In this document: positions 1 to 64,000 of the stretch, in pieces
Layout of the letters: each line of letters begins with the position of its first letter
Numbering within the stretch: the stretch's first letter is position 1
Sequence record: OR352939.1
Source: Escherichia phage AV109
Length of the DNA: 64,000 bases
Reading direction: 5' to 3' (one strand)
Translations under genes and position numbers: made by a program
Notes under the pieces: generated by a model
What the model saw: the letters and a program-made list of their open reading frames with translations, nothing else
Told to the model about the DNA's origin: nothing
Databases searched by the model: none

Positions 1-488
1 CATATGTTACCTTAAATATTAATAGTGGGGTTCATGTATTAGGTCGGGGAGGAAATGGCGGAAGTAACTCTGCTGGCGGAGCAGGAGGAACTGCAATAAA
101 TAACGGAATTGGAACTCGTTTAAGAATAAACAATAATGGTATTATTGGTGGCGGCGGAGGTGGCGGCGCTGGTGCTAGATACCATCCTTTCCCTCAAATG
201 GATATGATATTTGGTGGCGGCGGAGGTCGTCCATTTGGCGCAGCTGGCGCAGCAGGAGGTGGCGCAGCGGCAGCATCCGCTGGTACAATTTCTGCTCCTG
301 GTAAAGGTACTGTTTCTGGGGTTCACTATGGAGGAAATGGTGGAGATTTGGGAGCTGCTGGCAAATCTTCATATATTCAAGGTGGTACTGGAGGAACTGT
401 TCACTCGGGTGGTGCAGCAGGTAAAGCTGTTACTGGTAATGCTCCAACTTGGACTAAAGTTGGTACAATATACGGTTCAAGAGTATAA
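1..488 (+). CDS. 38: Tail-fibre adhesin gp38-like protein, C-terminal fragment (5' end lies outside window)
   Basis: Open in frame from window start to TAA 486-488; poly-Gly blocks (GGGGGGAGA, FGGGGGRPFGAAGAAGGG, GGTGGTVHSGGAAG) resemble glycine-rich motifs of T2/T6-type gp38 adhesins; immediately followed by holin t as in T-even phages. Confidence 0.55.
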   Translation, partial: YVTLNINSGVHVLGRGGNGGSNSAGGAGGTAINNGIGTRLRINNNGIIGGGGGGGAGARYHPFPQMDMIFGGGGGRPFGAAGAAGGGAAAASAGTISAPGKGTVSGVHYGGNGGDLGAAGKSSYIQGGTGGTVHSGGAAGKAVTGNAPTWTKVGTIYGSRV

Positions 489-519
489 TTTTGAATAAAT
501 ATCCTTAAAAGGAGGTATT

Positions 520-1179
520 ATGGCAACACCAAAAGTGGCATTTTCACCTAGTGATATTCTATTTGGGTTGCTAGATCGTATTTTCAAAGATAACGCTACT
601 GGAAAGGTTTTAATGTCCCGAGTAGCGGTAATTATTCTTTTGTTCCTAATGGCACTAATATGGTACAAAGGAAGTATTTTGCTGGATTATTATGTAAGAG
701 CTAAGTATGATACTTATACTGAAATAATCCAAAAAGAACGAGCTTTACGTTTTGAATCTGCGGCTCTAGAACAACTGCAAATAGTTCATATCTCATCTGG
801 TGCAGATTTTAGTGCTGTGTATTCTTTCAGACCTAAAAACTTAAATTATTTTGTCGACCTTATAGCTTATGAAGGCAAACTACCTAGCACAATTTCTGAA
901 AAGTCCCTTGGCGGATTCCCGGTGGATAAAACGGCCAATGAATATATAATTCATTTAAGTGGCCGTCATTTCTCATCTAAATCAGAATTTGCATTTTTGC
1001 CTACAAAATCTAAGACTGCCGAACTTTCTTATATGTATAGTTGTCCATACTTTAATTTGGATAACATCTATGCTGGAACTGTGACGATGTATTGGTATAA
1101 GGGGAGTAATATACTTGAGGAAGATCGCTTAGCGGCTATATGCAACCAAGCGATCCGAATACTAGGAAGGGCTAAATAA
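520..1179 (+). CDS. t: Holin T (lysis timing protein)
   Basis: 219 aa; near-identical in recalled blocks to T4 holin T (FSPSDILFG..DRLFKDNATGKVL.SRVAV, YMYSCPYFNLDNIYAG); AGGAGG RBS 8 nt upstream. Confidence 0.92.
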   Translation: MATPKVAFSPSDILFGLLDRIFKDNATGKVLMSRVAVIILLFLMALIWYKGSILLDYYVRAKYDTYTEIIQKERALRFESAALEQLQIVHISSGADFSAVYSFRPKNLNYFVDLIAYEGKLPSTISEKSLGGFPVDKTANEYIIHLSGRHFSSKSEFAFLPTKSKTAELSYMYSCPYFNLDNIYAGTVTMYWYKGSNILEEDRLAAICNQAIRILGRAK

Positions 1180-1452
1180 TTAGTTGTTAGAATACATCGC
1201 TAAATGACGATAAATATTTTCAAAACCTTCATTGAATTCACTAATCAGTGTTTTCTTTTCTTCGGCAGTTAAATTTGTAATTAGTTTTCTGAACGAATTC
1301 TGATTTAACTGCCGACCATCTTTTTTAATTCCAATCTCATTCAAGAATCCGATGAAACTTGCTCGGTCTTCAACAATATCTTCCCTAGAGAATTTAATCA
1401 AAATAGAAGCAATAGTAATAATTTCACGTACGATTTCAATGTCTTTATTCAT
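1180..1452 (-). CDS. asiA: Anti-sigma70 factor AsiA
   Basis: 90 aa; matches T4 AsiA along its length (REIIT.ASILIKFSREDIVE, FLNEIG, LNQNSFRK, EFNEGFE). Confidence 0.9.
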   Translation of the reverse strand: MNKDIEIVREIITIASILIKFSREDIVEDRASFIGFLNEIGIKKDGRQLNQNSFRKLITNLTAEEKKTLISEFNEGFENIYRHLAMYSNN

Positions 1453-1498
1453 AACGTTTTATTCATTCCACTTAGTTGATATGGATATAGTACCATTA

Positions 1499-1660
1499 TC
1501 AGTGTTGATTGTAAACGGCTTTTTCTACGCTTTTAACGTAATTGGTGTAGTCTTCCTGTTCGTACGAGTGTAAGGCCAAGAACGGAACTAATAGTTCATT
1601 ATAGACTAAAGCCTCACGCTCACGTTCGGCCTCTACTACGTTCTGAAGATTATGACTCAT
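1499..1660 (-). CDS. Hypothetical small protein (asiA.1 position)
   Basis: ATG at 1660 with AAGGAA RBS directly after stop of upstream ORF; the longer track ORF 1499..1714 would overlap the upstream gene. Confidence 0.3.
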   Translation of the reverse strand: MSHNLQNVVEAEREREALVYNELLVPFLALHSYEQEDYTNYVKSVEKAVYNQH

Positions 1661-1949
1661 ATTGTTCCTTATAACTATCAATATAGTCCTGTATGTCGAA
1701 GAACGATATTTCATATTCTAGGGCATTAAGAGCCTGTTCTTCGGTGTAGTCAGAACCAAATACAATAGTGATTTCACCTGGTTTAGAATGACTGAAATCA
1801 ACACTAAACTCAATTCTAGAGCAGACTTCATCTTCCATATCTATGATAACACTACGATACACTTCTCGGTTAACCTGATAAAGCTCTGCAAGTTCTTCAC
1901 AACGAATAACAAGTTCAGTGGCAGGATTTTCTTTGATTTTAGTAAGCAT
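1650..1949 (-). CDS. arn: Acidic small protein, possible Arn-like anti-restriction protein (by synteny only)
   Basis: Start placed at internal Met (MLTKIKENP) of track ORF 1650..2036; highly acidic C-terminus (EDEVCSRIEF..EYEISFFDIQDYIDSYKEQYES); position between asiA and motA as T4 arn. Confidence 0.3.
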   Translation of the reverse strand: MLTKIKENPATELVIRCEELAELYQVNREVYRSVIIDMEDEVCSRIEFSVDFSHSKPGEITIVFGSDYTEEQALNALEYEISFFDIQDYIDSYKEQYES

Positions 1950-2032
1950 AGTCTTTACCCTTATGTTTTTGTTTACGTTTAGATTGAAGTTCTGATTTCT
2001 TTTTGTCCTTATGGACGGAAGCCTTATTGAAA

Positions 2033-2251
2033 TCATGTTTTGCTACAAGATTGTTCATAATGCTTTATAACCTCGTTTAAACATTTATCGGTAAAAGAAA
2101 ACTTTTTAGCCACAGAACATTCGATAATGTGCTCTTTCAAATCTTTAGAGTCGGTATATCCCATCTCAGTAATAAAGTGGCGAATTAAAGCTTTATTCTT
2201 ATCATTAACAGAATTAAAATAATCTGCTTTAGAATCAATTATTCTCATCAT
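2033..2251 (-). CDS. Hypothetical protein (arn.x region)
   Basis: 72-aa ORF in contiguous minus-strand array between asiA and motA. Confidence 0.4.
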   Translation of the reverse strand: MMRIIDSKADYFNSVNDKNKALIRHFITEMGYTDSKDLKEHIIECSVAKKFSFTDKCLNEVIKHYEQSCSKT

Positions 2252-2516
2252 CTAATTTCCTTAATTGATATTGCAACGAGCTAATAATTTCTTCGTTCAT
2301 TTTAATATACATGTCACGCAAGAAAGGTTTTAACCCATCACGAATAATTGCTAACGTATCACCTTTACATAAATTAACCAAATAAGGATGGTCTAAAGCG
2401 TCCCAACCAGGCTGATTAGCATACATACCATAGTTTTCTTCCATCATATGATTAAGACGTTTGATATCTTGGATACGTGATTCAATAGCATCTTTCTGGA
2501 GTTGTTTAATATTCAT
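2235..2516 (-). CDS. Hypothetical protein
   Basis: 93-aa ORF; stop/start coupled with neighbours. Confidence 0.4.
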   Translation of the reverse strand: MNIKQLQKDAIESRIQDIKRLNHMMEENYGMYANQPGWDALDHPYLVNLCKGDTLAIIRDGLKPFLRDMYIKMNEEIISSLQYQLRKLDDENN

Positions 2517-2977
2517 TAATAAAGGTCCTCTGAATAAAGTTCTTTCTCACTTCCACCACGTTCAATACGTACCTGTCCAGCATACGTTGCAATAATCATT
2601 GCTTCTTCACGCGTCCAGTAATTAGAGTATTGGTCAATAAAGCCTTGGTCGTCACCACAAACTTGTTGCGAGACTAATTGAGGACCAACTATATCAAGTA
2701 CTTCAGCCATATCTTTAGAGTAATGACGAACTCCAGGAATAACTAGAGTTCCACCACTCTTCAATTTAAACCTATTAGCCGCACATACTATAACACGTTG
2801 AACTTTTTGGTCATTATTCCAATAGCACGTTTGCCAACAGATTTCAGGAACTTCATTCATTATATCATCAGCAGAATAATTATAACCGTAGGACTGGAAT
2901 TTTTCTGCTAGACTTTCAGGAGTCTCACGAGACAAGGCCAAATCTAATAGCTCTAAACGTTCTTTAAATGATTTCAT
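2516..2977 (-). CDS. Hypothetical protein
   Basis: 153-aa ORF; start overlaps stop of upstream ORF (coupled); no motif recognised. Confidence 0.45.
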
Positions 2978-3303
2978 TTAAACCATTCCTTAATACGTTG
3001 CCAAATAGATTTTTGTGCTTGTTTATTTACACCAATCGAACGAATAATCGGTTGTGACTGCTGATATTCTTTATAATCTTCTTTATAGATTTCGTAAGCG
3101 GCATCAACAAATGAACTGATCGCTGCCATGTAGTTTTTACGAAGGCCAAATGGAGCGTCATTATTTTCACGAATAACCGTATATTGGCCTGCTTTAATCT
3201 TTACAATTGTCCCTAAATAAGCCCCGTGGTACCAAATATCCCATCCTTCCTGAGTAGGTTCTGCACATTTACGAAGTTCGTTAATAATATTCAGCTTATT
3301 CAT
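2974..3303 (-). CDS. Hypothetical protein
   Basis: 109-aa ORF immediately downstream of motA. Confidence 0.45.
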
Positions 3304-3313
3304 TATGTATTCC

Positions 3314-3946
3314 TCACAGTACGTTAGTTACAAGGGTAATGATTTCTTTGGACACATTAGGGAAGTCAATGTAAGTATATTTACCACCGATCTTAATCTT
3401 AACATCATTTTCAAGAGAAGTAAACAGCTTTGATTCAGTTTCTGACATGTTGTATGCAAAGATTCTAAGAGAACCATCTCGACGAATTTCGATCTGACGA
3501 ATACCTAGAACTCGTTTTGCAAATCGAACTTCCAAGTTACTACGGTTTTCACCGATTTCTTTAACTTCAACTTTATCTTTAATATTTTCAAAAACAAAGT
3601 TTGCTAGTTCATGCATTTCAGGAGTAACTCCACGTGCTTTTCTGGTGTTACGTTTCTGAAGAAGTTCTGGAGCATTTTCTTGAGCAAATAGGTCTGCAGC
3701 TTTTTGGATAATATCCATTGCTTCGCCTGTTGCTATAAGTCCATCACCAGATTTTTCGACTAAACCTTTCTTAATCAATACACCAATGTTAGAGTTAACA
3801 ACCGATGCATTGTATTCTGCCTCCAGAGCTTCACGGACATTGGCAGCAGTGGTGAAGTTGTTCTTAATGATATAAACCATTATTGCAGCAGTTTTTTCAT
3901 TCAGAGCGTTTTCAGAAGCTTTGATGATGTAAGTAACTTTAGACAT
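3314..3946 (-). CDS. motA: Middle transcription activator MotA
   Basis: 210 aa; N-terminus matches T4 MotA (MSKVTYIIKAS..LNEKTA, VVNSNIGVLIKKGLVEKSGDGLI, AQENAPELL.KR.TRKAR). Confidence 0.9.
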   Translation of the reverse strand: MSKVTYIIKASENALNEKTAAIMVYIIKNNFTTAANVREALEAEYNASVVNSNIGVLIKKGLVEKSGDGLIATGEAMDIIQKAADLFAQENAPELLQKRNTRKARGVTPEMHELANFVFENIKDKVEVKEIGENRSNLEVRFAKRVLGIRQIEIRRDGSLRIFAYNMSETESKLFTSLENDVKIKIGGKYTYIDFPNVSKEIITLVTNVL

Positions 3947-3985
3947 TTTATTTCTCCAATTTGGTTGTTTTGTTTTGATAGGTCT

Positions 3986-4014
3986 ATAATATCATGTTTG
4001 AAGCATATGTAAAC
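3986..4014 (-). promoter_or_regulatory. T4 early-type promoter (minus strand: GTTTAC -35, 17-bp spacer, TATTAT -10) upstream of motA
   Basis: Plus-strand gtaaac at 4009-4014 and ataata at 3986-3991; same module recurs before many genes in the window. Confidence 0.5.
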
Positions 4015-4024
4015 TGTTTTGTGA

Positions 4025-4055
4025 GAAAAATGCACAAAAGGGAGCCGAAGCTCCC
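4025..4055 (-). terminator. Intrinsic terminator-like hairpin after gene 52 (GGGAGC-UUCG-GCUCCC then U-rich tract on minus RNA)
   Basis: Inverted repeat gggagc/gctccc 4040-4055 with cgaa loop (UUCG on minus strand), followed on minus strand by UUUUGUGCAUUUUUC. Confidence 0.45.
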
Positions 4056-4131
4056 TAATCATGTTTGTCCAACCAATACAGCCAAATCACTAGTGCAGCT
4101 ATTGCGCCGAGAAATCCTAAGGCTATGGCAC

Positions 4132-5457
4132 TCAAAGTGCCTCCAAGTCTTTAGTGTACTCTGTCACAACATCAGTAGACTTCCAATACTCATTTTCTTC
4201 TTTCTTAGCTTTAGCTTCTTCTGCTAGTTTACGTGCTTCATCGGAAGTGATATGGAAGATGTTAAGACCTACCAGTTTATCGACATGTTCTTTATACATT
4301 TCGATTTGTGCGAGCTCTTCAGTCAAAGCTTTACGAGTCTTGCCCTGAATCACAATTTCGCCGTTGATAACTTTTTTGATGAAGTGTGCCTTAGCAAAAG
4401 CCAGTTTAAATGCTTTTTCAGATTCAAGGATTTTGTTGTCAATACGTTTCTGAACGTAAGTCTTACGGACTTCAACAAAATCTTTGATTAAGTCCACTAC
4501 GTTATCGTAGACAGCTAATTTACCCTTTTCATTAATCACTGTGATGTTTTGTGAACGACGTTCGATGAGACTAAAATCTTTCATGATTTTTTCATGACGT
4601 AGCTCTTCATCATCAGGAAGCGAGTACTCTTTACGGAACTTCACCTTAAACCCAAAGCCGTGTTCACCGCAATCATCTTCCCATGAGATTAGACCTTTGT
4701 CTTCCAACGGGTCAAGAACCTTACTCACATACGTTTCACGGTCGAATTTATATGGGATTTCAGTTATCTGCATTTGAGTGCGAGATGTGAACTTATATGT
4801 TCCGTGAATCTCATAACGCCCATCAACTTCATGTACTTCACCACGGAATTCCGGGAATTCAACTTTTGGCTTAGTGACATTTTTACCTTGAAGAGCTTGT
4901 AATACAGCCTTTTTGACTGATTTAAAACTATGAGGCAGAATATTTGTTGCGTAACCGGTTGCAATACCAGAGACACCATTCAAAAGAACTGTCGGAATAA
5001 TAGGAAGATAGAATTTTGGTGGAATGTGTTCTTTATCTTCATGAGCTGGAGCATATTCAGTATCTTTATATACGTTATAGAAATTTTTACTTACACGAGC
5101 AAAAATATAACGAGATGCTGCAGCTTTTTGGACTGTTCGAGAACCAAAGTTGCCTTGACCATCTAACAGTGGATAGTTGTTGTTCCATGTGTTAGCCATC
5201 AATGCACCTGCATCTTGTGCAGAAGATTCACCATGGTGATAACCTAAATCGGCAACACCACCCGCAATTGACGCAAGTTTATGAAATTTTTCTTTATTAC
5301 CACGAGCCAAATCTAACGCACGATGGACCACAAAACGTTGAACCGGCTTAAATCCATCAATCATGTTTGGGATTGCACGGTTTTCAACGGTGTACATCGC
5401 ATATGCTAAGGCTTCGTTATCAATAATACTTTTTAGATTACGAGAATTCAATTGCAT
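4132..5457 (-). CDS. 52: DNA topoisomerase II medium subunit gp52 (GyrA-like)
   Basis: 441 aa; near-identical to recalled T4 gp52 (MQLN.R.LKSIIDNEALAYAMYTVENRAIPNMIDGFKPVQRF, DGQGNFGSRTVQKAAASRYIFARV). Confidence 0.93.
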   Translation of the reverse strand: MQLNSRNLKSIIDNEALAYAMYTVENRAIPNMIDGFKPVQRFVVHRALDLARGNKEKFHKLASIAGGVADLGYHHGESSAQDAGALMANTWNNNYPLLDGQGNFGSRTVQKAAASRYIFARVSKNFYNVYKDTEYAPAHEDKEHIPPKFYLPIIPTVLLNGVSGIATGYATNILPHSFKSVKKAVLQALQGKNVTKPKVEFPEFRGEVHEVDGRYEIHGTYKFTSRTQMQITEIPYKFDRETYVSKVLDPLEDKGLISWEDDCGEHGFGFKVKFRKEYSLPDDEELRHEKIMKDFSLIERRSQNITVINEKGKLAVYDNVVDLIKDFVEVRKTYVQKRIDNKILESEKAFKLAFAKAHFIKKVINGEIVIQGKTRKALTEELAQIEMYKEHVDKLVGLNIFHITSDEARKLAEEAKAKKEENEYWKSTDVVTEYTKDLEAL

Positions 5458-5469
5458 ATTTTCACCATA

Positions 5470-5602
5470 TTAATGAACGAATAACCATTATAACATCTGA
5501 AATGAAAAGCACTACTTGGATTAGTCCAAACGTCACACCGTAGTACAGAACCGTAAGCAACAACAAGAGCCCGAAGGCTCCTGCTAAGATTTTCTTAATC
5601 AT
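5470..5602 (-). CDS. Small hydrophobic protein (44 aa), ac/stp region
   Basis: ATG 5602; translation MIKKILAGAFGLLLLLTVLYYGVTFGLIQVVLFISDVIMVIRSL; below the 60-aa track cutoff; a UUCG hairpin lies inside it, so uncertain. Confidence 0.25.
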
Positions 5603-5748
5603 TACTCGCCTTTTAACACGTTAAGAAGAGCTAAGACCGCTAAGGTACCTTGTGATACGGCCTGTTGAAATACTGTTGTTTCGCCTGTAACTAAAGTGTT
5701 AACGAATAAAAACGACCAACACAACAATGCAATAATCCATGCTACCAT
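5603..5748 (-). CDS. Small membrane protein (48 aa), ac/stp region
   Basis: ATG 5748 preceded by GAGG RBS; translation MVAWIIALLCWSFLFVNTLVTGETTVFQQAVSQGTLAVLALLNVLKGE. Confidence 0.35.
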
Positions 5749-5800
5749 TTTAATTACCTCAAAAATAAATTAAAGGCCCAACTTAATAGGCCCGTATAAA

Positions 5801-6247
5801 TTAATAACTCTGCAGAATGAATTTAAAGTTATCAGCCAGAAGACGGTTCATTTCAGTGAGTGTTTGATATTCTGATGTATGGTTGCGAGTGAATGCCAGA
5901 GCCAATTGACCTTTACCGTAACCAGTGGTCAGTGGTTTCATGTTCTTAGCTGCAACAAAGATTACATCATATTCAATATTGTTAGTGCCCATGGTACGGG
6001 CTAGTTGCGAACGGCCTTGACGAATGTGAGAAAGAATTGCATCCAACCCTTGTTTAGAACGTTGACGTCCTACAAAGAATCGTGCTGCAACTTGACGCCA
6101 GTCGGATGAACCTTTAACAAAGAAGTAAAAACCTTCACGAGAACGAAACTCTTTAGAAACTTCAGAACCGTATTCACCATTACGAACTACTGCAACAACT
6201 TCACCGCCAACTGCCAGAAGGTCTTTACGAGTTAAATATTTGGACAT
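5801..6247 (-). CDS. ndd: Nucleoid disruption protein Ndd
   Basis: 148 aa; matches recalled T4 Ndd blocks ([61 protein letters not shown]). Confidence 0.8.
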
Positions 6248-6291
6248 GCTAATTTCCTCAATTGATTAATGTTTTTGTAATCCATGAGAGC

Positions 6292-6320
6292 ATTATACTC
6301 TGCTCTCAAGAGTTTGTACA
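6292..6320 (-). promoter_or_regulatory. Early promoter upstream of ndd (minus: TGTACA -35, N17, TATAAT -10); -10 embedded in dyad GAGAGCAGAGTATAATGCTCTC
   Basis: 35-bp element 6284..6318 is identical to 53192..53226; perfect TATAAT on minus strand. Confidence 0.5.
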
Positions 6321-6323
6321 ATT

Positions 6324-6524
6324 TTATTCGGCTATATCAGAACGTTCAAAAAGCTCTTCAACAGTTAAACATTCAGTGTCATCTTCAATAAAGAATCGAG
6401 TCCAACACGTTGGGGCGATACAGTTATGAGTTTGTCCGGCGATAGAAGCTACACGAATAAGCTGCTGACCATTATTCAGAACAAATTTTTCACCAATTTC
6501 AACATCTTTAAAAAGCTTAGCCAT
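6324..6524 (-). CDS. Hypothetical protein
   Basis: 66-aa ORF in minus-strand array. Confidence 0.4.
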   Translation of the reverse strand: MAKLFKDVEIGEKFVLNNGQQLIRVASIAGQTHNCIAPTCWTRFFIEDDTECLTVEELFERSDIAE

Positions 6525-6552
6525 TTTGTGTTCCTCATGTTTCAGTAGGACT

Positions 6553-6581
6553 ACTATACCATAATCCTACCTTGTTGTAAA
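6553..6581 (-). promoter_or_regulatory. Putative early promoter (GTTTAC -35; weak -10)
   Basis: gtaaac at 6576-6581 with conserved TAGGACTACTATA context; -10 hexamer less clear. Confidence 0.3.
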
Positions 6582-6774
6582 CAATTAAATTACATTAAAA
6601 TATGTTAAAGCCAACCATGTTCCAGTGAACGAACATGCAATGTAAAAACCAGTATCACAAATTGTTTTTAGTACAATAAGAAGTGCATTTTTCATAAGTA
6701 CCTCAATGCAATTGAAAATATTATACAAATCATAGGGATACTAAGCAACCATATTCCGATCCACATTTTAGAGC

Positions 6775-7038
6775 TCATATCTCAACTTCCACGAGTTCCA
6801 TATATCCTTTGTTGATAACCTCTTTAAGGTCTTTAGAAAGAATAACACCAAAATGGTCGTTCATATGTCCATTAACTAAACGAGTTATTTCGGCTTCAGA
6901 TGACATATAAGGCACGTCTGAGTCCCAATGAGATAGTCCCAAATGGGTATAAATCATCCCTTCGTCATCTGCAGTGTTGTACATTGAAACAAATTCGCCT
7001 GTTACTTTATGTTTTGCGTAGAAAAATTTAAATTTCAT
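6775..7038 (-). CDS. Hypothetical protein
   Basis: 87-aa ORF; RBS GAGGATAA before ATG 7038. Confidence 0.45.
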   Translation of the reverse strand: MKFKFFYAKHKVTGEFVSMYNTADDEGMIYTHLGLSHWDSDVPYMSSEAEITRLVNGHMNDHFGVILSKDLKEVINKGYMELVEVEI

Positions 7039-7064
7039 GATGTTATCCTCTTTTAGATAGGACT

Positions 7065-7094
7065 ACTATATCATAGTCCTACTTAGTTGTAAAC
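7065..7094 (-). promoter_or_regulatory. Putative early promoter (GTTTAC -35, TATAGT/ATATAG -10)
   Basis: gtaaac 7089-7094; conserved GATAGGACTACTATATCATAGTCC module. Confidence 0.4.
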
Positions 7095-7106
7095 ACTTTT
7101 ATGAAA

Positions 7107-7664
7107 TTAAAGATGAAGATACCACCCGTTGTAGTTGCTCTTGCGGACGATTTTCTTTAGGTCTTCATGGTCTCCCACGAACTTTATAGAATAAGAGAAG
7201 ACGTCAGGTGAGGTTTCTTTGACATCTAATATAATAATGCAATCTGCGACTCGATGGTTCAAGAAGGGCCCTATATTGATTCCATTACCACCAGGATAAT
7301 CACCACTGTATCCTGTGGTAACCGAAATCCATTTAGAATCTATCTGGTGCGTCTTGACTTCGACACGCAACCCGCAGTATTTAGGATGAGCTAACACGTC
7401 CCATGCATACGTGTACGGGTCTTCTACGTCTTCATTACCTTTATTAACATATCCATCTAGCCAATTTGCTACTACATACTCTGCAAAGACTGCAACCTTA
7501 CAACGTCGAACAACGTCTTCTTTTATTTGACCTGGATCTTGTTTCAACGAGTACCGAGCAGTGTCAGCAATCTTCACCTTCATTTCACTAGTCAAAAACT
7601 CATTCGACAGGATAAATGTCGGAAGATTCTTCAGCCTCAACAGCCCCAAGTTCGTCTTTACCAT
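7107..7664 (-). CDS. denB: Endonuclease IV DenB-like (position and size as T4 denB)
   Basis: Start placed at internal Met (MVKTNLGLL) with AGAGGT RBS, giving 185 aa as in T4; the track ORF 7107..7727 would overlap the upstream gene; assignment mainly by synteny between ndd and rIIB. Confidence 0.5.
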   Translation of the reverse strand: MVKTNLGLLRLKNLPTFILSNEFLTSEMKVKIADTARYSLKQDPGQIKEDVVRRCKVAVFAEYVVANWLDGYVNKGNEDVEDPYTYAWDVLAHPKYCGLRVEVKTHQIDSKWISVTTGYSGDYPGGNGINIGPFLNHRVADCIIILDVKETSPDVFSYSIKFVGDHEDLKKIVRKSNYNGWYLHL

Positions 7665-7886
7665 AGATACCTCTGATGTGTAGTTCGCCAAAATAAATGC
7701 GGTCACCTTCTTCAAGATATTCTGCATCTACAGGCGGAATTTCAATAACAACTTCGTCGCATTCTAACCAGCCGTAGTGTGCATCGCCCGGGTGTTTTAC
7801 CAATTTAGCACAATAAACTGATTTACACTTATGATGACCACGAAGATTAGCAATTTTGGATTCTGATACGTCAAATGGATGAATCA
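7600..7886 (-). CDS. Hypothetical protein
   Basis: Start at ATG 7886 (MIHPFDV) preceded by AGGGGTAATT RBS and located just after the rIIB terminator hairpin; the track start at 7923 would lie inside the terminator. Confidence 0.4.
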
Positions 7887-7900
7887 TAATTACCCCTAAA

Positions 7901-7921
7901 GAAAAAAGGGGACCGAAGTCC
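7901..7921 (-). terminator. Intrinsic terminator after rIIB (GGAC-UUCG-GUCC + U6)
   Basis: Hairpin 7910-7921 followed on minus strand by CCUUUUUUCUUU. Confidence 0.45.
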
Positions 7922-7928
7922 ACAATTA

Positions 7929-8855
7929 TTATTCTGCAAATAATTCAGTAACGTCTGAAATTACTTCGTAACGACAAGTACGCATCTTAGCATCGCCATA
8001 GTCAACTGGGATAGATACAACATCACGTGGATGAACTTTAACCTTAACAACTTTATCTGAGCTAGAACCGAAGTAACGAATATATGATTTAGCACAAACG
8101 TGGAGACCGCGAGAACAGGTTTGAGTATCATCGTCGTTAACTCGAGTACGAGGCATTGAAACAACTTTACCAGGCGAGTTATCAAATGTGCCGCTATAGC
8201 AATCTAAATAGTCTTTACGAACTACTTTCCATGCATAGAAATGCCCGTCTTCAGTGATTTCAATATCATTTGCAACCAAGAAGTCGAATAAACGTTGTAC
8301 AGCTTTTTCGCTTGGGTTTTCTAACAGGTTTTCAAGGAACGGCAGATAGAATTTAAAGTCTTCGCCTTTTTCCATGGAATCAATAATACGATTAACCAGT
8401 CCTGAACGAATCTCTATACCTTGATAAAATAAACTACCACCTTCAATAGTAACATTACCGTCAACAAACTTAGTAATAGCTTTCTTGATGTTAATAAGTT
8501 CGACAGCTTTACTAAGGTTTCCTGCGACCAAATTAGCTTTAATTTCTTCAAAATTTGCATGACTTGATGGGGTCGCATTGTATGCTACGCGTCCTTCAAT
8601 GATTGAAATAAATTTAGATGACGCATTCCATACGATTTCTGGACGATGACCTGTAATAATAGGTTCATCATTTTTCGGAACTTCTTCAACTTTAGAAGTC
8701 TCATCTTCGTCTTTAAAATTCTTAACAATCTTACGAAGAGTGTCAGTGGAAATATTGAAGTAATCAGCAATTTCCCGACGAGTCCATTGACCTGATTCAA
8801 CCAGTCTGTAAGCTTCTAACTGTTCTTCTTTAGACAAGCATTTAATATTGTACAT
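7929..8855 (-). CDS. rIIB: rIIB lysis-inhibition/membrane integrity protein
   Basis: 308 aa; size and position next to rIIA as T4 rIIB (312 aa); N-terminus MYNIKCLSKEEQLEAYRL consistent. Confidence 0.8.
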   Translation of the reverse strand: MYNIKCLSKEEQLEAYRLVESGQWTRREIADYFNISTDTLRKIVKNFKDEDETSKVEEVPKNDEPIITGHRPEIVWNASSKFISIIEGRVAYNATPSSHANFEEIKANLVAGNLSKAVELINIKKAITKFVDGNVTIEGGSLFYQGIEIRSGLVNRIIDSMEKGEDFKFYLPFLENLLENPSEKAVQRLFDFLVANDIEITEDGHFYAWKVVRKDYLDCYSGTFDNSPGKVVSMPRTRVNDDDTQTCSRGLHVCAKSYIRYFGSSSDKVVKVKVHPRDVVSIPVDYGDAKMRTCRYEVISDVTELFAE

Positions 8856-8864
8856 AATGTTTCC

Positions 8865-11078
8865 TTATTTGGCTGCTTCCACAGCCTTCATGAATTTAAC
8901 GATTTGAGCGACCTGTTCTTTTGAAAGAGTACCACGTCGTCCCATGTATTCTGACACAATATGATAATTGGTTTCGAATTCAATAACCATTTTATCATCA
9001 TTATCGTAAGCATTATCTTTAAGCTTATCGAAAATTTTAGCACACAATTCTAACTTCTTATTCAGGTCTGTATTAGTAGCACCTGCGAATCGATTCCATC
9101 CCCAACGATTATTTACTGTTGAGAGTTTTGCAAAATCTTTACTGATTTCTTTGTTTTTAGAGCTAAAATACTTACTAAGGAAGTTAAGCTCTTCATTACG
9201 AGTAATATGATTCAAATAAGGTTGAGCTCTACGACTTGGTGATACATACTCATCATAATCCGCTTTATCAATTAGCGTAATATAGTCATTAATTGATTTT
9301 TCGAACAAGCATTCTACTTCACCAAGTTTACGAACTTTCTTAGCAATCTGTGGACGAACTACAGTGAACTCTTTAATACCCGACAAATCAGCAATACGGG
9401 TCAAGAAATTGGAGTCATAGTTCAACCAACCTTTATCTGCGTCAAGACATTCAGCATTAGAACGATTACGAACTATAGCATAACCTTGGATTTCATCTGC
9501 TTCACTTGCCGGAATAAAGAGATCTTCTGATACCCAAACATCGTTTTCATTCTTAAAGAATCGATGAGCACTTGGCGATTTAGGACGAGGCTCATTAGTC
9601 CGTTTCTTGACTTCAATCCATGGCTTAACGATTTGTAAAAGCTCTGAAGTCTTGTACATGTTAATGTTGTCGCCATCAAAGATAACTTTAAGGCGTTCCA
9701 GAAGTTTCATTGCATCTTCGTCTGTAGGGTCAACGAATAGTATGCTTTTACCAAAACCGCGCGGAACTTTACCAGTTAATTTAACATCGTCTTTAGACAT
9801 TTCAATTGAATTAAGAGCTCGCATTAATGGAACGCGTCCCTTAACGTCGTCAATAACAATTTCAACATTTTTAATGTTAATGCCAATCAGACTGTTAATT
9901 GAAATAGTCGCCGATGAGCTACCACTTTCACGAATACGACGAAGACGAGGGGATTCAACTATATCGTATACTACGCCAAGATTACACCACTCAGGCCCCA
10001 TTTTAAAACGTTTGTACAACTCAGAATAAGTTAGTTGTTCTTTAGAGTATTTCAGTGATTCAATATTAGACCCGGCCTTTTCCATGTATTTACGAGCGGT
10101 ATAGCCAAGAGAATCAATTTCACGGAACACATGACGTGGGTATTTACAATCAATCCATTTCTTAGAATCTTCAGCGAACAATTTAGCATCGATTTCTGCA
10201 ACGCGTTTATGGATATTTGCTACTGTACGTTTATCAAATGACAATGCTTCACGAGACGGGGCTACATCTAGTTCACCCATAGGGAATTTAATATAAGCTG
10301 TAGTGCATCGCGTCATCATCCATGTTTGTTCTTTAATAACACTTCCGATTGGATATACAATACCACCATAAACAGCCATGATATTACCACGTTCACCCCA
10401 TGGAGCTTCCTTGGCCAAATATACATCGTCAAATTCTGGGAAGTATTTAATATCTTTAACACCACGAACTTCTGCAATATCACCTAGAGGACGCATAACA
10501 TAAGCAATTTCGGATGCGAACTTTTCAAAATCTTCTGGGTTAACAGGCACAACTACTTCAACGCCGGTCCGGTCATCAGGACCCATCTTATCTACGAAGG
10601 TTGGCTTAATCTGTGGACCCGTGTCATCTTGGTAGATTACGTAACCACGAACTTCACCGTTGTGATAAGACGTAAGGTTAAACGTATCGGTATATGCTAA
10701 TGGAGCTTTAGAGCCGAGTCCGAATCCACCAATGAAATCGTTACTCGATGTTTTAGTTGAAGCAAAATATGAGTTATAGATTCCTGGCTCTTTGTCATTA
10801 CCTCGAATGGTGAAATCACTCATACCCGGTCCAAAATCACGAACTACAAAACGTGGGTCTAAACGACCTGGAGCCTGAACAATAAACTTATCAGTGCAAC
10901 CATTAAGAATTTGCCCATCAATACAGTTTGTGATTAATTCACGTACACAAGCCAATTCTTTGTTTGTATAAAGGTCATTAGACAAAATCTTATAAACTTT
11001 GCTATTGCCTTGAATAGTAAATGCTGTGCTCTTACCGCCTGAACCAATAATCGTTTCTTTAGCCGTTTCGATAATCAT
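8865..11078 (-). CDS. rIIA: rIIA protein (GHKL-type ATPase domain at N-terminus)
   Basis: 737 aa; N-terminal ATPase-like motif (ELITNCIDGQ, DFGPGMS); adjacent to rIIB as in T4. Confidence 0.8.
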   Translation of the reverse strand: MIIETAKETIIGSGGKSTAFTIQGNSKVYKILSNDLYTNKELACVRELITNCIDGQILNGCTDKFIVQAPGRLDPRFVVRDFGPGMSDFTIRGNDKEPGIYNSYFASTKTSSNDFIGGFGLGSKAPLAYTDTFNLTSYHNGEVRGYVIYQDDTGPQIKPTFVDKMGPDDRTGVEVVVPVNPEDFEKFASEIAYVMRPLGDIAEVRGVKDIKYFPEFDDVYLAKEAPWGERGNIMAVYGGIVYPIGSVIKEQTWMMTRCTTAYIKFPMGELDVAPSREALSFDKRTVANIHKRVAEIDAKLFAEDSKKWIDCKYPRHVFREIDSLGYTARKYMEKAGSNIESLKYSKEQLTYSELYKRFKMGPEWCNLGVVYDIVESPRLRRIRESGSSSATISINSLIGINIKNVEIVIDDVKGRVPLMRALNSIEMSKDDVKLTGKVPRGFGKSILFVDPTDEDAMKLLERLKVIFDGDNINMYKTSELLQIVKPWIEVKKRTNEPRPKSPSAHRFFKNENDVWVSEDLFIPASEADEIQGYAIVRNRSNAECLDADKGWLNYDSNFLTRIADLSGIKEFTVVRPQIAKKVRKLGEVECLFEKSINDYITLIDKADYDEYVSPSRRAQPYLNHITRNEELNFLSKYFSSKNKEISKDFAKLSTVNNRWGWNRFAGATNTDLNKKLELCAKIFDKLKDNAYDNDDKMVIEFETNYHIVSEYMGRRGTLSKEQVAQIVKFMKAVEAAK

Positions 11079-11090
11079 GTTTTTCTCTCA

Positions 11091-11291
11091 TCACAAGTTA
11101 CGTTTAAAAATTTCTGCCACTTCGAGAAGTTCTTCTTTAGTAGCTGTGTCGGTTTGTATTTTATATCGAATTTCCTTAAAGCGTTCTTTAAAGGCTTCAG
11201 CTGATTCGATATCAAAAAATCTTTGGATAAGCCGGAATTCCCGGAGCACTGCTTTATCAAAAAGTTCCAAGTCCACGTTATATGTTCTCAT
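11091..11291 (-). CDS. Hypothetical protein (rIIA.1 position)
   Basis: Start placed at ATG 11291 (MRTYNV); the track start at 11321 is a GTG lying inside a 16-bp inverted repeat. Confidence 0.35.
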   Translation of the reverse strand: MRTYNVDLELFDKAVLREFRLIQRFFDIESAEAFKERFKEIRYKIQTDTATKEELLEVAEIFKRNL

Positions 11292-11311
11292 AATATTCTC
11301 TTCAGTAGATT

Positions 11312-11372
11312 CCTGAGGCACTATTACTAAAGACCATATAATCTATCATCTTATGTGTAATAGTGCCTCAGG
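11312..11372. repeat. 16-bp perfect inverted repeat (cctgaggcactattac / gtaatagtgcctcagg) with 29-nt loop
   Basis: Arms at 11312-11327 and 11357-11372 are exact reverse complements; intergenic between glycosyltransferase gene and rIIA.1. Confidence 0.7.
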
Positions 11373-11383
11373 CGATTCAGGAT

Positions 11384-12484
11384 TTACGCTGTGAAGATTT
11401 TATCCCACATCGCAACAACTGCATCTCGATTATACTTCTTCCATACTGCTTCAGCACGTTTAACTCGAGCTTCGTATGTGTCAGTGAATTCTAATACAGC
11501 TTTTGTGTAAAGCGCAACTACTTCTTTCTTAGGAGTAGAGGAATCAATTTCTACACGCACAGTATCTGGGTCGTATTCAAATGTCGCATGAGGATAATCC
11601 TTAAAAACTAACTGGATTACAGGGACACCTTTAGAGATGGCTTCAATAGAACTATTCTCTACCGTACCTGTGTCAGGACACGTATTAATAAGTGCTTTAG
11701 CTGTTTTAAGACGTTCCATGATTTCACTATGTGGAGCATCAATAATAACAGGATACTTAGCCGGTGGTGCCCATTTACTAGGACAGTATCCTGCACCATT
11801 TTCGCCTAGTGCTTTAATCGCTTCAAGAGCAACATCAGTGCGACGCATTTTAGTGTCATAACGTTGGGCACTAATAATCAAATCAGTTGCTGGGAGAACT
11901 TCTGGCTTTTCGGTCAAACAAATAACCGGGTAGTCATCATGTTCAAATAATGGATTTTCACGCCAGTAATCATAATCAATGCTATCAGTAAGAGCTGAAG
12001 TCATATGGCAATATTTACGTTCAAATTCACGGAATGCTTTAGTAGGAGCATAGCTCTTACCACCGTATTTGTGGGTAAGAATAGTTTGTTTCCAAATTTC
12101 TACAATACCGCGAGATACAGGCTCAAATGGAGTTGCCATAAAATTTCTATGAACACTGGATAAACCGGCATCTTTAATTGCGTTAACAGTTAGTTTAGTC
12201 GGTTCCATAGTAACAACAAAATCGTATTCATGGATGCCGGCTAGTTCAACAATCTTACGAGCCATAGTATAACTCATACCTAGACTGAATTTAGTCAGAT
12301 GACCAACAGGATGATGATTAACTTTCCAGTCACCAAACGTGTCATTATCAAAGCCGATATAATCAATATCAGCACCGATGGACACAAGATATTTCAACAC
12401 ATTTAAATGTACTGCTTCAAGGCCACCTTGTACACGGTCAGGATTAAATGGGACTGCACGAGATGGGATAAACATAACTTTCAT
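11384..12484 (-). CDS. GT-B fold glycosyltransferase (GT4-like); candidate DNA hydroxymethylcytosine glycosyltransferase
   Basis: 366 aa; C-terminal nucleotide-sugar binding signature resembling GT4 E-x7-E (TGTVENSSIEAISKGVPVIQ); not present at this position in T4. Confidence 0.5.
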   Translation of the reverse strand: MKVMFIPSRAVPFNPDRVQGGLEAVHLNVLKYLVSIGADIDYIGFDNDTFGDWKVNHHPVGHLTKFSLGMSYTMARKIVELAGIHEYDFVVTMEPTKLTVNAIKDAGLSSVHRNFMATPFEPVSRGIVEIWKQTILTHKYGGKSYAPTKAFREFERKYCHMTSALTDSIDYDYWRENPLFEHDDYPVICLTEKPEVLPATDLIISAQRYDTKMRRTDVALEAIKALGENGAGYCPSKWAPPAKYPVIIDAPHSEIMERLKTAKALINTCPDTGTVENSSIEAISKGVPVIQLVFKDYPHATFEYDPDTVRVEIDSSTPKKEVVALYTKAVLEFTDTYEARVKRAEAVWKKYNRDAVVAMWDKIFTA

Positions 12485-12510
12485 AATTAAGCCTTATTAA
12501 AATTAAAATG

Positions 12511-12528
12511 AAGCTCCCGAAGGAGCTT
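12511..12528 (-). other. UUCG-tetraloop hairpin (AAGCUCC-UUCG-GGAGCUU) between HNH endonuclease gene and glycosyltransferase gene
   Basis: Inverted repeat with cgaa loop on plus strand; overlaps stop codon of the HNH gene. Confidence 0.4.
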
Positions 12529-13339
12529 AGGACATCCAACACATTTTATAACCTTTGCAGGTTCTGTTAGGATTATTTAATGCTTTCAATATATTAGAAG
12601 ACCCTATATCTAAATACTCCCTTAATTCATAAAGATAGTTAAAATCAATAGTTTCACCTGTTTTTACACTTGTGATTCTTATAGGCCTTCTTTCATATTT
12701 AGATTTATACAACTCTCTAGTCTTAGCTTTAGTTTCTTCTGACCTAGGAGTGTATGGTTTAAATCCTTTTGTTTTAAATGTTTCCATTCTTGATTTAGTT
12801 ATTTTATCCTGGTGTTCTTTTGTTTTTACAGGTGCTTTTCGCCCATTCTCCCAAGATAACTTGTTGGCCTGTATTATTTTATCTATTGCTTCTTGCGTAT
12901 GAGTTTTACCATAAAATGGATTTAATTCGCCTATACGTTGTGAAGCAATATGTGACATTAATTCTCTTGTTGCTTTAGTATGTTTTTTACCTTTAAATGG
13001 ATTGCCATTTTTAGCAATCCATTCTTTCATAAATCTAGAGTGCTCTTTAGAGAATTCTTGTTTAAGCCAATCATAATCTCTAGAATTTCTAGCTCCCATG
13101 TAAAAAGCTCTAATAGCCATAAGCATAGAACGGTTCTTATGAATTTTATAAAGCAATAAATGGGCGATAAAATGCTCTCTAGGGGTCATTTTAACTAGAT
13201 TTGATTTAGCATTACTCCCACCCATAGATTTAGGCAAAATATGGTGAGTTTCAGTATAATTAGGAATAGTGCTGCGGTTTTTAGCCGCAGCGATAAGTTT
13301 ATCATAAATTTTACGATAATTCATTATCCTAGCATCCAA
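12527..13339 (-). CDS. HNH homing endonuclease with NUMOD3-like repeats (Mob-like)
   Basis: 270 aa; HHILPKSMGG...N core and repeated NPFYGK.HT / NPFKGKKHT modules; occupies the mobA slot beside gene 39. Confidence 0.65.
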   Translation of the reverse strand: MDARIMNYRKIYDKLIAAAKNRSTIPNYTETHHILPKSMGGSNAKSNLVKMTPREHFIAHLLLYKIHKNRSMLMAIRAFYMGARNSRDYDWLKQEFSKEHSRFMKEWIAKNGNPFKGKKHTKATRELMSHIASQRIGELNPFYGKTHTQEAIDKIIQANKLSWENGRKAPVKTKEHQDKITKSRMETFKTKGFKPYTPRSEETKAKTRELYKSKYERRPIRITSVKTGETIDFNYLYELREYLDIGSSNILKALNNPNRTCKGYKMCWMS

Positions 13340-15162
13340 TCTTTACGGAGTTCAGGGTCGTTACCCATGAGCATTTCAAATAGTTCTTTCCAATTTTCAG
13401 GAAGTTTAACTACGTCGTACACAGGGTTTTGAATCATTTCTTTATATTCATCCCGCTGAAGTGAGCCCAATCCCTTGATGTATCGAATACTATGCTTAGG
13501 CAGTGTATCTTTAACTTCTTCATACTCAGCTACAGTATAAAACCATTTTTGAGTTTTGCCAATTTGTGCAATAATTACAGGCGTTTTAACAAAGCGAATA
13601 CGTCCTTGTTCAAACAATTCAGGCCAATTACTAAAGAAAGCAAGCAAAGCCGGATAAATACTTCCAAGGCCGTCATGATCGGCATCGGTCATAATTGCAA
13701 TATTACGGTAGTTCGTATTCTCTGCCTTTTCACCAAGAATAAGACCCGTGATAGCACAGATATCAAAGAGCTCTTTGTTCTTCATCATATCGGCATATGA
13801 CATACCCCAGCTATTCATCACCTTACCACGTAATGGGAATCCGCCGTGTAGTTCACGGTCACGAACATCAATGAGATAACCAATTGCCGAATCACCTTCT
13901 GTTAAAAACAATGTCGTATCTGCATCTTTACCACATTGGTTAGCTTTAATATGCTTATGAACCTTAGCTTTAGTTGCCTTTTTAGCTGCTTTAGTTTCTG
14001 CAGCCTTTTCTGCTGCCAATTTACGAGCTAATGCGGCTTCAATTATAGGCATTAAAACTGCTTCAGAATTCAAAATATTTTTTGCCAATTTTTTTGTATC
14101 TAATTTAATATGCGTCCGAATTTCGCCATAAGGACTTGTTAAACGCTCTTTGGTTTGGGAATCAAAACGAAGGTTCTTCATTCCACGAACGAACATTAAG
14201 AGAGTGAGACATTCCTTGATTCGCGCTTTAGTCACGTCGATTTTATATTTGCGTTTAATAGCCGGAATTAATTCTTCGCTAATGTCGTCCATCACACATT
14301 CAATGTGATGACCACCGTTTTTGGTATGGATGTTATTCACATAAGTTAAATGACGGAAGCCATCTGGTGACCGTCCAATGGCAATAGAGCATCCGTCTTG
14401 TTCTTGAATGATGGTCTCTTCATCAAATTGTTTAGCAAACTTCTTAAAGTTACCTTGAATCTTTTTGCCATTAAATTTAAATTCAATACCAGGATAAACG
14501 ACCGCCAATGTTTGGAGCCGGTCTATAGTAATATCTTGGTATATTTTTTCAAATTGATTCATTTCAAAATGTGAGAAATCAGGAATAAACTCGACCTTAG
14601 TACCGTTGTTTTTAGACGGCTTAGATTTCCAAGAAATATTATCAGCGTTATTAGAACAATTAACGGTCAATTCATTTTTACCATCTGAAGTAGTGCCAAC
14701 AAAAGAGACAGAAAAAATATTTGTTAATGAAGAACCGACACCGTTTTGTCCACCCGTAACACGTTCTTTGTCGTCACCAAAGTTGCCACCGGCTTTTGTA
14801 CGTGTCCACGCCGCAACTGGTCCTGGAATTTCTTCTCCTTCAGGAGTAATAACTGTTTCTTGAGGAATACCTCGACCATTATCTTCAACAGTCACTTTAT
14901 TAGAATTTAAATCAATACTAACGGAAATTTTATTAGCATATTTGAAATTGGTTCGAATAGCTTCGTCTACTGAGTTGTCAATAATTTCATCAATTAATTT
15001 GAGAACACCTGCAACATATTTAACCTTTTTAAATTCACCGAATAGGAAACGTTCTTGTTCTTCATTGGCAACACTTCCAATATACATGCCAGGACGCTTC
15101 AAACAATGCTCTTTATCAGATAGCATTTCAATTTTATTATCAATCATTAGATTTTCTCTCAA
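13324..15162 (-). CDS. 39: DNA topoisomerase II large subunit gp39 (GyrB-like), unsplit 39+60
   Basis: 612 aa continuous ORF with GyrB-type ATPase N-terminus (HCLKRPGMYIGS, DNGRGIP) and TOPRIM region; no separate gene 60 or bypass gap. Confidence 0.9.
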   Translation of the reverse strand: MRENLMIDNKIEMLSDKEHCLKRPGMYIGSVANEEQERFLFGEFKKVKYVAGVLKLIDEIIDNSVDEAIRTNFKYANKISVSIDLNSNKVTVEDNGRGIPQETVITPEGEEIPGPVAAWTRTKAGGNFGDDKERVTGGQNGVGSSLTNIFSVSFVGTTSDGKNELTVNCSNNADNISWKSKPSKNNGTKVEFIPDFSHFEMNQFEKIYQDITIDRLQTLAVVYPGIEFKFNGKKIQGNFKKFAKQFDEETIIQEQDGCSIAIGRSPDGFRHLTYVNNIHTKNGGHHIECVMDDISEELIPAIKRKYKIDVTKARIKECLTLLMFVRGMKNLRFDSQTKERLTSPYGEIRTHIKLDTKKLAKNILNSEAVLMPIIEAALARKLAAEKAAETKAAKKATKAKVHKHIKANQCGKDADTTLFLTEGDSAIGYLIDVRDRELHGGFPLRGKVMNSWGMSYADMMKNKELFDICAITGLILGEKAENTNYRNIAIMTDADHDGLGSIYPALLAFFSNWPELFEQGRIRFVKTPVIIAQIGKTQKWFYTVAEYEEVKDTLPKHSIRYIKGLGSLQRDEYKEMIQNPVYDVVKLPENWKELFEMLMGNDPELRKDWMLG

Positions 15163-15823
15163 ATTGCATGACTATATTTTTGTATGAACCTTCCGGAAAT
15201 CCACGTTTAATGCTTTCTTTAGCAAATTTCCCAACCTTTGGTTTATCCAATTCTAACCATAATTTATATAAAGCAGATTCATATTCCCATACAGGACTTT
15301 TACGATTTTTAAGCCCACACTTTATAAGCGCTTCCTTTGTATGTTTCTTATTATAAAATGGATTGTTTTTGCCACTCATTGCTTTAGAATGTTCCGGGCG
15401 CTTAATTCCATACATCGGATTAAGATCGCCTTTCTTGATAACGGATTGTAGTTCAATAGTTTCTTCAGAGTGATTGTGTCCATAAAATGGATTTAACTCT
15501 TTTGAAACATCCATACCAAAGCACCCATCGACTGTGGCATAAGACATGTTGAAAAATTTTTCAGATTTAACCACATTATGCAATTTCTGGTAATACAACT
15601 CACAAAACGTCGCTTCTTCCCGTGTATCAAATTCGCCAATAATACATGAATCAAATAAATGAGGATTATCTTTTATCTCTTTATCATAAATTTGTTTATA
15701 TTTTTTCGACTTTACCGTACCATGATAGTGATTGTTTGTATGTTTATCAAGATAAGTAGACCCTATATAAAACGGTGGCAACTTATCGCCTGTGTATATT
15801 GTTAAGTATGTTATGTATTTCAT
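15140..15823 (-). CDS. GIY-YIG homing endonuclease (Seg-like) with NUMOD3 repeats
   Basis: 227 aa; N-terminal YITYLTIYTGDKLPPFYIGST (GIY-YIG variant); NPFYG..HSEET and NPFYNKKHT repeats; paralogue of 50245..51048. Confidence 0.65.
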   Translation of the reverse strand: MKYITYLTIYTGDKLPPFYIGSTYLDKHTNNHYHGTVKSKKYKQIYDKEIKDNPHLFDSCIIGEFDTREEATFCELYYQKLHNVVKSEKFFNMSYATVDGCFGMDVSKELNPFYGHNHSEETIELQSVIKKGDLNPMYGIKRPEHSKAMSGKNNPFYNKKHTKEALIKCGLKNRKSPVWEYESALYKLWLELDKPKVGKFAKESIKRGFPEGSYKNIVMQFERKSND

Positions 15824-15856
15824 AAAGGTATTCTATCATCCGAAATCTAAAGCAAA

Positions 15857-15872
15857 AAGGGCCGAAGCCCTT
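15857..15872 (-). other. UUCG-tetraloop hairpin (AAGGGC-UUCG-GCCCUU)
   Basis: Inverted repeat immediately after stop of 15871..16293. Confidence 0.4.
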
Positions 15873-16293
15873 ATTTAAATTTAATTTTCTGAAGTGCATC
15901 AATTGCAGCCAAACGCCCTTGTTCACTTTTAACTGTAACGACCACATCGCCTGATACGATCACCGAACCATCAACAAATTCTATAGAGCCTTTTTTGAAA
16001 TCGACAGCTGTATCTGGTTCCGGAACTTCTTCAAAGAATTTAAATTCTGCACCATAAAGCAGAATATCACCTTGCATACTAATGATTGTACGTCCAGGTC
16101 CATCGGTTTCAGCGGCAATAATCGAAACGCCGTAACCAATCATCTCTTCCACAATAAAATCTTTGGACAATAAAGTAGTATGCAGATTAGTATTAAGACG
16201 TTTACCAGTCGTATTAAGAATTCTCAAGAAATTATCTTCCTGTCCTTTGATAATACGATATTTCTTACCAACTTCAAAACCTTTAAAAGCCAT
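15871..16293 (-). CDS. Hypothetical protein (39.1 position)
   Basis: 140-aa ORF; AAGGG RBS. Confidence 0.45.
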   Translation of the reverse strand: MAFKGFEVGKKYRIIKGQEDNFLRILNTTGKRLNTNLHTTLLSKDFIVEEMIGYGVSIIAAETDGPGRTIISMQGDILLYGAEFKFFEEVPEPDTAVDFKKGSIEFVDGSVIVSGDVVVTVKSEQGRLAAIDALQKIKFK

Positions 16294-16295
16294 AA

Positions 16296-16475
16296 TTAAC
16301 CCTTCTTAAGTAAGTCGTAAAAACCACCGTTCACATGTTTAGGAGCAGAAACCCGACGAGTAGACAGACGATGACATTCAGGGCAAACATCGGTTTCTCG
16401 TTCAGAAATTCTTTTAATTTTTTCATATTCATGACCACAATCTTCAGATTGGCATTTATAGTCGTATAACGGCAT
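16296..16475 (-). CDS. Small zinc-ribbon protein (59 aa)
   Basis: Translation [59 protein letters not shown] has two CxxC pairs; start ATG overlaps upstream stop (TAATG); just under the track size cutoff. Confidence 0.45.
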   Translation of the reverse strand: MPLYDYKCQSEDCGHEYEKIKRISERETDVCPECHRLSTRRVSAPKHVNGGFYDLLKKG

Positions 16476-16906
16476 TATTGTTCCTTAAAGCGAGCTTTCA
16501 ACATTTGATACAAAGACCATGCCTGGTCGTTATTTTCGATAGTAATCGTCATCACCGGAAATTCAGACAATTCGTCAAGTTCACCAGAATCTTGCTCTTC
16601 GGACTCTTGATATGGATTTCCAACTTCGTCAAAGAACTCTGCTTCATTCGTGGAGAGCCAGATAAAGTTTTCATCAAGGATATCACCGCCTGTTGCGTAT
16701 CCAACCGTGCCAGTAGATGTCACAATTTTAGTAGGACGACCAAGATGGTCAACATCTAATACTTTAAATGGTTCCATGCCAAGACGTCGTGCATAAATCC
16801 CATTATCAGTGTGGTTTTTAATAAACTCTTCTTGGGCACGTTTATCTTTAAATTGGTACCATGAGTTAACGTGGAATTTATTAGCCATTAGTAAGTTTCC
16901 TTCCAA
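16475..16906 (-). CDS. Hypothetical protein
   Basis: 143-aa ORF; acidic C-terminal half. Confidence 0.45.
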
Positions 16907-17115
16907 TAAGTTGTACCGTTTTCAGTGATTTCACGGAAGATACCATAGATAGGCATTTCATCGCCGAGTTTTTCGTAAACGTAAACCACTTCGGTGTAGC
17001 ATAAAAATTCGGTCCAGTTTTTCTGTACAACAACTAAATCAGGATTAAACAGAACATCTTCAAACTCATCGATGTTTGAATCAGTAGTTACGTTTTTAAT
17101 GATTTGACGTTTCAT
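16888..17115 (-). CDS. Hypothetical protein
   Basis: Start placed at Met16 (MKRQIIKNV) with GAGGAGA RBS; the longer track ORF would run through the promoter module. Confidence 0.4.
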
Positions 17116-17142
17116 AATATTCTCCTCTTGTTTTGATAGGTC

Positions 17143-17173
17143 TATAGTATCATAGACCATAGTTGTTGTACAT
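17143..17173 (-). promoter_or_regulatory. Putative early promoter (TATAGT/TACTAT -10; TGTACA-type -35)
   Basis: Conserved GATAGGTCTATAGTATCATAGACC module followed by tgtaca. Confidence 0.35.
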
Positions 17174-17697
17174 CATTTTAGCAAAATAAAATCAACTTGT
17201 TCTGCCAATGAACGTCTAAACATTAATTGACAACTTCCGAGGATGAAATCAGGTGCTTCATAGACCGCGATGTAGTATCCTTTAGCTTTCAAGAGTTCAA
17301 CATCCACCTGGTCATCAAACCATGCATAAACCGCATCAACACTTTCAAATCCAAAATAGAACCCTTGAGCCCAATCTTCGTTCAATTCAAATGTGTGCTC
17401 AATTCTATAGTATCTTAAGATATTTTGTTCAAGGAGTTTGTCTTCATTTACTGTAGGACGATTAGGGACATTATAGTTGTCGCCGTGATGGTAGAAGTTA
17501 CCTGAGAGTATTCCATGCTTATCAAGGAACTCCCATGTTTCTTCAGAGTTGTCGGTGCCCGACCAACCGTATGGCGAGCGAGGTTCTTTATTCCAAGAGG
17601 TTTCCCAAATTCTGACGGCTTTACCATCTTCGATAGCAATTCCTGGTAATGATTCACGTTGAGTACAAAAACTACGTTCTACGCGATAAACTAACAT
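17173..17697 (-). CDS. Hypothetical protein
   Basis: 174-aa ORF; GAGGAGAA RBS. Confidence 0.45.
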   Translation of the reverse strand: MLVYRVERSFCTQRESLPGIAIEDGKAVRIWETSWNKEPRSPYGWSGTDNSEETWEFLDKHGILSGNFYHHGDNYNVPNRPTVNEDKLLEQNILRYYRIEHTFELNEDWAQGFYFGFESVDAVYAWFDDQVDVELLKAKGYYIAVYEAPDFILGSCQLMFRRSLAEQVDFILLK

Positions 17698-17722
17698 ATT
17701 ATTCTCCTCTGGTTGATATGGT

Positions 17723-17752
17723 TATAATATCAAAACCAAAGGAGAAGTAAAC
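17723..17752 (-). promoter_or_regulatory. T4 early-type promoter (GTTTAC-N17/18-TAtTAT)
   Basis: tataat 17723-17728 and gtaaac 17747-17752 on plus strand. Confidence 0.45.
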
Positions 17753-17756
17753 AATT

Positions 17757-18176
17757 TTATGCGAAAGCAGCTGGGCTATATTTTTTAATTTGGAATTCAG
17801 GAACTACCATGAACTGACCAGCGAAAACGATGTTATAAAGCTTAATACCGTCTTCTACCCAACGGTCGCTAATAAATCCGGCGATTTGCTTAGTTTTCCA
17901 CGGTGTTCCATCAGTTGCCGCAGCAATAGTGAATTCATGGTCTTTTTCAACAGAAACTGATCTGCATAGTCCCCATTTGAACGCTTTTTCTTCCGGTTCA
18001 ATGAATTGGCTTTTAACGTAACCAATGTTACCATCGGCGTCACGAACTTTAACTTCGTTACGTCCAAAAACCGGATCACTCACAGAAAGAACTTCAACCA
18101 ACTTCCCGGCAACTTTAGAGCGAGAAGCAACAGATACATATACGTAATCACCTGTAGAGAGATTTACAATATTCAT
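17757..18176 (-). CDS. Hypothetical protein, paralogue of 18186..18650
   Basis: 139 aa; shares VSVASRSKVAGKLVEV and FISDRWVEDG.KLYNIVF blocks with neighbour. Confidence 0.5.
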   Translation of the reverse strand: MNIVNLSTGDYVYVSVASRSKVAGKLVEVLSVSDPVFGRNEVKVRDADGNIGYVKSQFIEPEEKAFKWGLCRSVSVEKDHEFTIAAATDGTPWKTKQIAGFISDRWVEDGIKLYNIVFAGQFMVVPEFQIKKYSPAAFA

Positions 18177-18185
18177 AATAATTCC

Positions 18186-18650
18186 TTAAGCTTTACGAGG
18201 AGACACATAGCGAGTGATTTCAGATTCTTTAACAACTCGGAAGTCACCTAAGAATACGATATTGTATAACTTTTCACCATCTTCAACCCATTGGTCACTA
18301 ATGAAGCCACACATGGTATCAGTTGTGCTTGGATAACCGTATTCGTCGATGTAATCAAATTCTTTATCGGTTATAAATTCAACGCCTTTGCAAAGGGCCC
18401 ATTTGAACTGTGTAGTAGGCTCAACGATATCGCTTGAAGCAAAGTGGGCACTTACACGAGTTTCCAAGAATTTAGGACTTACATAGGCGAACTGAGTTTC
18501 AGTTTTTCCAGAACTAGGAATGATTCGAACTTTAACTTCATTAATACGGCCCATGCCATTAGTACGAAGTCCTACTACTTCAACCAGCTTTCCTGCAGCT
18601 TTAGAACGAGACGCTGTCGATACACGTTTAATTTCACCAATATTAATCAT
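18186..18650 (-). CDS. Hypothetical protein, paralogue of 17757..18176
   Basis: Start placed at Met24 (MINIGEIKRVSTASRSKAAGKLVEVV); the track N-terminal extension would overlap the promoter. Confidence 0.5.
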   Translation of the reverse strand: MINIGEIKRVSTASRSKAAGKLVEVVGLRTNGMGRINEVKVRIIPSSGKTETQFAYVSPKFLETRVSAHFASSDIVEPTTQFKWALCKGVEFITDKEFDYIDEYGYPSTTDTMCGFISDQWVEDGEKLYNIVFLGDFRVVKESEITRYVSPRKA

Positions 18651-18680
18651 ATTTTTTCTCTCTTTGTTTAAATTGAATTC

Positions 18681-18709
18681 ATTATACTCCATCCATCCTT
18701 GGATGTACA
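18681..18709 (-). promoter_or_regulatory. Early promoter (minus: TGTACA -35, N17, TATAAT -10)
   Basis: attatactcc...ccatccttgg(a/t)tgtaca module, also at 61291..61319; a second copy of the -35 segment follows at 18721-18737. Confidence 0.45.
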
Positions 18710-18742
18710 ACATCTCCAACCATCCTTGGTTGTAAACTGGTT

Positions 18743-19420
18743 TTATCGCTGTTTTACACTTAACGGGTCAGGATTCTCAGGTACATCTTCAAGGCCAAGC
18801 GCATAACGCTGAGCATATTTTAACATCAAAATATCTTTAGCACAATCATGAATACTATCATGGGTAACGAATCCTTTTAGCGTACCCATCGGTAATGGAC
18901 ACATACTTAATCCTCGTGTCAACGAGTAAGCTTCGATTGCTGTACGAATATCGCGTTGTGCCCAGAATTTAACCGGTTCTAATTTATCGGTATCAATCTC
19001 TGGTTCAAGAACACCTTCATCACGATAGAGGTCACGAATCAAATCGACCAATATCGGGAAGTCAAAGCTCATACCACGGCACCACATCTGTGATTTCCAT
19101 TGGTCAACTTTATTAGCTCGGCAATAGTCTAAAAAGATTTTAATGCCTTCAAGCGTAGTGACATCGTCTTCAGACGGAGCCAAGTTTTTACGCGCTTCAG
19201 CCGATTGTTCTTTCCACCATTTCATAGTTGATTTAGCGAAAACTCGCTTCCCTTTCTGAGAAGCTAAATTAAATTTAATTCGCTTACCTCGTTGAACAAG
19301 TTCTTCAAATGATTCAACAACTTCAGGGTCGGAATTATATGCAATAACCGCAAGGTCAATAACAGCCGCTTTTGATGTATTGCCGAATGTTTCAAAATCT
19401 ATAATAACATCAGTGCTCAT
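18743..19420 (-). CDS. dexA: Exonuclease A (DEDDh 3'-5' exonuclease)
   Basis: 225 aa; N-terminal IIDFETFG motif; size and position before dda as T4 dexA. Confidence 0.8.
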   Translation of the reverse strand: MSTDVIIDFETFGNTSKAAVIDLAVIAYNSDPEVVESFEELVQRGKRIKFNLASQKGKRVFAKSTMKWWKEQSAEARKNLAPSEDDVTTLEGIKIFLDYCRANKVDQWKSQMWCRGMSFDFPILVDLIRDLYRDEGVLEPEIDTDKLEPVKFWAQRDIRTAIEAYSLTRGLSMCPLPMGTLKGFVTHDSIHDCAKDILMLKYAQRYALGLEDVPENPDPLSVKQR

Positions 19421-19429
19421 AATTTTCTC

Positions 19430-20743
19430 TCAAATAAAATGGACGTCAAAACGACCACGAGTTGTGCCGACATACAATAACTGTTTAGCTAGTTCTGAAT
19501 CGGCATAATGGATACACGGTGTATAAACAAAGGCAGTGTCAACAGACATACCCTGGGCCTTATGGAAGGTTGATACTGGTAGTGCCTTCACCTTAGTGAA
19601 CATACGTTTAGCATCCCAGAATTCGCTCCATGGAGCTTTACCACCTTTATTCCAGAATTTGTATGTTTCTGCGGTCTTAGCCAAAAACAAATTGAATTTA
19701 TAAAGCTCTTCTTCAGAAGAAATAACCTTTATATCTTCGCGGATGTATTCTTCATCATCCCCATATGTTTCTACTGTAAGATTCCAGTATCGTATCATAT
19801 ATTCGCCTGAAACACCACGTGCTTTAACGAATGTAGACGTTTCTACAGCATCTCGAATACGAACGAATTGCCCATTATTGAAAAGCATTTCGGTCATATT
19901 TTTACCATCTAGCTTATATGTCTTAGTAAACGGCTCTTGTAGAACAATGACTTCGTCTTTAATAAATGGTTTTTCTGTTTCAAGAAGTTTTCGGCGAATA
20001 ATTGAATTTAACTTGTCCACCGACTTATTTGTGAATGCCATCATTCGATTTTCAAAAAGGTCTTCAGGAGTTTTAACGACATTAAAATAGTTCGTCATAT
20101 ACGATTTAAGGTCTGTATATCCATGAACACCATGTCCGTCAACTACTTTATCGTAAATCCATTTGCCATTACGAATATCAGTTGCAACATCAATAATTGG
20201 TGCATTGCTACGTTTAACTTCTGTAAGGTTGCATTGCACAAAGTCTTTGTGAGTGAAGAAAGGACTTAGATACGCGGTTGATTCGCCTAGGTCTACCGGA
20301 CGAATCTGGCATCGGTCGCCGATTCCAATTACTGTGCACCATTTAGGGATACTAGCTAACATTATTTTAAACAGAGAACGGTCGCACATTGACGCTTCAT
20401 CAAATAACAGTACACGACACAAGGCTAAGTCGGGAACCTTTTTCTGTTCAAACAATACGTTTTCTTCGTATGTAGTTGGGTTGATTTTAAGAATGCTATG
20501 AATAGTCGATGCTTCTTGACCGGCAAGTTTGCTTAGAACCTTTTTAGCGGCATGTGTTGGTGCTGCTAAAATAATACCTGATTCTCCAGAAGAAATAAGA
20601 GCTTCAACGATAAATCTAGTAAGGGTTGTTTTACCTGTACCGGCAGGCCCATTAATAGTTACGTGATGTTTCTTTTCTTTAATAGCTTTCATAACAACGT
20701 TGAAGGCGTTTTTCTGGCCTTCAGTCAAATCATCAAATGTCAT
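19430..20743 (-). CDS. dda: Dda DNA helicase (SF1B)
   Basis: 437 aa; Walker A INGPAGTGKTT; size as T4 Dda. Confidence 0.88.
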   Translation of the reverse strand: MTFDDLTEGQKNAFNVVMKAIKEKKHHVTINGPAGTGKTTLTRFIVEALISSGESGIILAAPTHAAKKVLSKLAGQEASTIHSILKINPTTYEENVLFEQKKVPDLALCRVLLFDEASMCDRSLFKIMLASIPKWCTVIGIGDRCQIRPVDLGESTAYLSPFFTHKDFVQCNLTEVKRSNAPIIDVATDIRNGKWIYDKVVDGHGVHGYTDLKSYMTNYFNVVKTPEDLFENRMMAFTNKSVDKLNSIIRRKLLETEKPFIKDEVIVLQEPFTKTYKLDGKNMTEMLFNNGQFVRIRDAVETSTFVKARGVSGEYMIRYWNLTVETYGDDEEYIREDIKVISSEEELYKFNLFLAKTAETYKFWNKGGKAPWSEFWDAKRMFTKVKALPVSTFHKAQGMSVDTAFVYTPCIHYADSELAKQLLYVGTTRGRFDVHFI

Positions 20744-21051
20744 CGTAAAGTCCCTGCAATTGGAATACTAACAATACGGCCTGTGTCCAGGATTCGTTGA
20801 TACAATCTTTGTGTCTCCGCATCTAGTTTAACGTGTTTCATTTCAAGCTTATTAAACCAGAACTTACGCGGAGTTTCGACCATTCTTAGAACTCCCATTT
20901 TTAAATCTGTTTTATACTGTGTTTTCAAAGTATCGAAAACTTTATCTGCAATATCCTTTCTAAAAAATACTGCAGGACGATGCTCATCAAGTGGAACCGG
21001 GACAGTAAATCCTTCCATATCTCGATAAACTATTGCATATACATAAACCAT
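20740..21051 (-). CDS. Hypothetical protein (dda.1 position)
   Basis: 103-aa ORF with start overlapping dda stop. Confidence 0.45.
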   Translation of the reverse strand: MVYVYAIVYRDMEGFTVPVPLDEHRPAVFFRKDIADKVFDTLKTQYKTDLKMGVLRMVETPRKFWFNKLEMKHVKLDAETQRLYQRILDTGRIVSIPIAGTLR

Positions 21052-21053
21052 AA

Positions 21054-21800
21054 TTAACCTTTAATCAGTTGGAATAATGATGCGCTAAGTGGTAAGCCAC
21101 GTTTCAATTTTAATTTACCAATGAAACCAATCTTTTCAAAACGTTGCAGACCTTGGATAACTTTATCATATGTATCGAAAAGCGATTCAGCGTCAGTTAA
21201 TTTAGTTTTAGTTTTCCAGTCAGAGCCTTTAAGAAGAACGTTGAGTTTAGTAAGTTCATGGCCTTCTGCTTGATGTGAGCCATTAATGCGTGCTTTCAAA
21301 GCAACAATTCTAAGTTTAGACTCATTAGATAAAGGTTGATTTTTCATCATGTTCGCCATATGCTTAACACGGTTTTCACGTTTTGCTCGGATTTTTAAAA
21401 TAGTACCATAAACCTTTTTAATTTGGGCCCATTTCTTCTCGTCGAGATTAAGTTTCTCTACTTTACGAGCAGAAGGATTAGCGATACGTCTTGCAATAGC
21501 ATCACGTTTCTCAATAAGTTCTTCTAATGTTAAATCAGAACGAGCCGTGTTATATTTTTTCTTAACTGGGATAACATTACCTTTAATGTAGCCTATATCA
21601 TTATTAAAACGTTCTAAGGATAATTTCTCACCTTCAACAGAGTTATTAAAAGATTCACCTGAGTAAGCGCAGACCTTTTGATCAAGAATGTTTTTAAGGT
21701 AATTAAAGTCTAAGTTAAAATCCTTAGAGCGTCTCTTCGCAGAAGCTCTGGTGTGGTCAAGACGACGATTGATTTTGTTAATTTTATTATTTGATAACAT
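21054..21800 (-). CDS. srd: Hypothetical basic protein; Srd-like by synteny
   Basis: 248 aa; position after dda.1 and size correspond to T4 srd; no motif confirmed. Confidence 0.3.
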   Translation of the reverse strand: MLSNNKINKINRRLDHTRASAKRRSKDFNLDFNYLKNILDQKVCAYSGESFNNSVEGEKLSLERFNNDIGYIKGNVIPVKKKYNTARSDLTLEELIEKRDAIARRIANPSARKVEKLNLDEKKWAQIKKVYGTILKIRAKRENRVKHMANMMKNQPLSNESKLRIVALKARINGSHQAEGHELTKLNVLLKGSDWKTKTKLTDAESLFDTYDKVIQGLQRFEKIGFIGKLKLKRGLPLSASLFQLIKG

Positions 21801-21849
21801 AATATTTTCCTCTGTCTTACGGACGTTAAGGTCATTTAGCTGATAAGCT

Positions 21850-21879
21850 TATAATATCATGCCCTCAGGTAGTGTACAC
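21850..21879 (-). promoter_or_regulatory. Putative early promoter
   Basis: tataat 21850-21855 then 18 nt then gtacac. Confidence 0.4.
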
Positions 21880-21953
21880 TCTTTTTTCATAAAATGCTTT
21901 AATTTTTTATGTGTTATAATGGTTCTGAGTTCCATCCGGTTATTCCAATTCAG

Positions 21954-22562
21954 TCAGTAACTGACAATAGACAGATTCCAGATTGTATAACGTCCATCTT
22001 GAATAATAGAATCTACACGCAGTGTAGTCCCTATAGGGAGCATAAATTCACATTCGTCAGATATAAGTCTAGCATTAGACCGTCTTGTCGCTTCAGGGAA
22101 AGCTCCATTGAACTCACAAGATGGCGCAGCCAGAATCATGTTAAGCATATGTTCACGGAAGTTGAAAGCAAATGGTGCATCTTTGATGCAGAACATATTA
22201 AATGTTCCGTAAAAATTATACGAAGCAAAGTTACGTGCTACACCGAACACTGGACTGAAGCTCATTACTCTGTCAAATTTAATAATACTACCAATGCCTT
22301 TATCATCAAGTGTGGCCATAGTTTTCTTAGAGATTCCACGATACATTGTCTCAGGAACAGAAGACGTCCAATTTCTACGAACGATTGAACTTAACTCCTG
22401 TTGAATACAGTCTGGCTTGTTTTCCATACACTGCCAAAGGATGCTTTGTTCATTATCGTTGAATTGACTATCAATTTCGTACTGCAATACATCTTGATAT
22501 TCGGGGTTTTGAGCACGACGAACCATTTCTTCAATTTCACACTCGTTATACGGCATAAACAT
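21954..22562 (-). CDS. modA: ADP-ribosyltransferase ModA-like
   Basis: 202 aa; paralogous to the adjacent ORF; R...S-x-S...E arrangement (YRGIS, SFSP) typical of R-S-E ADP-ribosyltransferases; position after srd as in T4. Confidence 0.6.
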   Translation of the reverse strand: MFMPYNECEIEEMVRRAQNPEYQDVLQYEIDSQFNDNEQSILWQCMENKPDCIQQELSSIVRRNWTSSVPETMYRGISKKTMATLDDKGIGSIIKFDRVMSFSPVFGVARNFASYNFYGTFNMFCIKDAPFAFNFREHMLNMILAAPSCEFNGAFPEATRRSNARLISDECEFMLPIGTTLRVDSIIQDGRYTIWNLSIVSY

Positions 22563-22589
22563 TTAGGTTTCTCCTGTGGTTGATAAAGG

Positions 22590-22620
22590 TATAGTATCAT
22601 CATCGGAAGAGTTTGTACAC
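22590..22620 (-). promoter_or_regulatory. Putative early promoter
   Basis: GGTATAGTATCAT module followed by tgtaca. Confidence 0.35.
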
Positions 22621-23201
22621 TAAAAATTCAACATTTTCAAATGAATGATTTTGTATAATCGAGATAAAGGGTCATACTCTAACTCTTCAATTTTCACAAT
22701 CTCAAATCTAGAGATACCTGAAACCATGTACTCTTGTTCAGATTCAATCATATCTAGGACATCAACACGCGTTTCTTCCATAACATGCTTAGGGTTCTTT
22801 CCGGCGAGTACAATGTTAACCATGTTTTGGTAGTAATCAAAAATGAATGGAGCATTCCTGAGACTAAGAATAGTGTACGTCTGATACTCCCAACTCCCAG
22901 AGAATTGACGAGCTGTACTGAAATCAGTTGTGAACGATGTTACTCGTCCAGGAGACCAATGGCATCCAACAGAAAGAAGTGAAAGACGTTCTACTTCTTC
23001 TGGAGTTACACCACGGTAGAGTTCTACCGGTACTGTAGAAGTCATATGCTTACGAACAAGATGGTCTAATTCATAGTGGAAATCCGGGTCTTCCTTAGAA
23101 TCAGTGCAAGCCCAGAGAATGTTTTGTTCTTGGCGGGTGAATTTGCTATCAATCAGATTTGTTAGGTATTCGCGTTCTTGAAGTTCAGATTGACATGTCA
23201 T
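22620..23201 (-). CDS. modB: ADP-ribosyltransferase ModB-like
   Basis: 193 aa; paralogue of 21954..22562 (ILW.C...K.D....EL...VR...TS.VP...YRG). Confidence 0.6.
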   Translation of the reverse strand: MTCQSELQEREYLTNLIDSKFTRQEQNILWACTDSKEDPDFHYELDHLVRKHMTSTVPVELYRGVTPEEVERLSLLSVGCHWSPGRVTSFTTDFSTARQFSGSWEYQTYTILSLRNAPFIFDYYQNMVNIVLAGKNPKHVMEETRVDVLDMIESEQEYMVSGISRFEIVKIEELEYDPLSRLYKIIHLKMLNF

Positions 23202-23228
23202 GATAGACCTCCGTTTAAAGATAAGCCT

Positions 23229-23257
23229 ATCATAACACGAGAGGAGGGAATGTAAAC
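23229..23257 (-). promoter_or_regulatory. Putative early promoter (GTTTAC -35, TATGAT -10)
   Basis: gtaaac 23252-23257; GGAGG RBS and ATG of modB-like gene downstream. Confidence 0.4.
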
Positions 23258-23417
23258 TACTTTTTAAGCTTTCCTACTAAAGGACCATCAGGACCAGGTT
23301 GTTCTAACATGAATAAGGATGCTTTAAAAAGCAATGTCAACCCTTTCACCATTCGATACCATGTCTCAAAGTCTTTTTCCTTGATTTCTAGTAAGAATTT
23401 CTCTTTCAATTTATCTT

Positions 23418-23606
23418 TCATTTCCAAGGACTCCATGGTGGAGGGTCGTCATAATAAGAGGCAAGGTCTTTCAGGGCTTCAACAGGTAAACTAAAGCCAT
23501 GTCGTTGTATAATACTATCTAGTTCATCAACAAGTTCACTACGATGCACTTTAGGAGCCTCAACTTCAGGCTCGTCAAACATACTCATAAGGTCCATATT
23601 ATTCAC
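23418..23606 (-). CDS. Hypothetical protein
   Basis: 62-aa acidic ORF. Confidence 0.35.
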   Translation of the reverse strand: MNNMDLMSMFDEPEVEAPKVHRSELVDELDSIIQRHGFSLPVEALKDLASYYDDPPPWSPWK

Positions 23607-24063
23607 CTAAATAAAAACTAGGCTGCTCGGAGAATGTTTCTAGCGCTACACCTTTTGTCTTAAAAAATTTCCAAATAGCTCGTTGCAAATGGATTAAATC
23701 TGCTAATGATGTAATAAAGTATTTTTTGGCAAAATACTTATGGTCTCGCTTTTCAAACAAGTCTAAACGCTTTTCAGGATTCACATAAACTGCATTTTCC
23801 GTAGATTCATAACCTAAGTCCTTTATGCCTTCTTCAAGACTAAACGGAGAATTTTTAGAACGAGTAATAGCTCCAACTCGCTCTACACGAATTTTGTAAC
23901 CTTTAGGAATCTGCAATTTGCAGAATTCTTCTACGATATATTGCGGATTATTTAGACTTTTGTTAATGAGAATAGCTATTTCTAGTGGAGTCTTATCTTC
24001 TACTGGTATATGTTTAAACGACTTGGCTTCAAGCAAATACATTTTAAATAACATAGCATCCAT
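23599..24063 (-). CDS. Hypothetical protein
   Basis: 154-aa ORF. Confidence 0.45.
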   Translation of the reverse strand: MDAMLFKMYLLEAKSFKHIPVEDKTPLEIAILINKSLNNPQYIVEEFCKLQIPKGYKIRVERVGAITRSKNSPFSLEEGIKDLGYESTENAVYVNPEKRLDLFEKRDHKYFAKKYFITSLADLIHLQRAIWKFFKTKGVALETFSEQPSFYLGE

Positions 24064-24269
24064 TATAATTTCCTCGGTGGTTCACCCATATAAAGTTTTA
24101 CGATACGTTCGCCTTCATCTTCGACGAGCTTCTCTTCGTGTTTCTGGAATTCTTTAGCCATATTCTCTTCAAGAACATCCAGCCAATCTTCCGGACCGAC
24201 ACCATCGTCCCAGCTTTTAAACCATCTTACCACTCTGTTCATTCGCAGCTCCCTGAGCTTGAACCACAA
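24063..24269 (-). CDS. Hypothetical protein
   Basis: 68-aa ORF; start overlaps upstream stop. Confidence 0.4.
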   Translation of the reverse strand: MWFKLRELRMNRVVRWFKSWDDGVGPEDWLDVLEENMAKEFQKHEEKLVEDEGERIVKLYMGEPPRKL

Positions 24270-24439
24270 TCAGAATAACTTGACCCAGAATCACCAGACC
24301 AAGACGGTACGTATGAATGATTATAACTTGAAGAGCTTGAAGCATTAACCTGTTTTGTTTTTGGACGAACAACTTCTTCCATCATCCCGTCACAGATATA
24401 TTCCCAACTTTTTTCGTGTGTATCAGGAATAGGCATCAT
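24239..24439 (-). CDS. Hypothetical protein with Ser/Gly/Cys-rich C-terminus
   Basis: Start placed at MMPIPDTH to avoid a 110-nt overlap with the upstream ORF; tail ASSSSSYNHSYVPSWSGDSGSSYSDCGSSSGSCE. Confidence 0.35.
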   Translation of the reverse strand: MMPIPDTHEKSWEYICDGMMEEVVRPKTKQVNASSSSSYNHSYVPSWSGDSGSSYSDCGSSSGSCE

Positions 24440-24452
24440 ACCTTCGCCTGGT

Positions 24453-24680
24453 TTAACAGCAAATAACTTCTTCAGCGTCGTAAGCATTAATTGTTCCTCG
24501 AACAAAACGAACACCACCATCGCCCAAACGGATTTCGGCATTAAATTTGACGTCTTCACCATCCATCATGAATGAGTGTACGACTACATCATCGTAATAT
24601 CCAAGACCGTATTTCAACGAAACTTCTTGAGCAATCAAAGCACCTAATGTGTTATTAGGTTTAATCCAACGATTTAACAT
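24453..24680 (-). CDS. Hypothetical protein
   Basis: Start at internal Met (MLNRWIKPNN) preceded by AGAGGAGAA RBS and an early promoter; the track N-terminal extension runs through the promoter. Confidence 0.4.
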   Translation of the reverse strand: MLNRWIKPNNTLGALIAQEVSLKYGLGYYDDVVVHSFMMDGEDVKFNAEIRLGDGGVRFVRGTINAYDAEEVICC

Positions 24681-24708
24681 ATTGTTCTCCTCTTGAGTAA
24701 GTAAGAAT

Positions 24709-24738
24709 ATCTTAACACAGTTTTTAGTGGTTGTAAAC
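24709..24738 (-). promoter_or_regulatory. Putative early promoter (GTTTAC -35)
   Basis: gtaaac 24733-24738; -10 TAAGAT-like. Confidence 0.35.
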
Positions 24739-24752
24739 TGTAGAAACAAAAA

Positions 24753-24774
24753 AAGGAATCCCGAAGGATTCCTT
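24753..24774 (-). terminator. Hairpin after soc (9-bp stem, UUCG loop)
   Basis: aaggaatcc cgaa ggattcctt directly after soc stop. Confidence 0.45.
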
Positions 24775-24781
24775 AAATTAT

Positions 24782-25018
24782 TTAACCACTTACTGATGTA
24801 GGGGTAAACATTGCAGCGTTCTTAGTTTTCCAAGTTGCTGCATCAGAAACGACATCAGAATAAGCTGCCTTTTCTGACGGAAAGATTTGGTAATGAGAAT
24901 CTGCAATCCGATGTTCGTTTGAATAAATCTCAAACGGTACAGAAACTTCCATACCTTTGACTTCTTTGCCTTCACCAGCCGGACGTGTAAAGGTTTTGAT
25001 ATTAACGTAACCACCCAT
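24782..25018 (-). CDS. soc: Small outer capsid protein Soc
   Basis: 78 aa; matches recalled T4 Soc (GYVNIKTF, HYQ.FPSEKAAYS); AAGGAG RBS. Confidence 0.85.
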   Translation of the reverse strand: MGGYVNIKTFTRPAGEGKEVKGMEVSVPFEIYSNEHRIADSHYQIFPSEKAAYSDVVSDAATWKTKNAAMFTPTSVSG

Positions 25019-25049
25019 AATTAACTCCTTTGTTGTTTAATTACAGGTG

Positions 25050-25057
25050 TATTTATA
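25050..25057 (-). promoter_or_regulatory. T4 late promoter (TATAAATA) for soc
   Basis: Plus-strand tatttata is TATAAATA on minus strand, about 32 nt upstream of the soc ATG; soc is a late gene. Confidence 0.6.
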
Positions 25058-25063
25058 ACTTAA

Positions 25064-25585
25064 TCAGTAACCATTATCCTGACGTTCAAAGTTGTGTTGG
25101 TTTTTCAAGTAGTAAAGTTTAAAGATTTCTTCAGCGGAAAGACCCAAACCTTGGAACATATTCAGAACAAAGTGGAGAATATCAATCATCTCGAATTTAA
25201 TTTCAAGCTGGTCTTCAGGAGACAGTTCATCGATACGACGATTACGATATTCAGCATGTTGTGCTTTCCATGGCTTCCACACAGAGCTGGCAGCTTTTTC
25301 ACCGTTGGACATACCACCGAGTGAAGTCAGCAGTTCACGGAATTCATCATCAATATAATCTTTCTGATTACGCAGCCAATCAACAACATCACCGGCAGTA
25401 GCCAATTCATCAGGATGTTTGTTATGTTCAGGCTTGTCATTTGCCAGACGAACCTGTAAAGATTTCTGCATATCAAGCATTACCTGCAGTGGGTCTTTAT
25501 CTTCGTGAATCAGAGCATTAAAATAAGCTTCTTCTGCTTTATCAACACCAGAAATAAGTTGTGAACATTCGTTAAAGTGTGCCAT
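25064..25585 (-). CDS. 56: dCTPase/dCTP pyrophosphatase gp56
   Basis: Start at ATG 25585 (MAHFNEC) with AAGGAA RBS; 173 aa, close to T4 gp56 size; position between soc and 61. Confidence 0.8.
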   Translation of the reverse strand: MAHFNECSQLISGVDKAEEAYFNALIHEDKDPLQVMLDMQKSLQVRLANDKPEHNKHPDELATAGDVVDWLRNQKDYIDDEFRELLTSLGGMSNGEKAASSVWKPWKAQHAEYRNRRIDELSPEDQLEIKFEMIDILHFVLNMFQGLGLSAEEIFKLYYLKNQHNFERQDNGY

Positions 25586-25674
25586 TATTTTTCCTTTCAA
25601 TTCAGTATAAGAGAGTTAATTCTAACATTAATTTTATAAAGCGTAATAAATAATAAGGTAACTAAGGAGATATT

Positions 25675-25872
25675 ATGTTTAAACTTCCATCGTTAATCAA
25701 CGCTATTAAAGGCAATAAAAAGAAAACTGCTATCGCTGCAATAGTTGTAGGTGGCATTATTTCATGGAACTTCGGGATTGCACCATTGTTAGTTGCCAAT
25801 GGTATTATAGTTCCTTCTGTTCCATTGGATACTGTAGTTGATTTGGCCTTTGCTATTATAGGGCTTGTTTAA
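25675..25872 (+). CDS. Small hydrophobic protein (65 aa) on the plus strand
   Basis: ATG 25675 preceded by AAGGAG RBS (ctaaggagatattATG); two predicted hydrophobic segments; lies between gene 56 and gene 61, ending where gene 61 ends. Confidence 0.45.
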   Translation: MFKLPSLINAIKGNKKKTAIAAIVVGGIISWNFGIAPLLVANGIIVPSVPLDTVVDLAFAIIGLV

Positions 25873-26891
25873 ATCTTCGAATAACGAGATAATCTCATTT
25901 TAGCATGCAACCCACTTGAAATATTCTGTTTCATATATTCTAAAATTTCTTGTGGTGTTGCATTTTCTTTCATTACCATATCATTCACATCCTTTGAACT
26001 CCATGGAGCTCGGTCCCAGAACATGACACGTTCGCCTGCATCAACTAATCGCTTCATACGAGCTATAGTATCCGGATGCCTAGGTTCATTATCCATTACC
26101 CATACCCGGCGTTCTTTAAATGGTACCACATCTAAATCTATTGAGCCGCCTGTAATAGCGATTGCATTGGGTATGAATAAACTATCAATAGGACCTTCCA
26201 TTACCCAGACGTCCCCTTCCTTAACACGTTCAACACCATAAATTTTTGTTGCAGACTCAAACGCTTTAATAGTGATATATTTCTGAGGAGCATCTTTACG
26301 AAGTGCACGTCCTTGGAATGACTCGGCCTTCCCATCTTTATTAAAAATAGGAATCACTAAACGCGGTTCAGGAATCTCTTTCTTATACGTACCTGGTTGA
26401 ATCTTGTTGACCAATTTAGGCCATTCTAATGTGAACCATAATCTGTTCCATGATTCTTTAGGAATGCATCGAGACTTAACATATTTCACAATAGGATGCT
26501 CTTCAGGCAACTTGTCCAGACGAGAACAAGACGGCAAAGAATTTATAGTCTTTTTCTCTGGCTCCGGCTTAGCTTCAGGAACCTTTTCAATCTTTGGTTC
26601 CATTCTAGCTTTTTCTTTACGAACTTCCATTAGATATTCGCGATAAAGCTCTTCATCATACTCTTTTAAGTATCCGGAAATTGTATTGTGGTATTGACAG
26701 TTATAGCAATGTACATTACCAGGAGTACCGCCATAATACCAACCGCGAGCTTTCATTGCATCTGTCTGAGAGTCGCCACAAACTGGACATCGAAATGTTA
26801 ATTTAAATGTGCTTGAATTATTGATTTGTCTAAAACGAGGTAGGTGAGAAAACGCACGATAAGCAAATTCATTATCTATCCATTCAGCCAT
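25869..26891 (-). CDS. 61: DNA primase gp61
   Basis: 340 aa; N-terminal zinc ribbon (CPVCGDS...CYNCQYH) and TOPRIM region; size as T4 gp61. Confidence 0.88.
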   Translation of the reverse strand: MAEWIDNEFAYRAFSHLPRFRQINNSSTFKLTFRCPVCGDSQTDAMKARGWYYGGTPGNVHCYNCQYHNTISGYLKEYDEELYREYLMEVRKEKARMEPKIEKVPEAKPEPEKKTINSLPSCSRLDKLPEEHPIVKYVKSRCIPKESWNRLWFTLEWPKLVNKIQPGTYKKEIPEPRLVIPIFNKDGKAESFQGRALRKDAPQKYITIKAFESATKIYGVERVKEGDVWVMEGPIDSLFIPNAIAITGGSIDLDVVPFKERRVWVMDNEPRHPDTIARMKRLVDAGERVMFWDRAPWSSKDVNDMVMKENATPQEILEYMKQNISSGLHAKMRLSRYSKI

Positions 26892-26930
26892 AGTATTCTC
26901 CAGAGGCCTTAAATTAATAAGGCCATCTTA

Positions 26931-27425
26931 TCACAACTTATTAATATTTACTTTAATTCGCTTTCTTTTCTTGGAAGGAATTTGTTCGGGACCTTTATTT
27001 ACGACTGCACCTGTAGTTGTTCCTGATGCAATAGCTTGATGGCTGCCACCTGAATCACCAGCAACCATATCCTCAAATAAAGGGAGTTCTTTAAATATTT
27101 CTTTCTGTTGTTCTTCAGTAATGTTATAGCGTGAAGCTACAGCACTCCAAGCAGACATCATTGAGGCCATTCCATTAAGACCCGGAACAGTGCTCATCAT
27201 TCGCTTCATTGAACGAACTGAAGCATGAAAAGGTGTATAAGCCGCTTTCTCTTCAGGAGTAGAAGGACGTTTAAGAACACTTCCACGTTCATCGATGATT
27301 TTGGCTTCGTATGCTTTCCATTCGGTAAAAGGTTTTTGCATTAGTCGAATAAACTTATATGCATAAACAGAATCTATTGCAGTGTTAATAATACCCATAG
27401 GTACCTCCTGAGTATATTTAATCAA
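26931..27425 (-). CDS. Hypothetical protein (61.1 region)
   Basis: 164-aa ORF. Confidence 0.45.
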   Translation of the reverse strand: MIKYTQEVPMGIINTAIDSVYAYKFIRLMQKPFTEWKAYEAKIIDERGSVLKRPSTPEEKAAYTPFHASVRSMKRMMSTVPGLNGMASMMSAWSAVASRYNITEEQQKEIFKELPLFEDMVAGDSGGSHQAIASGTTTGAVVNKGPEQIPSKKRKRIKVNINKL

Positions 27426-27615
27426 TTACAAAGATTGCTTTGTCACCATTTATATCTGTGACTTCATATGTAGTGCCTTCATACTGTGGAATATTCCAAA
27501 TTACACCGTCATTAGCTTTTACGCTAATATGGCATTGGTGTTTTGAAACAACTTCATAATCTTCAAAACTTGTAAAAACACTAATTTTAGAACCAGTGCA
27601 AATTGCAGTAGTCAT
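27418..27615 (-). CDS. Hypothetical protein
   Basis: 65-aa ORF with coupled start/stop. Confidence 0.4.
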   Translation of the reverse strand: MTTAICTGSKISVFTSFEDYEVVSKHQCHISVKANDGVIWNIPQYEGTTYEVTDINGDKAIFVID

Positions 27616-27616
27616 T

Positions 27617-28276
27617 TTAACCTCGATTCATAAATGCATTAAATATTTGGTCATCAACAGAAATTTCTAATTCGACTTCAATTGCTTCAGCCTTTTCTTC
27701 AGGTGGTAATTCGTATCCACACACTACAATTTTTTCATCGATATCAAAATATACAGAAGCAATACGATTAATGTTATTTTCAGTTAAGTCTAAATCAACA
27801 TCAACATCTTTTTGATCTACACTTAAAGGATAACTAATACGGGTTATTTTATTATCTTTAACAAAGAGTCCACCAACATACTCTGTACTACGTTTGAAGT
27901 TTACACGTTTCCGAATTGAAAGATATGATACATCTTTACCGTGAGCTCGGCTCATAGGACATAATGAATAGCTAGAATAAGAGATGTCAAATCCTACACC
28001 TTCAATATGAGCCAACGTGTCATGATTAAACCAATTATAATCATATGCCAAATCCATTATATTGTAATATGTGAAAGGCACTGGATTAACATCATATGTT
28101 GTACCTTTAAAATCTGCCCAGGCAACGATTTCGTTATCTTTAACAATTACAAAAATTACACCAATATGGTATCCGTTATTATTTTCATTCGGCGTTATAT
28201 TATAACATTGTGCATTAGGAAATTTACCATATTTAAATGGCGCATTTTTGTGCATATAATAAATCATATTATTCAC
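27617..28276 (-). CDS. Hypothetical protein
   Basis: 219-aa ORF. Confidence 0.45.
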   Translation of the reverse strand: MNNMIYYMHKNAPFKYGKFPNAQCYNITPNENNNGYHIGVIFVIVKDNEIVAWADFKGTTYDVNPVPFTYYNIMDLAYDYNWFNHDTLAHIEGVGFDISYSSYSLCPMSRAHGKDVSYLSIRKRVNFKRSTEYVGGLFVKDNKITRISYPLSVDQKDVDVDLDLTENNINRIASVYFDIDEKIVVCGYELPPEEKAEAIEVELEISVDDQIFNAFMNRG

Positions 28277-28562
28277 CTGTGATTTCGGTTACGATATCTT
28301 TGTTATCGAAATTAGGGTCACAATACAAAACATAGTTGTACTGCATGATACCGCCAGACTTAAGTTGTTCAACAACTTTATTAACCATATTAGGACGGTC
28401 TCGTTTAGTGATGTTCATGATATCAGAGAAGATTTGTTGTTCAACATCTTCTTGATTTGCAGTCATTGACCACTCACAGAGGTCTTTATCATAACCTGCC
28501 GTAACTGGAGCCGGTGCACATGATACTGCAAGTAAGATTGCTGCCAATGATAACTTTTTCAT
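28269..28562 (-). CDS. sp: Secreted periplasmic protein, Spackle-like
   Basis: 97 aa with N-terminal signal peptide (MKKLSLAAILLAVSCAPA); size and 61-to-41 region position as T4 sp. Confidence 0.45.
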   Translation of the reverse strand: MKKLSLAAILLAVSCAPAPVTAGYDKDLCEWSMTANQEDVEQQIFSDIMNITKRDRPNMVNKVVEQLKSGGIMQYNYVLYCDPNFDNKDIVTEITGE

Positions 28563-28591
28563 TTTAACTCCTTAGTTGATTTGATAGGACT

Positions 28592-28621
28592 ACTATACTA
28601 TAGTCCATCTATAATGTAAAC
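28592..28621 (-). promoter_or_regulatory. Putative early promoter (GTTTAC -35)
   Basis: gtaaac 28616-28621; GATAGGACTACTATACTATAGTCC module. Confidence 0.4.
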
Positions 28622-28625
28622 AAGT

Positions 28626-28874
28626 TTATTCTTTTTCGCGAATAATAATTACTTGTTGAGGCTGCTGAGCAGATTTCTTTTCGGCAACGATAGACCAAAT
28701 TAAAGTTCCAATCCAACCAATCATCGTCCAGTTAAAGAGTAAAGATACAAAGAAGATTGCTGTTGTGCTTTTTGTGCCACGAATAAGTGCGATTACCCAA
28801 GGCAACATGTAAATGATGATTGAACCAATACCTGCGATTAAAACTGCTACTGAACTAGCTACGAATAATTCCAT
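28626..28874 (-). CDS. Small membrane protein
   Basis: 82 aa with two hydrophobic helices (LIAGIGSIIIYMLPWVIALI, FVSLLFNWTMIGWIGTLIW). Confidence 0.45.
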   Translation of the reverse strand: MELFVASSVAVLIAGIGSIIIYMLPWVIALIRGTKSTTAIFFVSLLFNWTMIGWIGTLIWSIVAEKKSAQQPQQVIIIREKE

Positions 28875-28935
28875 GTTAATTTCCTCTTGATTTGTTATGT
28901 TTATAGTATCTTATTTTAACTTTGGCGTAAACCAA

Positions 28936-29304
28936 TTAATTAAATTTGTTTAAACGTTCAATACACTGGACGTAGTTATTCGCGATTTGTTTCTGGGTAG
29001 GCTCTTTACCAGTTGTTTCAACATAGCGAATGAATGCGATTTCAGTAGCCTGTAAGCAATGTTCTTTAACGCGCTGTTCTTTTGACATAGCTACAGTATC
29101 AGAATCACGATAACGTTGAGCATGGGCATCAGCTTGAATCATTCGATTACCTACAGTAACCGGGTCTTCCACTTCAACTTTAGGTTGGTCGTACTGTTTA
29201 ACATTCGGATTGTAAATCAATTGGCCGACGTTATTAGGGATAAAGCCATGGGCACCACATCCGGTTAATCCAAATACCATTGCTAAAGCGATTAATTTTT
29301 TCAT
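28936..29304 (-). CDS. Putative lipoprotein
   Basis: 122 aa; signal peptide with lipobox (MKKLIALAMVFGLTGC). Confidence 0.5.
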   Translation of the reverse strand: MKKLIALAMVFGLTGCGAHGFIPNNVGQLIYNPNVKQYDQPKVEVEDPVTVGNRMIQADAHAQRYRDSDTVAMSKEQRVKEHCLQATEIAFIRYVETTGKEPTQKQIANNYVQCIERLNKFN

Positions 29305-29332
29305 TTCAATTTCCTCTGTAGTTGATAGAAAG

Positions 29333-29362
29333 ATAGTAACACAGTATGTGGTGCTTGTAAAC
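29333..29362 (-). promoter_or_regulatory. Putative early promoter
   Basis: gtaaac 29357-29362; TACTAT -10 with 18-nt spacer. Confidence 0.4.
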
Positions 29363-29375
29363 AGTTATTTTAAAA

Positions 29376-29564
29376 TTATCGAAAATCTGCTTCGAAAACT
29401 TTCTCGTCATTAACAAATGCTTTAACTAATGCTTTGTTCACTTCAGCAAGTTGTACCGTAACCCACTCGATTTCTTCGCGATCACCTGATAACATGATAT
29501 CTTTAGTGAACATCTCACCGCTTTTAAACCAACCGATAAAAGTAACTTTAGTTAATTTGCTCAT
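29376..29564 (-). CDS. dmd: Dmd antitoxin (discriminator of mRNA degradation)
   Basis: Start at internal Met (MSKLTKVTFIGWFK); matches recalled T4 Dmd (V.F.GWFK...MFTK.I, AEVNKALVKAF); about 62 aa. Confidence 0.65.
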   Translation of the reverse strand: MSKLTKVTFIGWFKSGEMFTKDIMLSGDREEIEWVTVQLAEVNKALVKAFVNDEKVFEADFR

Positions 29565-29878
29565 ATTTCCTCGCAAAATGCCCATTCAGCGTGATAAACT
29601 GTAGCGCCTTTAGTATCATTCATTTGAACTACATCTACCGGAGAAATTACTCGATAGAGACGTGGTTCACCTCCATAAGAGCGTGCTGCTCGTCCTGCAT
29701 AAATCTTTGCTAAACCGATATCTTCAGTAAAGAATACACGATCCAAGTTTTTCTTACGTCCAGTTTCAGACAGAACTCCTGTTTCTTCAGGAGGACAAAG
29801 CATGTTTTCGATGTTAGCTGAACTACTTGAACCGTGATAAAAAATCTTAAATTCTGCTTTACAATCGATGGTTTTCAT
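29561..29878 (-). CDS. Hypothetical protein with YHGS motif (possible ADP-ribosyltransferase/Tpt1-like fold)
   Basis: 105 aa; KIFYHGSSS followed by RVFFTEDIGLAKIYAGR; start preceded by GGAG RBS and an early promoter. Confidence 0.3.
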   Translation of the reverse strand: MKTIDCKAEFKIFYHGSSSSANIENMLCPPEETGVLSETGRKKNLDRVFFTEDIGLAKIYAGRAARSYGGEPRLYRVISPVDVVQMNDTKGATVYHAEWAFCEEI

Positions 29879-29903
29879 TTTGTTCTCCAGTAGTTGATAG
29901 GTC

Positions 29904-29933
29904 TATAATAACACAACTACTGGAGAAGTAAAC
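29904..29933 (-). promoter_or_regulatory. T4 early-type promoter (GTTTAC-N17-TATTAT)
   Basis: tataat 29904-29909, gtaaac 29928-29933. Confidence 0.5.
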
Positions 29934-30308
29934 TTAAAAACGTAATTTAGATATATCTGCGTTGATTTCGTTTTGGTTTGCGTCGTATGCAATTAAACGA
30001 ACCGCTTTAGATGGGTCATTCAATGCATAGAAATGATGGAACATTGCTCGAACGATATCACCATTTACGAGTTCTACCTGGATAGGAGAACCTTTTTCGA
30101 GTTGGAAATGTTCATAAGCTTTGATGGTTCGTAGATAATCAAGTTTTTGATTTCCGGCTCCAACTATTTGTACGATACGTTTGCCCATGTTTTCCATACG
30201 AGATACAATAGTTTTAGGAGCAAGAATAACGTAGGTTGCCAGCGGAGAAACTACTTCAACAGTTGTGTTTTCGGTGATTGCAGTAAAAATTGCTTGAGAC
30301 ATATTCAT
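29934..30308 (-). CDS. Hypothetical protein
   Basis: 124-aa ORF between gene 41 and dmd. Confidence 0.45.
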   Translation of the reverse strand: MNMSQAIFTAITENTTVEVVSPLATYVILAPKTIVSRMENMGKRIVQIVGAGNQKLDYLRTIKAYEHFQLEKGSPIQVELVNGDIVRAMFHHFYALNDPSKAVRLIAYDANQNEINADISKLRF

Positions 30309-30374
30309 AATGTTTTCCTCTTGGTTGGTGTAAGTACATCATATCATGCCTAGAGGAAGATGTAAACCCCGAAA

Positions 30375-30390
30375 GGAGACCGAAGTCTCC
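30375..30390 (-). terminator. Hairpin after gene 41 (GGAGAC-UUCG-GUCUCC); U-tract on plus strand side too
   Basis: Inverted repeat with cgaa loop; plus-strand TTTTTATT follows, minus-strand UUUCGGGGUUU follows. Confidence 0.4.
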
Positions 30391-30396
30391 TTTTTA

Positions 30397-31839
30397 TTAA
30401 AATTTTAACTCGTTGGCTAAGCTATCTAGGTCAGCACGTGTTGCTTTGGCTTTACCTACGCGTTCCGTACGATTCACCTCTGCCTGACGCATCTGAGCAC
30501 CTGCGTTTTCATTTACTGTGTTAGGTGTGTTCATGCCTTCTTGCTCAATCTCAACCCATTTCTGATTGCCTTTACGTACACCCATCAGGAATTTATTCCA
30601 CTTATTCTTATCACCATATCGTGATTTGATTTGTTTGATAAGTTGTTGTTCAGCTTGTGCAAGTTCTTCGGTTTCAATTACGGCCAACATGAAATCTGCC
30701 GTTGCTGGTAAACCTGCTGATTCTGCAATATCACTCATGTTCATGTCTGAAGCATCCCATGCTGCACGTCCTACTTGAGCTGCAGTCCATAGAACTGTTT
30801 CAGATTCTACTGCTAATGCACGAAGTTCTTCTGCGATAGCTTTAACTAATGTGTAGCTATTTTCAGTGTAAACTCTGATACGACAAGACCCACAAATACC
30901 TAAGTAATCAACCATGATTACAGATGGCACAAAGTTCTTCTTGAGTTTCAATTCATTAAGCAATGCACGGAATGTATTAGCATTAGCTCCGCCAGTAGGA
31001 TACTGTTTAACTACTAAACGTCCTAATGTGGATTTTGAACGCCATTTTTCCATCTTGGCTTTATATTCAGCATAAGATACGTTACCATCATCAATATCAT
31101 CGAGCGATACGTCAAGCATGTTTGCATCTATACGCTTAGCACAAACTTCTTCAGCCATTTCCATAGAAATATAAAGAACATTATGACCTGTTTGAAGATA
31201 ATCTGCAGCAAGTGAACAAAGGCCTAAAGATTTACCAACGTTAACACCGGCCATTAAAACATTCAGTGTACCGGTTTCAGCACCACCTTTAGTGATTTTA
31301 TTCAAAATGTTTAATTTGAACGGGACCTTACGTGCTTTGTTCAGATAAGAAAGCCAGCGTGCTTCATAGTCTTCCATCCAGTCATGTCCAACATAACTAT
31401 CGAACGAAATTGAAAGTGCTTGACGCATAATATCAGGAATAGCTCCTACGTCAGGCATTTTCTTGTTACGTTGTTCTGGAGGTAGTTCAGCATTAGACTG
31501 AATCTCAATGATTTTGGATGTAGCATTATACATCGCTTTTTGCTGGACATATTTCTCAGTTTCTTTAACCAACCATTCATGGTCTTCAGGAGTATCAGCC
31601 AATTTTTCAATTAGGTCCGAAGTTCCTTTATATTCGGCTTCAGTTAAAGAACTGTTATCTAAAGCCACCTTTAATGCATTGATAGATGGCATTGCATTAT
31701 ATTCGTTAACGTGGCTCTTTATAATTTTAAAGACATTTTTTGCCGGTCCACGCTCAAAATACTCAGAATCCATATAAGGCCAGACCTTAGAAAAATAAGC
31801 CTGGTCATATACTAGATGAGACAAAATAATTTCTACCAC
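30397..31839 (-). CDS. 41: Replicative DNA helicase gp41 (DnaB-like)
   Basis: 480 aa; Walker A MAGVNVGKS; size as T4 gp41 (475 aa). Confidence 0.9.
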   Translation of the reverse strand: MVEIILSHLVYDQAYFSKVWPYMDSEYFERGPAKNVFKIIKSHVNEYNAMPSINALKVALDNSSLTEAEYKGTSDLIEKLADTPEDHEWLVKETEKYVQQKAMYNATSKIIEIQSNAELPPEQRNKKMPDVGAIPDIMRQALSISFDSYVGHDWMEDYEARWLSYLNKARKVPFKLNILNKITKGGAETGTLNVLMAGVNVGKSLGLCSLAADYLQTGHNVLYISMEMAEEVCAKRIDANMLDVSLDDIDDGNVSYAEYKAKMEKWRSKSTLGRLVVKQYPTGGANANTFRALLNELKLKKNFVPSVIMVDYLGICGSCRIRVYTENSYTLVKAIAEELRALAVESETVLWTAAQVGRAAWDASDMNMSDIAESAGLPATADFMLAVIETEELAQAEQQLIKQIKSRYGDKNKWNKFLMGVRKGNQKWVEIEQEGMNTPNTVNENAGAQMRQAEVNRTERVGKAKATRADLDSLANELKF

Positions 31840-31848
31840 GATAACTCC

Positions 31849-32211
31849 TTAAAAGAATTTAAATTTTTTCTTGGTTCGTTCATTAAAAGCTTGTTGTACT
31901 TGCATTGTAACACATTTTTCAACGTGTGGTGCAAGTTCTGCTTTTCTGTCCTGGTCAAGAACTGCAAAGTCCATTACGATTTTACCATCAACCCAGTCTA
32001 GTTTTGTAATATAGACTATATGATGGGAACCGTCTTCAAGTGTAATCAGAATCTCTTGAATGACATTTTCCATTGCTGAACGGATAATTTTAAGAGATTC
32101 ATTAAACACTCGTTCTTTGCGAATGTCCTCCCCTTCCGAAGAAGGGGATTCATCAACGATTTCTAGATTTAAATCATCGAGATTATTCATCGAAATCTTC
32201 CATTTCGTCAA
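31849..32211 (-). CDS. 40: gp40-like head assembly/vertex chaperone (by synteny)
   Basis: 120 aa between uvsX and 41 as T4 gene 40. Confidence 0.45.
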   Translation of the reverse strand: MTKWKISMNNLDDLNLEIVDESPSSEGEDIRKERVFNESLKIIRSAMENVIQEILITLEDGSHHIVYITKLDWVDGKIVMDFAVLDQDRKAELAPHVEKCVTMQVQQAFNERTKKKFKFF

Positions 32212-33355
32212 GGTCGTTTTCTATATCTGCTGCAGACGGAGCATCAGAAGTTTTAACCGGAACTTTAGTTGTTGCTTTGCAATTAATAAGGTCGTTAACA
32301 GCGTCATCAACTTCTTTAATAGAAGAGATAGCACCTAGTTTATATTTAGTTTCAATTGCATCTCGGAAAGGTTTGTGTTTAAACAAAGGTCCCCAGAATT
32401 CTACACAATCAGTAGCTTTAGCACGCCATGATTTTTCTTCACGAATCATTTCACCTGTTTCTTCGTCAAGGAATTCGCGAGCATACCAACCGGCTTTAGG
32501 CTTAACTACAAAACCAATTTCAGTTGCCATTTCTAACAAGCCACTGAATGGGTCAATACCGCCATCAAAATTAACCGTGATTGGGAAAGTAGATTTTTCT
32601 TTAACGGTGCGAGATTTTTCTGCTTTCAACGTGAAGTCATAACCGGTCAATTCTGTACCTTCTTTAACCTGACGTTTAGAGATAAAGAATACAGTGTTAG
32701 CAGAATAAAGAATACCTGTACCACCACCCATAATCTCTTTAGGATACAATCCGCCGATTTCCATTGCTGTATGGTTGATTGCAACACACGGAATATCTTT
32801 AATAGTCAGATAAGGAGTCACAATACGGAAAAGAGATTTAAGTGCCTTAGCACGAGACATATCACCTACAACTTTCTCGTTCAATGCATCTTCAGTTTCT
32901 TTCTTAGATGCAGTATTACCGATTGAATCGATAAAGATAATAACTTTATCACCCCGTTCAATCGCGTCAAGCTGATTAGTCATATCAACTTTAAGTTGTT
33001 CGACGGATTGAATCGGAGTATGAACTACACGGTCTAAATCAACACCCATTGAACGAAAATAAGATTCTGAAGCACCAAATTCTGAATCATAGAACAAACA
33101 AATTGCATCTTTATATTTCTTCATATATGCTGCAACCATGGTCAGTCCAAACAACGTTTTAAAGTGTTTAGAAGGAGCAGCAAAAATAGTCAAGCCTGAT
33201 TGCAATCCTGCATTCAGAGCACCACCTAGTGCAATATTCAACATTGGAATACGAGTAGGGACTTCATCACGATTATTAAACAGCTTAGACTTAGTCAAGT
33301 CTGCAGTCATTTTAGAAGTAGAAGCTTTAATCAGACGAGATTTTAAATCAGACAT
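32183..33355 (-). CDS. uvsX: UvsX recombinase (RecA-like)
   Basis: 390 aa; RecA-fold P-loop region (IFAAPSKHFKT) and T4 UvsX N-terminus MSDLKSRLIKASTSKMTA. Confidence 0.9.
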   Translation of the reverse strand: MSDLKSRLIKASTSKMTADLTKSKLFNNRDEVPTRIPMLNIALGGALNAGLQSGLTIFAAPSKHFKTLFGLTMVAAYMKKYKDAICLFYDSEFGASESYFRSMGVDLDRVVHTPIQSVEQLKVDMTNQLDAIERGDKVIIFIDSIGNTASKKETEDALNEKVVGDMSRAKALKSLFRIVTPYLTIKDIPCVAINHTAMEIGGLYPKEIMGGGTGILYSANTVFFISKRQVKEGTELTGYDFTLKAEKSRTVKEKSTFPITVNFDGGIDPFSGLLEMATEIGFVVKPKAGWYAREFLDEETGEMIREEKSWRAKATDCVEFWGPLFKHKPFRDAIETKYKLGAISSIKEVDDAVNDLINCKATTKVPVKTSDAPSAADIENDLDEMEDFDE

Positions 33356-33453
33356 TGTATTTTTCCATAGGCATCATTATATTTTACTCATGTTTAAAAG
33401 ATAAGATGATTATATACTAAGGGTTATACAGCATTTAAAACTTTAAATGGCTC

Positions 33454-34002
33454 TTAACGAGCCCATTTGATAATTTCTGTAATCAAATAATTACGTTCGC
33501 TTGCATTAAATCCTATAACTTTGTTAGCACCATCATGATTAAGTAATTGATACGTTTGGATTTTGTTATGAATTGCAAACTCTTCAAAATGTGAAATGAC
33601 TGTATTAAAACCGAATGAAGACAAAGTAATAAGGTCGTCTTCAAAACTTTCAGTCATTTCGTTACGTGTTAAAATAATTGTGAACACATCATGGTTTTGG
33701 CAAAGACGAACATAATCCTGTTCATAAACGTCAAGAACCGAGTCCGCATCTTGTCGAATACGTCCATAAACCCAGTTACTAATATATCCACGGTCTAACA
33801 GATAAATCTTAGTAGGGTCTAAATAATTCAACATCGTTTCGAAACAGCCAACTTCATTTCGAGACTTAACATCGAAACGTCCATCAACTGTTCGTTTAGG
33901 GAAATCAATTTTTACATATCTTTCACTAATTTCCATTATGTCATTAATGAAAGTTGTTTTACCAGCATTATCCGGTCCATCTACTAAAATAATTTTAGCC
34001 AT
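33454..34002 (-). CDS. P-loop kinase, thymidylate/dNMP-kinase-like
   Basis: 182 aa; Walker A GPDNAGKTT and DRG motif (LLDRGYISNWVYG) as in TMPK-family kinases; sits where T4 has segA/bgt. Confidence 0.5.
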   Translation of the reverse strand: MAKIILVDGPDNAGKTTFINDIMEISERYVKIDFPKRTVDGRFDVKSRNEVGCFETMLNYLDPTKIYLLDRGYISNWVYGRIRQDADSVLDVYEQDYVRLCQNHDVFTIILTRNEMTESFEDDLITLSSFGFNTVISHFEEFAIHNKIQTYQLLNHDGANKVIGFNASERNYLITEIIKWAR

Positions 34003-34003
34003 T

Positions 34004-34903
34004 TTATTCCTCGATTACGACATCTTCATATTTAGGTATATTATATGGTGAAGAAATTAAAGCATTAAAGTAGATGAACTCACCAAGACCTGGATGAAAT
34101 ACTTCTTCAGGATTTTCGAAATATTGAATCTTCGGACGTCCTTTAAGAATTTGATAGTACTCAGTTTTAGTTGGTTTAAAAATTCGAATCAACGCTTCTT
34201 CAGGATACTTATTTCTGTCAAAGCTATTATTTGGATCGGTTATATAAAGCGGTTGACCTAATTGAATTGCGCATTCAACAACTTGTTCAAAACGATAGCA
34301 TGGGTCACTAATTCGAAATGGATGAAAAATACCATCTAGATGAATAGGAGCCAAATCACCTACAAGACGCTGCATGATGGAAGGACGTATAACTTTCTGC
34401 GTTACGATAATCTTATTACCATCTGCACCTGCGTTAACCAGCACTTCTTTTTGACGTTCATTCAACACAGTTGTTTGGATTGAACGATTAACCGACAATA
34501 TGTCGGTTTTTAAGAATTCGTCAATATAAAAACGTGGTTTATTAGGGTCTGCGGTGATATTGAAATTGAATTCTACATCAAAAGCGCCGTCATATCCAGT
34601 GATATCTGTGATTAGAAAATCACAATCATAATAAGCAATTAATGAATCAACCACAAATTCATTTTCAGACCAGAAATATTTACGAGTGTTATACGCGTTA
34701 TCTTTATACCATAATGGAACAAACTTAAATTCTGGAAAAAGACGTTCGCATTCTTTAATATCAGATGCATTACGTGGATATGTAATCACATCACCCGGAT
34801 TAGCACGGTGCAAATGAAGTTGGAAGTTGCCATCCTTAAGGATAGCATACTGTCCAGTTTCATAAGACCGCATACTCAAGATAGGTACGCGGAAAATAGC
34901 CAT
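34004..34903 (-). CDS. Hypothetical protein in the bgt slot (candidate transferase)
   Basis: 299-aa ORF tightly packed between the P-loop kinase and the gene 42 homologue; no motif recognised. Confidence 0.45.
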   Translation of the reverse strand: MAIFRVPILSMRSYETGQYAILKDGNFQLHLHRANPGDVITYPRNASDIKECERLFPEFKFVPLWYKDNAYNTRKYFWSENEFVVDSLIAYYDCDFLITDITGYDGAFDVEFNFNITADPNKPRFYIDEFLKTDILSVNRSIQTTVLNERQKEVLVNAGADGNKIIVTQKVIRPSIMQRLVGDLAPIHLDGIFHPFRISDPCYRFEQVVECAIQLGQPLYITDPNNSFDRNKYPEEALIRIFKPTKTEYYQILKGRPKIQYFENPEEVFHPGLGEFIYFNALISSPYNIPKYEDVVIEE

Positions 34904-35619
34904 TAGTCAAGGAATCCTTTAACATAATCAAAATCACGTTCAAACACATGGGCACTTACCATGGTATGAGTATAATCACCAACTTCTACACCACATTCGT
35001 TAGCGATATAATGAAGTAATTTTCCTTGGAGATAAAAATCCAACTGCATAACAACAGCACAGTTCTGGGAACGCATATGACAGTGGGTATAAAGCTTACC
35101 GTCACGAATATAATAGGTCACTGAGTCAGTACATGGATATTCAAGCGTTTCGTCTGAATCAAGCAAAGCCTGATCAGAACTTTCTAGAATTTGGAACACA
35201 ACTCTTCGGGAGTTAGGCTTCTCTTTAAGTTCTTTTAGAAGAGCTGGTAATTGAGCCGCAATGCGAGGACCATAGAAAGTGTTGAAGTTCGCCGGCAAAA
35301 CATCTGATTTTGGTTTAGAAATAAATTTAGCGACATTAGGATATGCCTTAAACGCTTCTTCTGCGTTGGTACCACCAGAAATCATAAACTTCCAGAAGTC
35401 TTCGGCATATTCATAAGAGATGCGGTTAATACGTGGGTCGGTCATTTTGAATGATGATGGAGTGTCAACAACTACTGTCATAGACCCAATTTCATTACAA
35501 CGTCCAATACGAGAATCAGTTACGAATTCCGGGTTTTCTAAAATTTCACGATTGACTGCTTTAAATGCGGCTTGAAAATCTGCGGCTTTGATATATTTCA
35601 TTGTGTTATGTTTTCCCAT
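34903..35619 (-). CDS. 42: dCMP hydroxymethylase-like (thymidylate synthase family)
   Basis: 238 aa; TS-family active-site region (YPCTDSVTYYIRDGKLY, HMRSQN); position before gene 43 as T4 gene 42. Confidence 0.65.
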   Translation of the reverse strand: MGKHNTMKYIKAADFQAAFKAVNREILENPEFVTDSRIGRCNEIGSMTVVVDTPSSFKMTDPRINRISYEYAEDFWKFMISGGTNAEEAFKAYPNVAKFISKPKSDVLPANFNTFYGPRIAAQLPALLKELKEKPNSRRVVFQILESSDQALLDSDETLEYPCTDSVTYYIRDGKLYTHCHMRSQNCAVVMQLDFYLQGKLLHYIANECGVEVGDYTHTMVSAHVFERDFDYVKGFLD

Positions 35620-35661
35620 GTTTACCTCAATACAATTTATTATATACTCAATTTGTAAAGC

Positions 35662-35901
35662 TTATTTGAATTTCTTGGCAATGTTGATATAACGTAAAGC
35701 TTCAGTATCAATACTTCCAAGAACACTATGAAGAAATGCATCAGCGTAGTATTCCAATTGAACAGGTTCTTTAATCACTTTAGCCGCTTTGGTTTCAAAC
35801 AGGCCCATCAGGGCCTTTTTAAGAATTTGTTCGTTAGTGTTCAGTTTAATAGTCAAAATCTCTTCGTTAAGTTTATAATTAAAAGTTTTTCTAGAAATCA
35901 T
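35662..35901 (-). CDS. Hypothetical protein
   Basis: 79-aa ORF. Confidence 0.4.
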   Translation of the reverse strand: MISRKTFNYKLNEEILTIKLNTNEQILKKALMGLFETKAAKVIKEPVQLEYYADAFLHSVLGSIDTEALRYINIAKKFK

Positions 35902-37067
35902 TCCGGGTACCTCAAAGCGTCATCAGAGTTAGTTATATCAATAATAGATATAGAGTTTTCTGCTAACCCGTTTTTAGATAATTGACGTTTATAATATCTT
36001 TCACAATATGTACACGTCGTCCCGCAGATTTCATTAGCACAATCGAAATCTGGATGTCTGAACCACCTTTTTTCTAAAAAGCCATCTAACAAAGAGGTTT
36101 CAATATTTACTGTATGTGAAAACTCAGTTTCGTTTTCAAGAGTGAAAATGGTCTCTAAAGGCTTCCACAGTTCTAACAAATTACCTTCAAACTTTTCAGA
36201 AGCGTATGCTTCAAGAACTTTCAAAATGTAGTCTGTGCTACCTGTACGTCCTGAAACTTTGAATTGAGTGATACCAATATCATTATAAAGTTTCAAATCT
36301 TGAGGACGAACAAAACGAGTTCTCAACCAGTTAAATGGGTCTGTATCACGAGCTTTAATACAGTGCTGCATAGGATATCCGTTTAAGGATTTAGCATCAT
36401 CAGCTGTAACATCAGTACTATGGAAAATATAGCAAGAGTCACGATAGCTACAATGTGTTGTATACCCTTTACCAGCATTAGAACAGAACTCATTTACAAG
36501 AACTTCAAATATTATATTGTTCTTATTGCAAAACTCTGCTGCACGCTTCAGGAAAGAAACTGAACGGTTCTTATGAATTCCGCAGCAGACCTTTTTGATA
36601 TTATACTGGTCATGCAAGTATTTGATTTGAGTTACAGCATCGACATGTAGAATTGTTGAAACTTCAATCTCAATGTCTTTATTGACTTCACGAACAATTT
36701 CCATAACAACAGGGTTAGCGATAGTAATACGCCATACGCCTATTGACCAAAGATACTGAACATAATCCTGAATAGCTTTCTTCTTCCACTCAACTAGTTC
36801 TCTTTTTGAACCAGGATTTATCGTGTTGAGTGTATAGTTAAAGCAAATACCTAATTCGTTACAACGTTTAACGTAGTCTTCTAACATCTTTTTGTCAACG
36901 TCAGGAAGCCTAAAATCAGGTCTGGCTGCTACAAAAGCCATTTCTCTTGTAGAGCCATATACTTCGTTTATCAAGCTATTAGGATAGGTTTTATTGAGCT
37001 CTACGATTTTATCAAGAAGAGCTAAATCAAAATTCGTTCCGATTTTAAAAGTATTCATTTTTTGCAT
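35898..37067 (-). CDS. U32-peptidase-family-like protein with Cys clusters (putative Fe-S enzyme)
   Basis: 389 aa; blocks resembling the U32 family (ICFNYTLNTINP, EVLVNEFCSNAGKGYTTHCSY, FKVSGRTGS) plus C-terminal CANEICGTTCTYC; assignment from motif recall only. Confidence 0.35.
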   Translation of the reverse strand: MQKMNTFKIGTNFDLALLDKIVELNKTYPNSLINEVYGSTREMAFVAARPDFRLPDVDKKMLEDYVKRCNELGICFNYTLNTINPGSKRELVEWKKKAIQDYVQYLWSIGVWRITIANPVVMEIVREVNKDIEIEVSTILHVDAVTQIKYLHDQYNIKKVCCGIHKNRSVSFLKRAAEFCNKNNIIFEVLVNEFCSNAGKGYTTHCSYRDSCYIFHSTDVTADDAKSLNGYPMQHCIKARDTDPFNWLRTRFVRPQDLKLYNDIGITQFKVSGRTGSTDYILKVLEAYASEKFEGNLLELWKPLETIFTLENETEFSHTVNIETSLLDGFLEKRWFRHPDFDCANEICGTTCTYCERYYKRQLSKNGLAENSISIIDITNSDDALRYPE

Positions 37068-37113
37068 CTCGCGTTAATTGATGCGATGGTTTTTGCAGGT
37101 CTTACTTAAATTA

Positions 37114-37515
37114 TTATAGATTCGGTTTATACGATTTAAATGTTTCGAATTCGCCTTTATTCATAAGAGCTTTGAATTCGTCAGGACGCATAGCTTTGTC
37201 GTCGATAATCCAATCATATACTGGTTTATGTGTTAGCAAATTATGGTACTTCAAGCCAATGTTTGCCAAGTTCTGAATCAGACTTGGGAGAATGTCAATT
37301 GCTATACGACCAGGACCTACTGACTTCATACCGCGAGCAGTGTAAAGCGTTATGGTATGCCCTGCATCATACAGGGCATTAATGGCAGACACCATTTCGA
37401 CGTCTGGTTTGAAGTTCACGTAATCACGATTGTTATTCCACTCTGTTATACAATCATCGACATCAAAACAAAGATTAAGCATGTTTTCTACACGGTGCAT
37501 TAGATTCGTTCCCAT
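37114..37515 (-). CDS. HAD-superfamily phosphatase (KdsC-like small sugar-phosphate phosphatase)
   Basis: 133 aa; DxD motif I (CFDVDDCIT) near N-terminus. Confidence 0.5.
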   Translation of the reverse strand: MGTNLMHRVENMLNLCFDVDDCITEWNNNRDYVNFKPDVEMVSAINALYDAGHTITLYTARGMKSVGPGRIAIDILPSLIQNLANIGLKYHNLLTHKPVYDWIIDDKAMRPDEFKALMNKGEFETFKSYKPNL

Positions 37516-39185
37516 TGATGAGTGATATCGCCACCGATTGGACGATAGGAAACACCAGTTTCTTTATCAGTTAGTACCCATTTACCAGGATTTTTTGTAA
37601 TCAGAGTAGCCGTTACAGGTTCTGCTACGTCATAACTAATAGAGCCGTCCTGAAGTACACGGCCCATGTTACGTAATTGCTTAGTCAGAAGTTCCATACC
37701 TTTATAATATGCGGCTACCGCTTTAAGTGGATTATTCTTGAAATAACCACCTAATGCAATCCAGATAATTGCCACAGCCAAATGATGATATTCATTAAAC
37801 GAACTCAGCTTTCCATATTTGTAAACTAATGGATTGATGTTAATAGTCACATTACAAGTTGTTTCATCAATAGTAAACTGTCCCCAGGTCGGATTAGCAT
37901 TGAATTCATCATAACCTGAAACAGCATAAAGCACTTTAGCTTCATCATACAATTTTGGCCCGTAAATCTTGGTTTCACCAAAATATCCACGAGGGTCGAT
38001 AAATTTGACTTCGCCGTTATCAGTAATCATAGTATTACTGAAGTTCGGGTCACCATGAATAACAGAGTACTGTCCCTGAGAACGGTTATGATAACGAATA
38101 AGGTGTTCTAAAGCTTGTTTCAGCATTGGCTTCAGACGTCCAATCTTAGTGTAGTTCACATGTGTGATTTTACCAAATGAATCAATCAACGGTTGAATGC
38201 TTTCACAACGATCAATAACTTTCGTATAGAATTCTTTAGTGAAATCACGACGAACAGTTTCAGGACTTACAAAATAAGTGTCTGTGCTGAATTTCAGTGC
38301 ATCTAAAATTGCATCAACAATTTGTGGACGAGCAAGACTTGATTTGGATTTAATATATTCAAATGCCGGCTTACCTTTAATGCGTTCCATTTCAAAGTTA
38401 TTTTCATTAACAGAAACTAACTGAGGAACTGAATCTGATTTCACTTTAAGATACCATGAAATCTCATCTTTCTGAAGAGCTCGACCTTGTTCAGTTAATG
38501 CGAATTTAGTTACAGTTTCTTCACCAATTTCAACTGCATTAAAACTACGATTAAGTTCACGAACTTCATGAGCCTTTTCAAGTTTAGGCATATCACCAAG
38601 GTCGATGATATTCATAAGCTCTGATTTATTGAATGCGCCGCTGTAAAGGAATTCTACGAAATCACGTCCTTTGCAGTATTCATGAATTTCCTCATCGGTA
38701 GAACCCATGTAGAATTCCCAGTCTTTGAACTGGTAAATTCCCACAACATTACCACCTGTTGAACCTACGTTAGTGATATTTTCACCATCGAAATTATATC
38801 GACATTCGTCACCCTTAACATAGATTGCGTTAACATTCCAAGACCATGAACCAAAATCAGGAATAATATCACACCAGTTAACAATTACGTTATGGCCGTC
38901 TAAATCTTTGTGTAATTTAGCAAGAGCATAAGCAGAACCATACGCTTCATCGACTGTACGAATAGTCACATTGAACCCTTCTTGCTCACAATAAGCTCGA
39001 ACAGTTTCAGCAAATTTTGAATGAACTACTACAATAATTTCATCTGCGCCAAGGTCAGAATAAATTGTATACAAATTGCTCAGAATAGTGTCTTGTTTAT
39101 AGTTAACAAGCACCTTAGGAATATGGTGAGTAATTGGATATAAACGAGTTGCCAATCCAGCACCAAGAATAACAGCTTTTTTCAT
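37500..39185 (-). CDS. Bifunctional sugar-1-phosphate nucleotidyltransferase / sugar kinase (APH/choline-kinase-like C-terminal domain)
   Basis: 561 aa; N-terminal NTP-transferase signature (KAVILGAGLATRLYPITHHIPKVLV); C-terminal phosphotransferase motifs (HGDPNFSNTMI, KFIDPRGYFG). Confidence 0.6.
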   Translation of the reverse strand: MKKAVILGAGLATRLYPITHHIPKVLVNYKQDTILSNLYTIYSDLGADEIIVVVHSKFAETVRAYCEQEGFNVTIRTVDEAYGSAYALAKLHKDLDGHNVIVNWCDIIPDFGSWSWNVNAIYVKGDECRYNFDGENITNVGSTGGNVVGIYQFKDWEFYMGSTDEEIHEYCKGRDFVEFLYSGAFNKSELMNIIDLGDMPKLEKAHEVRELNRSFNAVEIGEETVTKFALTEQGRALQKDEISWYLKVKSDSVPQLVSVNENNFEMERIKGKPAFEYIKSKSSLARPQIVDAILDALKFSTDTYFVSPETVRRDFTKEFYTKVIDRCESIQPLIDSFGKITHVNYTKIGRLKPMLKQALEHLIRYHNRSQGQYSVIHGDPNFSNTMITDNGEVKFIDPRGYFGETKIYGPKLYDEAKVLYAVSGYDEFNANPTWGQFTIDETTCNVTININPLVYKYGKLSSFNEYHHLAVAIIWIALGGYFKNNPLKAVAAYYKGMELLTKQLRNMGRVLQDGSISYDVAEPVTATLITKNPGKWVLTDKETGVSYRPIGGDITHQWERI

Positions 39186-39212
39186 GTTGTGGTCCTCATT
39201 GGTAAGTAGGAG

Positions 39213-39240
39213 TATTGTACACTATTCTAGTTAAAGCATT
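39213..39240 (-). promoter_or_regulatory. Candidate MotA-dependent middle promoter (MotA box AATGCTTTA + TACAAT -10) upstream of the nucleotidyltransferase-kinase gene
   Basis: Minus strand reads AATGCTTTAA-N12/13-TACAAT, then GAGG RBS and ATG at 39185. Confidence 0.4.
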
Positions 39241-39370
39241 CATACTTTGCTTGTAGTCCAATCATAATCCATCCAATTACAAGTGTTGGAATCATTACCG
39301 GAGCCGTTAAGCTCCAGTAGATAGTCATGACAAGCATCAATAGTAAAAGTCCTATTGTTATTGCTTTCAT
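39227..39370 (-). CDS. Small membrane protein (about 47 aa)
   Basis: ATG 39370 overlapping stop of SIS gene (ATGA), GAGG RBS; translation MKAITIGLLLLMLVMTIYWSLTAPVMIPTLVIGWIMIGLQAKYECFN; T4 has membrane protein Imm in this interval. Confidence 0.3.
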   Translation of the reverse strand: MKAITIGLLLLMLVMTIYWSLTAPVMIPTLVIGWIMIGLQAKYECFN

Positions 39371-40002
39371 TGTTCGCCTCGTAACATGGCACCTAGTGCA
39401 CCGCCTGGATGGAACTTAAGGAAATCATTAGAGGTAAATCCACGTTCAGACGAAAGGTTGATAGCAAACGTATCGATAAGCGCTAACAACAATGTAGTGG
39501 ACATTGTCGGAGCTAAAGAGTTCTCGTCAACTTCTACCGCGATACCAGTACAGAACGTATAATCAAAAAGAGCTTCGTATTCTTGTGGAATGTCAGGGTT
39601 ACAATGTAACAGAATCTGTTTAACCTGAGGACGAATCATACGAAGATGTTTAGCAACACCTATCATTTCTTCAGTCTTACCAGAACGACTAATATGAATC
39701 AACACGTCATTAGGTGCAATAAATCCTGCGTCACCATGAGAATAATGCCCAGTGTTCAAATACATGCTAGGAATACCTAGTGAAGCAAATGTCTCGGAAG
39801 CTTTAGTTGCGATATTAGCATTCTTACCAACACCTGTAATAATTACCCGGCTTTCATAATTACTAAGTCCAGGGCGTCGAAGAGTTTCTAGAATAGCATT
39901 ATAACGAGCAGGGTTTTGACTAATTACTTTGGCCATAGCGGCCAAAGAAGAAGCTTGTTTTATGATTGCGTCAATAGCGATAGTAATAGGAGTAGTTTTC
40001 AT
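39367..40002 (-). CDS. SIS-domain sugar-phosphate isomerase, KpsF/GutQ-type (arabinose-5-phosphate isomerase-like), no CBS domains
   Basis: 211 aa; ITGVGKNANIATKASETFASLGIPSMYL, HGDAGFIAPNDVLIHISRSGKTEEM, LAPTMSTTLLLALID, FHPGGALG match the KpsF/GutQ SIS-domain pattern. Confidence 0.6.
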   Translation of the reverse strand: MKTTPITIAIDAIIKQASSLAAMAKVISQNPARYNAILETLRRPGLSNYESRVIITGVGKNANIATKASETFASLGIPSMYLNTGHYSHGDAGFIAPNDVLIHISRSGKTEEMIGVAKHLRMIRPQVKQILLHCNPDIPQEYEALFDYTFCTGIAVEVDENSLAPTMSTTLLLALIDTFAINLSSERGFTSNDFLKFHPGGALGAMLRGEQ

Positions 40003-40042
40003 ATTTCTCTCATTTAATTAGTTTACCGTCCATGGCATTATA

Positions 40043-42754
40043 TCAAAAATCGAACATATCGAACAGAGATGCTTTCTTCTCGTAATCGAGTTTCGCTGCT
40101 GATGTGAATCCTTCAAGTGGTTTAATAAATGTCTTCTCAAGGAGAACAGTGTAGTCCATCCAATGAAGTACGTCGTCTTTAATTAAATCTGTGATTTCAG
40201 TACCAGAAGGCCATGCGATACATTTATCACCGAATGGGTTTCCTTCACGTAAAGGCAGAACATATACTTTTTCACCTTCTACAACTTGTGGTGCATCAAT
40301 ATTACCTTTGATAGCTCGGTTATATGTCAGAATTCCACGAATATGAAACGGGCATTTAGGACCAGGGAATCCACCGACATCATATTTAGCAATGTTATTC
40401 GCAGAAGATACCGACGCGATGCTAATATAATTCAATTGACGGAATTCTTTTTCAAACTCTTTAAAATATTCTTGTAATGATTCTTCACCTTCTTGAAGCA
40501 TACGACGAATACATTCTTTAAGAGCTTTCTGTACTGCTTTAGGAGTCGAAGATTTCTGAGTCTCTAGACCCATGATTTTGAGTTTAGGCTCAGCATAACG
40601 AGTGCCTTCCATATCCCACACGTTTAATGCATAACGTTTCTTACCAGTCCAGAATCCACCAATACCTTTAGAACCGAGCGGAGGGCCAGCAATAGCTTCT
40701 CGGTCCATGAACATTAAGTGTTGTTTATTGTTCATGTATTCACACATTTCACGGAAACCTCTATCAATAGCTGGTTCCATACGTTCACGTGCAAACTTAT
40801 CTAAGAAGTCTACCCAATGGTTTGTATCACGGAATTTAGATTCACCAACCTTATCGATAATTTTATCAGCAGATACGTAAATAGAGTCTGTATCACCATA
40901 AAGAACGAAAGCTTCACCTTCTGTACCACAAACTTCATTCAGATATTCATTAACTTTACGTTCAATCCACTGTAAAGCCATTTGACCAAATGTTGTGATT
41001 GCAGTTGCATTACGCAAATCATAATAACGGAACCAAACGTTTCCAAGTGCACCATAAAGTGAGTTGATAAGCAATTTACGGTTAATTTGGGCAGTCATAC
41101 CCGCAACTTCAGTACGTTGAGCTCTAAACAACATTTCATTAAGAGATTTAGCAGACAACTTTTTAATCTTTTCTTTAATCTCATCGCTGAAGTCGAAACG
41201 ATAATCAACATCTAATGGTTCGTCAACAGAAAGATTAGGATTATGCAATGCCTCTTTAATTATTTCACCATTACGTTGAGCTGCAAGCATGTAACCTTTA
41301 TGTTCTTTACGTTGATTAAAGACCTTAGTGATTTCAGTTGGAACTACACCATCACGGTCTTTATAATACATCATGCCGTTAGGAGAACAACTGTACACAT
41401 CTGAAGGACGTTCAGCGATTGCGTTAATATAATCATGTAATGGAGCTACTTTAAACGTTCCTGCTATTGTTTCTGGGCTAATATTCACTTGGCGAATGAT
41501 GCTTGGATACAGAGATGTAAGGTCGAAACTCATTACATATTTGTATCGATTTGGAATAGGTTCCTTAACAAAAGCGCCAGGATAAGGTTGAACCGGGTGA
41601 GAACGACCTTGTGGAATCACCTTGTTCTGCTCTTTAAGGCTATTAAAAATAATAGCATCCCAAGTTTTAATTGGACTGAACACAGATTGAATCTGAATTT
41701 TAGCATAATAACCCATGTCCAAGCTCAAGTTGATGAACTGACGCTTAGAATCAATTTGCAATACACGATACACGTCGATAATGTTATAAGAAATATATCG
41801 TTGGTGATTGCTTTCACGAAGCTTAGAAATAGGGCCGTCATATTTCAGTTTACCAACGTTCAATTCAAATTCTGAAATGTAATCCAGAGAATACGACGGT
41901 TGATTGGTAAAAGAGAATTTTTTGTAAAGGTCAATGTAATCAAGAACAGAGATACCGAACAATGTAATGATTTCACGAGAACCATACATGTTTTCGATAA
42001 CTTTAACACGAGTTTTACGATGTGGCGATAAACGTTTCGCAGTAGATTCGCCAAAAATATTCTTGATTCGGTTATACACATATGGAATATCAAATGACTC
42101 AACGTTCCATCCAGTCAAAATGACAGGAGTTTTCTGTTGCCAGAAGTTGAGATATTCCATCAACAATTCTTTTTCGTTATCGAACGGCATATAAATGATT
42201 TTATCGATAATTTCAGATGGAACTTCATCACCGCCTTGTTCTTGAAGCTTAGCAGCGATTTCAATAGACCATTCTTCTACATTACCATACGGAGAATTCA
42301 ATAGATCAAATACGTAGAACCTGTCGTCAATTGAGTCATAATGGGTGATAGCATCAATAGGATGCTTTGCTTGTGCCGGCTCAGGGAACCCGTCCGGAGA
42401 TGTTACTTCGATGTCGAAGTTAGCCACACGAATTTTTGTATGGTCGTATTTGATTTCATAGTTATAAGTGTCAGACAAATACGCCAATTTGAAATCGTCC
42501 ATGCCAAGTGCTTCAAGTCCGATATCTTCCATGCGTTTAATCCATTGGGAGGCATCACGCATATTAGCGAACAACTTACGAGTACACGGCTTACCGTAGA
42601 TATCGAAATATTTCGTAGCCTGACTTTCCGGACAATGAGCAAACAGTGATGGTTTATATTCTACTTCACGAGTACGTTCACGGCCATTAGAATCGATGTA
42701 ACGTTCAAAAATTGAATCACCAATCTGTTCAACCGTTAAGTAAAATTCTTTCAT
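40043..42754 (-). CDS. 43: DNA polymerase gp43 (family B)
   Basis: 903 aa; exonuclease and polymerase motifs including YGDTDS; size as T4 gp43. Confidence 0.95.
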   Translation of the reverse strand: MKEFYLTVEQIGDSIFERYIDSNGRERTREVEYKPSLFAHCPESQATKYFDIYGKPCTRKLFANMRDASQWIKRMEDIGLEALGMDDFKLAYLSDTYNYEIKYDHTKIRVANFDIEVTSPDGFPEPAQAKHPIDAITHYDSIDDRFYVFDLLNSPYGNVEEWSIEIAAKLQEQGGDEVPSEIIDKIIYMPFDNEKELLMEYLNFWQQKTPVILTGWNVESFDIPYVYNRIKNIFGESTAKRLSPHRKTRVKVIENMYGSREIITLFGISVLDYIDLYKKFSFTNQPSYSLDYISEFELNVGKLKYDGPISKLRESNHQRYISYNIIDVYRVLQIDSKRQFINLSLDMGYYAKIQIQSVFSPIKTWDAIIFNSLKEQNKVIPQGRSHPVQPYPGAFVKEPIPNRYKYVMSFDLTSLYPSIIRQVNISPETIAGTFKVAPLHDYINAIAERPSDVYSCSPNGMMYYKDRDGVVPTEITKVFNQRKEHKGYMLAAQRNGEIIKEALHNPNLSVDEPLDVDYRFDFSDEIKEKIKKLSAKSLNEMLFRAQRTEVAGMTAQINRKLLINSLYGALGNVWFRYYDLRNATAITTFGQMALQWIERKVNEYLNEVCGTEGEAFVLYGDTDSIYVSADKIIDKVGESKFRDTNHWVDFLDKFARERMEPAIDRGFREMCEYMNNKQHLMFMDREAIAGPPLGSKGIGGFWTGKKRYALNVWDMEGTRYAEPKLKIMGLETQKSSTPKAVQKALKECIRRMLQEGEESLQEYFKEFEKEFRQLNYISIASVSSANNIAKYDVGGFPGPKCPFHIRGILTYNRAIKGNIDAPQVVEGEKVYVLPLREGNPFGDKCIAWPSGTEITDLIKDDVLHWMDYTVLLEKTFIKPLEGFTSAAKLDYEKKASLFDMFDF

Positions 42755-42814
42755 TTAATTTCCTTTAGACGAGTTATTGTCTTTTGTTTGTTGATGAACT
42801 TATTATACTCCAAA

Positions 42815-42830
42815 TGGGACCGAAGTCCCA
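42815..42830 (-). other. UUCG-tetraloop hairpin (UGGGAC-UUCG-GUCCCA) between regA and gene 43
   Basis: Inverted repeat directly after regA stop; followed by TATAAT-like -10 (GAGTATAATAAG on minus strand). Confidence 0.4.
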
Positions 42831-42835
42831 TTGCT

Positions 42836-43204
42836 TTAATTACCAATTGTATATTTTGCTTTCAAAGTCCAGTCATCTTTCTGTTTAAAAGAGATAACAC
42901 GGAAGTTATTAGTAAGGCCAAATAGATCTTCACGAGCAGAGTCTTCAATAACAATCAAGCCCCAGTCTTCAAGCAACTGAGCAATCGAATCACGTCGTTG
43001 GTAGTCTTCACCATCAATATCAACCTGACGTCCGTCCATACGCAGCATTTCTTTAAAGTGGACGATGTAGTATTTACCTTGCTTTTGGAGGATATGACAA
43101 GACTGATAAAGAACTTTATCCTTGTTATTAGCGATGCCCATACGGGTCAGAGTCTCTTTGACTTTCAGAAAATCTTCAGGGTTCTTCAATTTAATTTCAA
43201 TCAT
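42836..43204 (-). CDS. regA: Translational repressor RegA
   Basis: Start at Met4 gives 122 aa; near-identical to recalled T4 RegA (MIEI.LK.PEDFLKVKETLTRMGIANNKDKVLYQSCHILQK). Confidence 0.9.
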   Translation of the reverse strand: MIEIKLKNPEDFLKVKETLTRMGIANNKDKVLYQSCHILQKQGKYYIVHFKEMLRMDGRQVDIDGEDYQRRDSIAQLLEDWGLIVIEDSAREDLFGLTNNFRVISFKQKDDWTLKAKYTIGN

Positions 43205-43206
43205 TT

Positions 43207-43770
43207 TTACCATTCCAATGCTAATTTTTTAAATTGTTTTTGTTCTTTCACATTTTTTGTAACTTCTTTGAGAAACTCATCAGTGACCATGGCCTTCAGT
43301 TCTTTAAGGACTATTGGCAACTTGTTATTTTTTTCAAGGAGCCGCTTATACTCGGTAGCATCATTCATGTTGATTGTGTAATGTTTCATCAACAGTTTGA
43401 TAACTAGTAACTCTGAAGTGTCTTCAACTAGTTTAGCCCATTTAGAGAATCGACGACCACGCGGAATTGCAGCCATCATATAGTTGAAGTGCGCTTCATC
43501 ACTTAATTCAGAACCGACTAAGTTCATCATGTAAACAGCTGGCATACATTCCGGGAACTGGGATAATGAGTTCTCAACCATAAATTTTGAGTAGTCGACC
43601 TGAGCAATTGACGTAGATTTCTTTTCATTAATAGCATTAATGATTTTAAAGAATTCATTCTCAGGTTTTTCTTTAAACATGTCAGCACATTTTTGAATCG
43701 CATCAGCGTCGTTAGACTTCCATGCAATTTGGTGCTCGTTAAGTTGGACGTCATCATCAAATAAGTTCAT
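43207..43770 (-). CDS. 62: Clamp loader subunit gp62
   Basis: 187 aa; size and position between 44 and regA as T4 gp62. Confidence 0.8.
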
Positions 43771-43771
43771 A

Positions 43772-44734
43772 TTATTTCCAAGTCAGTTCGCAGGTCAGTT
43801 GAAGAAGCATATACATAACATGTAATTCAATATTACTTGCTAATCCATGAAACTTATTGTTTTCGCCTGCAATTTCATAAAGCGAAATAATACTTTTACC
43901 AGGTGCAACTTGGTCATAACATTCTGAAACTAATTTATCGATGAACCATGAATAATCTGCGGCATATTTTGGAGCTAATGCACGAAGTTGTTTGATATCT
44001 TTATTTTTCATTGCTTCTATGACATCATCTACCGTGCCACGGTCATTAGTTACGATAGACAAAATACCCGCATCAAGAACACCTTTAGACGAGTACTGGT
44101 CTAATTGACCAATTGTACGACGAAAGTCCGGGAAGTTCTTTTTAACCAGAGCTGCAACAACTTTCATATCAGCGATTTCGATATTTTCGTTCTTACAGAT
44201 TTCAACCATACGATGAATCATTTTCTTCATCATCGAGATTTTATCTTCTTCGGTTGGACGTCCGAATTCGATAACTCGACAACGACTACGTAACGGTTCG
44301 ATAATTCCATCGATGTTGTTAGCAGTAATAATAATAGAACAGTTACTAGAGAATTCTTCCATAAACGTACGAAGGTGACGTTGTGATTCGGCGAGGCCAC
44401 TACGGTCAAATTCATCGATAACGATAACTTTCGGCTTGCCTTCCATTGAGACTGAACGAGCGAATGCAGTTAATGGACCACGCACAAAATCAATCTTACA
44501 ATCAGAACCGTTGACGAACATCATTTCGGCATTAATATCATTACATAATGCTTTTGCTACGGTTGTTTTACCTGTACCAGGAGAAGGAGAGTGTAAAATA
44601 ATATGAGGAAGTTTTCCTTTAGATACTAAAGACTTGAATGTTTCATGGTCATACGCAGGCAGAATACATTCGTCAATGGAAGAAGGACGATATTTCTGTT
44701 CTAGAATGTGTTCTTTGGAATTGATAGTAATCAT
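43772..44734 (-). CDS. 44: Clamp loader ATPase gp44 (AAA+)
   Basis: 320 aa; Walker [11 protein letters not shown] and Walker B VIVIDEFD. Confidence 0.9.
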
Positions 44735-44809
44735 GTAATTTTCCTCATTATCATTAAACTGGAGGATTTCTCCTCCATAATCGTATCACAATAAACGTAA
44801 AGCTTTGAC

Positions 44810-45496
44810 TTAGAAGTCGTGAGTAGAATCGGCTTCCATCGCAATAACATAACTTACTTGAGAGCTTTCAAACTTGGCTGCAACTTTATCACCAGCTCCC
44901 CACAACATTACTTTATAGTTACCTGGCTGGATTTTCATATTAGCCATATTGATTACGAAGTTAAAGTTGTTAGAACCATCATAATCGGTAAGAGTCAAAG
45001 AATACTTAGGACGAGTTAGTCCTGAATCTTCAACTTTATTATAGCCATTGATAACAATTTTACCATCTTTATTTGTAATAGCAATTGTATCAATCTGAAG
45101 ACCACGTGAAACTCGAAGCAATTGTTGAAGGTCTTCAGCTTTAATTTCAGTAATCACAGAAGCTACTGGGAATTGAATTGGCTTATTAGGAAAAACAATT
45201 GTGCTCTTGTCAGCGGCAGGCCAATAAACTGTGGAACGTGTATCTGCAATTTTAATATTGCCATCAGTGTGCATTGAAATTTCAGCATCATCAGACACTA
45301 GACTCAAAATGCTTAAGAAGCTATTCAAATCATAAAGTGCTACGTCAAAATCAATTTCATCAGAGATATTTGCTTCCGCATAAGTGGTGCCATTAACTGC
45401 ACGAGTCATAATAAATTTACCTTGACTCAGCAGAATGCCAGAGTTAATAGAAGCGAAGTTTTTCAGAATATTTACGGTTTCACGGCTAAGTTTCAT
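44810..45496 (-). CDS. 45: Sliding clamp gp45
   Basis: 228 aa, identical length to T4 gp45; position after 44. Confidence 0.85.
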   Translation of the reverse strand: MKLSRETVNILKNFASINSGILLSQGKFIMTRAVNGTTYAEANISDEIDFDVALYDLNSFLSILSLVSDDAEISMHTDGNIKIADTRSTVYWPAADKSTIVFPNKPIQFPVASVITEIKAEDLQQLLRVSRGLQIDTIAITNKDGKIVINGYNKVEDSGLTRPKYSLTLTDYDGSNNFNFVINMANMKIQPGNYKVMLWGAGDKVAAKFESSQVSYVIAMEADSTHDF

Positions 45497-46392
45497 TTAG
45501 GTTTCCTATTAGCATAATAATTTGTCCAAGACCGGATAGCACCTTGGTATGATTCATCATTAAAACCATGCTGAATTGCATGTTTTCTAAATGTAATATA
45601 ACTTGGTTTTCCTAAAGCAATCCACAATTCCTTTAATTTTTGTTCATGAAATATCCATGTACCTCTAGCTTTAGATTTTCTGAATTTATCCTTAAATTCT
45701 TTGGTTGCATTTCTTTTCGAAGCTGCGATAGAGGCCTTTGCTCTATTTTCAGGTTTAGACCAATACAATGTTTTAGATATTTTTATTTTATCTTTAACAT
45801 TAGGAGAATTCATTATATCTTTAAATTTTAAAGCAAAATCTCTATCGCTAAACATTTTTTTAGAAAGAATAGAAACTTTCTCTCTTCGTTCTTTGGTCCA
45901 ATATGTTTTTTGAAATTCTCTAATTGCGTTTAAATGATTCTCCGACAATTTGCAATTTTTTCTAACACCGACGTAATCTTCGTTTATTTCGTTTTTAGAA
46001 AGTTTTACTATTTTGCCTGTTTTTAAATTTTTATACGGTGCATATCCTTTAGCTGATATTCTAGACTTCTCGTTAGCATAAGCCTTATTAAAATATTTTT
46101 CATTTGAAACGGCTTTAACATTGAGTTGGAATAGTCTTTCTATTCTTCTAGGGTCTAATGTGGTTTCGCCTAAAATTTTTACAGAATATTCGCCTTGGTC
46201 TATTAATCTGGTATATAAAGGAGAATACGAGGAATTAACACTACCGGTATATATTTTACCGGTAGAATCTTCAATAATATCCTTTCCATTAAAATGACAC
46301 GAAACTTTAGAACCTATATAATAACACGGGTATTCATTTTTAATCTCACGATTATAAAAGGTTATAAGATATATTAAATTCATAATTATCAA
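45493..46392 (-). CDS. GIY-YIG-like homing endonuclease (Seg-like), basic C-terminal DNA-binding region
   Basis: 299 aa; N-terminal LIYLITFYNREIKNEYPCYYIGSK (GIY-YIG variant); Lys-rich C-terminus; paralogue of 57374..58195; inserted between 45 and rpbA. Confidence 0.5.
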   Translation of the reverse strand: MIIMNLIYLITFYNREIKNEYPCYYIGSKVSCHFNGKDIIEDSTGKIYTGSVNSSYSPLYTRLIDQGEYSVKILGETTLDPRRIERLFQLNVKAVSNEKYFNKAYANEKSRISAKGYAPYKNLKTGKIVKLSKNEINEDYVGVRKNCKLSENHLNAIREFQKTYWTKERREKVSILSKKMFSDRDFALKFKDIMNSPNVKDKIKISKTLYWSKPENRAKASIAASKRNATKEFKDKFRKSKARGTWIFHEQKLKELWIALGKPSYITFRKHAIQHGFNDESYQGAIRSWTNYYANRKPK

Positions 46393-46805
46393 GCAGCAAC
46401 CATCTGCTTTTTAATAGTTTCAGGCAGTGATTCAATATATTCTGGAATTTTAGAAGCAACAATTTCGCCAGCTGCAATTAGTTGTTCGTCGGCATCAACA
46501 CAGTAGGAATCTTCCAGACGCTCAGAACCGTCTTTATCAAGAACGATTTTTGCGCCAGCTTCAATAGAATCGTTATAGTGCTTACGCATCAGATGAATCC
46601 ACATATCAGATACATCGTTATCAATAAAACCATAAATCATAAAACGAGTTTCTTGTGGCAAAGATTGGAGTTTTTTAGCACTTGCGTCATCACAATGCAG
46701 GACCCATGCTTTACGAACACGATTATGGTTATGTGGGTTAGCGTCAGTACGGATAGAAGTAACTTTCAGATCAGCAGCAGTGAAACCTTTAGCAGTAGTA
46801 AACAT
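46389..46805 (-). CDS. rpbA: RpbA-like RNA polymerase-binding protein (by synteny)
   Basis: 138-aa ORF between gene 45 region and gene 46. Confidence 0.4.
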   Translation of the reverse strand: MFTTAKGFTAADLKVTSIRTDANPHNHNRVRKAWVLHCDDASAKKLQSLPQETRFMIYGFIDNDVSDMWIHLMRKHYNDSIEAGAKIVLDKDGSERLEDSYCVDADEQLIAAGEIVASKIPEYIESLPETIKKQMVAA

Positions 46806-46817
46806 ATTATTTCTCTC

Positions 46818-47018
46818 TTATTCGTAGAAGTCGGTAACTGTCCATGCAGAATTGCGATTAGACATTATTTTATTATACTCGTCTTTAAAAGCAGATTTGA
46901 GCATTTGTTCAGTAACAATATGTTCTTCACCTGAAAACGTATTGGTCAGAACATATTTTTTAATTTCAGGGACAACAAGAAGATGTTGTCCGGTTGAATA
47001 CTCCATGTTGTTCTCCAT
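46818..47018 (-). CDS. Hypothetical protein (45.2 position)
   Basis: 66-aa ORF. Confidence 0.4.
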   Translation of the reverse strand: MENNMEYSTGQHLLVVPEIKKYVLTNTFSGEEHIVTEQMLKSAFKDEYNKIMSNRNSAWTVTDFYE

Positions 47019-47060
47019 TTAATTTGATGTGGTCATTATAACCACATCGTGTTAAAGCGT

Positions 47061-48749
47061 TTATGAAACAGTCATTACCGTAAATCGTCCAACTTTGCTC
47101 ATTTGAAGATGTTGTCCATAAGCTTGTGGGTCATGGTCTCTGTGACTAATTATAAACACGTTTGCATCGGTTAGAGAGTTAAGAATTGTTGAAATAGCTT
47201 TAATACCTTCAGAATCAGTCGCGGAATCCATGACTTCGTCCATAATTAATGTATTGATTCTAACACCAGAGACCTTTTCAGCAATATCTCGCCATGTAAA
47301 CAACAACGCGATATCGATACGTGCTTTTTCACCTTGACTAAATGAAGCATAACTGAACTCTTCACGACCACGTGATTTTATAGATTCATTGAATTCTTCG
47401 TCAATAGAAAACACGTAATCAGCTTCCATGATTTTAAGATAATGGTTAATCTGCTTGTTGAACAGAGGCACATATTTTTTAATGATAGCACCTTTAATAC
47501 CAGAATCTTTTAACATATCTGTGATAATACCACGATGGTATTTTTCAAGAACGATATCCGATTTTGTTTTAATGATTTTATCAAGTTCTTTTTGAAGCAA
47601 AGCTATCTCATCGGCATGGTCGATAAATTCCGCTGAGGCTTGTTCTATTGCAGCTTTAACTTTCTTAGCTTTATCAATAGTGGCAATCATTGCTTGTTTC
47701 TTGGTACGAATATCAGATGCAAGGTCCTGTTTAGTCTTAACATTAGCTCTATATTCGTCCACTAGGACACTCAGATTATCTCTGTGGCAGGTAAGTTGCT
47801 CGAATGAGTGATTACATTCATGAAGCTTATCGGTAATCTTAGAGACAATAGGATCACCCTGGTGCAACTGTGATGCGCAAGTAGGACATGTACCGCCATC
47901 ATGATACATCTTAATAACTTTGTTGTATGAGTCAATTTTAGATTTAATCAAGAATGCTTCTTGTCCTATCTTGTTGAATGCCTCAGTAGGGTCTTCATCA
48001 AGAACGATATTAAGTAGTCGCTCATTAGCTTCTTCGATTTCTGCTTTTAATGAACGAGCTTCTTTAGCTAGGTCGTCATACATATTCTGTAGACGCGCTA
48101 CATTATCACCAGATAATTTCTTTTGACGTTCGATATTCTCGTTATAAATCTTAATTTGTTGGATAACACCATCTTTCTTGGCATCGAGAACTTGTCCCTG
48201 GGAATTAAGTTCTCGAACTTGAGACTTATTGATTTTATCCATTTCAGCGAGTGTGCCGACTTCTAAAAGGTCTTCGACAAGTTTTCTACGAGCAGGGGTG
48301 CTAAGAGCCATGAAAGGGGTATACCCTGCCGTCCCAAGCACAACGATCTGTTTAAAAGACGCGTATGACATTCCGATGCTACGTTCAAATTCTTCTTGGA
48401 AGTCACGACTGCTGGCAGATTCATCAAGACGAACACCGTCAACGGAGATTTCGAAAATATTGGGCTTTTGGCCACGTTTAATGAAGTATTTTTTATCATC
48501 GAATTCCATCCAAAGCTCAACTAAGAGCTCTTTCTTGTTCGTGCTATTAATGATTTGTCCTTTCTTAACATCACGAAATGGTTTACCGAAAAGTCCGAAA
48601 GTAATGGCTTCTAACATCGTAGATTTACCACCGCCATTTTTACCAGTGATTAATGTCTTTTGAACTTTATCTAATTGGATATCAATAGGATTCCCACCTA
48701 CCGACATGATGTTTTGATAACGAACACGATTTAATTTAAATGATTTCAT
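47061..48749 (-). CDS. 46: Recombination nuclease subunit gp46 (Rad50/SbcC-like ATPase)
   Basis: 562 aa; Walker A GKNGGGKST, coiled-coil middle with CPTC zinc hook, C-terminal Walker B LIMDEV. Confidence 0.9.
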   Translation of the reverse strand: MKSFKLNRVRYQNIMSVGGNPIDIQLDKVQKTLITGKNGGGKSTMLEAITFGLFGKPFRDVKKGQIINSTNKKELLVELWMEFDDKKYFIKRGQKPNIFEISVDGVRLDESASSRDFQEEFERSIGMSYASFKQIVVLGTAGYTPFMALSTPARRKLVEDLLEVGTLAEMDKINKSQVRELNSQGQVLDAKKDGVIQQIKIYNENIERQKKLSGDNVARLQNMYDDLAKEARSLKAEIEEANERLLNIVLDEDPTEAFNKIGQEAFLIKSKIDSYNKVIKMYHDGGTCPTCASQLHQGDPIVSKITDKLHECNHSFEQLTCHRDNLSVLVDEYRANVKTKQDLASDIRTKKQAMIATIDKAKKVKAAIEQASAEFIDHADEIALLQKELDKIIKTKSDIVLEKYHRGIITDMLKDSGIKGAIIKKYVPLFNKQINHYLKIMEADYVFSIDEEFNESIKSRGREEFSYASFSQGEKARIDIALLFTWRDIAEKVSGVRINTLIMDEVMDSATDSEGIKAISTILNSLTDANVFIISHRDHDPQAYGQHLQMSKVGRFTVMTVS

Positions 48750-49000
48750 ATGTATTCTCTTCGAATGAAGTCCTCTACATATTTTAACATGTCATCCCTA
48801 TCAGCAAAATATTCATCTAGTTCTGCATACATAACAACACCTGGTGCATACTCACAGGTAACATACATTGTTCCAAAGAAACGAGGAGTTGATTCCTCGT
48901 AATTCTCAGTCCATTCAACGATACCAATATAACCGTCACCAATACTAAATTCATGACGATGGATTTCATAATCAGTCTTCGTCATTATACGCATCCTCAA
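48746..49000 (-). CDS. Hypothetical protein (46.1 position)
   Basis: 84-aa ORF. Confidence 0.4.
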   Translation of the reverse strand: MRMRIMTKTDYEIHRHEFSIGDGYIGIVEWTENYEESTPRFFGTMYVTCEYAPGVVMYAELDEYFADRDDMLKYVEDFIRREYI

Positions 49001-49229
49001 TACACGCTTCAGCCATTTTAAGAATAGAGCCAGGAGTATCGTTGTCCATTATATTAAAGCTAAATTCAATAGCCCAGTCGGTGCAGACATGAACTGCTTT
49101 AACTTCATTGCCTTCAACGCGTAATGGCTCAATCCAATACTTGATAGTGTTCTCGAATCCATCGTCATCTTTAACGTCCATTTCAACTTCAAGCCTGAGT
49201 CCAGCATTGTTAAATTCATCTAAAGTCAT
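48972..49229 (-). CDS. Hypothetical protein (46.2 position)
   Basis: 85-aa acidic ORF. Confidence 0.4.
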   Translation of the reverse strand: MTLDEFNNAGLRLEVEMDVKDDDGFENTIKYWIEPLRVEGNEVKAVHVCTDWAIEFSFNIMDNDTPGSILKMAEACIEDAYNDED

Positions 49230-50248
49230 TGTGTTGCCTCAATATAAAGTTCGTTGGAATATTTGACCAGCGCTTCTCTGTCTTCATCTGAGATATCTGG
49301 AATCGCGTCAATATATTCTTTAATGATATCTTGAAGTGATTTAATCTCGATTTCCTGGTCGTCATCAGATTCAACACTGTTATCAACTTTAGAAACCATA
49401 CGAAGAGAGTGAACTACTTTTTCAAGTTCAGATTCAAACTTAGTCAACTCTGAATCAATTTCTGATACTATAACACGTACGGCTAGATTAGTATAATCAG
49501 AATAATTGATTTTGCCTTTAAATGGATAAGTGATTCGTCGATGCCATGTTGTTTCATTAGGAATAAATTCCATACGTTCAACATCAGTGTCAAATACCCA
49601 GAATCCGCGAGGGTCGTTCTCATCACCTGCAGTAAGGGTCCATGGTGTCCCAATATATTTGACGTTAGCAGCTTCAGAGATTGTGTGGAAGTGGCCAGAC
49701 CAGACTTGTTTATAGGTCTTTAAGAAATCAGGTTCAAGCCCATGAGACTTCATTCCTTTATAGAAATAGAAGCCATTTAATTCCCAGTGCCCAACACAAT
49801 ACGCTGCAGAAGAAGTCTTGATGTGCTCTAAGATTTCACCTGTATTTTCTTCACACATCCATGGAATCAAATCAATCAAGCACCCATCAAAATCTACTGT
49901 AGTTGGCTTATCATAAATTATTACGTTTTTACGATGGCTCAATAATTCTTGAACAGTGTTAGGATATAAGGTTGTTTTATAAAAGAGATCATGATTCCCA
50001 AGTATTGTATGGACTGTTATACCAGCGGCTTCCACCAAATCAAACATTTCACGCGTGAATTCCATACAACGTTGTGTGGTGTGGGCTCTGACATCAAATG
50101 TATCACCATATTGAATCCATGTTGTTATTCCATTTGCGACGGAATAGTCGATCATTTGTCTGAAACCGTCACGTTGTATAGCTTGAATCCAATCGTCGTC
50201 TTTTTTGACGCCTAGATGCAAATCGCCTATATTAAGTATTTTCATCAC
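49226..50248 (-). CDS. 47: Recombination nuclease subunit gp47 (Mre11/SbcD-like)
   Basis: 340 aa; metallophosphatase motifs (LNIGDLHLG, GDTFD, GNHD). Confidence 0.9.
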   Translation of the reverse strand: MMKILNIGDLHLGVKKDDDWIQAIQRDGFRQMIDYSVANGITTWIQYGDTFDVRAHTTQRCMEFTREMFDLVEAAGITVHTILGNHDLFYKTTLYPNTVQELLSHRKNVIIYDKPTTVDFDGCLIDLIPWMCEENTGEILEHIKTSSAAYCVGHWELNGFYFYKGMKSHGLEPDFLKTYKQVWSGHFHTISEAANVKYIGTPWTLTAGDENDPRGFWVFDTDVERMEFIPNETTWHRRITYPFKGKINYSDYTNLAVRVIVSEIDSELTKFESELEKVVHSLRMVSKVDNSVESDDDQEIEIKSLQDIIKEYIDAIPDISDEDREALVKYSNELYIEATQ

Positions 50249-51048
50249 ATACCTTTAAATTTGGAGTAAATTATATTGTGGTACGATATATCAGGAAACC
50301 CTTTATCGACCGCAATTTTTCTAAACTTATTAGGACTTATTTTACCACACTCCATCCATAATGCAAACAACTCGTCAAAATGCTCATATGCTGGACCTCG
50401 ACGAGCTTTTGACACAGCAGCACTTATGCGAGCCTTTTTCTCAGAATCAAGGTTTTTAAGAGAATTACTTATTTTATTTTTTTGCTCTTCTGAATTGAAG
50501 GTGCCTTTTTCCCAGCCTAAAGGTTGGCTTCCTTCATGGAACATTTTTCTTGAAGTTCCATTGGTATACCATATTTTACCTTTATTGTGCCCTGATGCTT
50601 TATATTTTGGTGAGCGTCCTTTTATAAATCCTTCAGGTATAGTAGGAGCAAATGTTTGTTCAAGGGTTTCTGGGTTATACGAATGTATGTTATTTTTGGC
50701 GTTATGAGACCCATATAATGGGTGATTTTTACCAGAAACATCACGCCCAAAGAAACCAGTTGGTGATGCCAAAGACATATTCATATACAAAGGATTTTTA
50801 TGAGCTTGAACTCTAATTTGATAGTCCTTTTCCACCTTTAAAGCTTCTTCTCGTGTTGGATGTTCGCTCAAAATACAAGAATCAAACAACGTAGGATTTT
50901 CTAAAAGTTCTTTGTTATAAATTTTACGATAGGCTTTAGATAGAATAGTACCATGATACCCGTTTAAATGTTTTTCTAAGCTAGTCGAACCTATGTAAAA
51001 AGGTGGTAGCTTATCTCCAGAATAAATTGTCAAATAGACTATAAACAT
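50245..51048 (-). CDS. GIY-YIG homing endonuclease (Seg-like)
   Basis: Start at ATG 51048 (MFIVYLTIYSGDKLPPFYIGST) with AAGGAG RBS; paralogue of 15140..15823; occupies the slot where T4 has 47.1/alpha-gt. Confidence 0.6.
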   Translation of the reverse strand: MFIVYLTIYSGDKLPPFYIGSTSLEKHLNGYHGTILSKAYRKIYNKELLENPTLFDSCILSEHPTREEALKVEKDYQIRVQAHKNPLYMNMSLASPTGFFGRDVSGKNHPLYGSHNAKNNIHSYNPETLEQTFAPTIPEGFIKGRSPKYKASGHNKGKIWYTNGTSRKMFHEGSQPLGWEKGTFNSEEQKNKISNSLKNLDSEKKARISAAVSKARRGPAYEHFDELFALWMECGKISPNKFRKIAVDKGFPDISYHNIIYSKFKGM

Positions 51049-51071
51049 ATATTTCTCCTTTGATTTAAGGA

Positions 51072-51102
51072 GATTATAACACGCCTTTAATGAAGCGTAA
51101 AC
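51072..51102 (-). promoter_or_regulatory. Putative early promoter for the homing endonuclease gene
   Basis: Minus strand GTTTAC (plus gtaaac 51097-51102) with TATAAT about 19 nt downstream. Confidence 0.35.
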
Positions 51103-51106
51103 AAAA

Positions 51107-51129
51107 AAAGGAAGCACTAGGCTTCCTTT
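51107..51129. terminator. Intrinsic terminator, strong on minus strand (9-bp stem + U7), also terminator-like on plus strand
   Basis: aaaggaagc actag gcttccttt; minus strand has the hairpin followed by UUUUUUUGUUU. Confidence 0.55.
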
Positions 51130-51193
51130 TGATATCGCCTAAGGCTTATAGGTCCTTAGAAATCTGGATGTTCATCTTCAACAAAGCTAGTAT

Positions 51194-51409
51194 TCATCGC
51201 TGCCACCATTTTTTAAGTTGATGTGAATCTACCCATACCTTCGCTACAGGCTCAATATTAAAAATACCATCGGACGTACGTCCAATCATTTTGTATTCGG
51301 TTTCAGATTGCTTGATACAAATATCACCATAAGAGCGAAGTCTAAAAGCGGCTCCTACTAGAAGCCGTTTAAACTTTGTTTGAACTAGCGCCATTAATGA
51401 TGTCCTCAA
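51194..51409 (-). CDS. Hypothetical protein
   Basis: 71-aa ORF. Confidence 0.4.
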   Translation of the reverse strand: MRTSLMALVQTKFKRLLVGAAFRLRSYGDICIKQSETEYKMIGRTSDGIFNIEPVAKVWVDSHQLKKWWQR

Positions 51410-51692
51410 TAGCCTGACGAGTAGTAACCCACTGGATTTTAATTAACTTGTCATTATATGGTTGTCTTAGAATATCCCGAGATTTCTTAATAGCATATTC
51501 GTAAGCTTCGAAGTTGTTTTGAATTGCTGCTTCTTGAGCATGAGCATAAAGACGGTTTAGTTCAAAACGATTCTTTTTAAGAATCTTTTCGGATTTTTTA
51601 CGTGCTTCAGCTTCATTTTTCTTTTGGATTTCTTGTAGCATTTTAGCTACTGCATCTTCTGCTTCTTTATTTTCAATAATCTCGGTAGTCAT
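51369..51692 (-). CDS. Hypothetical protein
   Basis: 107-aa ORF, Lys/Glu-rich. Confidence 0.4.
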   Translation of the reverse strand: MTTEIIENKEAEDAVAKMLQEIQKKNEAEARKKSEKILKKNRFELNRLYAHAQEAAIQNNFEAYEYAIKKSRDILRQPYNDKLIKIQWVTTRQAIEDIINGASSNKV

Positions 51693-51693
51693 A

Positions 51694-51909
51694 TTATCTC
51701 ATTAAATTAAAATAAAAACGTCCGTCCTCTTCAATACAGAACTCATACTCAACCGGAGTCCCATTTATCGAAAATAACACGTCATGTGGGTTCAAAGGGT
51801 CGATGTCAAAATTAATTTTAAATTCACGACCCAACAGTTTTACCAAATAAGGGATTGCTTCGTCAAAAGGTTCTTCTAAGTAGTTAGAGATGTCAATTGT
51901 CATCCTCAT
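51694..51909 (-). CDS. Hypothetical protein
   Basis: Start uncertain (MRMTIDIS); the track ORF 51694..51987 overlaps the 3' end of gene 55. Confidence 0.3.
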
Positions 51910-52450
51910 ATAAAAAATCCAAACTAGGCGAATCGCTAACAACTTCCTTCTTTTCAGCCCCAGGAGCTTTATAAGCGGATTCTTCATAATGCGTCATTTT
52001 ATCGTAGATGTCTTGAATAAACGTTTCATCTACCAACGCTACCATATCATCGTCATGACTGTCGTAGACATTATGAACGAAGTAACTATATTTCTTTGCA
52101 ACTTCCTTACGTTCTTTTTTGATACGTTGGACAAAAGCATTAAAACAAGCTCGAGTTATGTATGCATGTGGGTTATTGTACTTAGTTTCGTCGAAATTAT
52201 GAAGTCCCTTAATAGAGGCTTCAATCCCATCTGCAATCATCTCCTGCTTCCAAGACTGGGTATATCCTGAAAAGTTGAAACGTTTGGACAGGCCTTCGGC
52301 GATAAGCATAATTGCTAAACCGATGGTATCATTCTGACGAATAATTTTGTTTGGGTCTTTATTATTTAAGAGCTCCTTTTTCCACTCGATTATAGCGGCG
52401 AGAAGCTCTTTATTATTCACATAGTTATTTTTAGGTTTTTGTTCAGTCAT
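51893..52450 (-). CDS. 55: Late sigma factor gp55
   Basis: Start at Met7 ([17 protein letters not shown]) with GAGGT RBS gives 185 aa as T4 gp55; near-identical in recalled blocks ([55 protein letters not shown]). Confidence 0.9.
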
Positions 52451-52605
52451 AAGTACCTCTTGGCTCAATTCATAGGTCTATTATATCATAATATTTAGAG
52501 ACCTATCTTAAAGCACGAGATACTATCAAAGATACGTAACTTTCATAAAGTTGTCGACTTAAAATTCACCAAACTTTTCTTCGGTTATAGCGATTCAAGA
52601 TAGTT

Positions 52606-52833
52606 TCATTCTATTTCCTTTGCTGCAAATAAGGCAGCATCCAACGAATCAAATTGGTCAACAAAATCAATATTTAACGCATCGTCAACCGTAGCATATA
52701 ACCACCATTGTTTGAATTCATATTCAAGAATAAATCCAGGCCCTTCAATCTGAGGAAGACCTAGGCTATTTGTACCAACTTCGTAACCAGCTAGACGGAG
52801 GTCATTAATCAAAGTTTCTGTTAATACGCTCAT
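52606..52833 (-). CDS. Hypothetical protein
   Basis: 75-aa ORF. Confidence 0.4.
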   Translation of the reverse strand: MSVLTETLINDLRLAGYEVGTNSLGLPQIEGPGFILEYEFKQWWLYATVDDALNIDFVDQFDSLDAALFAAKEIE

Positions 52834-53162
52834 TTTACCGCCTTAACAATTTTCAAGTCAACGAATTTTTTCTTACGTTGATTTTTCATACGACGGATAG
52901 TCTTTTCAGAGATTTCATGTTTCTGATAAGCTTTAGATTCAACACCAAATGCAGCAACGTCAAATTCAGAAAGAATATATTGTACTAGAATTTCACGAAT
53001 AGAATTACGTCCAATTTTCTGGTCGTGTTTTTGCATGATTTCATAAAGACGGAATTCCCACGCGTCAAGAACTTGAGGAGTAACAATATTGCCGGATTCC
53101 AGAAGAGCAACAACTTTATCGAAAGCGAAAGAATTAACTACGTTTTTGATTTTAGTAGACAT
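52830..53162 (-). CDS. Hypothetical protein
   Basis: Start at Met14 (MSTKIKNV) with GAGGAAA RBS; the track start at 53201 lies inside the promoter -10 element. Confidence 0.4.
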   Translation of the reverse strand: MSTKIKNVVNSFAFDKVVALLESGNIVTPQVLDAWEFRLYEIMQKHDQKIGRNSIREILVQYILSEFDVAAFGVESKAYQKHEISEKTIRRMKNQRKKKFVDLKIVKAVK

Positions 53163-53199
53163 ATTATTTTCCTCGGTTATTTTATTATCCAATGAGAGC

Positions 53200-53228
53200 A
53201 TTATACTCTGCTCTCAAGAGTTTGTAAA
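53200..53228 (-). promoter_or_regulatory. Early promoter (TTTACA -35, N17, TATAAT -10), second copy of the 35-bp element found before ndd
   Basis: 53192..53226 identical to 6284..6318; -10 inside dyad GAGAGCAGAGTATAATGCTCTC. Confidence 0.5.
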
Positions 53229-53231
53229 TCG

Positions 53232-53432
53232 TTATCCGAACTTTTTAGCGCCTTTCCAGCCTTCGTACATAACTGCACAAGTCAGTAGTACAGCGTGCTG
53301 GCATTCTTTGTATTTGTAAATCCAGAACCAGCGTAAGAAGTCTTCATCCTCAACGCCGTTGAGTTTCATATTGGCAAAGAATTCGGCACGTTCTTCACGA
53401 AGCTTTTGCGATAACATAGATTCAGGATTCAT
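53232..53432 (-). CDS. Hypothetical protein
   Basis: 66-aa ORF. Confidence 0.4.
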   Translation of the reverse strand: MNPESMLSQKLREERAEFFANMKLNGVEDEDFLRWFWIYKYKECQHAVLLTCAVMYEGWKGAKKFG

Positions 53433-53570
53433 TTTGCGTTCCAGGCCCCATTTTCATCGATGAACTTAATCCAGTCATTTACAGACCATTTAGTTGTATC
53501 ACCCTTTGGATTAACATTTAAAGTATATAATCCCTGCTTAAAAAGCATTCGTTTGATATTCATAATTTCC

Positions 53571-53891
53571 TCAACTATAACGATAACATTCGTTAGCTTT
53601 ACGTTTGGCTTCAGTATGAGAAGTATTATAATCATACTCTTCTTTACTGTAAACATCTTTTTTCAACTTACGAACTTCTTTGCGGAGTTGTCGATTCATT
53701 TCGTTCTTGACTTCAGAATCAACGCCTTTCATACGTTTCCATTTATCTGAGCGGAAGATGTTTTCAACCATGTCTTTGTGGCTAACACCGTCAGGAGCTT
53801 TACGCTTACCAAAATAGTCGTAATCGCGAACTTTCAAATCTTTACGACGATATGTTTTACCCATAAGTACCTCAGAGGTTGATTGATACAA
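53571..53891 (-). CDS. Hypothetical basic protein
   Basis: 106-aa Lys/Arg-rich ORF. Confidence 0.4.
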   Translation of the reverse strand: MYQSTSEVLMGKTYRRKDLKVRDYDYFGKRKAPDGVSHKDMVENIFRSDKWKRMKGVDSEVKNEMNRQLRKEVRKLKKDVYSKEEYDYNTSHTEAKRKANECYRYS

Positions 53892-54120
53892 TGCGTTTGA
53901 TAAAATTCACTTCACTTACTGAAAGGTCTTTAAGACCGATTGATTCTAAACGCTGAATAAAAGTCAACATTGGGATATAGTCCCAATGTGTTTTAGACGT
54001 TTGATAAGTACGGACGCCATTAGCAATTTCAACGTTCAAATCGGAAATGGTAATGAATATCAGACGTTCGTTATTTACATTAAGAGATAGAACAACTTTC
54101 TTTGAATCTAAACTAATCAC
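53872..54120 (-). CDS. Hypothetical protein
   Basis: 82-aa ORF. Confidence 0.4.
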   Translation of the reverse strand: MISLDSKKVVLSLNVNNERLIFITISDLNVEIANGVRTYQTSKTHWDYIPMLTFIQRLESIGLKDLSVSEVNFIKRIVSINL

Positions 54121-54299
54121 GGCTTAATTTCCTTCGCAATTGAACAGAAGATACCACGGTCACAAAGCATTTCACCAATTTCTGGATATTTGATTGAACG
54201 GTACCAAACATCCAGGCTTGAAACTCTGGTTATCTGTACTGCATTACCGTTGACAGAATAGTACTGGTCAACCTTAATTTCTTTATCTTCAATTGTCAT
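54117..54299 (-). CDS. Hypothetical protein
   Basis: Start at internal Met (MTIEDKEIKV) with GAGGAAA RBS; the upstream part of the track ORF contains gtaaac promoter-like sequence. Confidence 0.35.
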   Translation of the reverse strand: MTIEDKEIKVDQYYSVNGNAVQITRVSSLDVWYRSIKYPEIGEMLCDRGIFCSIAKEIKP

Positions 54300-54464
54300 T
54301 TTATTTTCCTCTATAGTAGATGGTTTAATCTTAACACATCTATCGAGGATGTAAACTGTTTTATGAAAATATTTTTGATTTGAGAGGGGCACAAGGAGAT
54401 AGTGAAGTGAAGATTCCAATGGATTATATTAGAAATGAGATAAAGAAGACCAGGCGGCACCTGG

Positions 54465-54773
54465 TCAATCTTCTATGATATCAGAGTCGTATCCTAATGA
54501 AATCAAGGACTTTTTAAACTCTGCAATATTCTTTTGTTTCTTATCATTTAAAAATATGACAGGATAACGAATATTAAGTGAAGTGAATCCTGCACGTTTA
54601 GCAAGAGATACGATTAAAGGACGGTCATATTCAATCTTACCATTATTAGTGAGGACTTTATAAAATGTATAAGGAGCATTGAGCTCCTTTAAAAGTTTTG
54701 TAACAGTATAACATCCTGGACAACGTCCAACTTCTTCAGGGATGCCATAAATTTCAATCTTGTTGTGTTCCAC
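54465..54773 (-). CDS. nrdH: Glutaredoxin-like protein NrdH
   Basis: 102 aa; CPGC redox motif near N-terminus; precedes nrdG/nrdD. Confidence 0.6.
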   Translation of the reverse strand: MEHNKIEIYGIPEEVGRCPGCYTVTKLLKELNAPYTFYKVLTNNGKIEYDRPLIVSLAKRAGFTSLNIRYPVIFLNDKKQKNIAEFKKSLISLGYDSDIIED

Positions 54774-54775
54774 AA

Positions 54776-54988
54776 TTATTCCTTGCCAAGAACAGAATTC
54801 AGTTTATTAGTAATTTTGTCCAAACGTTCATTGAATTCGCTGGAGGATAAACCCTTTTCCGGAGAAATTAAACTAATCACGAAAAATACACCAGTAAAAG
54901 GAATAAGAAAAATAGCTCCAACTGCCATAAACAAAAAGAACGTTACAGTTGTAAGAAAATCAGCTAAACCTTTACGAAATTTGTACAT
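54776..54988 (-). CDS. Small membrane protein
   Basis: 70 aa with two hydrophobic segments. Confidence 0.4.
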   Translation of the reverse strand: MYKFRKGLADFLTTVTFFLFMAVGAIFLIPFTGVFFVISLISPEKGLSSSEFNERLDKITNKLNSVLGKE

Positions 54989-55098
54989 ATTTACCCTTAA
55001 TTAACTAAGAATTGATAATCATTAAACTATATTGCGAATAAAATTCTGGACCAAAACGAAAAATCATATCATTTATAGTATCCATAATGTAATTCAAT

Positions 55099-55569
55099 TT
55101 AATCATGTTTCCACACCCCATCGGTATTTGACCAAAGTCGCTGATTATCTGATCCTCGCCACAGTTTTTTGGTCGGAAGATTTTTCTCATACTTCCCATC
55201 AATAATAACATCAACATATTTAAGCATTTCTAGTTGTTTAATATCTTCAAACTTATATCCTGTCCACAACCAAATGCTTTTATTGGGATAAAGATTTTTT
55301 ACTGTTTGAACAATGCAATGAATAACATCTCGGTTATCAGGATAGAGAGGGTCACCTCCGGTTATAGTTAATCCTTCTATATAATCATTATTCAAACATT
55401 CAATTAATTGTTCTAGTGTTTCACCAGTGAATGGAATACCATTTCTAGCATTCCATGTTGATTTATTATAACACCCTTCGCATTTATGCAAACAACCTGT
55501 AACGAAAAGAACGACCCTGCATCCAGGGCCATTCACAAAATCGCAAGGATAAAATCTATCATAATTCAT
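55099..55569 (-). CDS. nrdG: Anaerobic ribonucleotide reductase activating protein NrdG (radical SAM)
   Basis: 156 aa, same length as T4 NrdG; Cys-rich N-terminus (CLHKCEGC). Confidence 0.85.
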   Translation of the reverse strand: MNYDRFYPCDFVNGPGCRVVLFVTGCLHKCEGCYNKSTWNARNGIPFTGETLEQLIECLNNDYIEGLTITGGDPLYPDNRDVIHCIVQTVKNLYPNKSIWLWTGYKFEDIKQLEMLKYVDVIIDGKYEKNLPTKKLWRGSDNQRLWSNTDGVWKHD

Positions 55570-57383
55570 TGGTGTTTAACCCTATGCATTATTTCTTTAT
55601 TTTTACCGAGATTAAATCCGCGTTCGTTCGGATTTCCCAAATAACCGCATGTTCTTCTTATGGTGTTCATCTTTTTAGGATCAGTTTCTCCACAGATAGA
55701 ACAAACAAATCCGTTTTCAGTAGGAGTCATTTCATGGGTACTTCCACATGTAAAACATTTATCTACTGGCATATTAACACCAAAATAATCTAAATGCTGT
55801 GCAGCATAATCCCACACGGCCTCAAGACCTTTTAAGTTATTTTTCATATCAGGAAGTTCAACATAAGAAATGTGACCACCTGTCGCAATGAAATGATACG
55901 GCGCTTCACGAGAAATCTTTTCAAACGGAGTAATATTTTCTTCTACTGAAACGTGGAAACTGTTAGTGTACCAGCCTTTATCGGTAACATCTTTTACACT
56001 TCCATATTTTTCTGTATCAAGTTTACAGAAGCGATAACAAAGGTTTTCAGCAGGAGTAGAATACAAACTAAAAGCAAAACCAGTTCTTTCAGTCCACTGT
56101 TTAAGATGAGCATTCATTTTAGTTAAAATTTCTTGTCCAATATCACGACCGACAAGAATATTCAATTCATGAATACCGATGTATCCTAAAGACACTGAAC
56201 TTCTACCGTTTTTAAATAGCTCAATTATATCGTCATCAGGTTTAAGACGAACCCCGAATGCACCTTCTTGGTAAAGAATAGGAGCAACAGTCGCTTTAAC
56301 TCCTTTTAAGGAACTAATTCTACACATCAAAGCTTCAAAACACAGGTCCATTCGTTCATTGAATAATTCAACAAATTTCTGTTCATTGAACTGTGTTCCA
56401 ATATAAGAATCTAATGCGATACGAGGAAGATTCAGTGTTACAACGCCGAGATTATTACGACCGTCAAGAATTTCATTTCCAGTTGAATCTTTCCATACGC
56501 TCAAGAAACTACGGCAACCCATCGGAGAAACTGGAACTGAAGAACCGGTAATAGCTTTATTATTCTTAACTGAAATAATGTCAGGATACATTCTTTTGCT
56601 TGCACATTCTAACGCAAGTTGTTTAATATCATAGTTTGGATCATCTTTATAAAGATTAACACCTTCTTCAAAAAACATAACAAGCTTAGGGAAAATAGGA
56701 GTTATTCCATCACGTCCAAGGCCTTTAATGCGGTTTTTAAGAATTGCCTTCTGAATCATTCGTTCAGTCCAGTCAGTTCCCGTACCAAATGTAATTGTCA
56801 CAAAAGGCGTTTGTCCGTTTGAACTAAAGAGAGTGTTTACTTCATATTCATAAGCTTGGAATGCATCGTATACGTCTTTTTCTGTTTTAGATTGAGCATA
56901 ATTCAGAATGTCTGGTATTTGCCATTTTTCTGCATCTTCAACATGTTTAGCGTATGTGCGTTTAACATAAGGAGAAAGAACTTTATCGACATTCGCAAAT
57001 GTAGTTCCGCCATACTGGTGTGAAGCAACTTGTGCAGTAATTTGTGCCATAATTGCAGTAGCAACGCCAATAGATTTAGGCGTTTCAATTTGAGCATTGC
57101 CTAATTTAAATCCATTCTCAAGCATTCCTTTTAAATCTACTAAACAGCAATTAGTAAAAGGCAATGATATACTATAATCTAAATCGTGAAAATGAATTAA
57201 TCCGACATTATGAGCATTTACAATATGGCTCGGAAGAATACTACAAGCGATATGTTTAGAAACAATACCGGCCATTAAATCTCTTTTTGTTGGAAAGACA
57301 CGAGAATCTTTGTTGGCATTTTCGGTATTTAATTCTTTATCTTTATTTGAAATAAAATTTAAAACATCTTTCTCTAAAGACAT
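55566..57383 (-). CDS. nrdD: Anaerobic ribonucleoside-triphosphate reductase NrdD, uninterrupted
   Basis: 605 aa continuous ORF; C-terminal glycyl-radical motif RRTCGYLG and zinc ribbon CFTCGSTHE...CSICG. Confidence 0.9.
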   Translation of the reverse strand: MSLEKDVLNFISNKDKELNTENANKDSRVFPTKRDLMAGIVSKHIACSILPSHIVNAHNVGLIHFHDLDYSISLPFTNCCLVDLKGMLENGFKLGNAQIETPKSIGVATAIMAQITAQVASHQYGGTTFANVDKVLSPYVKRTYAKHVEDAEKWQIPDILNYAQSKTEKDVYDAFQAYEYEVNTLFSSNGQTPFVTITFGTGTDWTERMIQKAILKNRIKGLGRDGITPIFPKLVMFFEEGVNLYKDDPNYDIKQLALECASKRMYPDIISVKNNKAITGSSVPVSPMGCRSFLSVWKDSTGNEILDGRNNLGVVTLNLPRIALDSYIGTQFNEQKFVELFNERMDLCFEALMCRISSLKGVKATVAPILYQEGAFGVRLKPDDDIIELFKNGRSSVSLGYIGIHELNILVGRDIGQEILTKMNAHLKQWTERTGFAFSLYSTPAENLCYRFCKLDTEKYGSVKDVTDKGWYTNSFHVSVEENITPFEKISREAPYHFIATGGHISYVELPDMKNNLKGLEAVWDYAAQHLDYFGVNMPVDKCFTCGSTHEMTPTENGFVCSICGETDPKKMNTIRRTCGYLGNPNERGFNLGKNKEIMHRVKHQ

Positions 57384-58195
57384 AATTCTAATTTATCCTT
57401 TTGAAATTCTTCGTCTAAATATGGGTTCCAACCCATTTTAAACCTTTTGATGAAATTATCAATTCTAAATTTCGGTAAATTTAACTCCGCAAAAATAGAT
57501 GATTTACTTTTAAAATCTGGACCTAAATAATCATATAAAATTTCTGCGTATTTTAACCATAATATATAAGTACCAGATTTAATTGCGTTCGGAGTTTTCC
57601 AAGGTTTTACACCATACATCGGATTTCCACTTCCTTTATGCCTGATAGAAGATGAAATTCCAATTTTAATTTTAGCTTCCTTTGTATGCGAAAATCCACG
57701 ATGCGGATTTTCTTTCCAGTATTTTTTAGCAGCTTCTGATATTTTCTTTCTGGCTAAATTAGTATGATGCTTTCCATAAAATCCATGATTTTTGCCTTTA
57801 TTACGATTTCTTTTAATCATGGTTATTGATTGCTTTTCTCTAGTTTCTTTAGAAGGAGAAATACCATATGTCGTAAATTTGCCATCAGCATATGCTAAAT
57901 TAAAATACTCTTTATTCCATACATCTTTTTCTATATTCTTTTGAAATTCAGCTTCAATGCTAGTTATTTGTTCATCTCCGACTAATTGAAAATATAATAT
58001 TTCAACTTTCGGCGTTTCTTTCAATAAGGCTTTTTGAAATTCGGAAGATGACGAAGACGAATAATAAAATTTACCATTTTTATCAATAATATTCGTTCCA
58101 TCAAAAGTGCAATTGGTTTTACTTCCAATGTAATAATATGGTGGGGTTTTAGCATTAATTCTATTAATAAATGATAGTTTATATACTACATTCAT
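57374..58195 (-). CDS. GIY-YIG-like homing endonuclease (Seg-like)
   Basis: 273 aa; N-terminal VVYKLSFINRINAKTPPYYYIGSK; paralogue of 45493..46392; inserted between nrdD and gene 49. Confidence 0.5.
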   Translation of the reverse strand: MNVVYKLSFINRINAKTPPYYYIGSKTNCTFDGTNIIDKNGKFYYSSSSSSEFQKALLKETPKVEILYFQLVGDEQITSIEAEFQKNIEKDVWNKEYFNLAYADGKFTTYGISPSKETREKQSITMIKRNRNKGKNHGFYGKHHTNLARKKISEAAKKYWKENPHRGFSHTKEAKIKIGISSSIRHKGSGNPMYGVKPWKTPNAIKSGTYILWLKYAEILYDYLGPDFKSKSSIFAELNLPKFRIDNFIKRFKMGWNPYLDEEFQKDKLELCL

Positions 58196-58665
58196 TTTAA
58201 ACTCTTTCTAAGCTGCTTTTTGAATGAAGCTATTAATTGTGTTTTAGTATCAGATTCAGTATATTCAAATCCTCTTTGAAGCATCTCAGCCATCATTTCC
58301 TCTTTACCTAGTCTTGAGAACTCTTTAGTTTTGTCTGGAACAAAATTAGGATGGATATTATTATCAGAATAATCTTGTTTCAAATAAGCAAGAAGAGCTT
58401 CAAGCCATTCTAAGTAGTCAACGTTTTGACCTTTCAAACCGGAACGGTTGAACTTATGCTTCATTTGACCTTCTGCTGCGTTGCACAGATTACAGAGTAA
58501 TCCACGAACTCTACCGGCTTTTGGCCCGTTTAATTCATGGTCGTGGTCAAGATGGTTACCTTGAACATCAGGGTCTAATTCACGGTGGCAAATAGGACAC
58601 TTACCATTCTGTGCATCATAAAATTTTTGTTTTTCTTCTTTATATTTTGCGCCTGATAATAACAT
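58192..58665 (-). CDS. 49: Endonuclease VII (Holliday junction resolvase) gp49
   Basis: 157 aa; near-identical to recalled T4 endo VII (KYKEEKQKFYDAQNGKC.IC.REL.PDVQ.NHLDHDHELNGPKAG.VRGLLCNLCNAAEG). Confidence 0.92.
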   Translation of the reverse strand: MLLSGAKYKEEKQKFYDAQNGKCPICHRELDPDVQGNHLDHDHELNGPKAGRVRGLLCNLCNAAEGQMKHKFNRSGLKGQNVDYLEWLEALLAYLKQDYSDNNIHPNFVPDKTKEFSRLGKEEMMAEMLQRGFEYTESDTKTQLIASFKKQLRKSLK

Positions 58666-58696
58666 GATAAACCCTTACCTTTTAAATAGATAAGGG

Positions 58697-58704
58697 TATT
58701 TATA
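58697..58704 (-). promoter_or_regulatory. T4 late promoter (TATAAATA) upstream of gene 49
   Basis: Plus tatttata is TATAAATA on minus strand, about 32 nt upstream of gene 49 ATG. Confidence 0.55.
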
Positions 58705-58706
58705 AT

Positions 58707-58904
58707 TTAGTAAACGTTATAAAAGTTACGATGAGAACGTTTAGCTTTGCGAAGCTGACGTTTAGTAGGACGAACTGTAAATGGTTGTCCAGAGAAAAAA
58801 TTCGGATCGGTTTTAATAAGCAAATACCAATCATGCTTGCCATTTTTTAATAAACGGTACAATAATTTAACTTGCATAATAATCTCTTCCCATTTCCATA
58901 TCAA
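58707..58904 (-). CDS. Hypothetical protein
   Basis: 65-aa basic ORF. Confidence 0.35.
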   Translation of the reverse strand: MIWKWEEIIMQVKLLYRLLKNGKHDWYLLIKTDPNFFSGQPFTVRPTKRQLRKAKRSHRNFYNVY

Positions 58905-59005
58905 TTAATTCATTTATTGAAGGTTCATCATAACATGTTTCTTCGTCGTTGTAAACTGTTTCGACGTCTGGCTCGACCGTCTCCCATCGAGCCGAATACC
59001 ACGGT

Positions 59006-59341
59006 TTAACCGCGGAGTTTATTGAGCTCTTCATAATCAACCCAGGATTCTAGCCCAGATGGCAAATCAGATTCAATTTCCCAAAGAAGCTCTTCAATGG
59101 CTTGCAGGCGATTATATTCTTCAACGGTAATGGTAACCATTGTTTCAGGCTTTTTAACCATCATGTCATTCATCAGAATATACAGGTCTTCACAAACAGC
59201 CGGGTCATCCCATGTCCATATTTCAGCATCTCGAACCAATGAAGTCGGAATCGAATTTAAAACTTCAAGCTTAGTAGGAGCGTCAGGGCCGAGAAGAGTT
59301 GCTACAAATTTATATGCTTTGGCGAAATCAATATCGTTCAT
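59006..59341 (-). CDS. Hypothetical protein
   Basis: 111-aa acidic ORF. Confidence 0.4.
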   Translation of the reverse strand: MNDIDFAKAYKFVATLLGPDAPTKLEVLNSIPTSLVRDAEIWTWDDPAVCEDLYILMNDMMVKKPETMVTITVEEYNRLQAIEELLWEIESDLPSGLESWVDYEELNKLRG

Positions 59342-59601
59342 TTAAAATATTCTCGCAGTTGGTCAAATCCACCAATGTGACTTCCATCAGGAGCAAACAC
59401 TTGAGGCATAGTCAATCCGACTTGTGATTCACGTCCAAGCTTAACCAGAAGCTCAGCAATTTTCTCATCATCGAACACACCTTTTTCTGGCATAACATTA
59501 ATGAATTCGAACGGCTGTTTCTTAACAGTCAGCAATCGTTTCGCATTATCACAATAAATGCATTTATGAATAGTAGAGTCATACCCGTACACTTTAAACA
59601 T
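59338..59601 (-). CDS. nrdC: Thioredoxin/glutaredoxin NrdC
   Basis: Start at Met6 (MFKVYGYD) gives 87 aa; near-identical to recalled T4 NrdC (IHKC.YCDNAKRLLTVKKQPFEFIN.MPEKGVFDDEKIAELL.KLGR..Q.GLTMPQVFAPDGSHIGGFDQLREYFK). Confidence 0.88.
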   Translation of the reverse strand: MFKVYGYDSTIHKCIYCDNAKRLLTVKKQPFEFINVMPEKGVFDDEKIAELLVKLGRESQVGLTMPQVFAPDGSHIGGFDQLREYFK

Positions 59602-59788
59602 TATTTTTCCTTTCATCGATTAAATATGCAACGCCAAATACAATACATGTAATAAAACCTGTGATACAGATAGAAACCAACAACACCGTACCAAAGAACC
59701 AAATCAAGTTATCTTTAGTAGTTTGTTTGATATCCATCTCACGAATTTCTATAGCTATCGTATCACCTTTATTCAGAAGCGTATAAAA

Positions 59789-60007
59789 CTAAGGTGATAC
59801 ATGCCTGTCAAAAACTCGTCCTTGCTCATCTTTATAGACTGCAATAAATTCTAATTTAGAATATTTTCCTGTAGATTGACCTGAAATTAATTCCACTACC
59901 TCCACAGGAATTACTTTAGTTTCCATGTAAGTATTCTGGCTGTTCCAAATGAATGGAATGATGGCAAAAACTAAAGCTGCGATAAAACAACGAAGGCTAT
60001 ATCTCAT
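59789..60007 (-). CDS. Hypothetical exported/membrane protein
   Basis: 72 aa with hydrophobic N-terminus (CFIAALVFAIIPFIW). Confidence 0.4.
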   Translation of the reverse strand: MRYSLRCFIAALVFAIIPFIWNSQNTYMETKVIPVEVVELISGQSTGKYSKLEFIAVYKDEQGRVFDRHVSP

Positions 60008-60312
60008 TATAATGTTCTCTCAAATTTGTGGAAGCATTTACGGCATTTCAATTTCAAGTTATCGGTGGTCCAGTTAACCAGTTGGACTTGGATAGTTCCA
60101 CATTCCGGGCATGGATGTTTTGCTGCCGATTTGGCAGCATTTTCACGTCGTTCAACCATTTTCATTATTTCGTTCCATGCCGGAGGAACGAACTCTTCTT
60201 CACCGTGGATTTTATTTCTCTGAACAAATTCAATCTTTGAACTATCGTCAATAAACTTAACCAAGCGGTGATTAGTGTTCATATCAATATCCTCTAAAAG
60301 ACGTAGTTTCAT
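60007..60312 (-). CDS. Hypothetical zinc-ribbon protein
   Basis: 101 aa; C-terminal CPECG...CRKC. Confidence 0.4.
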   Translation of the reverse strand: MKLRLLEDIDMNTNHRLVKFIDDSSKIEFVQRNKIHGEEEFVPPAWNEIMKMVERRENAAKSAAKHPCPECGTIQVQLVNWTTDNLKLKCRKCFHKFERTL

Positions 60313-61262
60313 TATAAAACCTCAATGGCATTTCGTAAACCATCCGCTTTCGCATTCAGAGCTTTTAACGATTTAGTTTGTTCTGCAATCTGGGCTTCGA
60401 CTTCTTTAAGACGAGATTTGAGATATTCGCGTTCTTCTCTTAAGTTATCAACTTTTTCTGCTTTAGGTTCTTTAATAGTCTTAAGTTTATACCCGTTAGG
60501 GGACTTCAGCTTAATTCGGGTACGAGAACTGTATAACATTGAACCGTTATCTTCGGATTCGTCGAACGTTTCAACAACATCCATAGTCTCTAACAATGTA
60601 ATAAGTTTATAAGACAACGAACGAACGGTTTTGTTATGCTTATTAATTTCTTCGGCTTTCATGGTACCGAGATTACGTGAGTAGTAATAAGGAACCTGGA
60701 TATCAATTGACAATGATGCGTTACCATTACCAGTTGGTTTGAATACTGCAGTAACCCAATCTTTAACATGAACTTTATTTGTACGACCATCACCGCCTGT
60801 GAATAATTTACGAGAATGTTTAAAAAGCATATTCACTTGGTTATTGAATTCACAAGCAAATTTATCAACAAATTTAGTTTCAGGAATGGTAGATAACCAA
60901 TCAGCTAAATGAGTCTTTTTAACATCGTTAATAATAGTAAATTCAACCAAATCGGTTTTAGATGTCACAGATTTAATAAAGCTCGGCTTCATAAAGTTTT
61001 TAATGTTATCGCGAGCTACAGTAGAAGATAATAAACGAGAACGTTTGAACCATTGAAGCAGTGTCCCTAATGAATGAGAATACGCATTCTGAGTATCTTT
61101 ACAGATATGATTTTCTTGGCCTGTATATGTACCAAAATCTCGAAGAATACCACTTACTACATCTCGGTGTGGAACATCAAATCCTAGTGCACCAGAAGCG
61201 CGCTGAGCATGAACGTTAGCGATAAGACCGGCAAAGTATTCAATGTAATGTGAACGTGTCAT
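60312..61262 (-). CDS. Hypothetical protein with C-terminal coiled coil
   Basis: 316-aa ORF; GAGAGG RBS. Confidence 0.45.
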   Translation of the reverse strand: MTRSHYIEYFAGLIANVHAQRASGALGFDVPHRDVVSGILRDFGTYTGQENHICKDTQNAYSHSLGTLLQWFKRSRLLSSTVARDNIKNFMKPSFIKSVTSKTDLVEFTIINDVKKTHLADWLSTIPETKFVDKFACEFNNQVNMLFKHSRKLFTGGDGRTNKVHVKDWVTAVFKPTGNGNASLSIDIQVPYYYSRNLGTMKAEEINKHNKTVRSLSYKLITLLETMDVVETFDESEDNGSMLYSSRTRIKLKSPNGYKLKTIKEPKAEKVDNLREEREYLKSRLKEVEAQIAEQTKSLKALNAKADGLRNAIEVL

Positions 61263-61290
61263 AATATTTTCCTCTCGTTAAGATAGAAAG

Positions 61291-61319
61291 ATTATACTCC
61301 AACCATCCTTGGTTGTACA
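61291..61319 (-). promoter_or_regulatory. Early promoter (TGTACA -35, N17, TATAAT -10)
   Basis: attatactccaaccatccttggttgtaca, same module as 18681..18709. Confidence 0.45.
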
Positions 61320-62315
61320 TCATTCCTTAAGAAGTTTTACTACCTGAATAAGATTAGCTCGTTCTGTTTTATTTTTACCGTTTAAGCCTGCTAATCGTGA
61401 GATTTCATCGTCGGTCTGTTGAATAGTTACATTAAGTTCGTTAATCAAAGCTTCAAAGTATTTGATTTGCTCAGCATGTTTTGATTCAAATTTCTGAACC
61501 GGAATAACGTCTTGGTTTAGTTCATCAATAAGGTCTTTAAGAGCATCTTCTTGGTTGATATCATATTCAACTTCTTTTATTTCTTCAACAAGCTCGTCTT
61601 TATATCTAACGTCTTTTAGTCCTGGGATCGGGCCTAAAATCTCTTCTTTAAGAGTACAAACATATCCAATACGGTATCCAATGCCGTCTCGCTTGATATC
61701 AACTTCGTCGATAAATCCACAATGTTTAAAACCAGAGCCGATTAGGTCAAAATATCCTTGACGTCGTCCTTCAAACGTTACACGAACTACTAAGATGGTT
61801 TTGCCACCAACCTTTTGAAGCTCACATTTATAAAAGTCTGTTGAACCTGAATAACGTGGATGAGTTTTAAAGTTCATCTGACGATCTAGGCCCATTTGTA
61901 AACGTGCTGTTACGGCCAGAAAACGTGTTTGGTTCTCGTTAAGATGAGCAACAATCCATTTCAAAGGCATTTTACCATGTTCACGACCGAACAAATCAGT
62001 ACGTCCTAAATTACGCAGGATATTGTTAGAGTTAATCATCGACAGAACGTTAAGTTTATTCAGCGCGCTGAAGATTCCATCGGCCATTGATTTTCCGTAA
62101 CCTTTACATGCTTTAATAAGCGCTCGCGGTAGATTAGTATAGATTTCAGACGGCATATGAAAATCAAATTTACTAGTCAGTAATTGATGAACTTGGATAG
62201 CAATTTGTTCATAATTAAGTGCTCTGCGATCGTTATGGTCTTTAAACCACACTTTAATCTGTGAAGCACATAAACCGTTAATTTCATGTTTTACCGCATC
62301 AGATGTAATGCTCAT
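61320..62315 (-). CDS. Hypothetical protein with C-terminal coiled coil
   Basis: 331-aa ORF. Confidence 0.45.
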   Translation of the reverse strand: MSITSDAVKHEINGLCASQIKVWFKDHNDRRALNYEQIAIQVHQLLTSKFDFHMPSEIYTNLPRALIKACKGYGKSMADGIFSALNKLNVLSMINSNNILRNLGRTDLFGREHGKMPLKWIVAHLNENQTRFLAVTARLQMGLDRQMNFKTHPRYSGSTDFYKCELQKVGGKTILVVRVTFEGRRQGYFDLIGSGFKHCGFIDEVDIKRDGIGYRIGYVCTLKEEILGPIPGLKDVRYKDELVEEIKEVEYDINQEDALKDLIDELNQDVIPVQKFESKHAEQIKYFEALINELNVTIQQTDDEISRLAGLNGKNKTERANLIQVVKLLKE

Positions 62316-62377
62316 AACTATTTCCTCAGATTGAATTGGAATTCAAAACCATTATAACCCGTCCTTGGGTAAAGCGT

Positions 62378-62905
62378 TTATGCGTGAACCGTCTTTAAAC
62401 GTTCTTCAAATTTCCGAAGAGTACTAATACGTTCTGCTTTCTGTTTTGTATAGTTTGCAATACGTTCTGAAGTGAGAGCGTATCGTTCGTTTACTGATTC
62501 TTTCATGAAGTCAGGGATTTCACGAGAAGCTTTAATTTCATCAAACTTATCGAGTACTGCCTGGTCTTCAGCGATTAAATTTTCGTACATCTCGATATCT
62601 TTCTTGATAAACTCGATATCTTCCTGGGTTACTTTGGATAAACGAGATGCTTTATCCTTTTTGTACTGCTCGTTAGTTTCACGAGACCAGAATAATGTAC
62701 GTTTTTTGTTAGTGTTTTTGTAGACTTCCACAATTCCAACTGAATCGATGATAACAATCCAATTCCAGCGAGATTTGAAAATCTGACCTCCGTCCACGGT
62801 AATCTCGTTACCATAAGCAATGTCATTAAAGAACTTACTTTGTGCTTCAGATTTAAATTTACCGTCGTTATAATTTACCAGGTTGAAAATATCTTTAGCG
62901 TTCAT
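62378..62905 (-). CDS. Hypothetical protein
   Basis: 175-aa ORF; GGAGGT RBS. Confidence 0.45.
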   Translation of the reverse strand: MNAKDIFNLVNYNDGKFKSEAQSKFFNDIAYGNEITVDGGQIFKSRWNWIVIIDSVGIVEVYKNTNKKRTLFWSRETNEQYKKDKASRLSKVTQEDIEFIKKDIEMYENLIAEDQAVLDKFDEIKASREIPDFMKESVNERYALTSERIANYTKQKAERISTLRKFEERLKTVHA

Positions 62906-62931
62906 GTTTTACCTCCAGTAGTTGATAGGTC

Positions 62932-62961
62932 TATAATAACATAACCATAGACCTTGTAAAC
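62932..62961 (-). promoter_or_regulatory. T4 early-type promoter (GTTTAC-N17-TATTAT)
   Basis: tataat 62932-62937 and gtaaac 62956-62961; GATAGGTCTATAATAAC...ATAGACC module. Confidence 0.5.
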
Positions 62962-62963
62962 AA

Positions 62964-63251
62964 CTAAAAGAAACTTTTTTCGGTATTTTTTCCACTGAAC
63001 CAAACAGACTTCGGGATTTTTTGTAATTTTTCAGATTTAAGTTTCTCTTCCTGTTCTTTCTTATATACACCCTTGTCGTACTGGAGCATCTCTATGGCAT
63101 TCTTTTGCAAACGATCTAAGGTAATTAAGGCTTTAGTTTTTCCTTTCAAGGAAGAGTCTTGGCGAACCTCCTCGCTATATTGCATCGTAGAACTAACCAT
63201 ACGATGAGCATACAGTTCTACTGCGGCTTTAATTTTTTGCATAAAATCCAT
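62964..63251 (-). CDS. Hypothetical protein
   Basis: 95-aa ORF. Confidence 0.4.
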   Translation of the reverse strand: MDFMQKIKAAVELYAHRMVSSTMQYSEEVRQDSSLKGKTKALITLDRLQKNAIEMLQYDKGVYKKEQEEKLKSEKLQKIPKSVWFSGKNTEKSFF

Positions 63252-63427
63252 AACATATCCTCTTTGATTTGTACATCATTATTTTTAAATATTTCTATGC
63301 CCTCAGTAGGTTCCTGGTGTCCTTCTTTGAGGTAAGCCATATGATTATTCATCTTTATGGCTTTTGTTACCTCAGAACTTCCTATAAAGCTTATTTCAGT
63401 AAAGTAACTTCCGAGATTTCTTCCCAA
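63218..63427 (-). CDS. Hypothetical protein
   Basis: 69-aa ORF. Confidence 0.35.
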   Translation of the reverse strand: MGRNLGSYFTEISFIGSSEVTKAIKMNNHMAYLKEGHQEPTEGIEIFKNNDVQIKEDMLWILCKKLKPQ

Positions 63428-64000
63428 CCATCTTTATCAGTTGAAATAAAATCTGCTACATAAAGAGCCGTACGTAATGATACATTGCGAAGACGAGATA
63501 CGTTAGCCTTCATCCAGGACAATGCTTTGTACGTTTCTGCATCCGTCAGGCCACGTTTCTGCATCATGTCAGTAGATAATATTACATCTTCAACTCGAAC
63601 CATAATCTCTTCATTAGAGTGTACTCCAAGGTCGAGATACACTGAACGAGATACTAAAGCTTGAAGGTGTGGAGCAAGTTTCGAACCCCGTTCTAACTCT
63701 TTATCGATATCAACGTTTGTAATGAAAACGATAGTACCTTCAAACTCAAATTCTTTATCAATACCCTTATCCTCGAGATAAGATGACGCAGTGCTCCAAC
63801 AAACTTTGCGTTTATCTCCGGTATCTAATGCTGCTTTAAGAAGATTCAAGATGTCCATATCTGAGAATACGTCAACGTCGTCGATTAAGAGAACGCTGTC
63901 TGCATCACGGTTGAGCCAAAGTTGTTCGTAAAGGCCAATACCAGAGATTTTACCATTAATACTTTTGTATTTGATGAAACCATTATCATTAGCATTATTA
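63391..64000 (-). CDS. Hypothetical protein, possible P-loop NTPase (N-terminus outside window)
   Basis: Reading frame stays open upstream of the track Met to the window end; Walker-B-like LLIDDVDVF and IVFITNVD. Confidence 0.35.
   Translation of the reverse strand, partial: NNANDNGFIKYKSINGKISGIGLYEQLWLNRDADSVLLIDDVDVFSDMDILNLLKAALDTGDKRKVCWSTASSYLEDKGIDKEFEFEGTIVFITNVDIDKELERGSKLAPHLQALVSRSVYLDLGVHSNEEIMVRVEDVILSTDMMQKRGLTDAETYKALSWMKANVSRLRNVSLRTALYVADFISTDKDGWEEISEVTLLK

Follow-up and report, generated by a model that had tools for sequence, protein, structure and literature searches.

In the early mRNA of phage T7, RNase III processing hairpins are located between genes (R0.3, R0.5, R1.1 and others). 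These hairpins are the closest analogy to the element described here, an inverted repeat ahead of rIIA.1 in a 64,000-nucleotide stretch of Escherichia phage AV109 (record OR352939.1), which we call the window. As in T7, an irregular hairpin of about 60 nucleotides would be placed in the intercistronic spacer of a polycistronic phage mRNA, with a lower stem, a small internal loop, an upper stem and no U-tract, and a 3´-terminal hairpin would be left on the upstream message. However, the hairpin, which belongs to phages of the genus Mosigvirus, shows neither sequence similarity to the T7 sites nor an Rfam match.

Several types of hairpins have been described in T4-type phages, among them the PeSL and PmSL cassettes (Arbiol 2010, PMC2839356; Comeau 2014, PMC4122927). 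In PeSLs, a sigma-70-like early promoter (TTTACW-N17-TAYWAT) is located just downstream of a short stem-loop, and many similar copies are present (PMC4122927). The Mosigvirus hairpin is likewise a stem-loop beside a Shine-Dalgarno sequence (SD) and an ATG and borders a gene that varies among T4-like genera, but it has no promoter, a 16-bp stem, a 29-nucleotide loop and only one copy. In the hairpins of T4 e, soc, 49 and I-TevI, the helix includes the SD or the AUG, and the structure contains a promoter (PMC3014915). They resemble the present hairpin in that a long stem precedes a gene on read-through transcripts in a T4-type phage, whereas the SD ahead of rIIA.1 is outside the helix, about 7–8 nucleotides past the stem, and a promoter is missing. 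Finally, the split-TIR hairpins of T4 genes 25 and 38 are located between the SD and the AUG of one gene (PMC3014915). There as here a hairpin shortens the effective distance of two translation signals, but the Mosigvirus hairpin is located between the stop codon of one gene and the SD of the next.

Structure and genomic setting of the inverted repeat

Over a 1.7-kb query the window is 100% identical to Escherichia phage AV115, a Mosigvirus (RB69-like T4-type phage). All genes surrounding the hairpin are encoded on the minus strand (Table 1). The function of the upstream cistron, RB69 ORF003c, as hmC-arabinosyltransferase has been proposed (PMC6024577). The terminator-like hairpin at the upstream edge of this gene (AAGCTCCTTCGGGAGCTT, then CATTTTAATTTT) is identical in sequence in RB69, where it is located between the gp60plus39 stop and ORF003c. 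Further upstream, the insertion of the HNH gene can be followed at 13324–13345: ...TGGATGTCCTAA, originally the end of the topoisomerase gene, now closes the endonuclease ORF, and the topoisomerase has ...GATTGGATGCTAGGATAA as its present end.

Table 1. Features of the locus, with positions in the window
Feature	Position	Strand	Remarks
rIIA	8865-11078	-	next after rIIA.1
Downstream cistron rIIA.1, 66 aa from ATG at 11291	11091..11291	-	Pfam T4_RIIA1 E = 3.7e-30; RB69 annotation
Whole intergenic region, 92 nt	11292..11383	-	11 nt + hairpin + 20 nt up to the rIIA.1 AUG
3´ arm of stem, mRNA sense, GUAAUAGUGCCUCAGG	11312..11327	-	carries most variation among relatives
Lineage-specific dinucleotide	11315..11316	GA on + strand	mRNA-sense UC vs CU in relatives
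29-nt spacer	11328..11356	-	in RNA predicted to fold to inner mini-helix
5´ arm of stem, mRNA sense, CCUGAGGCACUAUUAC	11357..11372	-	nearly invariant among relatives
Upstream cistron, RB69 ORF003c-type putative hmC-arabinosyltransferase, 366 aa	11384..12484	-	homology to RB69 ORF003c
UUCG-tetraloop hairpin, T-rich tail, then SD + ATG; transferase upstream edge	12511..12528	-	terminator-like
HNH/NUMOD3 homing endonuclease gene	12527-13339	-	inserted at last codons of gp60plus39
Fused topoisomerase gene 60plus39	13324-15162	-	

A first-pass annotation of the window had described a perfect 16-bp inverted repeat with a separation of 29 nucleotides, located between the glycosyltransferase stop and rIIA.1, and had called such a stem unusual compared to the short UUCG hairpins found elsewhere in the window. 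The description is accurate in each of these points. The arms, CCTGAGGCACTATTAC at 11312–11327 and GTAATAGTGCCTCAGG at 11357–11372, are complementary at 16 of 16 positions, lie where the annotation had placed them and are situated inside the 92-nucleotide gap between the transferase ORF and the rIIA.1 ATG; that the repeat is exceptional is documented below. In mRNA sense, the transferase stop is followed by 11 nucleotides, the hairpin, about 7–8 nucleotides, a weak SD (GAAGAG, 11298–11303) and the rIIA.1 AUG (11289–11291).

The stem has a G+C content of 50%. The predicted fold consists of the 16 bp, a 4x2 internal loop and 5+3 bp, the lower stem having one mismatch in most relatives. In the spacer, positions 11348–11352 are predicted to pair with 11330–11334 and 11344–11346 with 11336–11338, leaving an apical loop at 11339–11343. 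With this small upper helix in the spacer, the element as a whole amounts to about 24 bp of irregular helix.

When the window was simulated 100 times with a first-order Markov model, the maximum length of a perfect arm (loop of up to 80 nucleotides) was 10–14 bp and never 16. The repeat is also the longest perfect inverted repeat with such a loop in the AV115 genome, the others having 12–14 bp, in a scan that was run on an approximate reassembly of about 167 kb. The folding energy calculation proposed in the first-pass annotation gave a clear answer: in a 70-nucleotide sliding RNA fold over both strands of the window the hairpin ranks first with -35.3 kcal/mol (mean -9.9, sd 3.9), the second best fold reaching -28.1 kcal/mol. 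The 121-nucleotide fold that contains it has a z-score of -6.3 against shuffled sequences. The inverted repeat is therefore confirmed as real and beyond chance. A comparison with Rfam yielded mir-200 as best match, with 22.5 bits versus a gathering score of 86, and thus a generic hairpin match.

A second inverted repeat of similar geometry, with 13-bp perfect arms and a 28-nucleotide spacer, is found at 1262–1315 inside a minus-strand ORF of 90 amino acids (1180–1452), yet its arm length is in the chance range, since 11% of the simulations reach at least 13 bp.

Distribution and insertion history in Mosigvirus

A 101-nucleotide query detected the element in 154 phage records, all of them of Mosigvirus type and all at this locus, with 94–100% identity; six further carriers are IMG/VR or metagenome contigs. 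The first-pass annotation had suggested a search for the repeat elsewhere in the genome, and this revealed a single-copy element: both a 16-mer search and a covariance model over the whole AV115 genome found this site only. The covariance model, made from ten variants, detected no copy in the loci of other T4-like genera, and in viral and metagenome collections all other occurrences of the 16-mer arm were single chance matches that lacked a partner arm.

In other T4-like genera, 13 loci with upstream sequence could be compared. Their rIIA.1 is 64–76% identical and begins with an ATG that shares nucleotides with the topoisomerase stop codon (ATGA). Because of this overlap there is no gap, and gap and hairpin are both absent at rIIA.1 in all 13 loci. 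It follows that the transferase gene together with its flanking spacers is an insertion relative to those genera. The first-pass annotation had placed the repeat at the boundary of a glycosyltransferase insertion, which holds true relative to other T4-like genera, where the hairpin marks the downstream edge, but not within Mosigvirus, where the gene is fixed. No relative was found to carry the repeat without the transferase gene, a finding that the first-pass annotation had listed as part of what would count against its reading. The transferase homologues in Acinetobacter phages (42%) are located near genes 40/41, and downstream of them there are only short UUCG hairpins, so that a co-transfer of hairpin and transferase was rejected.

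The overlap of the rIIA.1 start with the stop of the topoisomerase gene (39/60), seen at about position 2500 of loci L007–L021, was present in every non-Mosigvirus locus examined, which implies an ancestral translational coupling that was interrupted by the Mosigvirus transferase insertion. It might thus be possible that the hairpin is a coupling device: it would fold away 61 of the 92 nucleotides and thereby bring ribosomes that terminate at the transferase stop near the weak rIIA.1 ribosome-binding site. The ATGA overlap in all 13 loci fits this idea, as do the weak SD and the order of stop codon, 11 nucleotides, hairpin, 7–8 nucleotides and SD, and the split-TIR hairpins that shorten the SD-AUG spacing in T4 genes 25 and 38 offer a precedent (PMC3014915). 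Nevertheless, we regard a coupling function as quite unlikely. It would require conservation of the stem only, yet the loop is constrained too, and a predicted outer 6-bp helix between the SD and the transferase 3´ end is no better than background. The same applies to a complementarity between loop and start region (11331–11341 with 11278–11288, 10 of 11 positions), which was rejected as its duplex energy of -9.7 kcal/mol is equalled by 32% of real-sequence segments.

Three further roles connected to translation were discarded. The hairpin does not sequester the ribosome-binding site, since SD and AUG are both outside the helix. A 15-codon ORF starting in the loop has no SD, and reading of the sequences showed that its amino acids are altered by the variants of the relatives, speaking against a leader peptide. 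A gene-60-style bypass or fusion was rejected in the same way, since the two ORFs are in different frames without matching take-off and landing codons.

It had also been suggested that the repeat is a scar or target of the recombination or homing event that introduced the gene cassette. This was not borne out: the element is single-copy, lacks a target-site duplication and is present with and without the HNH gene. The latter is located about 1.2 kb from the repeat, at the end of gp60plus39; it is present in AV111, phi25-307, SQ17 and phiC120 and absent from RB69, ST0 and AlbertHofmann, and the repeat is found in all of these phages, ruling against a homing-endonuclease target or scar. A miniature inverted-repeat mobile element was rejected as well, because of the single copy and because the flanks (...GTAGATT and CGATTCA...) are not a clean target-site duplication.

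Shigella phage JK45 contains a perfect 503-bp tandem duplication (locus L129, 1877–2882) resulting in two hairpin copies. It covers the first 16 nucleotides of rIIA.1, the entire 92-nucleotide gap and the last 411 nucleotides of the transferase gene, with end-points away from the repeat. This duplication could be real or an assembly artefact.

Sequence constraint and origin of the perfect stem

Site variation was counted in 11 full-length sequences, with the third codon positions of both flanking genes as reference. Variable sites amount to 7 of 92 in the gap and 6 of 61 in the hairpin, whereas 122 of 434 vary among the flanking third codon positions (Fisher P = 8e-6 and P = 0.0016, respectively), and the nucleotide diversity of the gap is 0.021 versus 0.07–0.15. 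At the level of these sequence comparisons, purifying selection on the hairpin is shown, with the loop about as conserved as the stem. Part of the low diversity could stem from a generally slow-evolving regulatory spacer. The 42-nucleotide gap on the other side of the transferase gene (12485–12526) is almost invariant, with a nucleotide diversity of 0.004, and thus less variable than the 92-nucleotide gap.

The only change seen in the 5´ arm is one C>U in SQ17, resulting in a G·U pair. In the 3´ arm positions 11312, 11315, 11316 and 11320 are variable. Among the variants read, the spacer has four variable sites (11343, 11344, 11355 and a loop C>U in PhAPEC2/ST2), and all of them are unpaired or keep a wobble pair. 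The variation at unpaired or wobble-tolerant loop positions spares the fold, which we count in favour of an mRNA stem-loop.

Covariation was not detected: none of the 24 pairs is changed on both sides among 10 distinct variants, with about 3% sequence variation available. The reason is that relatives of intermediate divergence do not exist; the identity of the transferase drops from 95% to 43% and that of rIIA.1 from 97% to 76%. Without such double changes, the structure is not proven by evolution. Uncompensated changes are present as well, with an A·C mismatch in RB69 (-24.6 kcal/mol) and the loss of the terminal pair in TH58/ST2.

The two strands differ in their folding potential. In all six variants tested the mRNA-sense fold is better than the antisense fold, by 2.3–11.4 kcal/mol. 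Two SQ17-specific transitions keep pairing as G·U in mRNA sense only (-26.0 versus -14.6 kcal/mol). The DNA hairpin is weak in most relatives (-7 to -12 kcal/mol). Taken together, the stability in mRNA sense and the weak DNA hairpin modestly favour a role at the RNA level, on the transcribed strand.

These data also bear on a possible function as DNA site, either for recognition by a dimeric DNA-binding protein or as cruciform or recombination hotspot at the module boundary. The symmetric 16-bp arms at a junction of gene modules would suit such a site, the loop contains a perfect TATAAT on the plus strand, and the JK45 duplication spans the gap. However, a 29-bp spacer is atypical of an operator, and in addition to their weak DNA hairpin most relatives have two DNA mismatches in the arms. 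No -35 element matches the TATAAT and no promoter was called. The JK45 end-points are not at the repeat, and the repeat is indifferent to the presence of the homing endonuclease gene. On these sequence features a DNA-level function appears improbable. A replication origin was rejected separately, T4 oriA being located near soc and not near rIIA.1.

Only four of the 154 records, those matching the 101-nucleotide query with at least 99% identity, have the perfect stem; the two that are listed, AV114 and AV118, match with 100%. The longer query of 1.7 kb matches AV115 with 100% and AV116 with 99.8% identity. The other relatives read (16 of 16) have 14 Watson-Crick pairs, one G·U and one A·C pair; their mRNA-sense 3´ arm carries GUAAUAGUGCCCUAGG and they fold with -24.6 to -28.5 kcal/mol. 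The dinucleotide at 11315–11316 converts these G·U and A·C pairs to G-C and A-U, thereby making the stem perfect. In a local neighbour-joining tree of 3.1 kb, the window is nested in a clade with ST0, SQ17 and phiC120/phiE142, which all have the imperfect form, and the sister clade has an imperfect stem as well. Since the imperfect form is found in the own clade and in the sister clade, the change from CU to UC is derived. The comparison of relatives thus indicates that the perfect 16/16 pairing is a recent state.

Positions 11315–11316 are the only window-specific substitutions in the 92-nucleotide gap, out of 30 in 3139 aligned nucleotides. Independent substitutions would strike precisely these two unpaired positions, and with the bases that complement them, with a probability of about 1e-5 to 4e-5. 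The perfecting change is best explained by a templated quasi-palindrome correction (template switch) or by selection for pairing; it is also possible that the dinucleotide was imported from an unsampled relative. Ripley and de Boer reportedly gave the first description of quasi-palindrome template-switch hotspots, in T4 rII. At such hotspots, an imperfect repeat is likewise perfected when several clustered nucleotides are replaced by a copy of the opposite arm (PMC7202029, PMC8794818), and the creation and maintenance of perfect hairpin stems by template switching has been documented (PMC8794818, PMC7202029). This comparison accounts for the origin of the perfect form in this lineage only and not for the function of the element, and the event itself would be one deduced from the comparison of relatives.

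Window-specific substitutions form seven adjacent pairs, six of which are found together at 11981–12156, inside the transferase gene. This clustering points to a short patch acquired by recombination with an unsampled relative, or to mutation events that affected several nucleotides at once.

The repeat could also be a largely neutral palindrome. It could have arisen as a by-product of the placement of the transferase gene or by a later template-switch inverted duplication, and could then have been kept and now and then re-perfected by templated mutation instead of selection for a function. The lack of covariation, the uncompensated mismatches that persist in most lineages and the confinement to one genus agree with such a history, and the perfecting dinucleotide event is typical of template switching (PMC8794818). 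Against it, variable sites are 3–4 times rarer than at neighbouring synonymous-type positions, the stem is still at -24.6 kcal/mol or below across clades that are about 8% apart in this region, and the strand asymmetry of the wobble pairs favours RNA. We consider neutrality unlikely.

Possible role in mRNA processing or stability

A termination structure was among the possibilities named in the first-pass annotation, and it did not hold up. Neither strand has a U/T run 3´ of the stem (tails AAUCUACUG in mRNA sense and CGAUUCAGG in antisense), the loop comprises 29 nucleotides where a terminator would have 3–8, and a terminator scan made no call; an intrinsic terminator was therefore rejected. 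Promoter scans found no sigma-70-type, MotA-box or late promoter in or beside the hairpin. A promoter in the loop was likewise rejected, as neither strand has a MotA box plus -10, TATAAATA or an acceptable sigma-70 pair. The best candidate inside the hairpin found by eye was ATTACA-N17-TATGGT, which matches at about 8 of 12 positions, and the TATAAT of the plus strand loop stands without a -35 element. With PeSL cassettes the hairpin shares the location at an indel boundary and the SD and start codon that come next, but a promoter directly downstream of the stem-loop is missing and the element is single-copy, so that this identity was rejected, too.

A terminator or a PeSL-type promoter cassette that would mark a mobile single-gene module is therefore very hard to reconcile with the locus and highly improbable. 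It is true that the hairpin precedes an SD and an ATG at the border of an insertion in a T4-type phage, and PeSL-like cassettes do exist in this genome (for the definition of PeSLs see PMC4122927). Yet there is no T/U run, and no sigma-70-like promoter, MotA box or late promoter is found between the stem and the ATG or in the loop; the hairpin is unlike the promoter-hairpin cassettes of the genome in sequence and is present once. The sequence thus largely refutes this explanation.

The promoter-in-hairpin cassette is present in two copies, one in the window at 29883–29927 (minus strand) and one in AV115 at about 135.07–135.11 kb (locus L134, ~7067–7111). Their consensus is gTTTACT-TCTCC[AG/TC]TAGTTG-TGtTA[T/C]TAT-AGACCT[A/G]T-CAACTA[CT/GA]GGAGAA-N4-6-ATG, and a compensatory pair of changes in the stem distinguishes one copy from the other. 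In this cassette, a T4-type early promoter (-35 TTTACT, 16-nucleotide spacer, extended -10) extends across the 5´ arm and the loop, the stem comprises 14 perfect base pairs, and the Shine-Dalgarno sequence (GGAG) of the next gene downstream is part of the 3´ arm. The SD would be hidden in read-through transcripts, whereas a transcript started at the embedded promoter would have no 5´ arm. The cassette resembles the PeSL cassettes and the design of T4 gene e and I-TevI.

Strong matches to T4-type early promoters are absent from the minus strand between 7093 and 17751, and the site upstream of rIIA.1 should thus lie inside a long polycistronic transcript. We found no published transcript maps for RB69 or any Mosigvirus. 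We infer that the hairpin is transcribed within a long unit and has a role in processing or stability. As main reading we propose, with a probability of roughly 45%, that the repeat forms a stem-loop between two cistrons of the mRNA and takes part in its processing or stability. It would be a cis-acting element in Mosigvirus, placed on the polycistronic pre-replicative mRNA (minus-strand sense) where the hmC-arabinosyltransferase cistron gives way to rIIA.1-rIIA. The 16-bp lower stem and the small upper helix, together about 24 bp with -25 to -35 kcal/mol, would fold 11 nucleotides past the transferase stop codon and end about 7–8 nucleotides ahead of the rIIA.1 SD.

Such a stem-loop would act post-transcriptionally, as a folded barrier or as a processing site. 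It might block 3´-to-5´ exonucleases and thereby shield the transferase message, or it might be a substrate of an RNase III-type double-strand-specific endonuclease, for which some two turns of almost unbroken RNA duplex are expected, and both activities may be combined. Either of them would result in separate fates for the transferase half and the rIIA.1-rIIA half of the transcript. The conservation of the loop, which equals that of the stem, is not required by a simple exonuclease barrier and speaks against this version. T4-type phages are not known to depend on RNase III or to use it for mRNA maturation.

A more specialised function is also conceivable, in which the hairpin would be a dedicated regulatory RNA of the arabinosyl-hmC module. 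As a site cleaved by a double-strand-specific nuclease of the host or the phage, it would set the ratio or timing of arabinosyltransferase versus rIIA.1/rIIA expression; alternatively, it would be a small-RNA precursor, from which a stable structured RNA of about 65 nucleotides is released to act in trans. According to a review on T4, T4-type phages have yielded no functionally characterised riboswitch or small RNA acting in trans (PMC3014915), and we regard a dedicated regulatory RNA as doubtful.

The hairpin at 11312–11372 is real, conserved and previously undescribed, although the kind of element is unsurprising, and the interpretation given in the first-pass annotation finds partial support. 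If it has no function, it is merely a genus-specific intergenic hairpin. It provides a clean natural example of how a clustered dinucleotide change can turn an imperfect palindrome into a perfect one. No other local structure in the scanned sequence is as stable, and the hairpin is located directly behind the putative DNA-arabinosylation gene of RB69-like phages and ahead of rIIA.1-rIIA, and it is worth preserving in the engineering of these therapeutic-candidate phages. If the hairpin controls message stability or translational coupling, it would offer a handle on the expression of a DNA-hypermodification enzyme.

Follow-up and report, generated by a model that had tools for sequence, protein, structure and literature searches.

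A phage GT-B glycosyltransferase beside rIIA.1 in a Mosigvirus genome is probably the transferase for the second arabinose on 5-hydroxycytosine in DNA

The window analysed here, a 64,000-nucleotide stretch of Escherichia phage AV109 (OR352939.1), is of Mosigvirus origin and is identical to phage AV115 across positions 11000-13400. On its minus strand (the strand of every feature described below) lies an ATG-initiated ORF of 366 aa at 11384..12484, which putatively encodes a UDP-Araf:DNA beta-arabinofuranosyltransferase 2 (hereafter the GT). Downstream of it is rIIA.1 (11091..11291, 66 aa, ATG at 11291; Pfam T4_RIIA1, E 6e-30), and the intergenic stretch from the GT stop to the rIIA.1 start contains a 16-bp perfect inverted repeat (11312..11372; arms 11312-11327 and 11357-11372, 29-nt loop). 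A mechanically called GTG start for rIIA.1 (11321) falls inside a repeat arm; the T4_RIIA1 match begins at residue 11 of that longer ORF, and the gene is annotated with 201 nt in Bas47 and RB69. Upstream of the GT are a UUCG-tetraloop hairpin followed by a T-run (AAGCUCC-UUCG-GGAGCUU, 12511..12528), a Mob-type HNH/NUMOD3 homing endonuclease gene (12527..13324, 265 aa from its ATG; Pfam NUMOD3/HNH; PHROG 655, E 3e-56), and the gene for a 612-aa DNA topoisomerase II large subunit (13324..15162). A previous sequence-only reading of this DNA had reported the ORF between rIIA.1 and the HNH gene, the hairpin, the repeat and a sugar pathway 22 kb away, all of which are in the sequence. Its remark that the ORF lies where T4 has gene 60 applies to position only, as the gene-60 equivalent is fused to gene 39 within the topoisomerase ORF.

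Full-length homologs of the GT in 211 phage records far exceed what a chance ORF would give. Purifying selection acts on the gene (dN/dS 0.10 versus RB69 and 0.11 versus Bas47), and dS is 0.2-0.27 in these comparisons, indicating that it has long been resident by vertical descent. A scan for sigma-70 promoters around the gene found 8, compared with 9.3 expected from shuffles, and thus no enrichment. The GT4-type signature noted earlier in the ORF, E-x4-E-A-x3-G-x-P-V-I, occurs at residues 276-290 as ENSSIEAISKGVPVI, and E276, E281, G286, P288 and V289 are invariant in the family alignment. Compared with the canonical EX7E motif, E281 (followed by A-x3-G-x-P-V) is invariant, while position -8 is occupied by G273 and an invariant E276 is found at -5 instead. 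PHROG 8302 matches the protein over its full length. The profile search for Glycos_transf_1/GT4 that had been suggested as a check gave nothing: no Pfam family matched at E ≤ 1, including Glycos_transf_1 (PF00534) and Glyco_trans_4, and an NCBIfam scan likewise returned 0 families, so the fold had to come from structure.

Structural evidence was available from an ortholog. The GT is 96% identical over its full length to the glycosyltransferase of HY126, another Mosigvirus-type phage, which is its best match by both sequence and fold (hmmsearch of PDB sequences, E 9e-196 to 9iqz) and for which crystal structures were released on 2025-07-16 (PDB 9iqz, apo; 9ir0, with UDP). These structures reportedly belong with a 2026 paper by He and colleagues in Nat Chem Biol. 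Homologs are otherwise few, with 5 clusters in a word-indexed search and 11 representatives among 1.8 billion proteins in an exhaustive profile search, making this a tiny, essentially phage-only family; no deep alignment could therefore be built, and the AF2 model of the GT, based on a 6-sequence alignment, was moderate (pLDDT only 60; TM 0.62-0.66 to the solved ortholog). The model served Foldseek only, and the solved ortholog makes it redundant. Its best Foldseek matches were 9ir0/9iqz, then PimA, BshA, WaaG and BGluT (E about 1e-9, probability 1.00); there were 206 PDB matches at E ≤ 1e-3, and the best 50 of these 206 were GT-B glycosyltransferases or GT-B-like UDP-GlcNAc 2-epimerases. These data support identification of the 366-aa protein as a GT-B nucleotide-sugar transferase, its orthologs and homologs place it in a phage DNA sugar-modification system, and the glycosyltransferase assignment of the sequence-only reading holds.

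The GT is the Mosigvirus ortholog of RB69 gp3 (ORF003c, NP_861693.1), to which it is 96% identical over 366 aa (16 amino-acid substitutions) and with which it shares length, slot and a companion arabinose/5hodC cluster; the role, fold and crystal structure of this protein have all been reported before. In 2018, Thomas et al. (PMC6024577) proposed RB69 ORF003c as a DNA arabinosyltransferase, with an HHpred link to 1XV5 (E 1.9e-24), and RB69 gp3 is listed elsewhere as "beta-arabinosyltransferase 2" (PMC13326640). The order rIIA.1, GT, gene 39 is common to RB69, Bas47 and NRG-P0074, whereas in the window an HNH gene, absent from RB69, separates the GT from gene 39. Two tandem paralogs of Acinetobacter phage DLP3, gp77 and gp76 (42% and 41% identity in full-length alignments), belong to the same family and conserve the GG loop, R208 and the E276/E281 motif. 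They lie inside the DLP3 cluster, adjoining kinase, GT1, ThyA, phosphatase, pyrophosphorylase and isomerase genes, while the window has one copy 22 kb off. Across the 211 records, the family is confined to Mosigvirus (one copy, fixed in the genus) and Acinetobacter phages (two copies).

The NDP-sugar pathway cluster of the window spans 33454..40002, about 22 kb from the GT gene. It comprises a nucleotide kinase-like protein in the position of RB69 gp45 (33454..34002; syntenic with RB69p045, "thymidylate kinase"), a second GT-B protein of 299 aa corresponding to RB69 gp46:47 (34004..34903; the candidate first, base-proximal, alpha arabinosyltransferase), a thymidylate-synthase homolog corresponding to RB69 gp48 (34903..35619; Pfam Thymidylat_synt), a Peptidase_U32-like protein in the RB69 gp50 position (35898..37067), a small protein placed by synteny at RB69 gp51 (37114..37515; a proposed HAD-type Araf-1,5-bisphosphate phosphatase, analogous to AfhF), a bifunctional NTP-transferase/kinase matching RB69 gp52:53 (37500..39185; Pfam NTP_transferase and kinase-like matches; AfhE analog), and a SIS-domain arabinose-5-phosphate isomerase (39367..40002; Pfam SIS; RB69 gp55 annotation). 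For RB69 gp51 a phosphatase function (as for AfhF) has been proposed, and for gp52:53 UDP-arabinofuranose synthesis (as for AfhE) has been described (PMC13326640).

The cluster GT belongs to the RB69 gp46:47/DLP3 gp79 family, which is also GT-B and serves the same pathway as the 366-aa GT, though it is shorter and has a wider phyletic range. Its AF2 model (pLDDT 93.9) has an MshA-like fold, with Foldseek matches to MshA (3c4q), BGluT and HepE. At 99% nucleotide identity, it is one indel apart from RB69 p046+p047, and it is 46% identical to DLP3 gp79. The family is represented in 348 phage records (Escherichia, Klebsiella, Serratia, Yersinia, Proteus, Edwardsiella, Acinetobacter and other hosts); every genus with an arabinose cluster of the window's type has the cluster GT, as do all genera with the 366-aa family. 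Neither profile-profile comparison nor BLASTP detected a relationship between the 366-aa GT and the cluster GT, and by these measures the two families show no trace of paralogy. When the 64 kb were searched locally by tblastn with both window GTs and DLP3 gp76/77/79 as queries, no further GT copy came up beyond these two.

The base to be glycosylated is indicated by the ThyA homolog in the cluster (the gp42-position enzyme), which is 99% identical to RB69 gp48. RB69 gp48 was identified experimentally as a 5-hydroxy-dCMP synthase and yields 5hodC in vivo (PMC13326640). Because of this near-identity, the acceptor base in the window's phage is predicted to be 5-hydroxycytosine, not hmC.

Our analysis established the orthology, fold and synteny of the GT, the presence of two distinct GT-B genes, their phyletic distribution and the identity of the base-synthesis enzyme; the copy-number pattern and published DLP3 biochemistry most likely place the GT at step two rather than step one. 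One arabinose has been reported for Thanatos (which has a single GT), two for RB69, NP and Bas46/47 (as di-arabinosyl-5-hydroxy-dC in their DNA) and three for DLP3. The copy number of the 366-aa family (0, 1, 2) parallels this sugar number (1, 2, 3), which favours a second-step role. DLP3 gp76 and gp77 (beta-arabinosyltransferases 2/3), both of which were needed, extended RB69 DNA to tri-arabinose in vitro when supplied with UDP-Araf, and the published candidates are the cluster GT for the first transfer and RB69 gp3 for the second, beta-linked arabinose (PMC13326640).

We suggest a pathway in which the ThyA-like 5hodCMP synthase would lead to replacement of dC by 5-hydroxy-dC, the cluster at 33.5-40 kb would supply UDP-arabinofuranose, and the cluster GT (34004..34903) would attach a first, alpha-linked arabinofuranose to the 5-hydroxyl. 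The GT beside rIIA.1 would then use UDP-Araf to place a second, beta-(1->3)-linked arabinofuranose on the first sugar, in DNA, giving the di-arabinosylated cytosine typical of Mosigvirus. On balance, our data make it probable that the GT beside rIIA.1 extends the first arabinose on 5-hydroxy-C in DNA by a second.

The opposite order, in which the GT would transfer arabinose directly onto 5-hydroxy-C in DNA and the cluster GT would extend it, is unlikely, if well short of negligible. It accords with the naming of ORF003c as "the" arabinosyltransferase by Thomas et al. 2018 (PMC6024577), with the BASEL annotation of the gene ("putative hmC-arabinosyltransferase"), and with the fact that the HY126 ortholog was the glycosyltransferase picked for crystallography. 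Purified DLP3 gp79, the cluster GT of that phage, was also inactive on 5hoC DNA; in the same study bare 5hoC DNA was not acted on by any single GT, and addition of the first sugar on the nucleotide could not be distinguished from addition on DNA (PMC13326640). A first-step role is nonetheless difficult to reconcile with phyletic distribution, as most genera with the 5hodCMP synthase/arabinose cluster are without the 366-aa family, whereas none of these genera lacks the cluster GT. In Thanatos, which is mono-arabinosylated, the only ara-GT is syntenic with gp46:47 (NAR 2026 paper), the DLP3 homologs of the GT work on DNA that is already arabinosylated, and the tracking of sugar number by family copy number also speaks against it. 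The sequence-only reading had taken the GT as the most likely transferase for the base-linked sugar; that role better fits the cluster GT, which is wider in range and has been proposed in the literature for the first transfer.

GT4-like enzymes are normally retaining. The closest folds to the GT are of this kind, whereas the product proposed for it is beta-linked, and this counts against a second-step role. It may be that one of the two GT-B proteins with "retaining-type" neighbours inverts (alpha versus beta linkage from the same UDP-Araf donor), or that the published step order or linkage is wrong for Mosigvirus, with gp3 acting first or depending on a partner like DLP3 gp76/gp77; we give these possibilities together only a slight chance.

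Structural similarity alone might also point away from DNA, to a host envelope lipid, LPS or a virion protein as the acceptor, since the closest folds are of GT4 enzymes for lipids and small molecules (PimA, WaaG, BshA). The best non-phage neighbours (PimA 2gej/4nc9, BshA 3mbo, WaaG 2iv7 and MshA, all bacterial GT4) share with the GT a two-Rossmann GT-B architecture, an N-terminal Gly-Gly loop and a C-terminal Glu-Ala...Gly-x-Pro-Val, but identity is 11-15%, the first Glu of EX7E is out of register, and the acceptor of the GT would be DNA-linked. A function apart from DNA modification is very improbable given that the family is found strictly together with the 5hodC/arabinose cluster (lying inside it in Acinetobacter phages), that DLP3 homologs modified DNA in vitro, and that its few representatives are essentially confined to phages.

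Activity as a T4-type hmC-DNA glycosyltransferase, transferring sugar onto 5-hydroxymethylcytosine as the sequence-only reading had it, has almost nothing left to recommend it: the genome context is T4-like, the GT-B fold is shared with T4 a-gt and b-gt, and ara-hmC was the original chemical assignment (Thomas et al. 2018, PMC6024577), but the window's ThyA-like enzyme points to 5-hydroxy-dC rather than hmdC, NMR of RB69 DNA puts the sugar directly on C5-O (PMC13326640), and a later paper regards "ara-hmC" as a misassignment (PMC13390438). Moreover, a PDB-wide sequence profile search with the GT (E ≤ 10, 1XV5 included) returned 9iqz/9ir0 only and no other solved glycosyltransferase. The T4 alpha-glucosyltransferase (GT72, 1XV5) and beta-glucosyltransferase (GT63) are likewise phage GT-B enzymes that transfer a UDP-sugar onto modified cytosine in duplex DNA, but they are about 10% identical to the GT and use glucose and hmC rather than arabinofuranose and 5-hydroxy-C. 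Their acceptor is the base substituent, whereas that of the GT is probably a sugar hydroxyl. In function the GT is presumably nearer to the second-step beta-1,6-glucosyl-alpha-glucose transferase of T2/T6 than to T4 a-gt or b-gt.

A further proposal, that the GT is cargo of a recent mobile cassette bounded by the HNH gene, the UUCG hairpin and the 16-bp repeat, is exceedingly improbable: an HNH gene is adjacent and structured elements lie on either side of the ORF, yet the GT is fixed in Mosigvirus and is found without the HNH gene in about 147/166 matching records, the HNH insertion leaves out both hairpin and GT, the repeat is one-sided, and the GT gene has a normal composition and a long vertical residence. 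The HNH gene itself is a separate, sporadic insertion, present in about 19/166 matching Mosigvirus records and, at ≥95% identity, in 27 phage records only. It has a GC content of 0.30-0.33 with strong AT skew, compared with 0.38-0.41 in the GT gene, the same as core neighbours. Its start overlaps the gene 39 stop (TAATG), and comparison with Bas47 places the presence/absence junction precisely at the end of gene 39, with hairpin and GT untouched. The hairpin, described earlier as bracketing the GT, is gene 39's own 3' terminator-like site; it is the same in Bas47, which has no HNH gene, and in the window it is positioned after the inserted HNH gene. Both arms of the inverted repeat are 3' of the GT, which is thus not flanked by them. 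Recent acquisition of the GT as a cassette is contradicted by these observations (HNH presence/absence, junction, one-sided repeat and normal composition). T4 has no counterpart of the GT, and in Acinetobacter phages the homologs lie at a different location, inside the cluster; a past relocation of the gene is therefore plausible.

Multi-arabinosylated 5-hydroxycytosine protects Mosigvirus DNA from restriction enzymes and DNA-targeting CRISPR systems, and exposes it to type IV systems such as BrxU. Since arabinosylation shields from some defences and exposes to others, how many sugars are attached could determine the set of defences that a therapeutic phage evades, and the GT gene is the probable determinant of the second sugar. 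With its role, fold and crystal structure in the literature, the identification brings nothing new biologically; in practice it is useful for correcting the annotation of Mosigvirus genomes, most listed deposited examples of which label the gene "hypothetical protein", "DNA alpha-glucosyltransferase" or "hmC-arabinosyltransferase".

As RNA, the inverted repeat between the GT and rIIA.1 is predicted to form a very stable hairpin (dG -35.3 kcal/mol, z -7.5), and 14/16 of its pairs are kept in Bas47 and NRG-P0074. As a lesser possibility, this conserved hairpin may regulate expression of the accessory sugar step.

The glycosyltransferase finding is real and the gene already known: the 366-aa ORF at 11384..12484 (minus strand, ATG start) has been described before, several papers discuss it, and the structure of an ortholog has been solved. 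It shares 96% protein identity with RB69 ORF003c/gp3, which likewise lies between rIIA.1 and gene 39. ORF003c was assigned as the likely GT-B arabinosyltransferase by HMM/HHpred and Phyre2, with homologs recorded in JS09, Shf125875 and the Acinetobacter phages Acj61 and Acj9 (Thomas et al. 2018, PMC6024577). Across 11000-13400, Escherichia phages AV115, AV114 and AV116 match the window at 100% identity, and many further Mosigvirus (RB69-like) phages do so at 93-97%. The ortholog is labeled 'putative hmC-arabinosyltransferase' in Bas47 (AlbertHofmann), 'glycosyltransferase' in NRG-P0074 and 'hypothetical protein' in most records among those listed. Comparisons with RB69 and Bas47 (dN/dS 0.10 and 0.11, dS 0.21-0.27) point clearly to purifying selection. 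On the coding-strand downstream side, rIIA.1 (Pfam T4_RIIA1, E 6e-30) comes first and rIIA after it; the upstream neighbor is a homing endonuclease gene of HNH/NUMOD3 type encoding 265 aa (PHROG 655, E 3e-56), with the gene for the 612-aa topoisomerase II large subunit (gene 39) beyond it. This ORF, its neighbors, a UUCG hairpin, a 16-bp repeat and a distant sugar pathway are all in the sequence as the sequence-only reading described them.

That reading took the protein for GT4-like, with Glycos_transf_1 as the profile to look for; no Pfam family matched at E<=1, nor did any NCBIfam family, and the sole PHROG match, over the full length, was PHROG 8302 ('unknown function'). A word-indexed search of 5.8 billion proteins returned 5 clusters; an exhaustive profile search of 1.8 billion returned 11 representatives at 50% clustering. 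Every relative aligning over its full length at >=41% identity came from a T4-like phage of Escherichia/Shigella or Acinetobacter, and sequence searching detected no cellular homolog. Judged by these searches, the family is exceptionally narrow. The claimed nucleotide-sugar signature is present at residues 276-290 as ENSSIEAISKGVPVI, and reads as a variant of the EX7E motif with the upstream Glu at -5, not -8; residues invariant across the family alignment include G20-G21, R208, E276, E281, G286, P288 and V289.

A profile search of PDB sequences found a single entry, 9iqz/9ir0 (E 9e-196), which Foldseek also recovered with the AF2 model as 'phage HY126 glycosyltransferase', apo and 'with UDP'. 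These structures, released 2025-07-16, are of a protein 96% identical to ours. The next matches among those listed were mostly GT-B enzymes of GT4 type (E about 1e-9), including PimA, BshA, WaaG, tetrahydrobiopterin glucosyltransferase and LmbT. Our own model is mediocre (pLDDT 60, from an alignment of six sequences), and it is because the ortholog structure has been solved that the GT-B fold and UDP binding are secure. The broad guess, a sugar transferase of GT-B type serving to modify phage DNA, is right.

The acceptor proposed earlier, hmC, is not supported. RB69 cytosine has been revised to beta-D-Araf-(1->3)-alpha-D-Araf-5-hydroxy-2'-deoxycytidine, the 5-hydroxy-dC being produced by gp48, a ThyA homolog, with its dNMP kinase (NAR 2026, PMC13326640), and the Durham collection paper declares the hmC assignment erroneous (PMC13390438). 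The ThyA-like ORF at 34903..35619 is 99% identical to gp48, so the AV109 base, judged from this likeness, should be 5-hydroxy-dC rather than hmC. It belongs to the nucleotide-sugar pathway at 33.5-40.0 kb, along with a SIS isomerase, a bifunctional NTP-transferase/kinase, a U32-like protein and neighbors. Between the ThyA-like and U32-like genes of this arabinose cluster, 35620-35897 is the position of RB69p049, a 79-aa hypothetical protein.

The cluster also contains a second GT-B protein, a 299-aa ORF at 34004..34903 (minus strand), which had no Pfam match but was modeled by AF2 as GT-B with pLDDT 93.9; its nearest folds are MshA, tetrahydrobiopterin glucosyltransferase, HepE and UDP-GlcNAc 2-epimerases. 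It is 46% identical to DLP3 gp79 and equals RB69 p046+p047 but for a single-base indel: one extra T in the RB69 record (2098-2998 of the segment compared) splits the gene. The split has been called a sequencing error, and the intact frame in the window supports that account.

Which transferase acts first is suggested by their distributions. The cluster transferase occurs in 348 phage records, from hosts spanning Escherichia, Shigella, Klebsiella, Enterobacter, Serratia, Yersinia, Proteus, Edwardsiella, Pectobacterium, Erwinia and Acinetobacter, whereas the 366-aa family is found in only 211, from Mosigvirus (one copy each) and Acinetobacter T4-like phages (two in tandem, inside the arabinose cluster). 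Copy numbers of 0, 1 and 2 agree with reported mono-, di- and tri-arabinosylation; the literature reports double arabinosylation for Bas46 and Bas47, and sensitization of Bas46 to a defense system when its arabinosyltransferase (Aat) is deleted. Since copy number tracks sugar number, the 366-aa enzyme is probably an accessory chain extender rather than the first to touch the base. The NAR paper's proposal makes RB69 gp46:47 arabinosyltransferase 1 and gp3 'beta-arabinosyltransferase 2'; in vitro, DLP3 gp76 and gp77 jointly put a third arabinose on RB69 DNA from UDP-Araf, and no single transferase in that work acted on bare 5hoC (5-hydroxycytosine) DNA (PMC13326640). That the 366-aa protein instead performs the first transfer, as its earlier casting as the primary transferase implied, is unlikely given the wider range of the cluster enzyme and the copy-number pattern.

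The first three steps of the scheme we propose for a chain-extending role have the support of published chemistry and of the gene content. The gp48 homolog would turn dCMP into 5hodCMP, which would enter DNA via phage nucleotide kinases and polymerase; cluster enzymes would convert ribulose-5-P through Araf-5-P, Araf-1,5-P2 and Araf-1-P to UDP-Araf; and the cluster GT-B would add the first, alpha-linked arabinose. The 366-aa protein would then hold UDP-Araf in its C-terminal Rossmann domain, with E281 at the ribose and both R208 and the GG loop at the phosphates (an analogy with GT-B enzymes; Thomas 2018), and attach a second Araf at O3 of the first, the acceptor being DNA that already carries that sugar. 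This placement at the second transfer is likely, judging from the phyletic pattern, the biochemistry of homologs and the proposal in the literature.

The suggestion that the gene arrived as a cassette is not supported. The HNH gene occurs in only about 19 of 166 records matching the region, with copies at >=95% identity in only 27 phage records. Alignment with Bas47 reveals that this Mob-type gene is a clean, separate insertion placed exactly at the gene 39 3' end (left junction in the last codons of gene 39), which leaves the glycosyltransferase, its start region and the hairpin with its T-run intact. The HNH ATG and the new gene 39 stop overlap (TAATG), and the former gene 39 end corresponds to the last HNH codons (W-M-S-stop) and the UUCG hairpin after them. 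A short TGGATG stretch lies at both insertion junctions (window 12527-13345). The HNH gene has GC 0.30-0.33 and strong AT skew; the glycosyltransferase gene, at 0.38-0.41, resembles its core neighbors. Nor is the gene a bracketed unit: the UUCG hairpin (12511-12528, before its start) also occurs in phages lacking the HNH gene, and the 16-bp perfect inverted repeat has its two arms (11312-11327 and 11357-11372) on one side of the glycosyltransferase gene, between its stop and the rIIA.1 start.

The RNA hairpin formed by this repeat is unusually stable (dG -35.3 kcal/mol, z -7.5). It sits in the 92 nt that separate the glycosyltransferase stop from the rIIA.1 ATG, has no T-run after it and keeps 14 of 16 pairs (two mismatches) in Bas47 and NRG-P0074; candidate roles are RNA stability, a barrier to processing or control of rIIA.1 translation. 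The true rIIA.1 start is the ATG at 11291 rather than the mechanically called GTG at 11321 within a repeat arm, since the Pfam domain begins at residue 11 and other records give 201 nt. A second homing-endonuclease-like gene (15140-15823, minus strand; NUMOD3 E 9e-12, a weak GIY-YIG match, PHROG 10820/314 'homing endonuclease'), at a position where Bas47 and RB69 have none of this kind, lies directly upstream of gene 39; together with the HNH gene, it puts an endonuclease gene on either side of the topoisomerase gene.

Follow-up and report, generated by a model that had tools for sequence, protein, structure and literature searches.

Introduction

In phage T4, the endonuclease MobE targets nrdB and MobA nicks the topoisomerase gene. 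The enzymes encoded by the free-standing homing endonuclease genes (HEGs) of T4 cut hundreds of bp away, in a neighbouring gene, with co-conversion and marker exclusion as the consequences; many of these genes are promoter-less cassettes (PMC2988022). SegG, a free-standing GIY-YIG enzyme whose gene stands between 59 and 32, has its cleavage site in gene 32 (Liu et al. 2003, according to the account given in PMC2988022). T4-type and RB69-type phages have been described as unable to recombine (PMC6024577, PMC2993671).

The DNA analyzed here, called the window, is a stretch of 64,000 nucleotides from Escherichia phage AV109 (OR352939.1), an RB69-like Mosigvirus sequence which is ~100% identical to that of phage AV114. 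It contains exactly five free-standing HEGs, all on the minus strand, namely one Mob-type HNH gene (H1) and four Seg-type GIY-YIG genes (H2 to H5). HEG carriage is ordinary T4-type biology, yet the textbook relative RB69 carries none of the five, in line with Table 5 of PMC2993671. The five genes are new and uncharacterised but belong to a well-known kind and, with a probability of about 85%, we read them as independently acquired HEGs of the T4 Seg/Mob kind which spread by intronless homing with co-conversion.

Results

Census of the homing endonuclease genes

An earlier note on this DNA had announced at least five HEGs, one HNH and four GIY-YIG, which interrupt conserved synteny. The five open reading frames were all found on the minus strand at the positions given below, and the synteny is intact in RB69. 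When the window was compared with RB69 by blastn, insertions of more than 100 bp in the region 8865-60309 occurred at these five sites alone. Since, in addition, no further paralogue was present among all six-frame ORFs of at least 50 aa and no HEG was found in the window ends, "at least five" becomes exactly five in the window.

The presence of each gene varies independently across close relatives. Records at least 95% identical numbered 27 for H1, nine for H2, nine for H3 and four for H4, and 49 records were at least 90% identical to H5; for the flanks, ~140-220 records reached at least 90%. The GC content of the HEGs is 28.6-34.8% versus 36.7% for the window. The HEGs each occupy a spacer between genes of a pre-existing early/middle operon, and the four GIY-YIG genes lie directly upstream of their predicted target gene and overlap its start codon. 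Comparison of the junctions with HEG-less relatives defined the exact insertion sites: where a HEG is absent, the junction is a short spacer or an overlap of the two genes, intact and the same across RB69, T4 and many relatives. The claim that these positions are mostly not used in T4 holds for 39.1/39, for the site downstream of the topoisomerase gene, for 45/rpbA and for 49/nrdD, where T4 has no HEG, but not for the interval from 47 to a-gt.2, which in T4 holds a-gt and the HNH gene mobB.

Family assignment and catalytic motifs

All five proteins matched 'homing endonuclease' families of PHROGs: H1 phrog_655 (E 3e-56), H2 and H4 phrog_10820 (E 2e-44 and 2.5e-75), H3 and H5 phrog_7504 (E 2e-16 and 1.5e-33). 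PHROG 10820 and several GenBank records mislabel the H2/H4 family as 'HNH endonuclease'. With Pfam, NUMOD3 alone passed the threshold, in H1, H2 (E 9e-12) and H5, and the GIY-YIG and HNH models remained below threshold on all five (the HNH match of H1 being sub-threshold); T4 SegG and SegF, whose activity is proven, are likewise without a Pfam match. Compared with their homologues, none of the five ORFs is truncated.

By blastp, H1 matched T4 MobB (45% over 116 aa, E 6e-26) and also MobE and MobD, with E values from 1e-19 to 6e-26 for MobB, MobE, MobD and MobA; its identity with MobA reaches 70% over the 47-aa HNH core. Like the T4 Mob proteins, H1 has a MNYxKIY N-terminus, a THHILP...N...EH HNH core with intact His-Asn-His positions and NUMOD3, and its identity with MobB, MobD and MobE amounts to 33-45%. 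Outside the 47-aa core, H1 shows no relationship to MobA.

The earlier note was right about the N-termini, YLTIYxGDKLPPFYIGST being common to H2 and H4 and YYIGSK to H3 and H5. The Tyr, Tyr-Gly, Glu and Asn columns of the GIY-YIG domain are conserved, and in H4 the columns Y9, Y18, G20, E73 and N90 show no variation among 105 homologues. By hhalign, the profile of the H2/H4 family aligned with T4 SegA-E and I-TevI at 96.4% (E 1e-9) over the whole catalytic domain; the H3/H5 family aligned with the H2/H4 family at 99.6% and with SegA-E/I-TevI at 92.3%. Furthermore, the AlphaFold2 model of H4 (mean pLDDT 90.5; N-terminal domain 96-98) superposes on the I-TevI catalytic domain, which gave the best three Foldseek matches in the PDB (probability 0.96-0.99); the same search with the H5 model gave no match. 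The H2/H4 proteins thus resemble SegA-E and I-TevI, NUMOD3 modules included, but form a divergent subfamily with a 'TIY...FYIGS' motif and an 8-residue spacer, which the Pfam GIY-YIG model misses. In the alignment of the GIY-YIG proteins no Arg is aligned with the conserved Arg27 of I-TevI, and a near-invariant Arg of the H2/H4 family is located elsewhere (R66 in H4).

The catalytic domains of H5 and H3 match that of SegG (40%, E 6e-26, and 36% over 138 aa, E 5e-14, respectively), including the N-terminal 'PPYYYIGSK' block. As in SegG, an N-terminal nuclease domain is followed by a basic C-terminal DNA-binding region (with NUMOD3 in H5 only), and the genes stand directly upstream of an essential replication gene, for which a distant cut with co-conversion may be supposed. 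They differ in their sites, 49/nrdD and rpbA/45 versus 59/32, in their predicted targets, nrdD for H5 and gene 45 for H3, and in their C-terminal halves, which are unrelated (22% between H3 and H5; no SegG match beyond about residue 130). The PHROG, hhalign and T4 Seg/Mob matches are to nucleases, and the presence of the genes in close relatives is sporadic; the two outcomes that the earlier note had named as speaking against it, proteins other than nucleases and a placement ancestral across all close relatives, were therefore not observed.

Two endonuclease genes flank gene 39

Gene 39 (13324..15147, minus strand, ATG at 15147), a fused 39+60 gene for the 607-aa topoisomerase II large subunit, is a mosaic. 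H1 (12527..13324, minus strand, 265 aa from ATG 13324) separates this gene from the homologue of the glycosyltransferase ORF003c; its placement between 39 and 39.1, as noted earlier, does not hold. Being on the opposite side of gene 39 from 39.1, H1 flanks it together with H2. (The earlier note listed four positions for its five genes.) The longest ORF reaches TTG 13339, hence the extent 12527..13339 previously given; the start is most likely ATG 13324, from which the product begins with MNYRKIY, as in T4 MobB, MobD and MobE. This ATG overlaps the gene 39 stop (TAATG). When RB69, HX01 and JM10 are taken as reference, H1 is a clean insertion of 800 bp; p000v has the gene too. Next to it, the 3' end of gene 39 (codons ~561-607; 13333..13470, minus strand, about 130 bp) is 100% identical in H1 carriers (p000v) and ~80-84% identical in H1-less alleles (RB69, HX01, JM10), while the adjoining 600 bp are 96-100% identical in all compared alleles. 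Like MobA, H1 is tied to the gene for the topoisomerase II large subunit, but it is found downstream of the unsplit 39+60 gene and not within it, there is no bypass element, and its predicted target lies in the last ~45 codons of gene 39. In T4, mobA is located within this same topoisomerase gene.

On the other side, H2 (15140..15823, minus strand, 227 aa), assigned by phrog_10820, NUMOD3 and the GIY-YIG columns, overlaps the gene 39 start with its stop by 8 nt. It is a 658-bp insertion (15161-15818) in the 63-bp spacer that RB69 has between gene 39 and ORF005c, the RB69 annotation of the gene in the '39.1' slot. H2 is present in HX01 and JM10 and absent from RB69 and p000v; in other genera, orthologues of 65-78% identity are likewise found upstream of gene 39. 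A foreign tract extends over codons 1 to ~370 of this gene, its 5' ~1.1 kb (14040..15147, minus strand), and is 96-100% identical in the H2 carriers HX01 and JM10 versus 60-75% nt and 40-80% aa identity to the H2-less alleles (RB69, p000v). Only 10 of 1341 matching phage records are at least 95% identical to it, the rest being at ~72% or less. No donor lineage was found for this tract; the closest protein allele is that of IME281 (88% aa but 76% nt). All four states of the locus exist: neither gene in RB69, H2 only in HX01 and JM10, H1 only in p000v, and both in AV114-118. A MotA-box-type, middle-promoter-like motif (15830..15856, minus strand; regex match only) lies just upstream of the H2 ATG, and in the junction alignment its sequence is common to RB69, where it precedes gene 39. 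A regex scan of the minus strand of the whole window gave 8 such motifs, as motif matches only.

The rpbA/45 and gene 47 loci

H3 (45493..46392, minus strand, 299 aa), a SegG-like gene of phrog_7504, lies between rpbA and 45; its stop and the gene 45 start overlap in the sequence ATGA, and on the other side it overlaps the rpbA stop by 4 nt. It is absent from RB69 and LF82-4, and present in JM17 and G2285 with different 1-nt frameshifts; in the genomes of several other coliphages and Shigella phages, rpbA/45 is occupied by orthologues of 59-62% identity. Over its first ~40 codons (45377..45496, minus strand, about 100 bp), gene 45 is 87% identical to RB69 at the nt level versus 98-99% for the remainder of the gene; as this tract is very short, the H3 target is poorly constrained. 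Two middle-promoter-like motifs, by motif match only, lie inside H3 on the minus strand (45595..45621, ~100 bp upstream of the gene 45 ATG, and 45812-45837), an arrangement resembling the promoters embedded in T4 seg genes (PMC2988022).

H4 (50245..51048, minus strand, 267 aa from ATG 51048; phrog_10820 and structure model) immediately precedes gene 47 and overlaps it by 4 nt; a longer ORF from a GTG reaches 51117. Four phage records are at least 99% identical to H4 and the next best is at 58%, or 63% among 5.8 billion proteins. In JM17, G2285 and LF82-4, H3 and H4 are absent or have been replaced. Codons 1-120 of gene 47, its 5' ~400 bp (49860..50248, minus strand), show 55-75% nt (~60% aa) identity to HEG-less alleles, and the sequence after them 98%. 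This tract is 100% identical in AV114/115/116/118 only; its donor lineage was not found, the next best match being at 77.7%. Upstream of H4, the flank is also replaced (51049..51385, minus strand, ~60% nt identity to RB69, JM17 and G2285), and a-gt.3 (51194-51409, minus strand, phrog_1648) is a diverged allele with 51% aa identity. No a-gt.2 was detected in the window by tblastn. H4 displaced a-gt.2, and with it came diverged alleles of both a-gt.3 and the gene 47 5' end.

H4 had been suggested as a possible mark of a lost glucosyltransferase gene. In the HEG-less Mosigviruses RB69, JM17 and G2285, gene 47 is followed by a 69-bp spacer and then a-gt.2; as there is no a-gt beside gene 47 in these relatives, H4 is no such marker. 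RB69 has been reported to contain arabinosyl-hmC and to lack any homologue of the T4 glucosyltransferases, the candidate transferase being ORF003c (PMC6024577, PMC2993671), and the homologue of ORF003c is present in the window at 11384-12484.

A cassette at 49/nrdD is common to two genera

H5 (57374..58195, minus strand, 273 aa; phrog_7504, SegG match) lies between 49 and nrdD. Its ATG takes the place of the RB69 nrdD ATG beside the gene 49 stop, and at its other end there is a 10-nt overlap between its stop and the nrdD start. H5 and the first 227 nt of nrdD (57157..57383, minus strand) travel as a cassette: in the Tequatrovirus Yersinia phage fPS-2, H5 is 98.5% identical (nt) and the nrdD tract 95.2%, versus 64.5% for this tract in RB69 and 64.1% in T4. 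For gene 49, the window is 81.3% identical to fPS-2 and 99.4% to RB69, and fPS-2 is 97.7% identical to T4. The identity of 95-98.5% between flanks at ~81% indicates that the cassette moved between Tequatrovirus and Mosigvirus. Since the HEG-less nrdD 5' regions of T4 and RB69 are 93-97% identical, the putative target is common to both genera.

Discussion

The diverged tracts in the adjoining essential genes are sharply bounded, one-sided for H1, H2, H3 and H5 and accompanied by a diverged upstream flank for H4, and each is common only to carriers of the corresponding HEG. By sequence comparison, this is the signature expected of intronless homing with co-conversion. As in T4 x T2 homing (PMC2988022) and at the ICP1 boundaries (PMC10448857), HEGs edge sharply bounded mosaic tracts in near-identical genomes; the differences are that the tracts are here deduced from natural genomes alone and that one cassette, that of H5, crosses between T4-type and RB69-type phages. 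For the gene 39 and 47 tracts, ordinary recombination with hitch-hiking of the HEG could in principle suffice.

The mechanism that we propose is modelled on T4 SegF, SegG, SegE, SegB and MobE. During co-infection with a HEG-less relative, each enzyme would cut a conserved site in the essential gene adjoining its own insertion point. H2 would do so in the 5' part of gene 39 and H1 at the 3' end of that gene; H3 and H4 would cut at the 5' end of gene 45 and in the 5' part of gene 47, respectively, and H5 within the first ~230 nt of nrdD. The break would be repaired by recombination from the HEG-bearing genome, with copying of the HEG and of the DNA up to the cut site, and the carrier would be immune because its own target region is the diverged allele. 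Expression would probably proceed from upstream phage promoters, with translation coupled to the neighbours. From what was observed, that is the families, catalytic motifs, presence/absence polymorphism, junctions, linked tracts and cross-genus cassette, we infer enzymatic activity, cleavage sites and mode of expression.

Compatible with homing, although rather unlikely in our opinion, is that the nucleases are domesticated or competitive and are kept for the benefit of the phage: cuts in essential genes might exclude relatives, or embedded promoters and translational coupling might serve 39, 45, 47 and nrdD. All predicted targets are presumably essential replication or nucleotide-metabolism genes, start/stop overlaps tie the HEGs to downstream genes, and MotA-box-like motifs lie within H3, upstream of gene 45. 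T4 HEGs lead to marker exclusion of T2 and their embedded promoters favour retention (PMC2988022), and in ICP1 phages nuclease genes mark the boundaries of genetic exchange (PMC10448857). Nevertheless, HEG-less relatives are the majority and evidently fit, and JM17 and G2285 retain gene 45 with a frameshifted H3.

It is less probable still that some or all of the five are catalytically dead relics, persisting as their deletion would damage neighbours. T4 keeps a truncated I-TevIII, annotated as defective (PMC2988022), and the missing Arg27 equivalent and sub-threshold Pfam scores would fit decay. However, the ORFs are full length, the Tyr/Tyr-Gly/Glu/Asn and His-Asn-His positions are intact, active SegG and SegF fail Pfam too, and the sporadic distribution and cross-genus identity of H5 point to recent activity.

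That the genes were ancestral in Mosigvirus and deleted in RB69 and most relatives appears highly improbable. HEG decay does occur, as the two H3 frameshifts illustrate, but the empty sites are intact and the same in RB69, T4 and many relatives, the HEGs are low in GC and linked to flanking-gene alleles 55-75% identical to the genus norm, and the H5 cassette is ~98% identical across genera with flanks at ~81%.

Finally, recent intragenomic spread, in which H2/H4 and H3/H5 would be recent duplicates that jumped to new sites in the genome, had been suggested by their common N-terminal motifs and agrees with their common PHROG families, but it is hardly tenable, as H2 and H4 are only 38% identical in aa (58% for the catalytic domain and 34% for the C-terminal part) and H3 and H5 29-31%, nt identities of ~53-54% are near background, and far closer relatives of each gene occupy the same locus in other phages. 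The C-terminal DNA-binding parts also differ within the pairs, as is expected for enzymes with different targets.

Homing endonuclease genes of the window

By megablast, the window was placed in Mosigvirus, the RB69-like Tevenvirinae. Its nearest match was AV114 (OR352944.1), at 99.5-100% identity, with AV115, AV116 and AV118 also very close. The window and AV114 are not identical: identity was 99.5% at 55500-59700, and a 26-nt change of offset was seen between 17.5 kb and 43.5 kb.

The window contains exactly five free-standing homing endonuclease genes (HEGs), all on the minus strand. These are H1 (12527-13324), of the Mob-type HNH class, and H2 (15140-15823), H3 (45493-46392), H4 (50245-51048) and H5 (57374-58195), of the Seg-type GIY-YIG class. 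An earlier note, made from the sequence alone, had claimed at least five such genes, one HNH and four GIY-YIG. The five ORFs were present as described, and PHROGs placed all of them in homing-endonuclease families. When the window was compared with RB69 by blastn, these five sites proved to be the sole insertions longer than 100 bp in 8865-60309. No further paralogue was found among all six-frame ORFs of the window, and its ends carried conserved non-HEG genes only, with no HEG. The density of five HEGs in 46 kb is similar to the six of the homologous T4 region. The GC content of the five genes (28.6-34.8%) is lower than that of the window (36.7%). Two of the five carry the annotation "homing endonuclease" in the AV114 record, and the other three are "hypothetical protein" there.

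In the direction of transcription, on the minus strand, the upstream part (higher coordinates) reads 49, H5, nrdD, nrdG ... 55, a-gt.5, a-gt.4, a-gt.3, H4, 47, 46.2, 46.1, 46, 45.2, rpbA, H3, 45, 44. The part at lower coordinates reads cef, goF, 39.2, ORF005c, H2, gene 39 (fused 39+60), H1, the glycosyltransferase homologue ORF003c, rIIA.1, rIIA. The earlier note gave four positions for the five genes; gene 39, which starts at 15147, has H2 on one side and H1 on the other. The note's statement that the positions are mostly unused in T4 is largely right: on the T4 map, 39.1/39, rpbA/45, 49/nrdD and the site following the topoisomerase gene are all free of HEGs. It has to be qualified in that mobA lies inside the T4 topoisomerase gene and that the T4 interval from 47 to a-gt.2 holds a-gt and mobB.

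Outside the HEG sites, two genes that RB69 has upstream of gene 49, pin (protease inhibitor) and ORF087c, are missing at 58700-58800 of the window (RB69 47836-48386), while pin is kept in many relatives. The genes motB.1/ORF012c, 61.4, ORF075c and ORF082c of RB69 are also missing.

H2-H5 are GIY-YIG enzymes of the Seg type

GIY-YIG homing endonucleases are expected to cleave the HEG-less allele site-specifically on both strands, leaving 2-nt 3' overhangs; for H2-H5, such cleavage is suggested only indirectly, by the diverged tracts in genes 39, 45, 47 and nrdD described below. H2 and H4 matched the homing-endonuclease family phrog_10820 (E 2e-44 and 2.5e-75), and H3 and H5 matched phrog_7504 (E 2e-16 and 1.5e-33). 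In Pfam, NUMOD3 alone was above threshold, in H1, H2 and H5; GIY-YIG was found in H4 below threshold, and H3 had no match. The PF01541 cutoff of 22.6 bits was not reached by any of H2-H5, the best being H4 with 17.8 bits. As a calibration, T4 SegG and SegF were submitted to the same search and likewise had no Pfam match. Since both are GIY-YIG enzymes whose activity was shown experimentally (PMC2988022), the missing Pfam match to a catalytic domain was rejected as evidence against nuclease identity.

The four proteins were aligned by MAFFT with T4 SegA-G, I-TevI and I-TevII, a comparison proposed in the earlier note, and the motif Tyr, Gly, Glu and Asn columns proved to be conserved. Within the N-terminal ~90-100 residues of H2-H5, (T/V/L)(I/V)Y and (F/Y)YIGS occupy the motif columns, and the columns of the catalytic Glu (I-TevI E75) and Asn (N90) are kept in all four. 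Across the H4/H2 family (105 sequences), Y9, Y18, G20, E73 and N90 of H4 are invariant; across the H5/H3 family (27 homologues), N99 is invariant and Y5, Y22, G24 and E81 are at least 90% conserved. No Arg of H2-H5 aligned with I-TevI R27 in the alignment with T4 SegA-G, I-TevI and I-TevII; a near-invariant Arg is found at another position in each family (R66 in that of H4, R12 in that of H5).

The AlphaFold2 model of H4 (mean pLDDT 90.5) has a beta-beta-alpha-alpha-beta-alpha topology, and its top three PDB matches by Foldseek were all the I-TevI catalytic domain (1LN0, 1MK0), with a probability of 0.96-0.99 and a target TM-score of 0.55-0.61. The H5 model gave no match in Foldseek. The GIY-YIG alpha/beta fold is seen in the model of H4, and it extends to H2 and H3 only through their homology to H4 and H5. 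Profile comparison by hhalign required deep alignments, as three-sequence profiles were weak (68%, 21%). The H4/H2 family alignment matched T4 SegA-E plus I-TevI at 96.4% (E 1e-9) over the whole catalytic domain, the H5/H3 family alignment matched SegA-E/I-TevI at 92.3%, and the two families matched each other at 99.6%. When PDB sequences were searched with the H4 family profile, the sole match was the I-TevI DNA-binding domain (E 0.09).

The catalytic domains of H3 and H5 are of the SegG type, with 36% and 40% identity to T4 SegG (E 5e-14 and 6e-26); H2 and H4 form a sister subfamily. In their C-terminal parts, H2 and H4 are similar to the C-termini of T4 MobD and SegA, which fits the modular design of such enzymes. 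This family is widely labelled "HNH endonuclease" (PHROG 10820; GenBank records of HX01, LF82-4, Lutter and others). The label appears to be wrong, the profile and fold evidence pointing to GIY-YIG.

The resemblance within the pairs H2/H4 and H3/H5 had been taken as a sign of recent intragenomic spread. This is refuted by their divergence, with amino acid identities of 38% and 29-31%, respectively, and about 53% at the nucleotide level. Furthermore, each member of a pair has closer relatives at the same site in other phages.

H1 is a Mob-type HNH enzyme

H1 matched the homing-endonuclease family phrog_655 (E 3e-56). Its HNH block near the N-terminus (T26-H27-H28 ... N42 ... H51) aligned with those of T4 MobA, MobB, MobD and MobE. 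The Pfam HNH models scored 16-16.6 bits on H1, against cutoffs of 21.4-27.5, T4 MobB and MobE being just above cutoff; NUMOD3 was detected in two stretches at 36.4 bits (cutoff 20.4). Similarity to T4 MobB was 45% over 116 residues (E 6e-26), and to MobE and MobD 33-36% over about 200 residues. The match to MobA (70%) was limited to the 47-residue HNH core, with no similarity beyond it, and H1 was therefore rejected as an orthologue of T4 mobA. H1 probably begins at the ATG at 13324, which gives the Mob-family N-terminus MNYRKIY and overlaps the stop codon of gene 39 (TAATG).

Occupied and empty sites among relatives

In record comparison, RB69 lacked all five HEGs, in line with the entry "None" for its HEGs in a published survey (Table 5 of PMC2993671). 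At the gene 39 sites, all four states were found, with flanks 92-100% identical: neither gene in RB69, H2 only in HX01 and JM10, H1 only in p000v, and both in AV114-118. RB69 and LF82-4 have no H3; JM17 and G2285 do have it, but each with a different 1-nt homopolymer indel. The G2285 copy has lost a T in one T-run and the JM17 copy has gained a T in another (equivalent to 45855 and 45905 of the window), so that the ORF is split in two. These indels reflect either independent decay of the HEG or homopolymer sequencing errors.

Among 50,697 phage records, proteins with at least 95% amino acid identity were found in 27 records for H1, 9 for H2, 9 for H3 and 4 for H4, and H5 was found in 49 records at 90% or more. 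By comparison, flanking queries were at least 90% identical in about 140-220 records.

At the gene 47 site, no HEG is found in RB69, JM17 or G2285, while LF82-4 carries a different family member (56-73% nucleotide identity) and retains a-gt.2. H4 had been suggested to mark the place of a lost glucosyltransferase gene. This was rejected, because HEG-less Mosigviruses (RB69, JM17, G2285) have no a-gt at that site. RB69 reportedly lacks homologues of the T4-type glucosyltransferases and has a candidate transferase of the ORF003c type instead (PMC6024577), and the window has a gene of this type at 11384-12484. In a central patch of this gene (11865-12164), identity to each of four compared relatives fell to 75-89%, the rest being at 95-100%. 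RB69 ORF003c is the candidate arabinosyltransferase; the patch could reflect a varied DNA-modification specificity, or it could be another recombination patch.

Two further observations concern the 45.2/46 region. In G2285, an extra ORF of 238 codons lies between 45.2 and 46 on the opposite strand (3587-4303, plus strand, of the compared record L008), and the 3' end of gene 46 (window 47160-47259) is only 61-63% identical to the window in JM17 and LF82-4. This region looks like another hot spot of mobile elements, empty in the window.

Diverged tracts in the adjoining essential genes

In sliding-window comparison, each HEG was bounded by a diverged stretch (tract) in the adjoining essential gene, with the opposite flank at the genus norm for four of the five. 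On the far sides of the HEGs (49, rpbA, ORF005c and, for H1, the flank towards ORF003c), identity to RB69 stays at 96-100% as far as the junction, the H4 site excepted. The H2 tract covers gene 39 from codon 1 to about 370, with 52-82% nucleotide and 40-80% amino acid identity to HEG-less alleles against 96-100% nucleotide identity in HX01 and JM10. At the other end of the gene, the H1 tract (codons ~561-607, ~130 bp) is about 82% identical to HEG-less alleles and 100% to p000v; it is the one feature that points to a target of H1. Gene 39 of the window is thus a three-part mosaic, probably made by two unrelated HEGs.

The H4 tract comprises codons 1-120 of gene 47 (about 65% nucleotide identity to HEG-less alleles); here the replacement includes the a-gt.3 side too, with loss of a-gt.2. 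The H5 tract (nrdD codons 1-76, about 64%) moves with H5 as a cassette, and the H3 tract is very short (gene 45 codons 1-40, 87%). A fixed-site presence/absence polymorphism among close relatives, together with diverged flanks, was thus found for all five HEGs, which clearly appear to be accompanied by natural co-conversion tracts.

The donors of the foreign tracts are unsampled. In phage records, the gene 39 tract occurred at 95% identity or more only in H2 carriers and at about 72% or less elsewhere. The nearest allele of the gp39 N-terminus in an IMG/VR search was that of IME281 (88% amino acid identity), which bears an H2 orthologue (71%) at the same site; IME281 was rejected as donor because its nucleotide identity is only 76%. 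For the gene 47 tract, no match of 95% or more was found in phage records outside the four AV phages.

A further patch in nrdD, at 56900-57050 (codons ~121-160), was about 78-86% identical to RB69 and AV118 and 98% to JK42. It represents additional mosaicism, with no HEG adjacent in this genome.

Predicted targets and expression

The tract pattern matches the intronless homing established for T4 SegF, SegG, SegE, SegB and MobE. Those enzymes make their cut in the gene next to the HEG, at a distance of hundreds of bp, and repair from the HEG-bearing genome co-converts the interval (PMC2988022). From this match, targets are predicted in the adjoining genes: H2 would cut in the 5' part of gene 39 and H1 at its 3' end, H3 at the 5' end of gene 45, H4 in the 5' part of gene 47, and H5 within the first ~230 nt of nrdD. 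We infer the activity, cut sites and expression of H1-H5 from such comparisons; the mechanism shows no departure from established T4 Seg/Mob biology.

The HEGs are probably expressed from upstream phage promoters with translational coupling, because of their start/stop overlaps, the placement of the H5 start and the presence of MotA-box-like motifs. H3 and gene 45 overlap by ATGA, the overlaps at H2/39, H4/47 and H5/nrdD are of 4-10 nt, and 39 and H1 share TAATG. The ATG of H5 occupies the position where, in RB69, the ATG of nrdD abuts the stop codon of gene 49. As motif matches only, MotA-box-like sequences were found directly upstream of H2 (15830-15856, common to RB69) and within H3 (45595-45621), about 100 bp before gene 45.

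An H5 cassette shared between genera

In the Yersinia phage fPS-2, a Tequatrovirus, H5 likewise lies at the junction of 49 and nrdD. Between the window and fPS-2, the H5 ORF is 98.5% identical (800/812) and the first 227 nt of nrdD 95.2%, whereas this stretch of the window is only 64.5% identical to RB69 and 64.1% to T4. On one side, identity falls to 81.3% in gene 49, where the window follows RB69 (99.4%) and fPS-2 follows T4 (97.7%); on the other, it is 88.2% over the next 297 nt of nrdD, where fPS-2 is 97.6% identical to T4. A single cassette of HEG plus tract thus occurs in two genus-typical backgrounds, and we read it as one case of transfer between genera. The HEG-less 5' region of nrdD (240 nt, window 57144-57383) is 93-97% identical between T4 and RB69, which makes it a plausible common target; most other compared stretches of genes 39, 45, 47 and nrdD are at 61-87%.

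RB69 reportedly cannot recombine with T4, and its DNA is described as carrying arabinosyl-hmC rather than glucosyl-hmC (PMC6024577, PMC2993671), the glucosyl form being the one established for T4. In a review of 2010, evidence that such elements move between genome types was not judged convincing (PMC2993671). Should fPS-2 and the window phage differ in this way, a SegG-like enzyme would cut both hypermodified DNAs. More broadly, HEGs may be vehicles by which essential replication enzymes exchange N-terminal modules across T-even genera that are otherwise held to be genetically isolated, a reading to which we give slightly less than even odds (about 0.45). The modules seen amount to ~370 codons in the topoisomerase large subunit, 120 in gp47 and 76 in NrdD. 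If HEGs do serve as such vehicles, homing would breach the T4/RB69 recombination barrier, and gene 39, with an unrelated HEG on either side, would be a naturally formed chimera of three parts.

The five HEGs are uncharacterised genes of a well-known kind, whose sequences are already public; in a search of the literature, none of them was found to have been characterised. RB69 is the textbook HEG-free T-even phage, and against it stand five HEGs in close relatives, one of them nearly unchanged in a Tequatrovirus. This offers a natural, sequence-defined system for studying how free-standing HEGs cross genus boundaries, how arabinosyl-hmC and glucosyl-hmC DNA are cut, and how chimeric essential genes originate. 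Biocontrol cocktails are being made with phages of the AV114 type (PMC10844046), a setting in which HEG-driven exchange with co-infecting phages matters.

In JM10 (1258-2382 of the compared record L012) and fPS-2 (3858-4889 of L016), nrdD is split by an insert that carries another homing endonuclease gene, much as T4 nrdD is by its intron; fPS-2 holds both this insert and H5.
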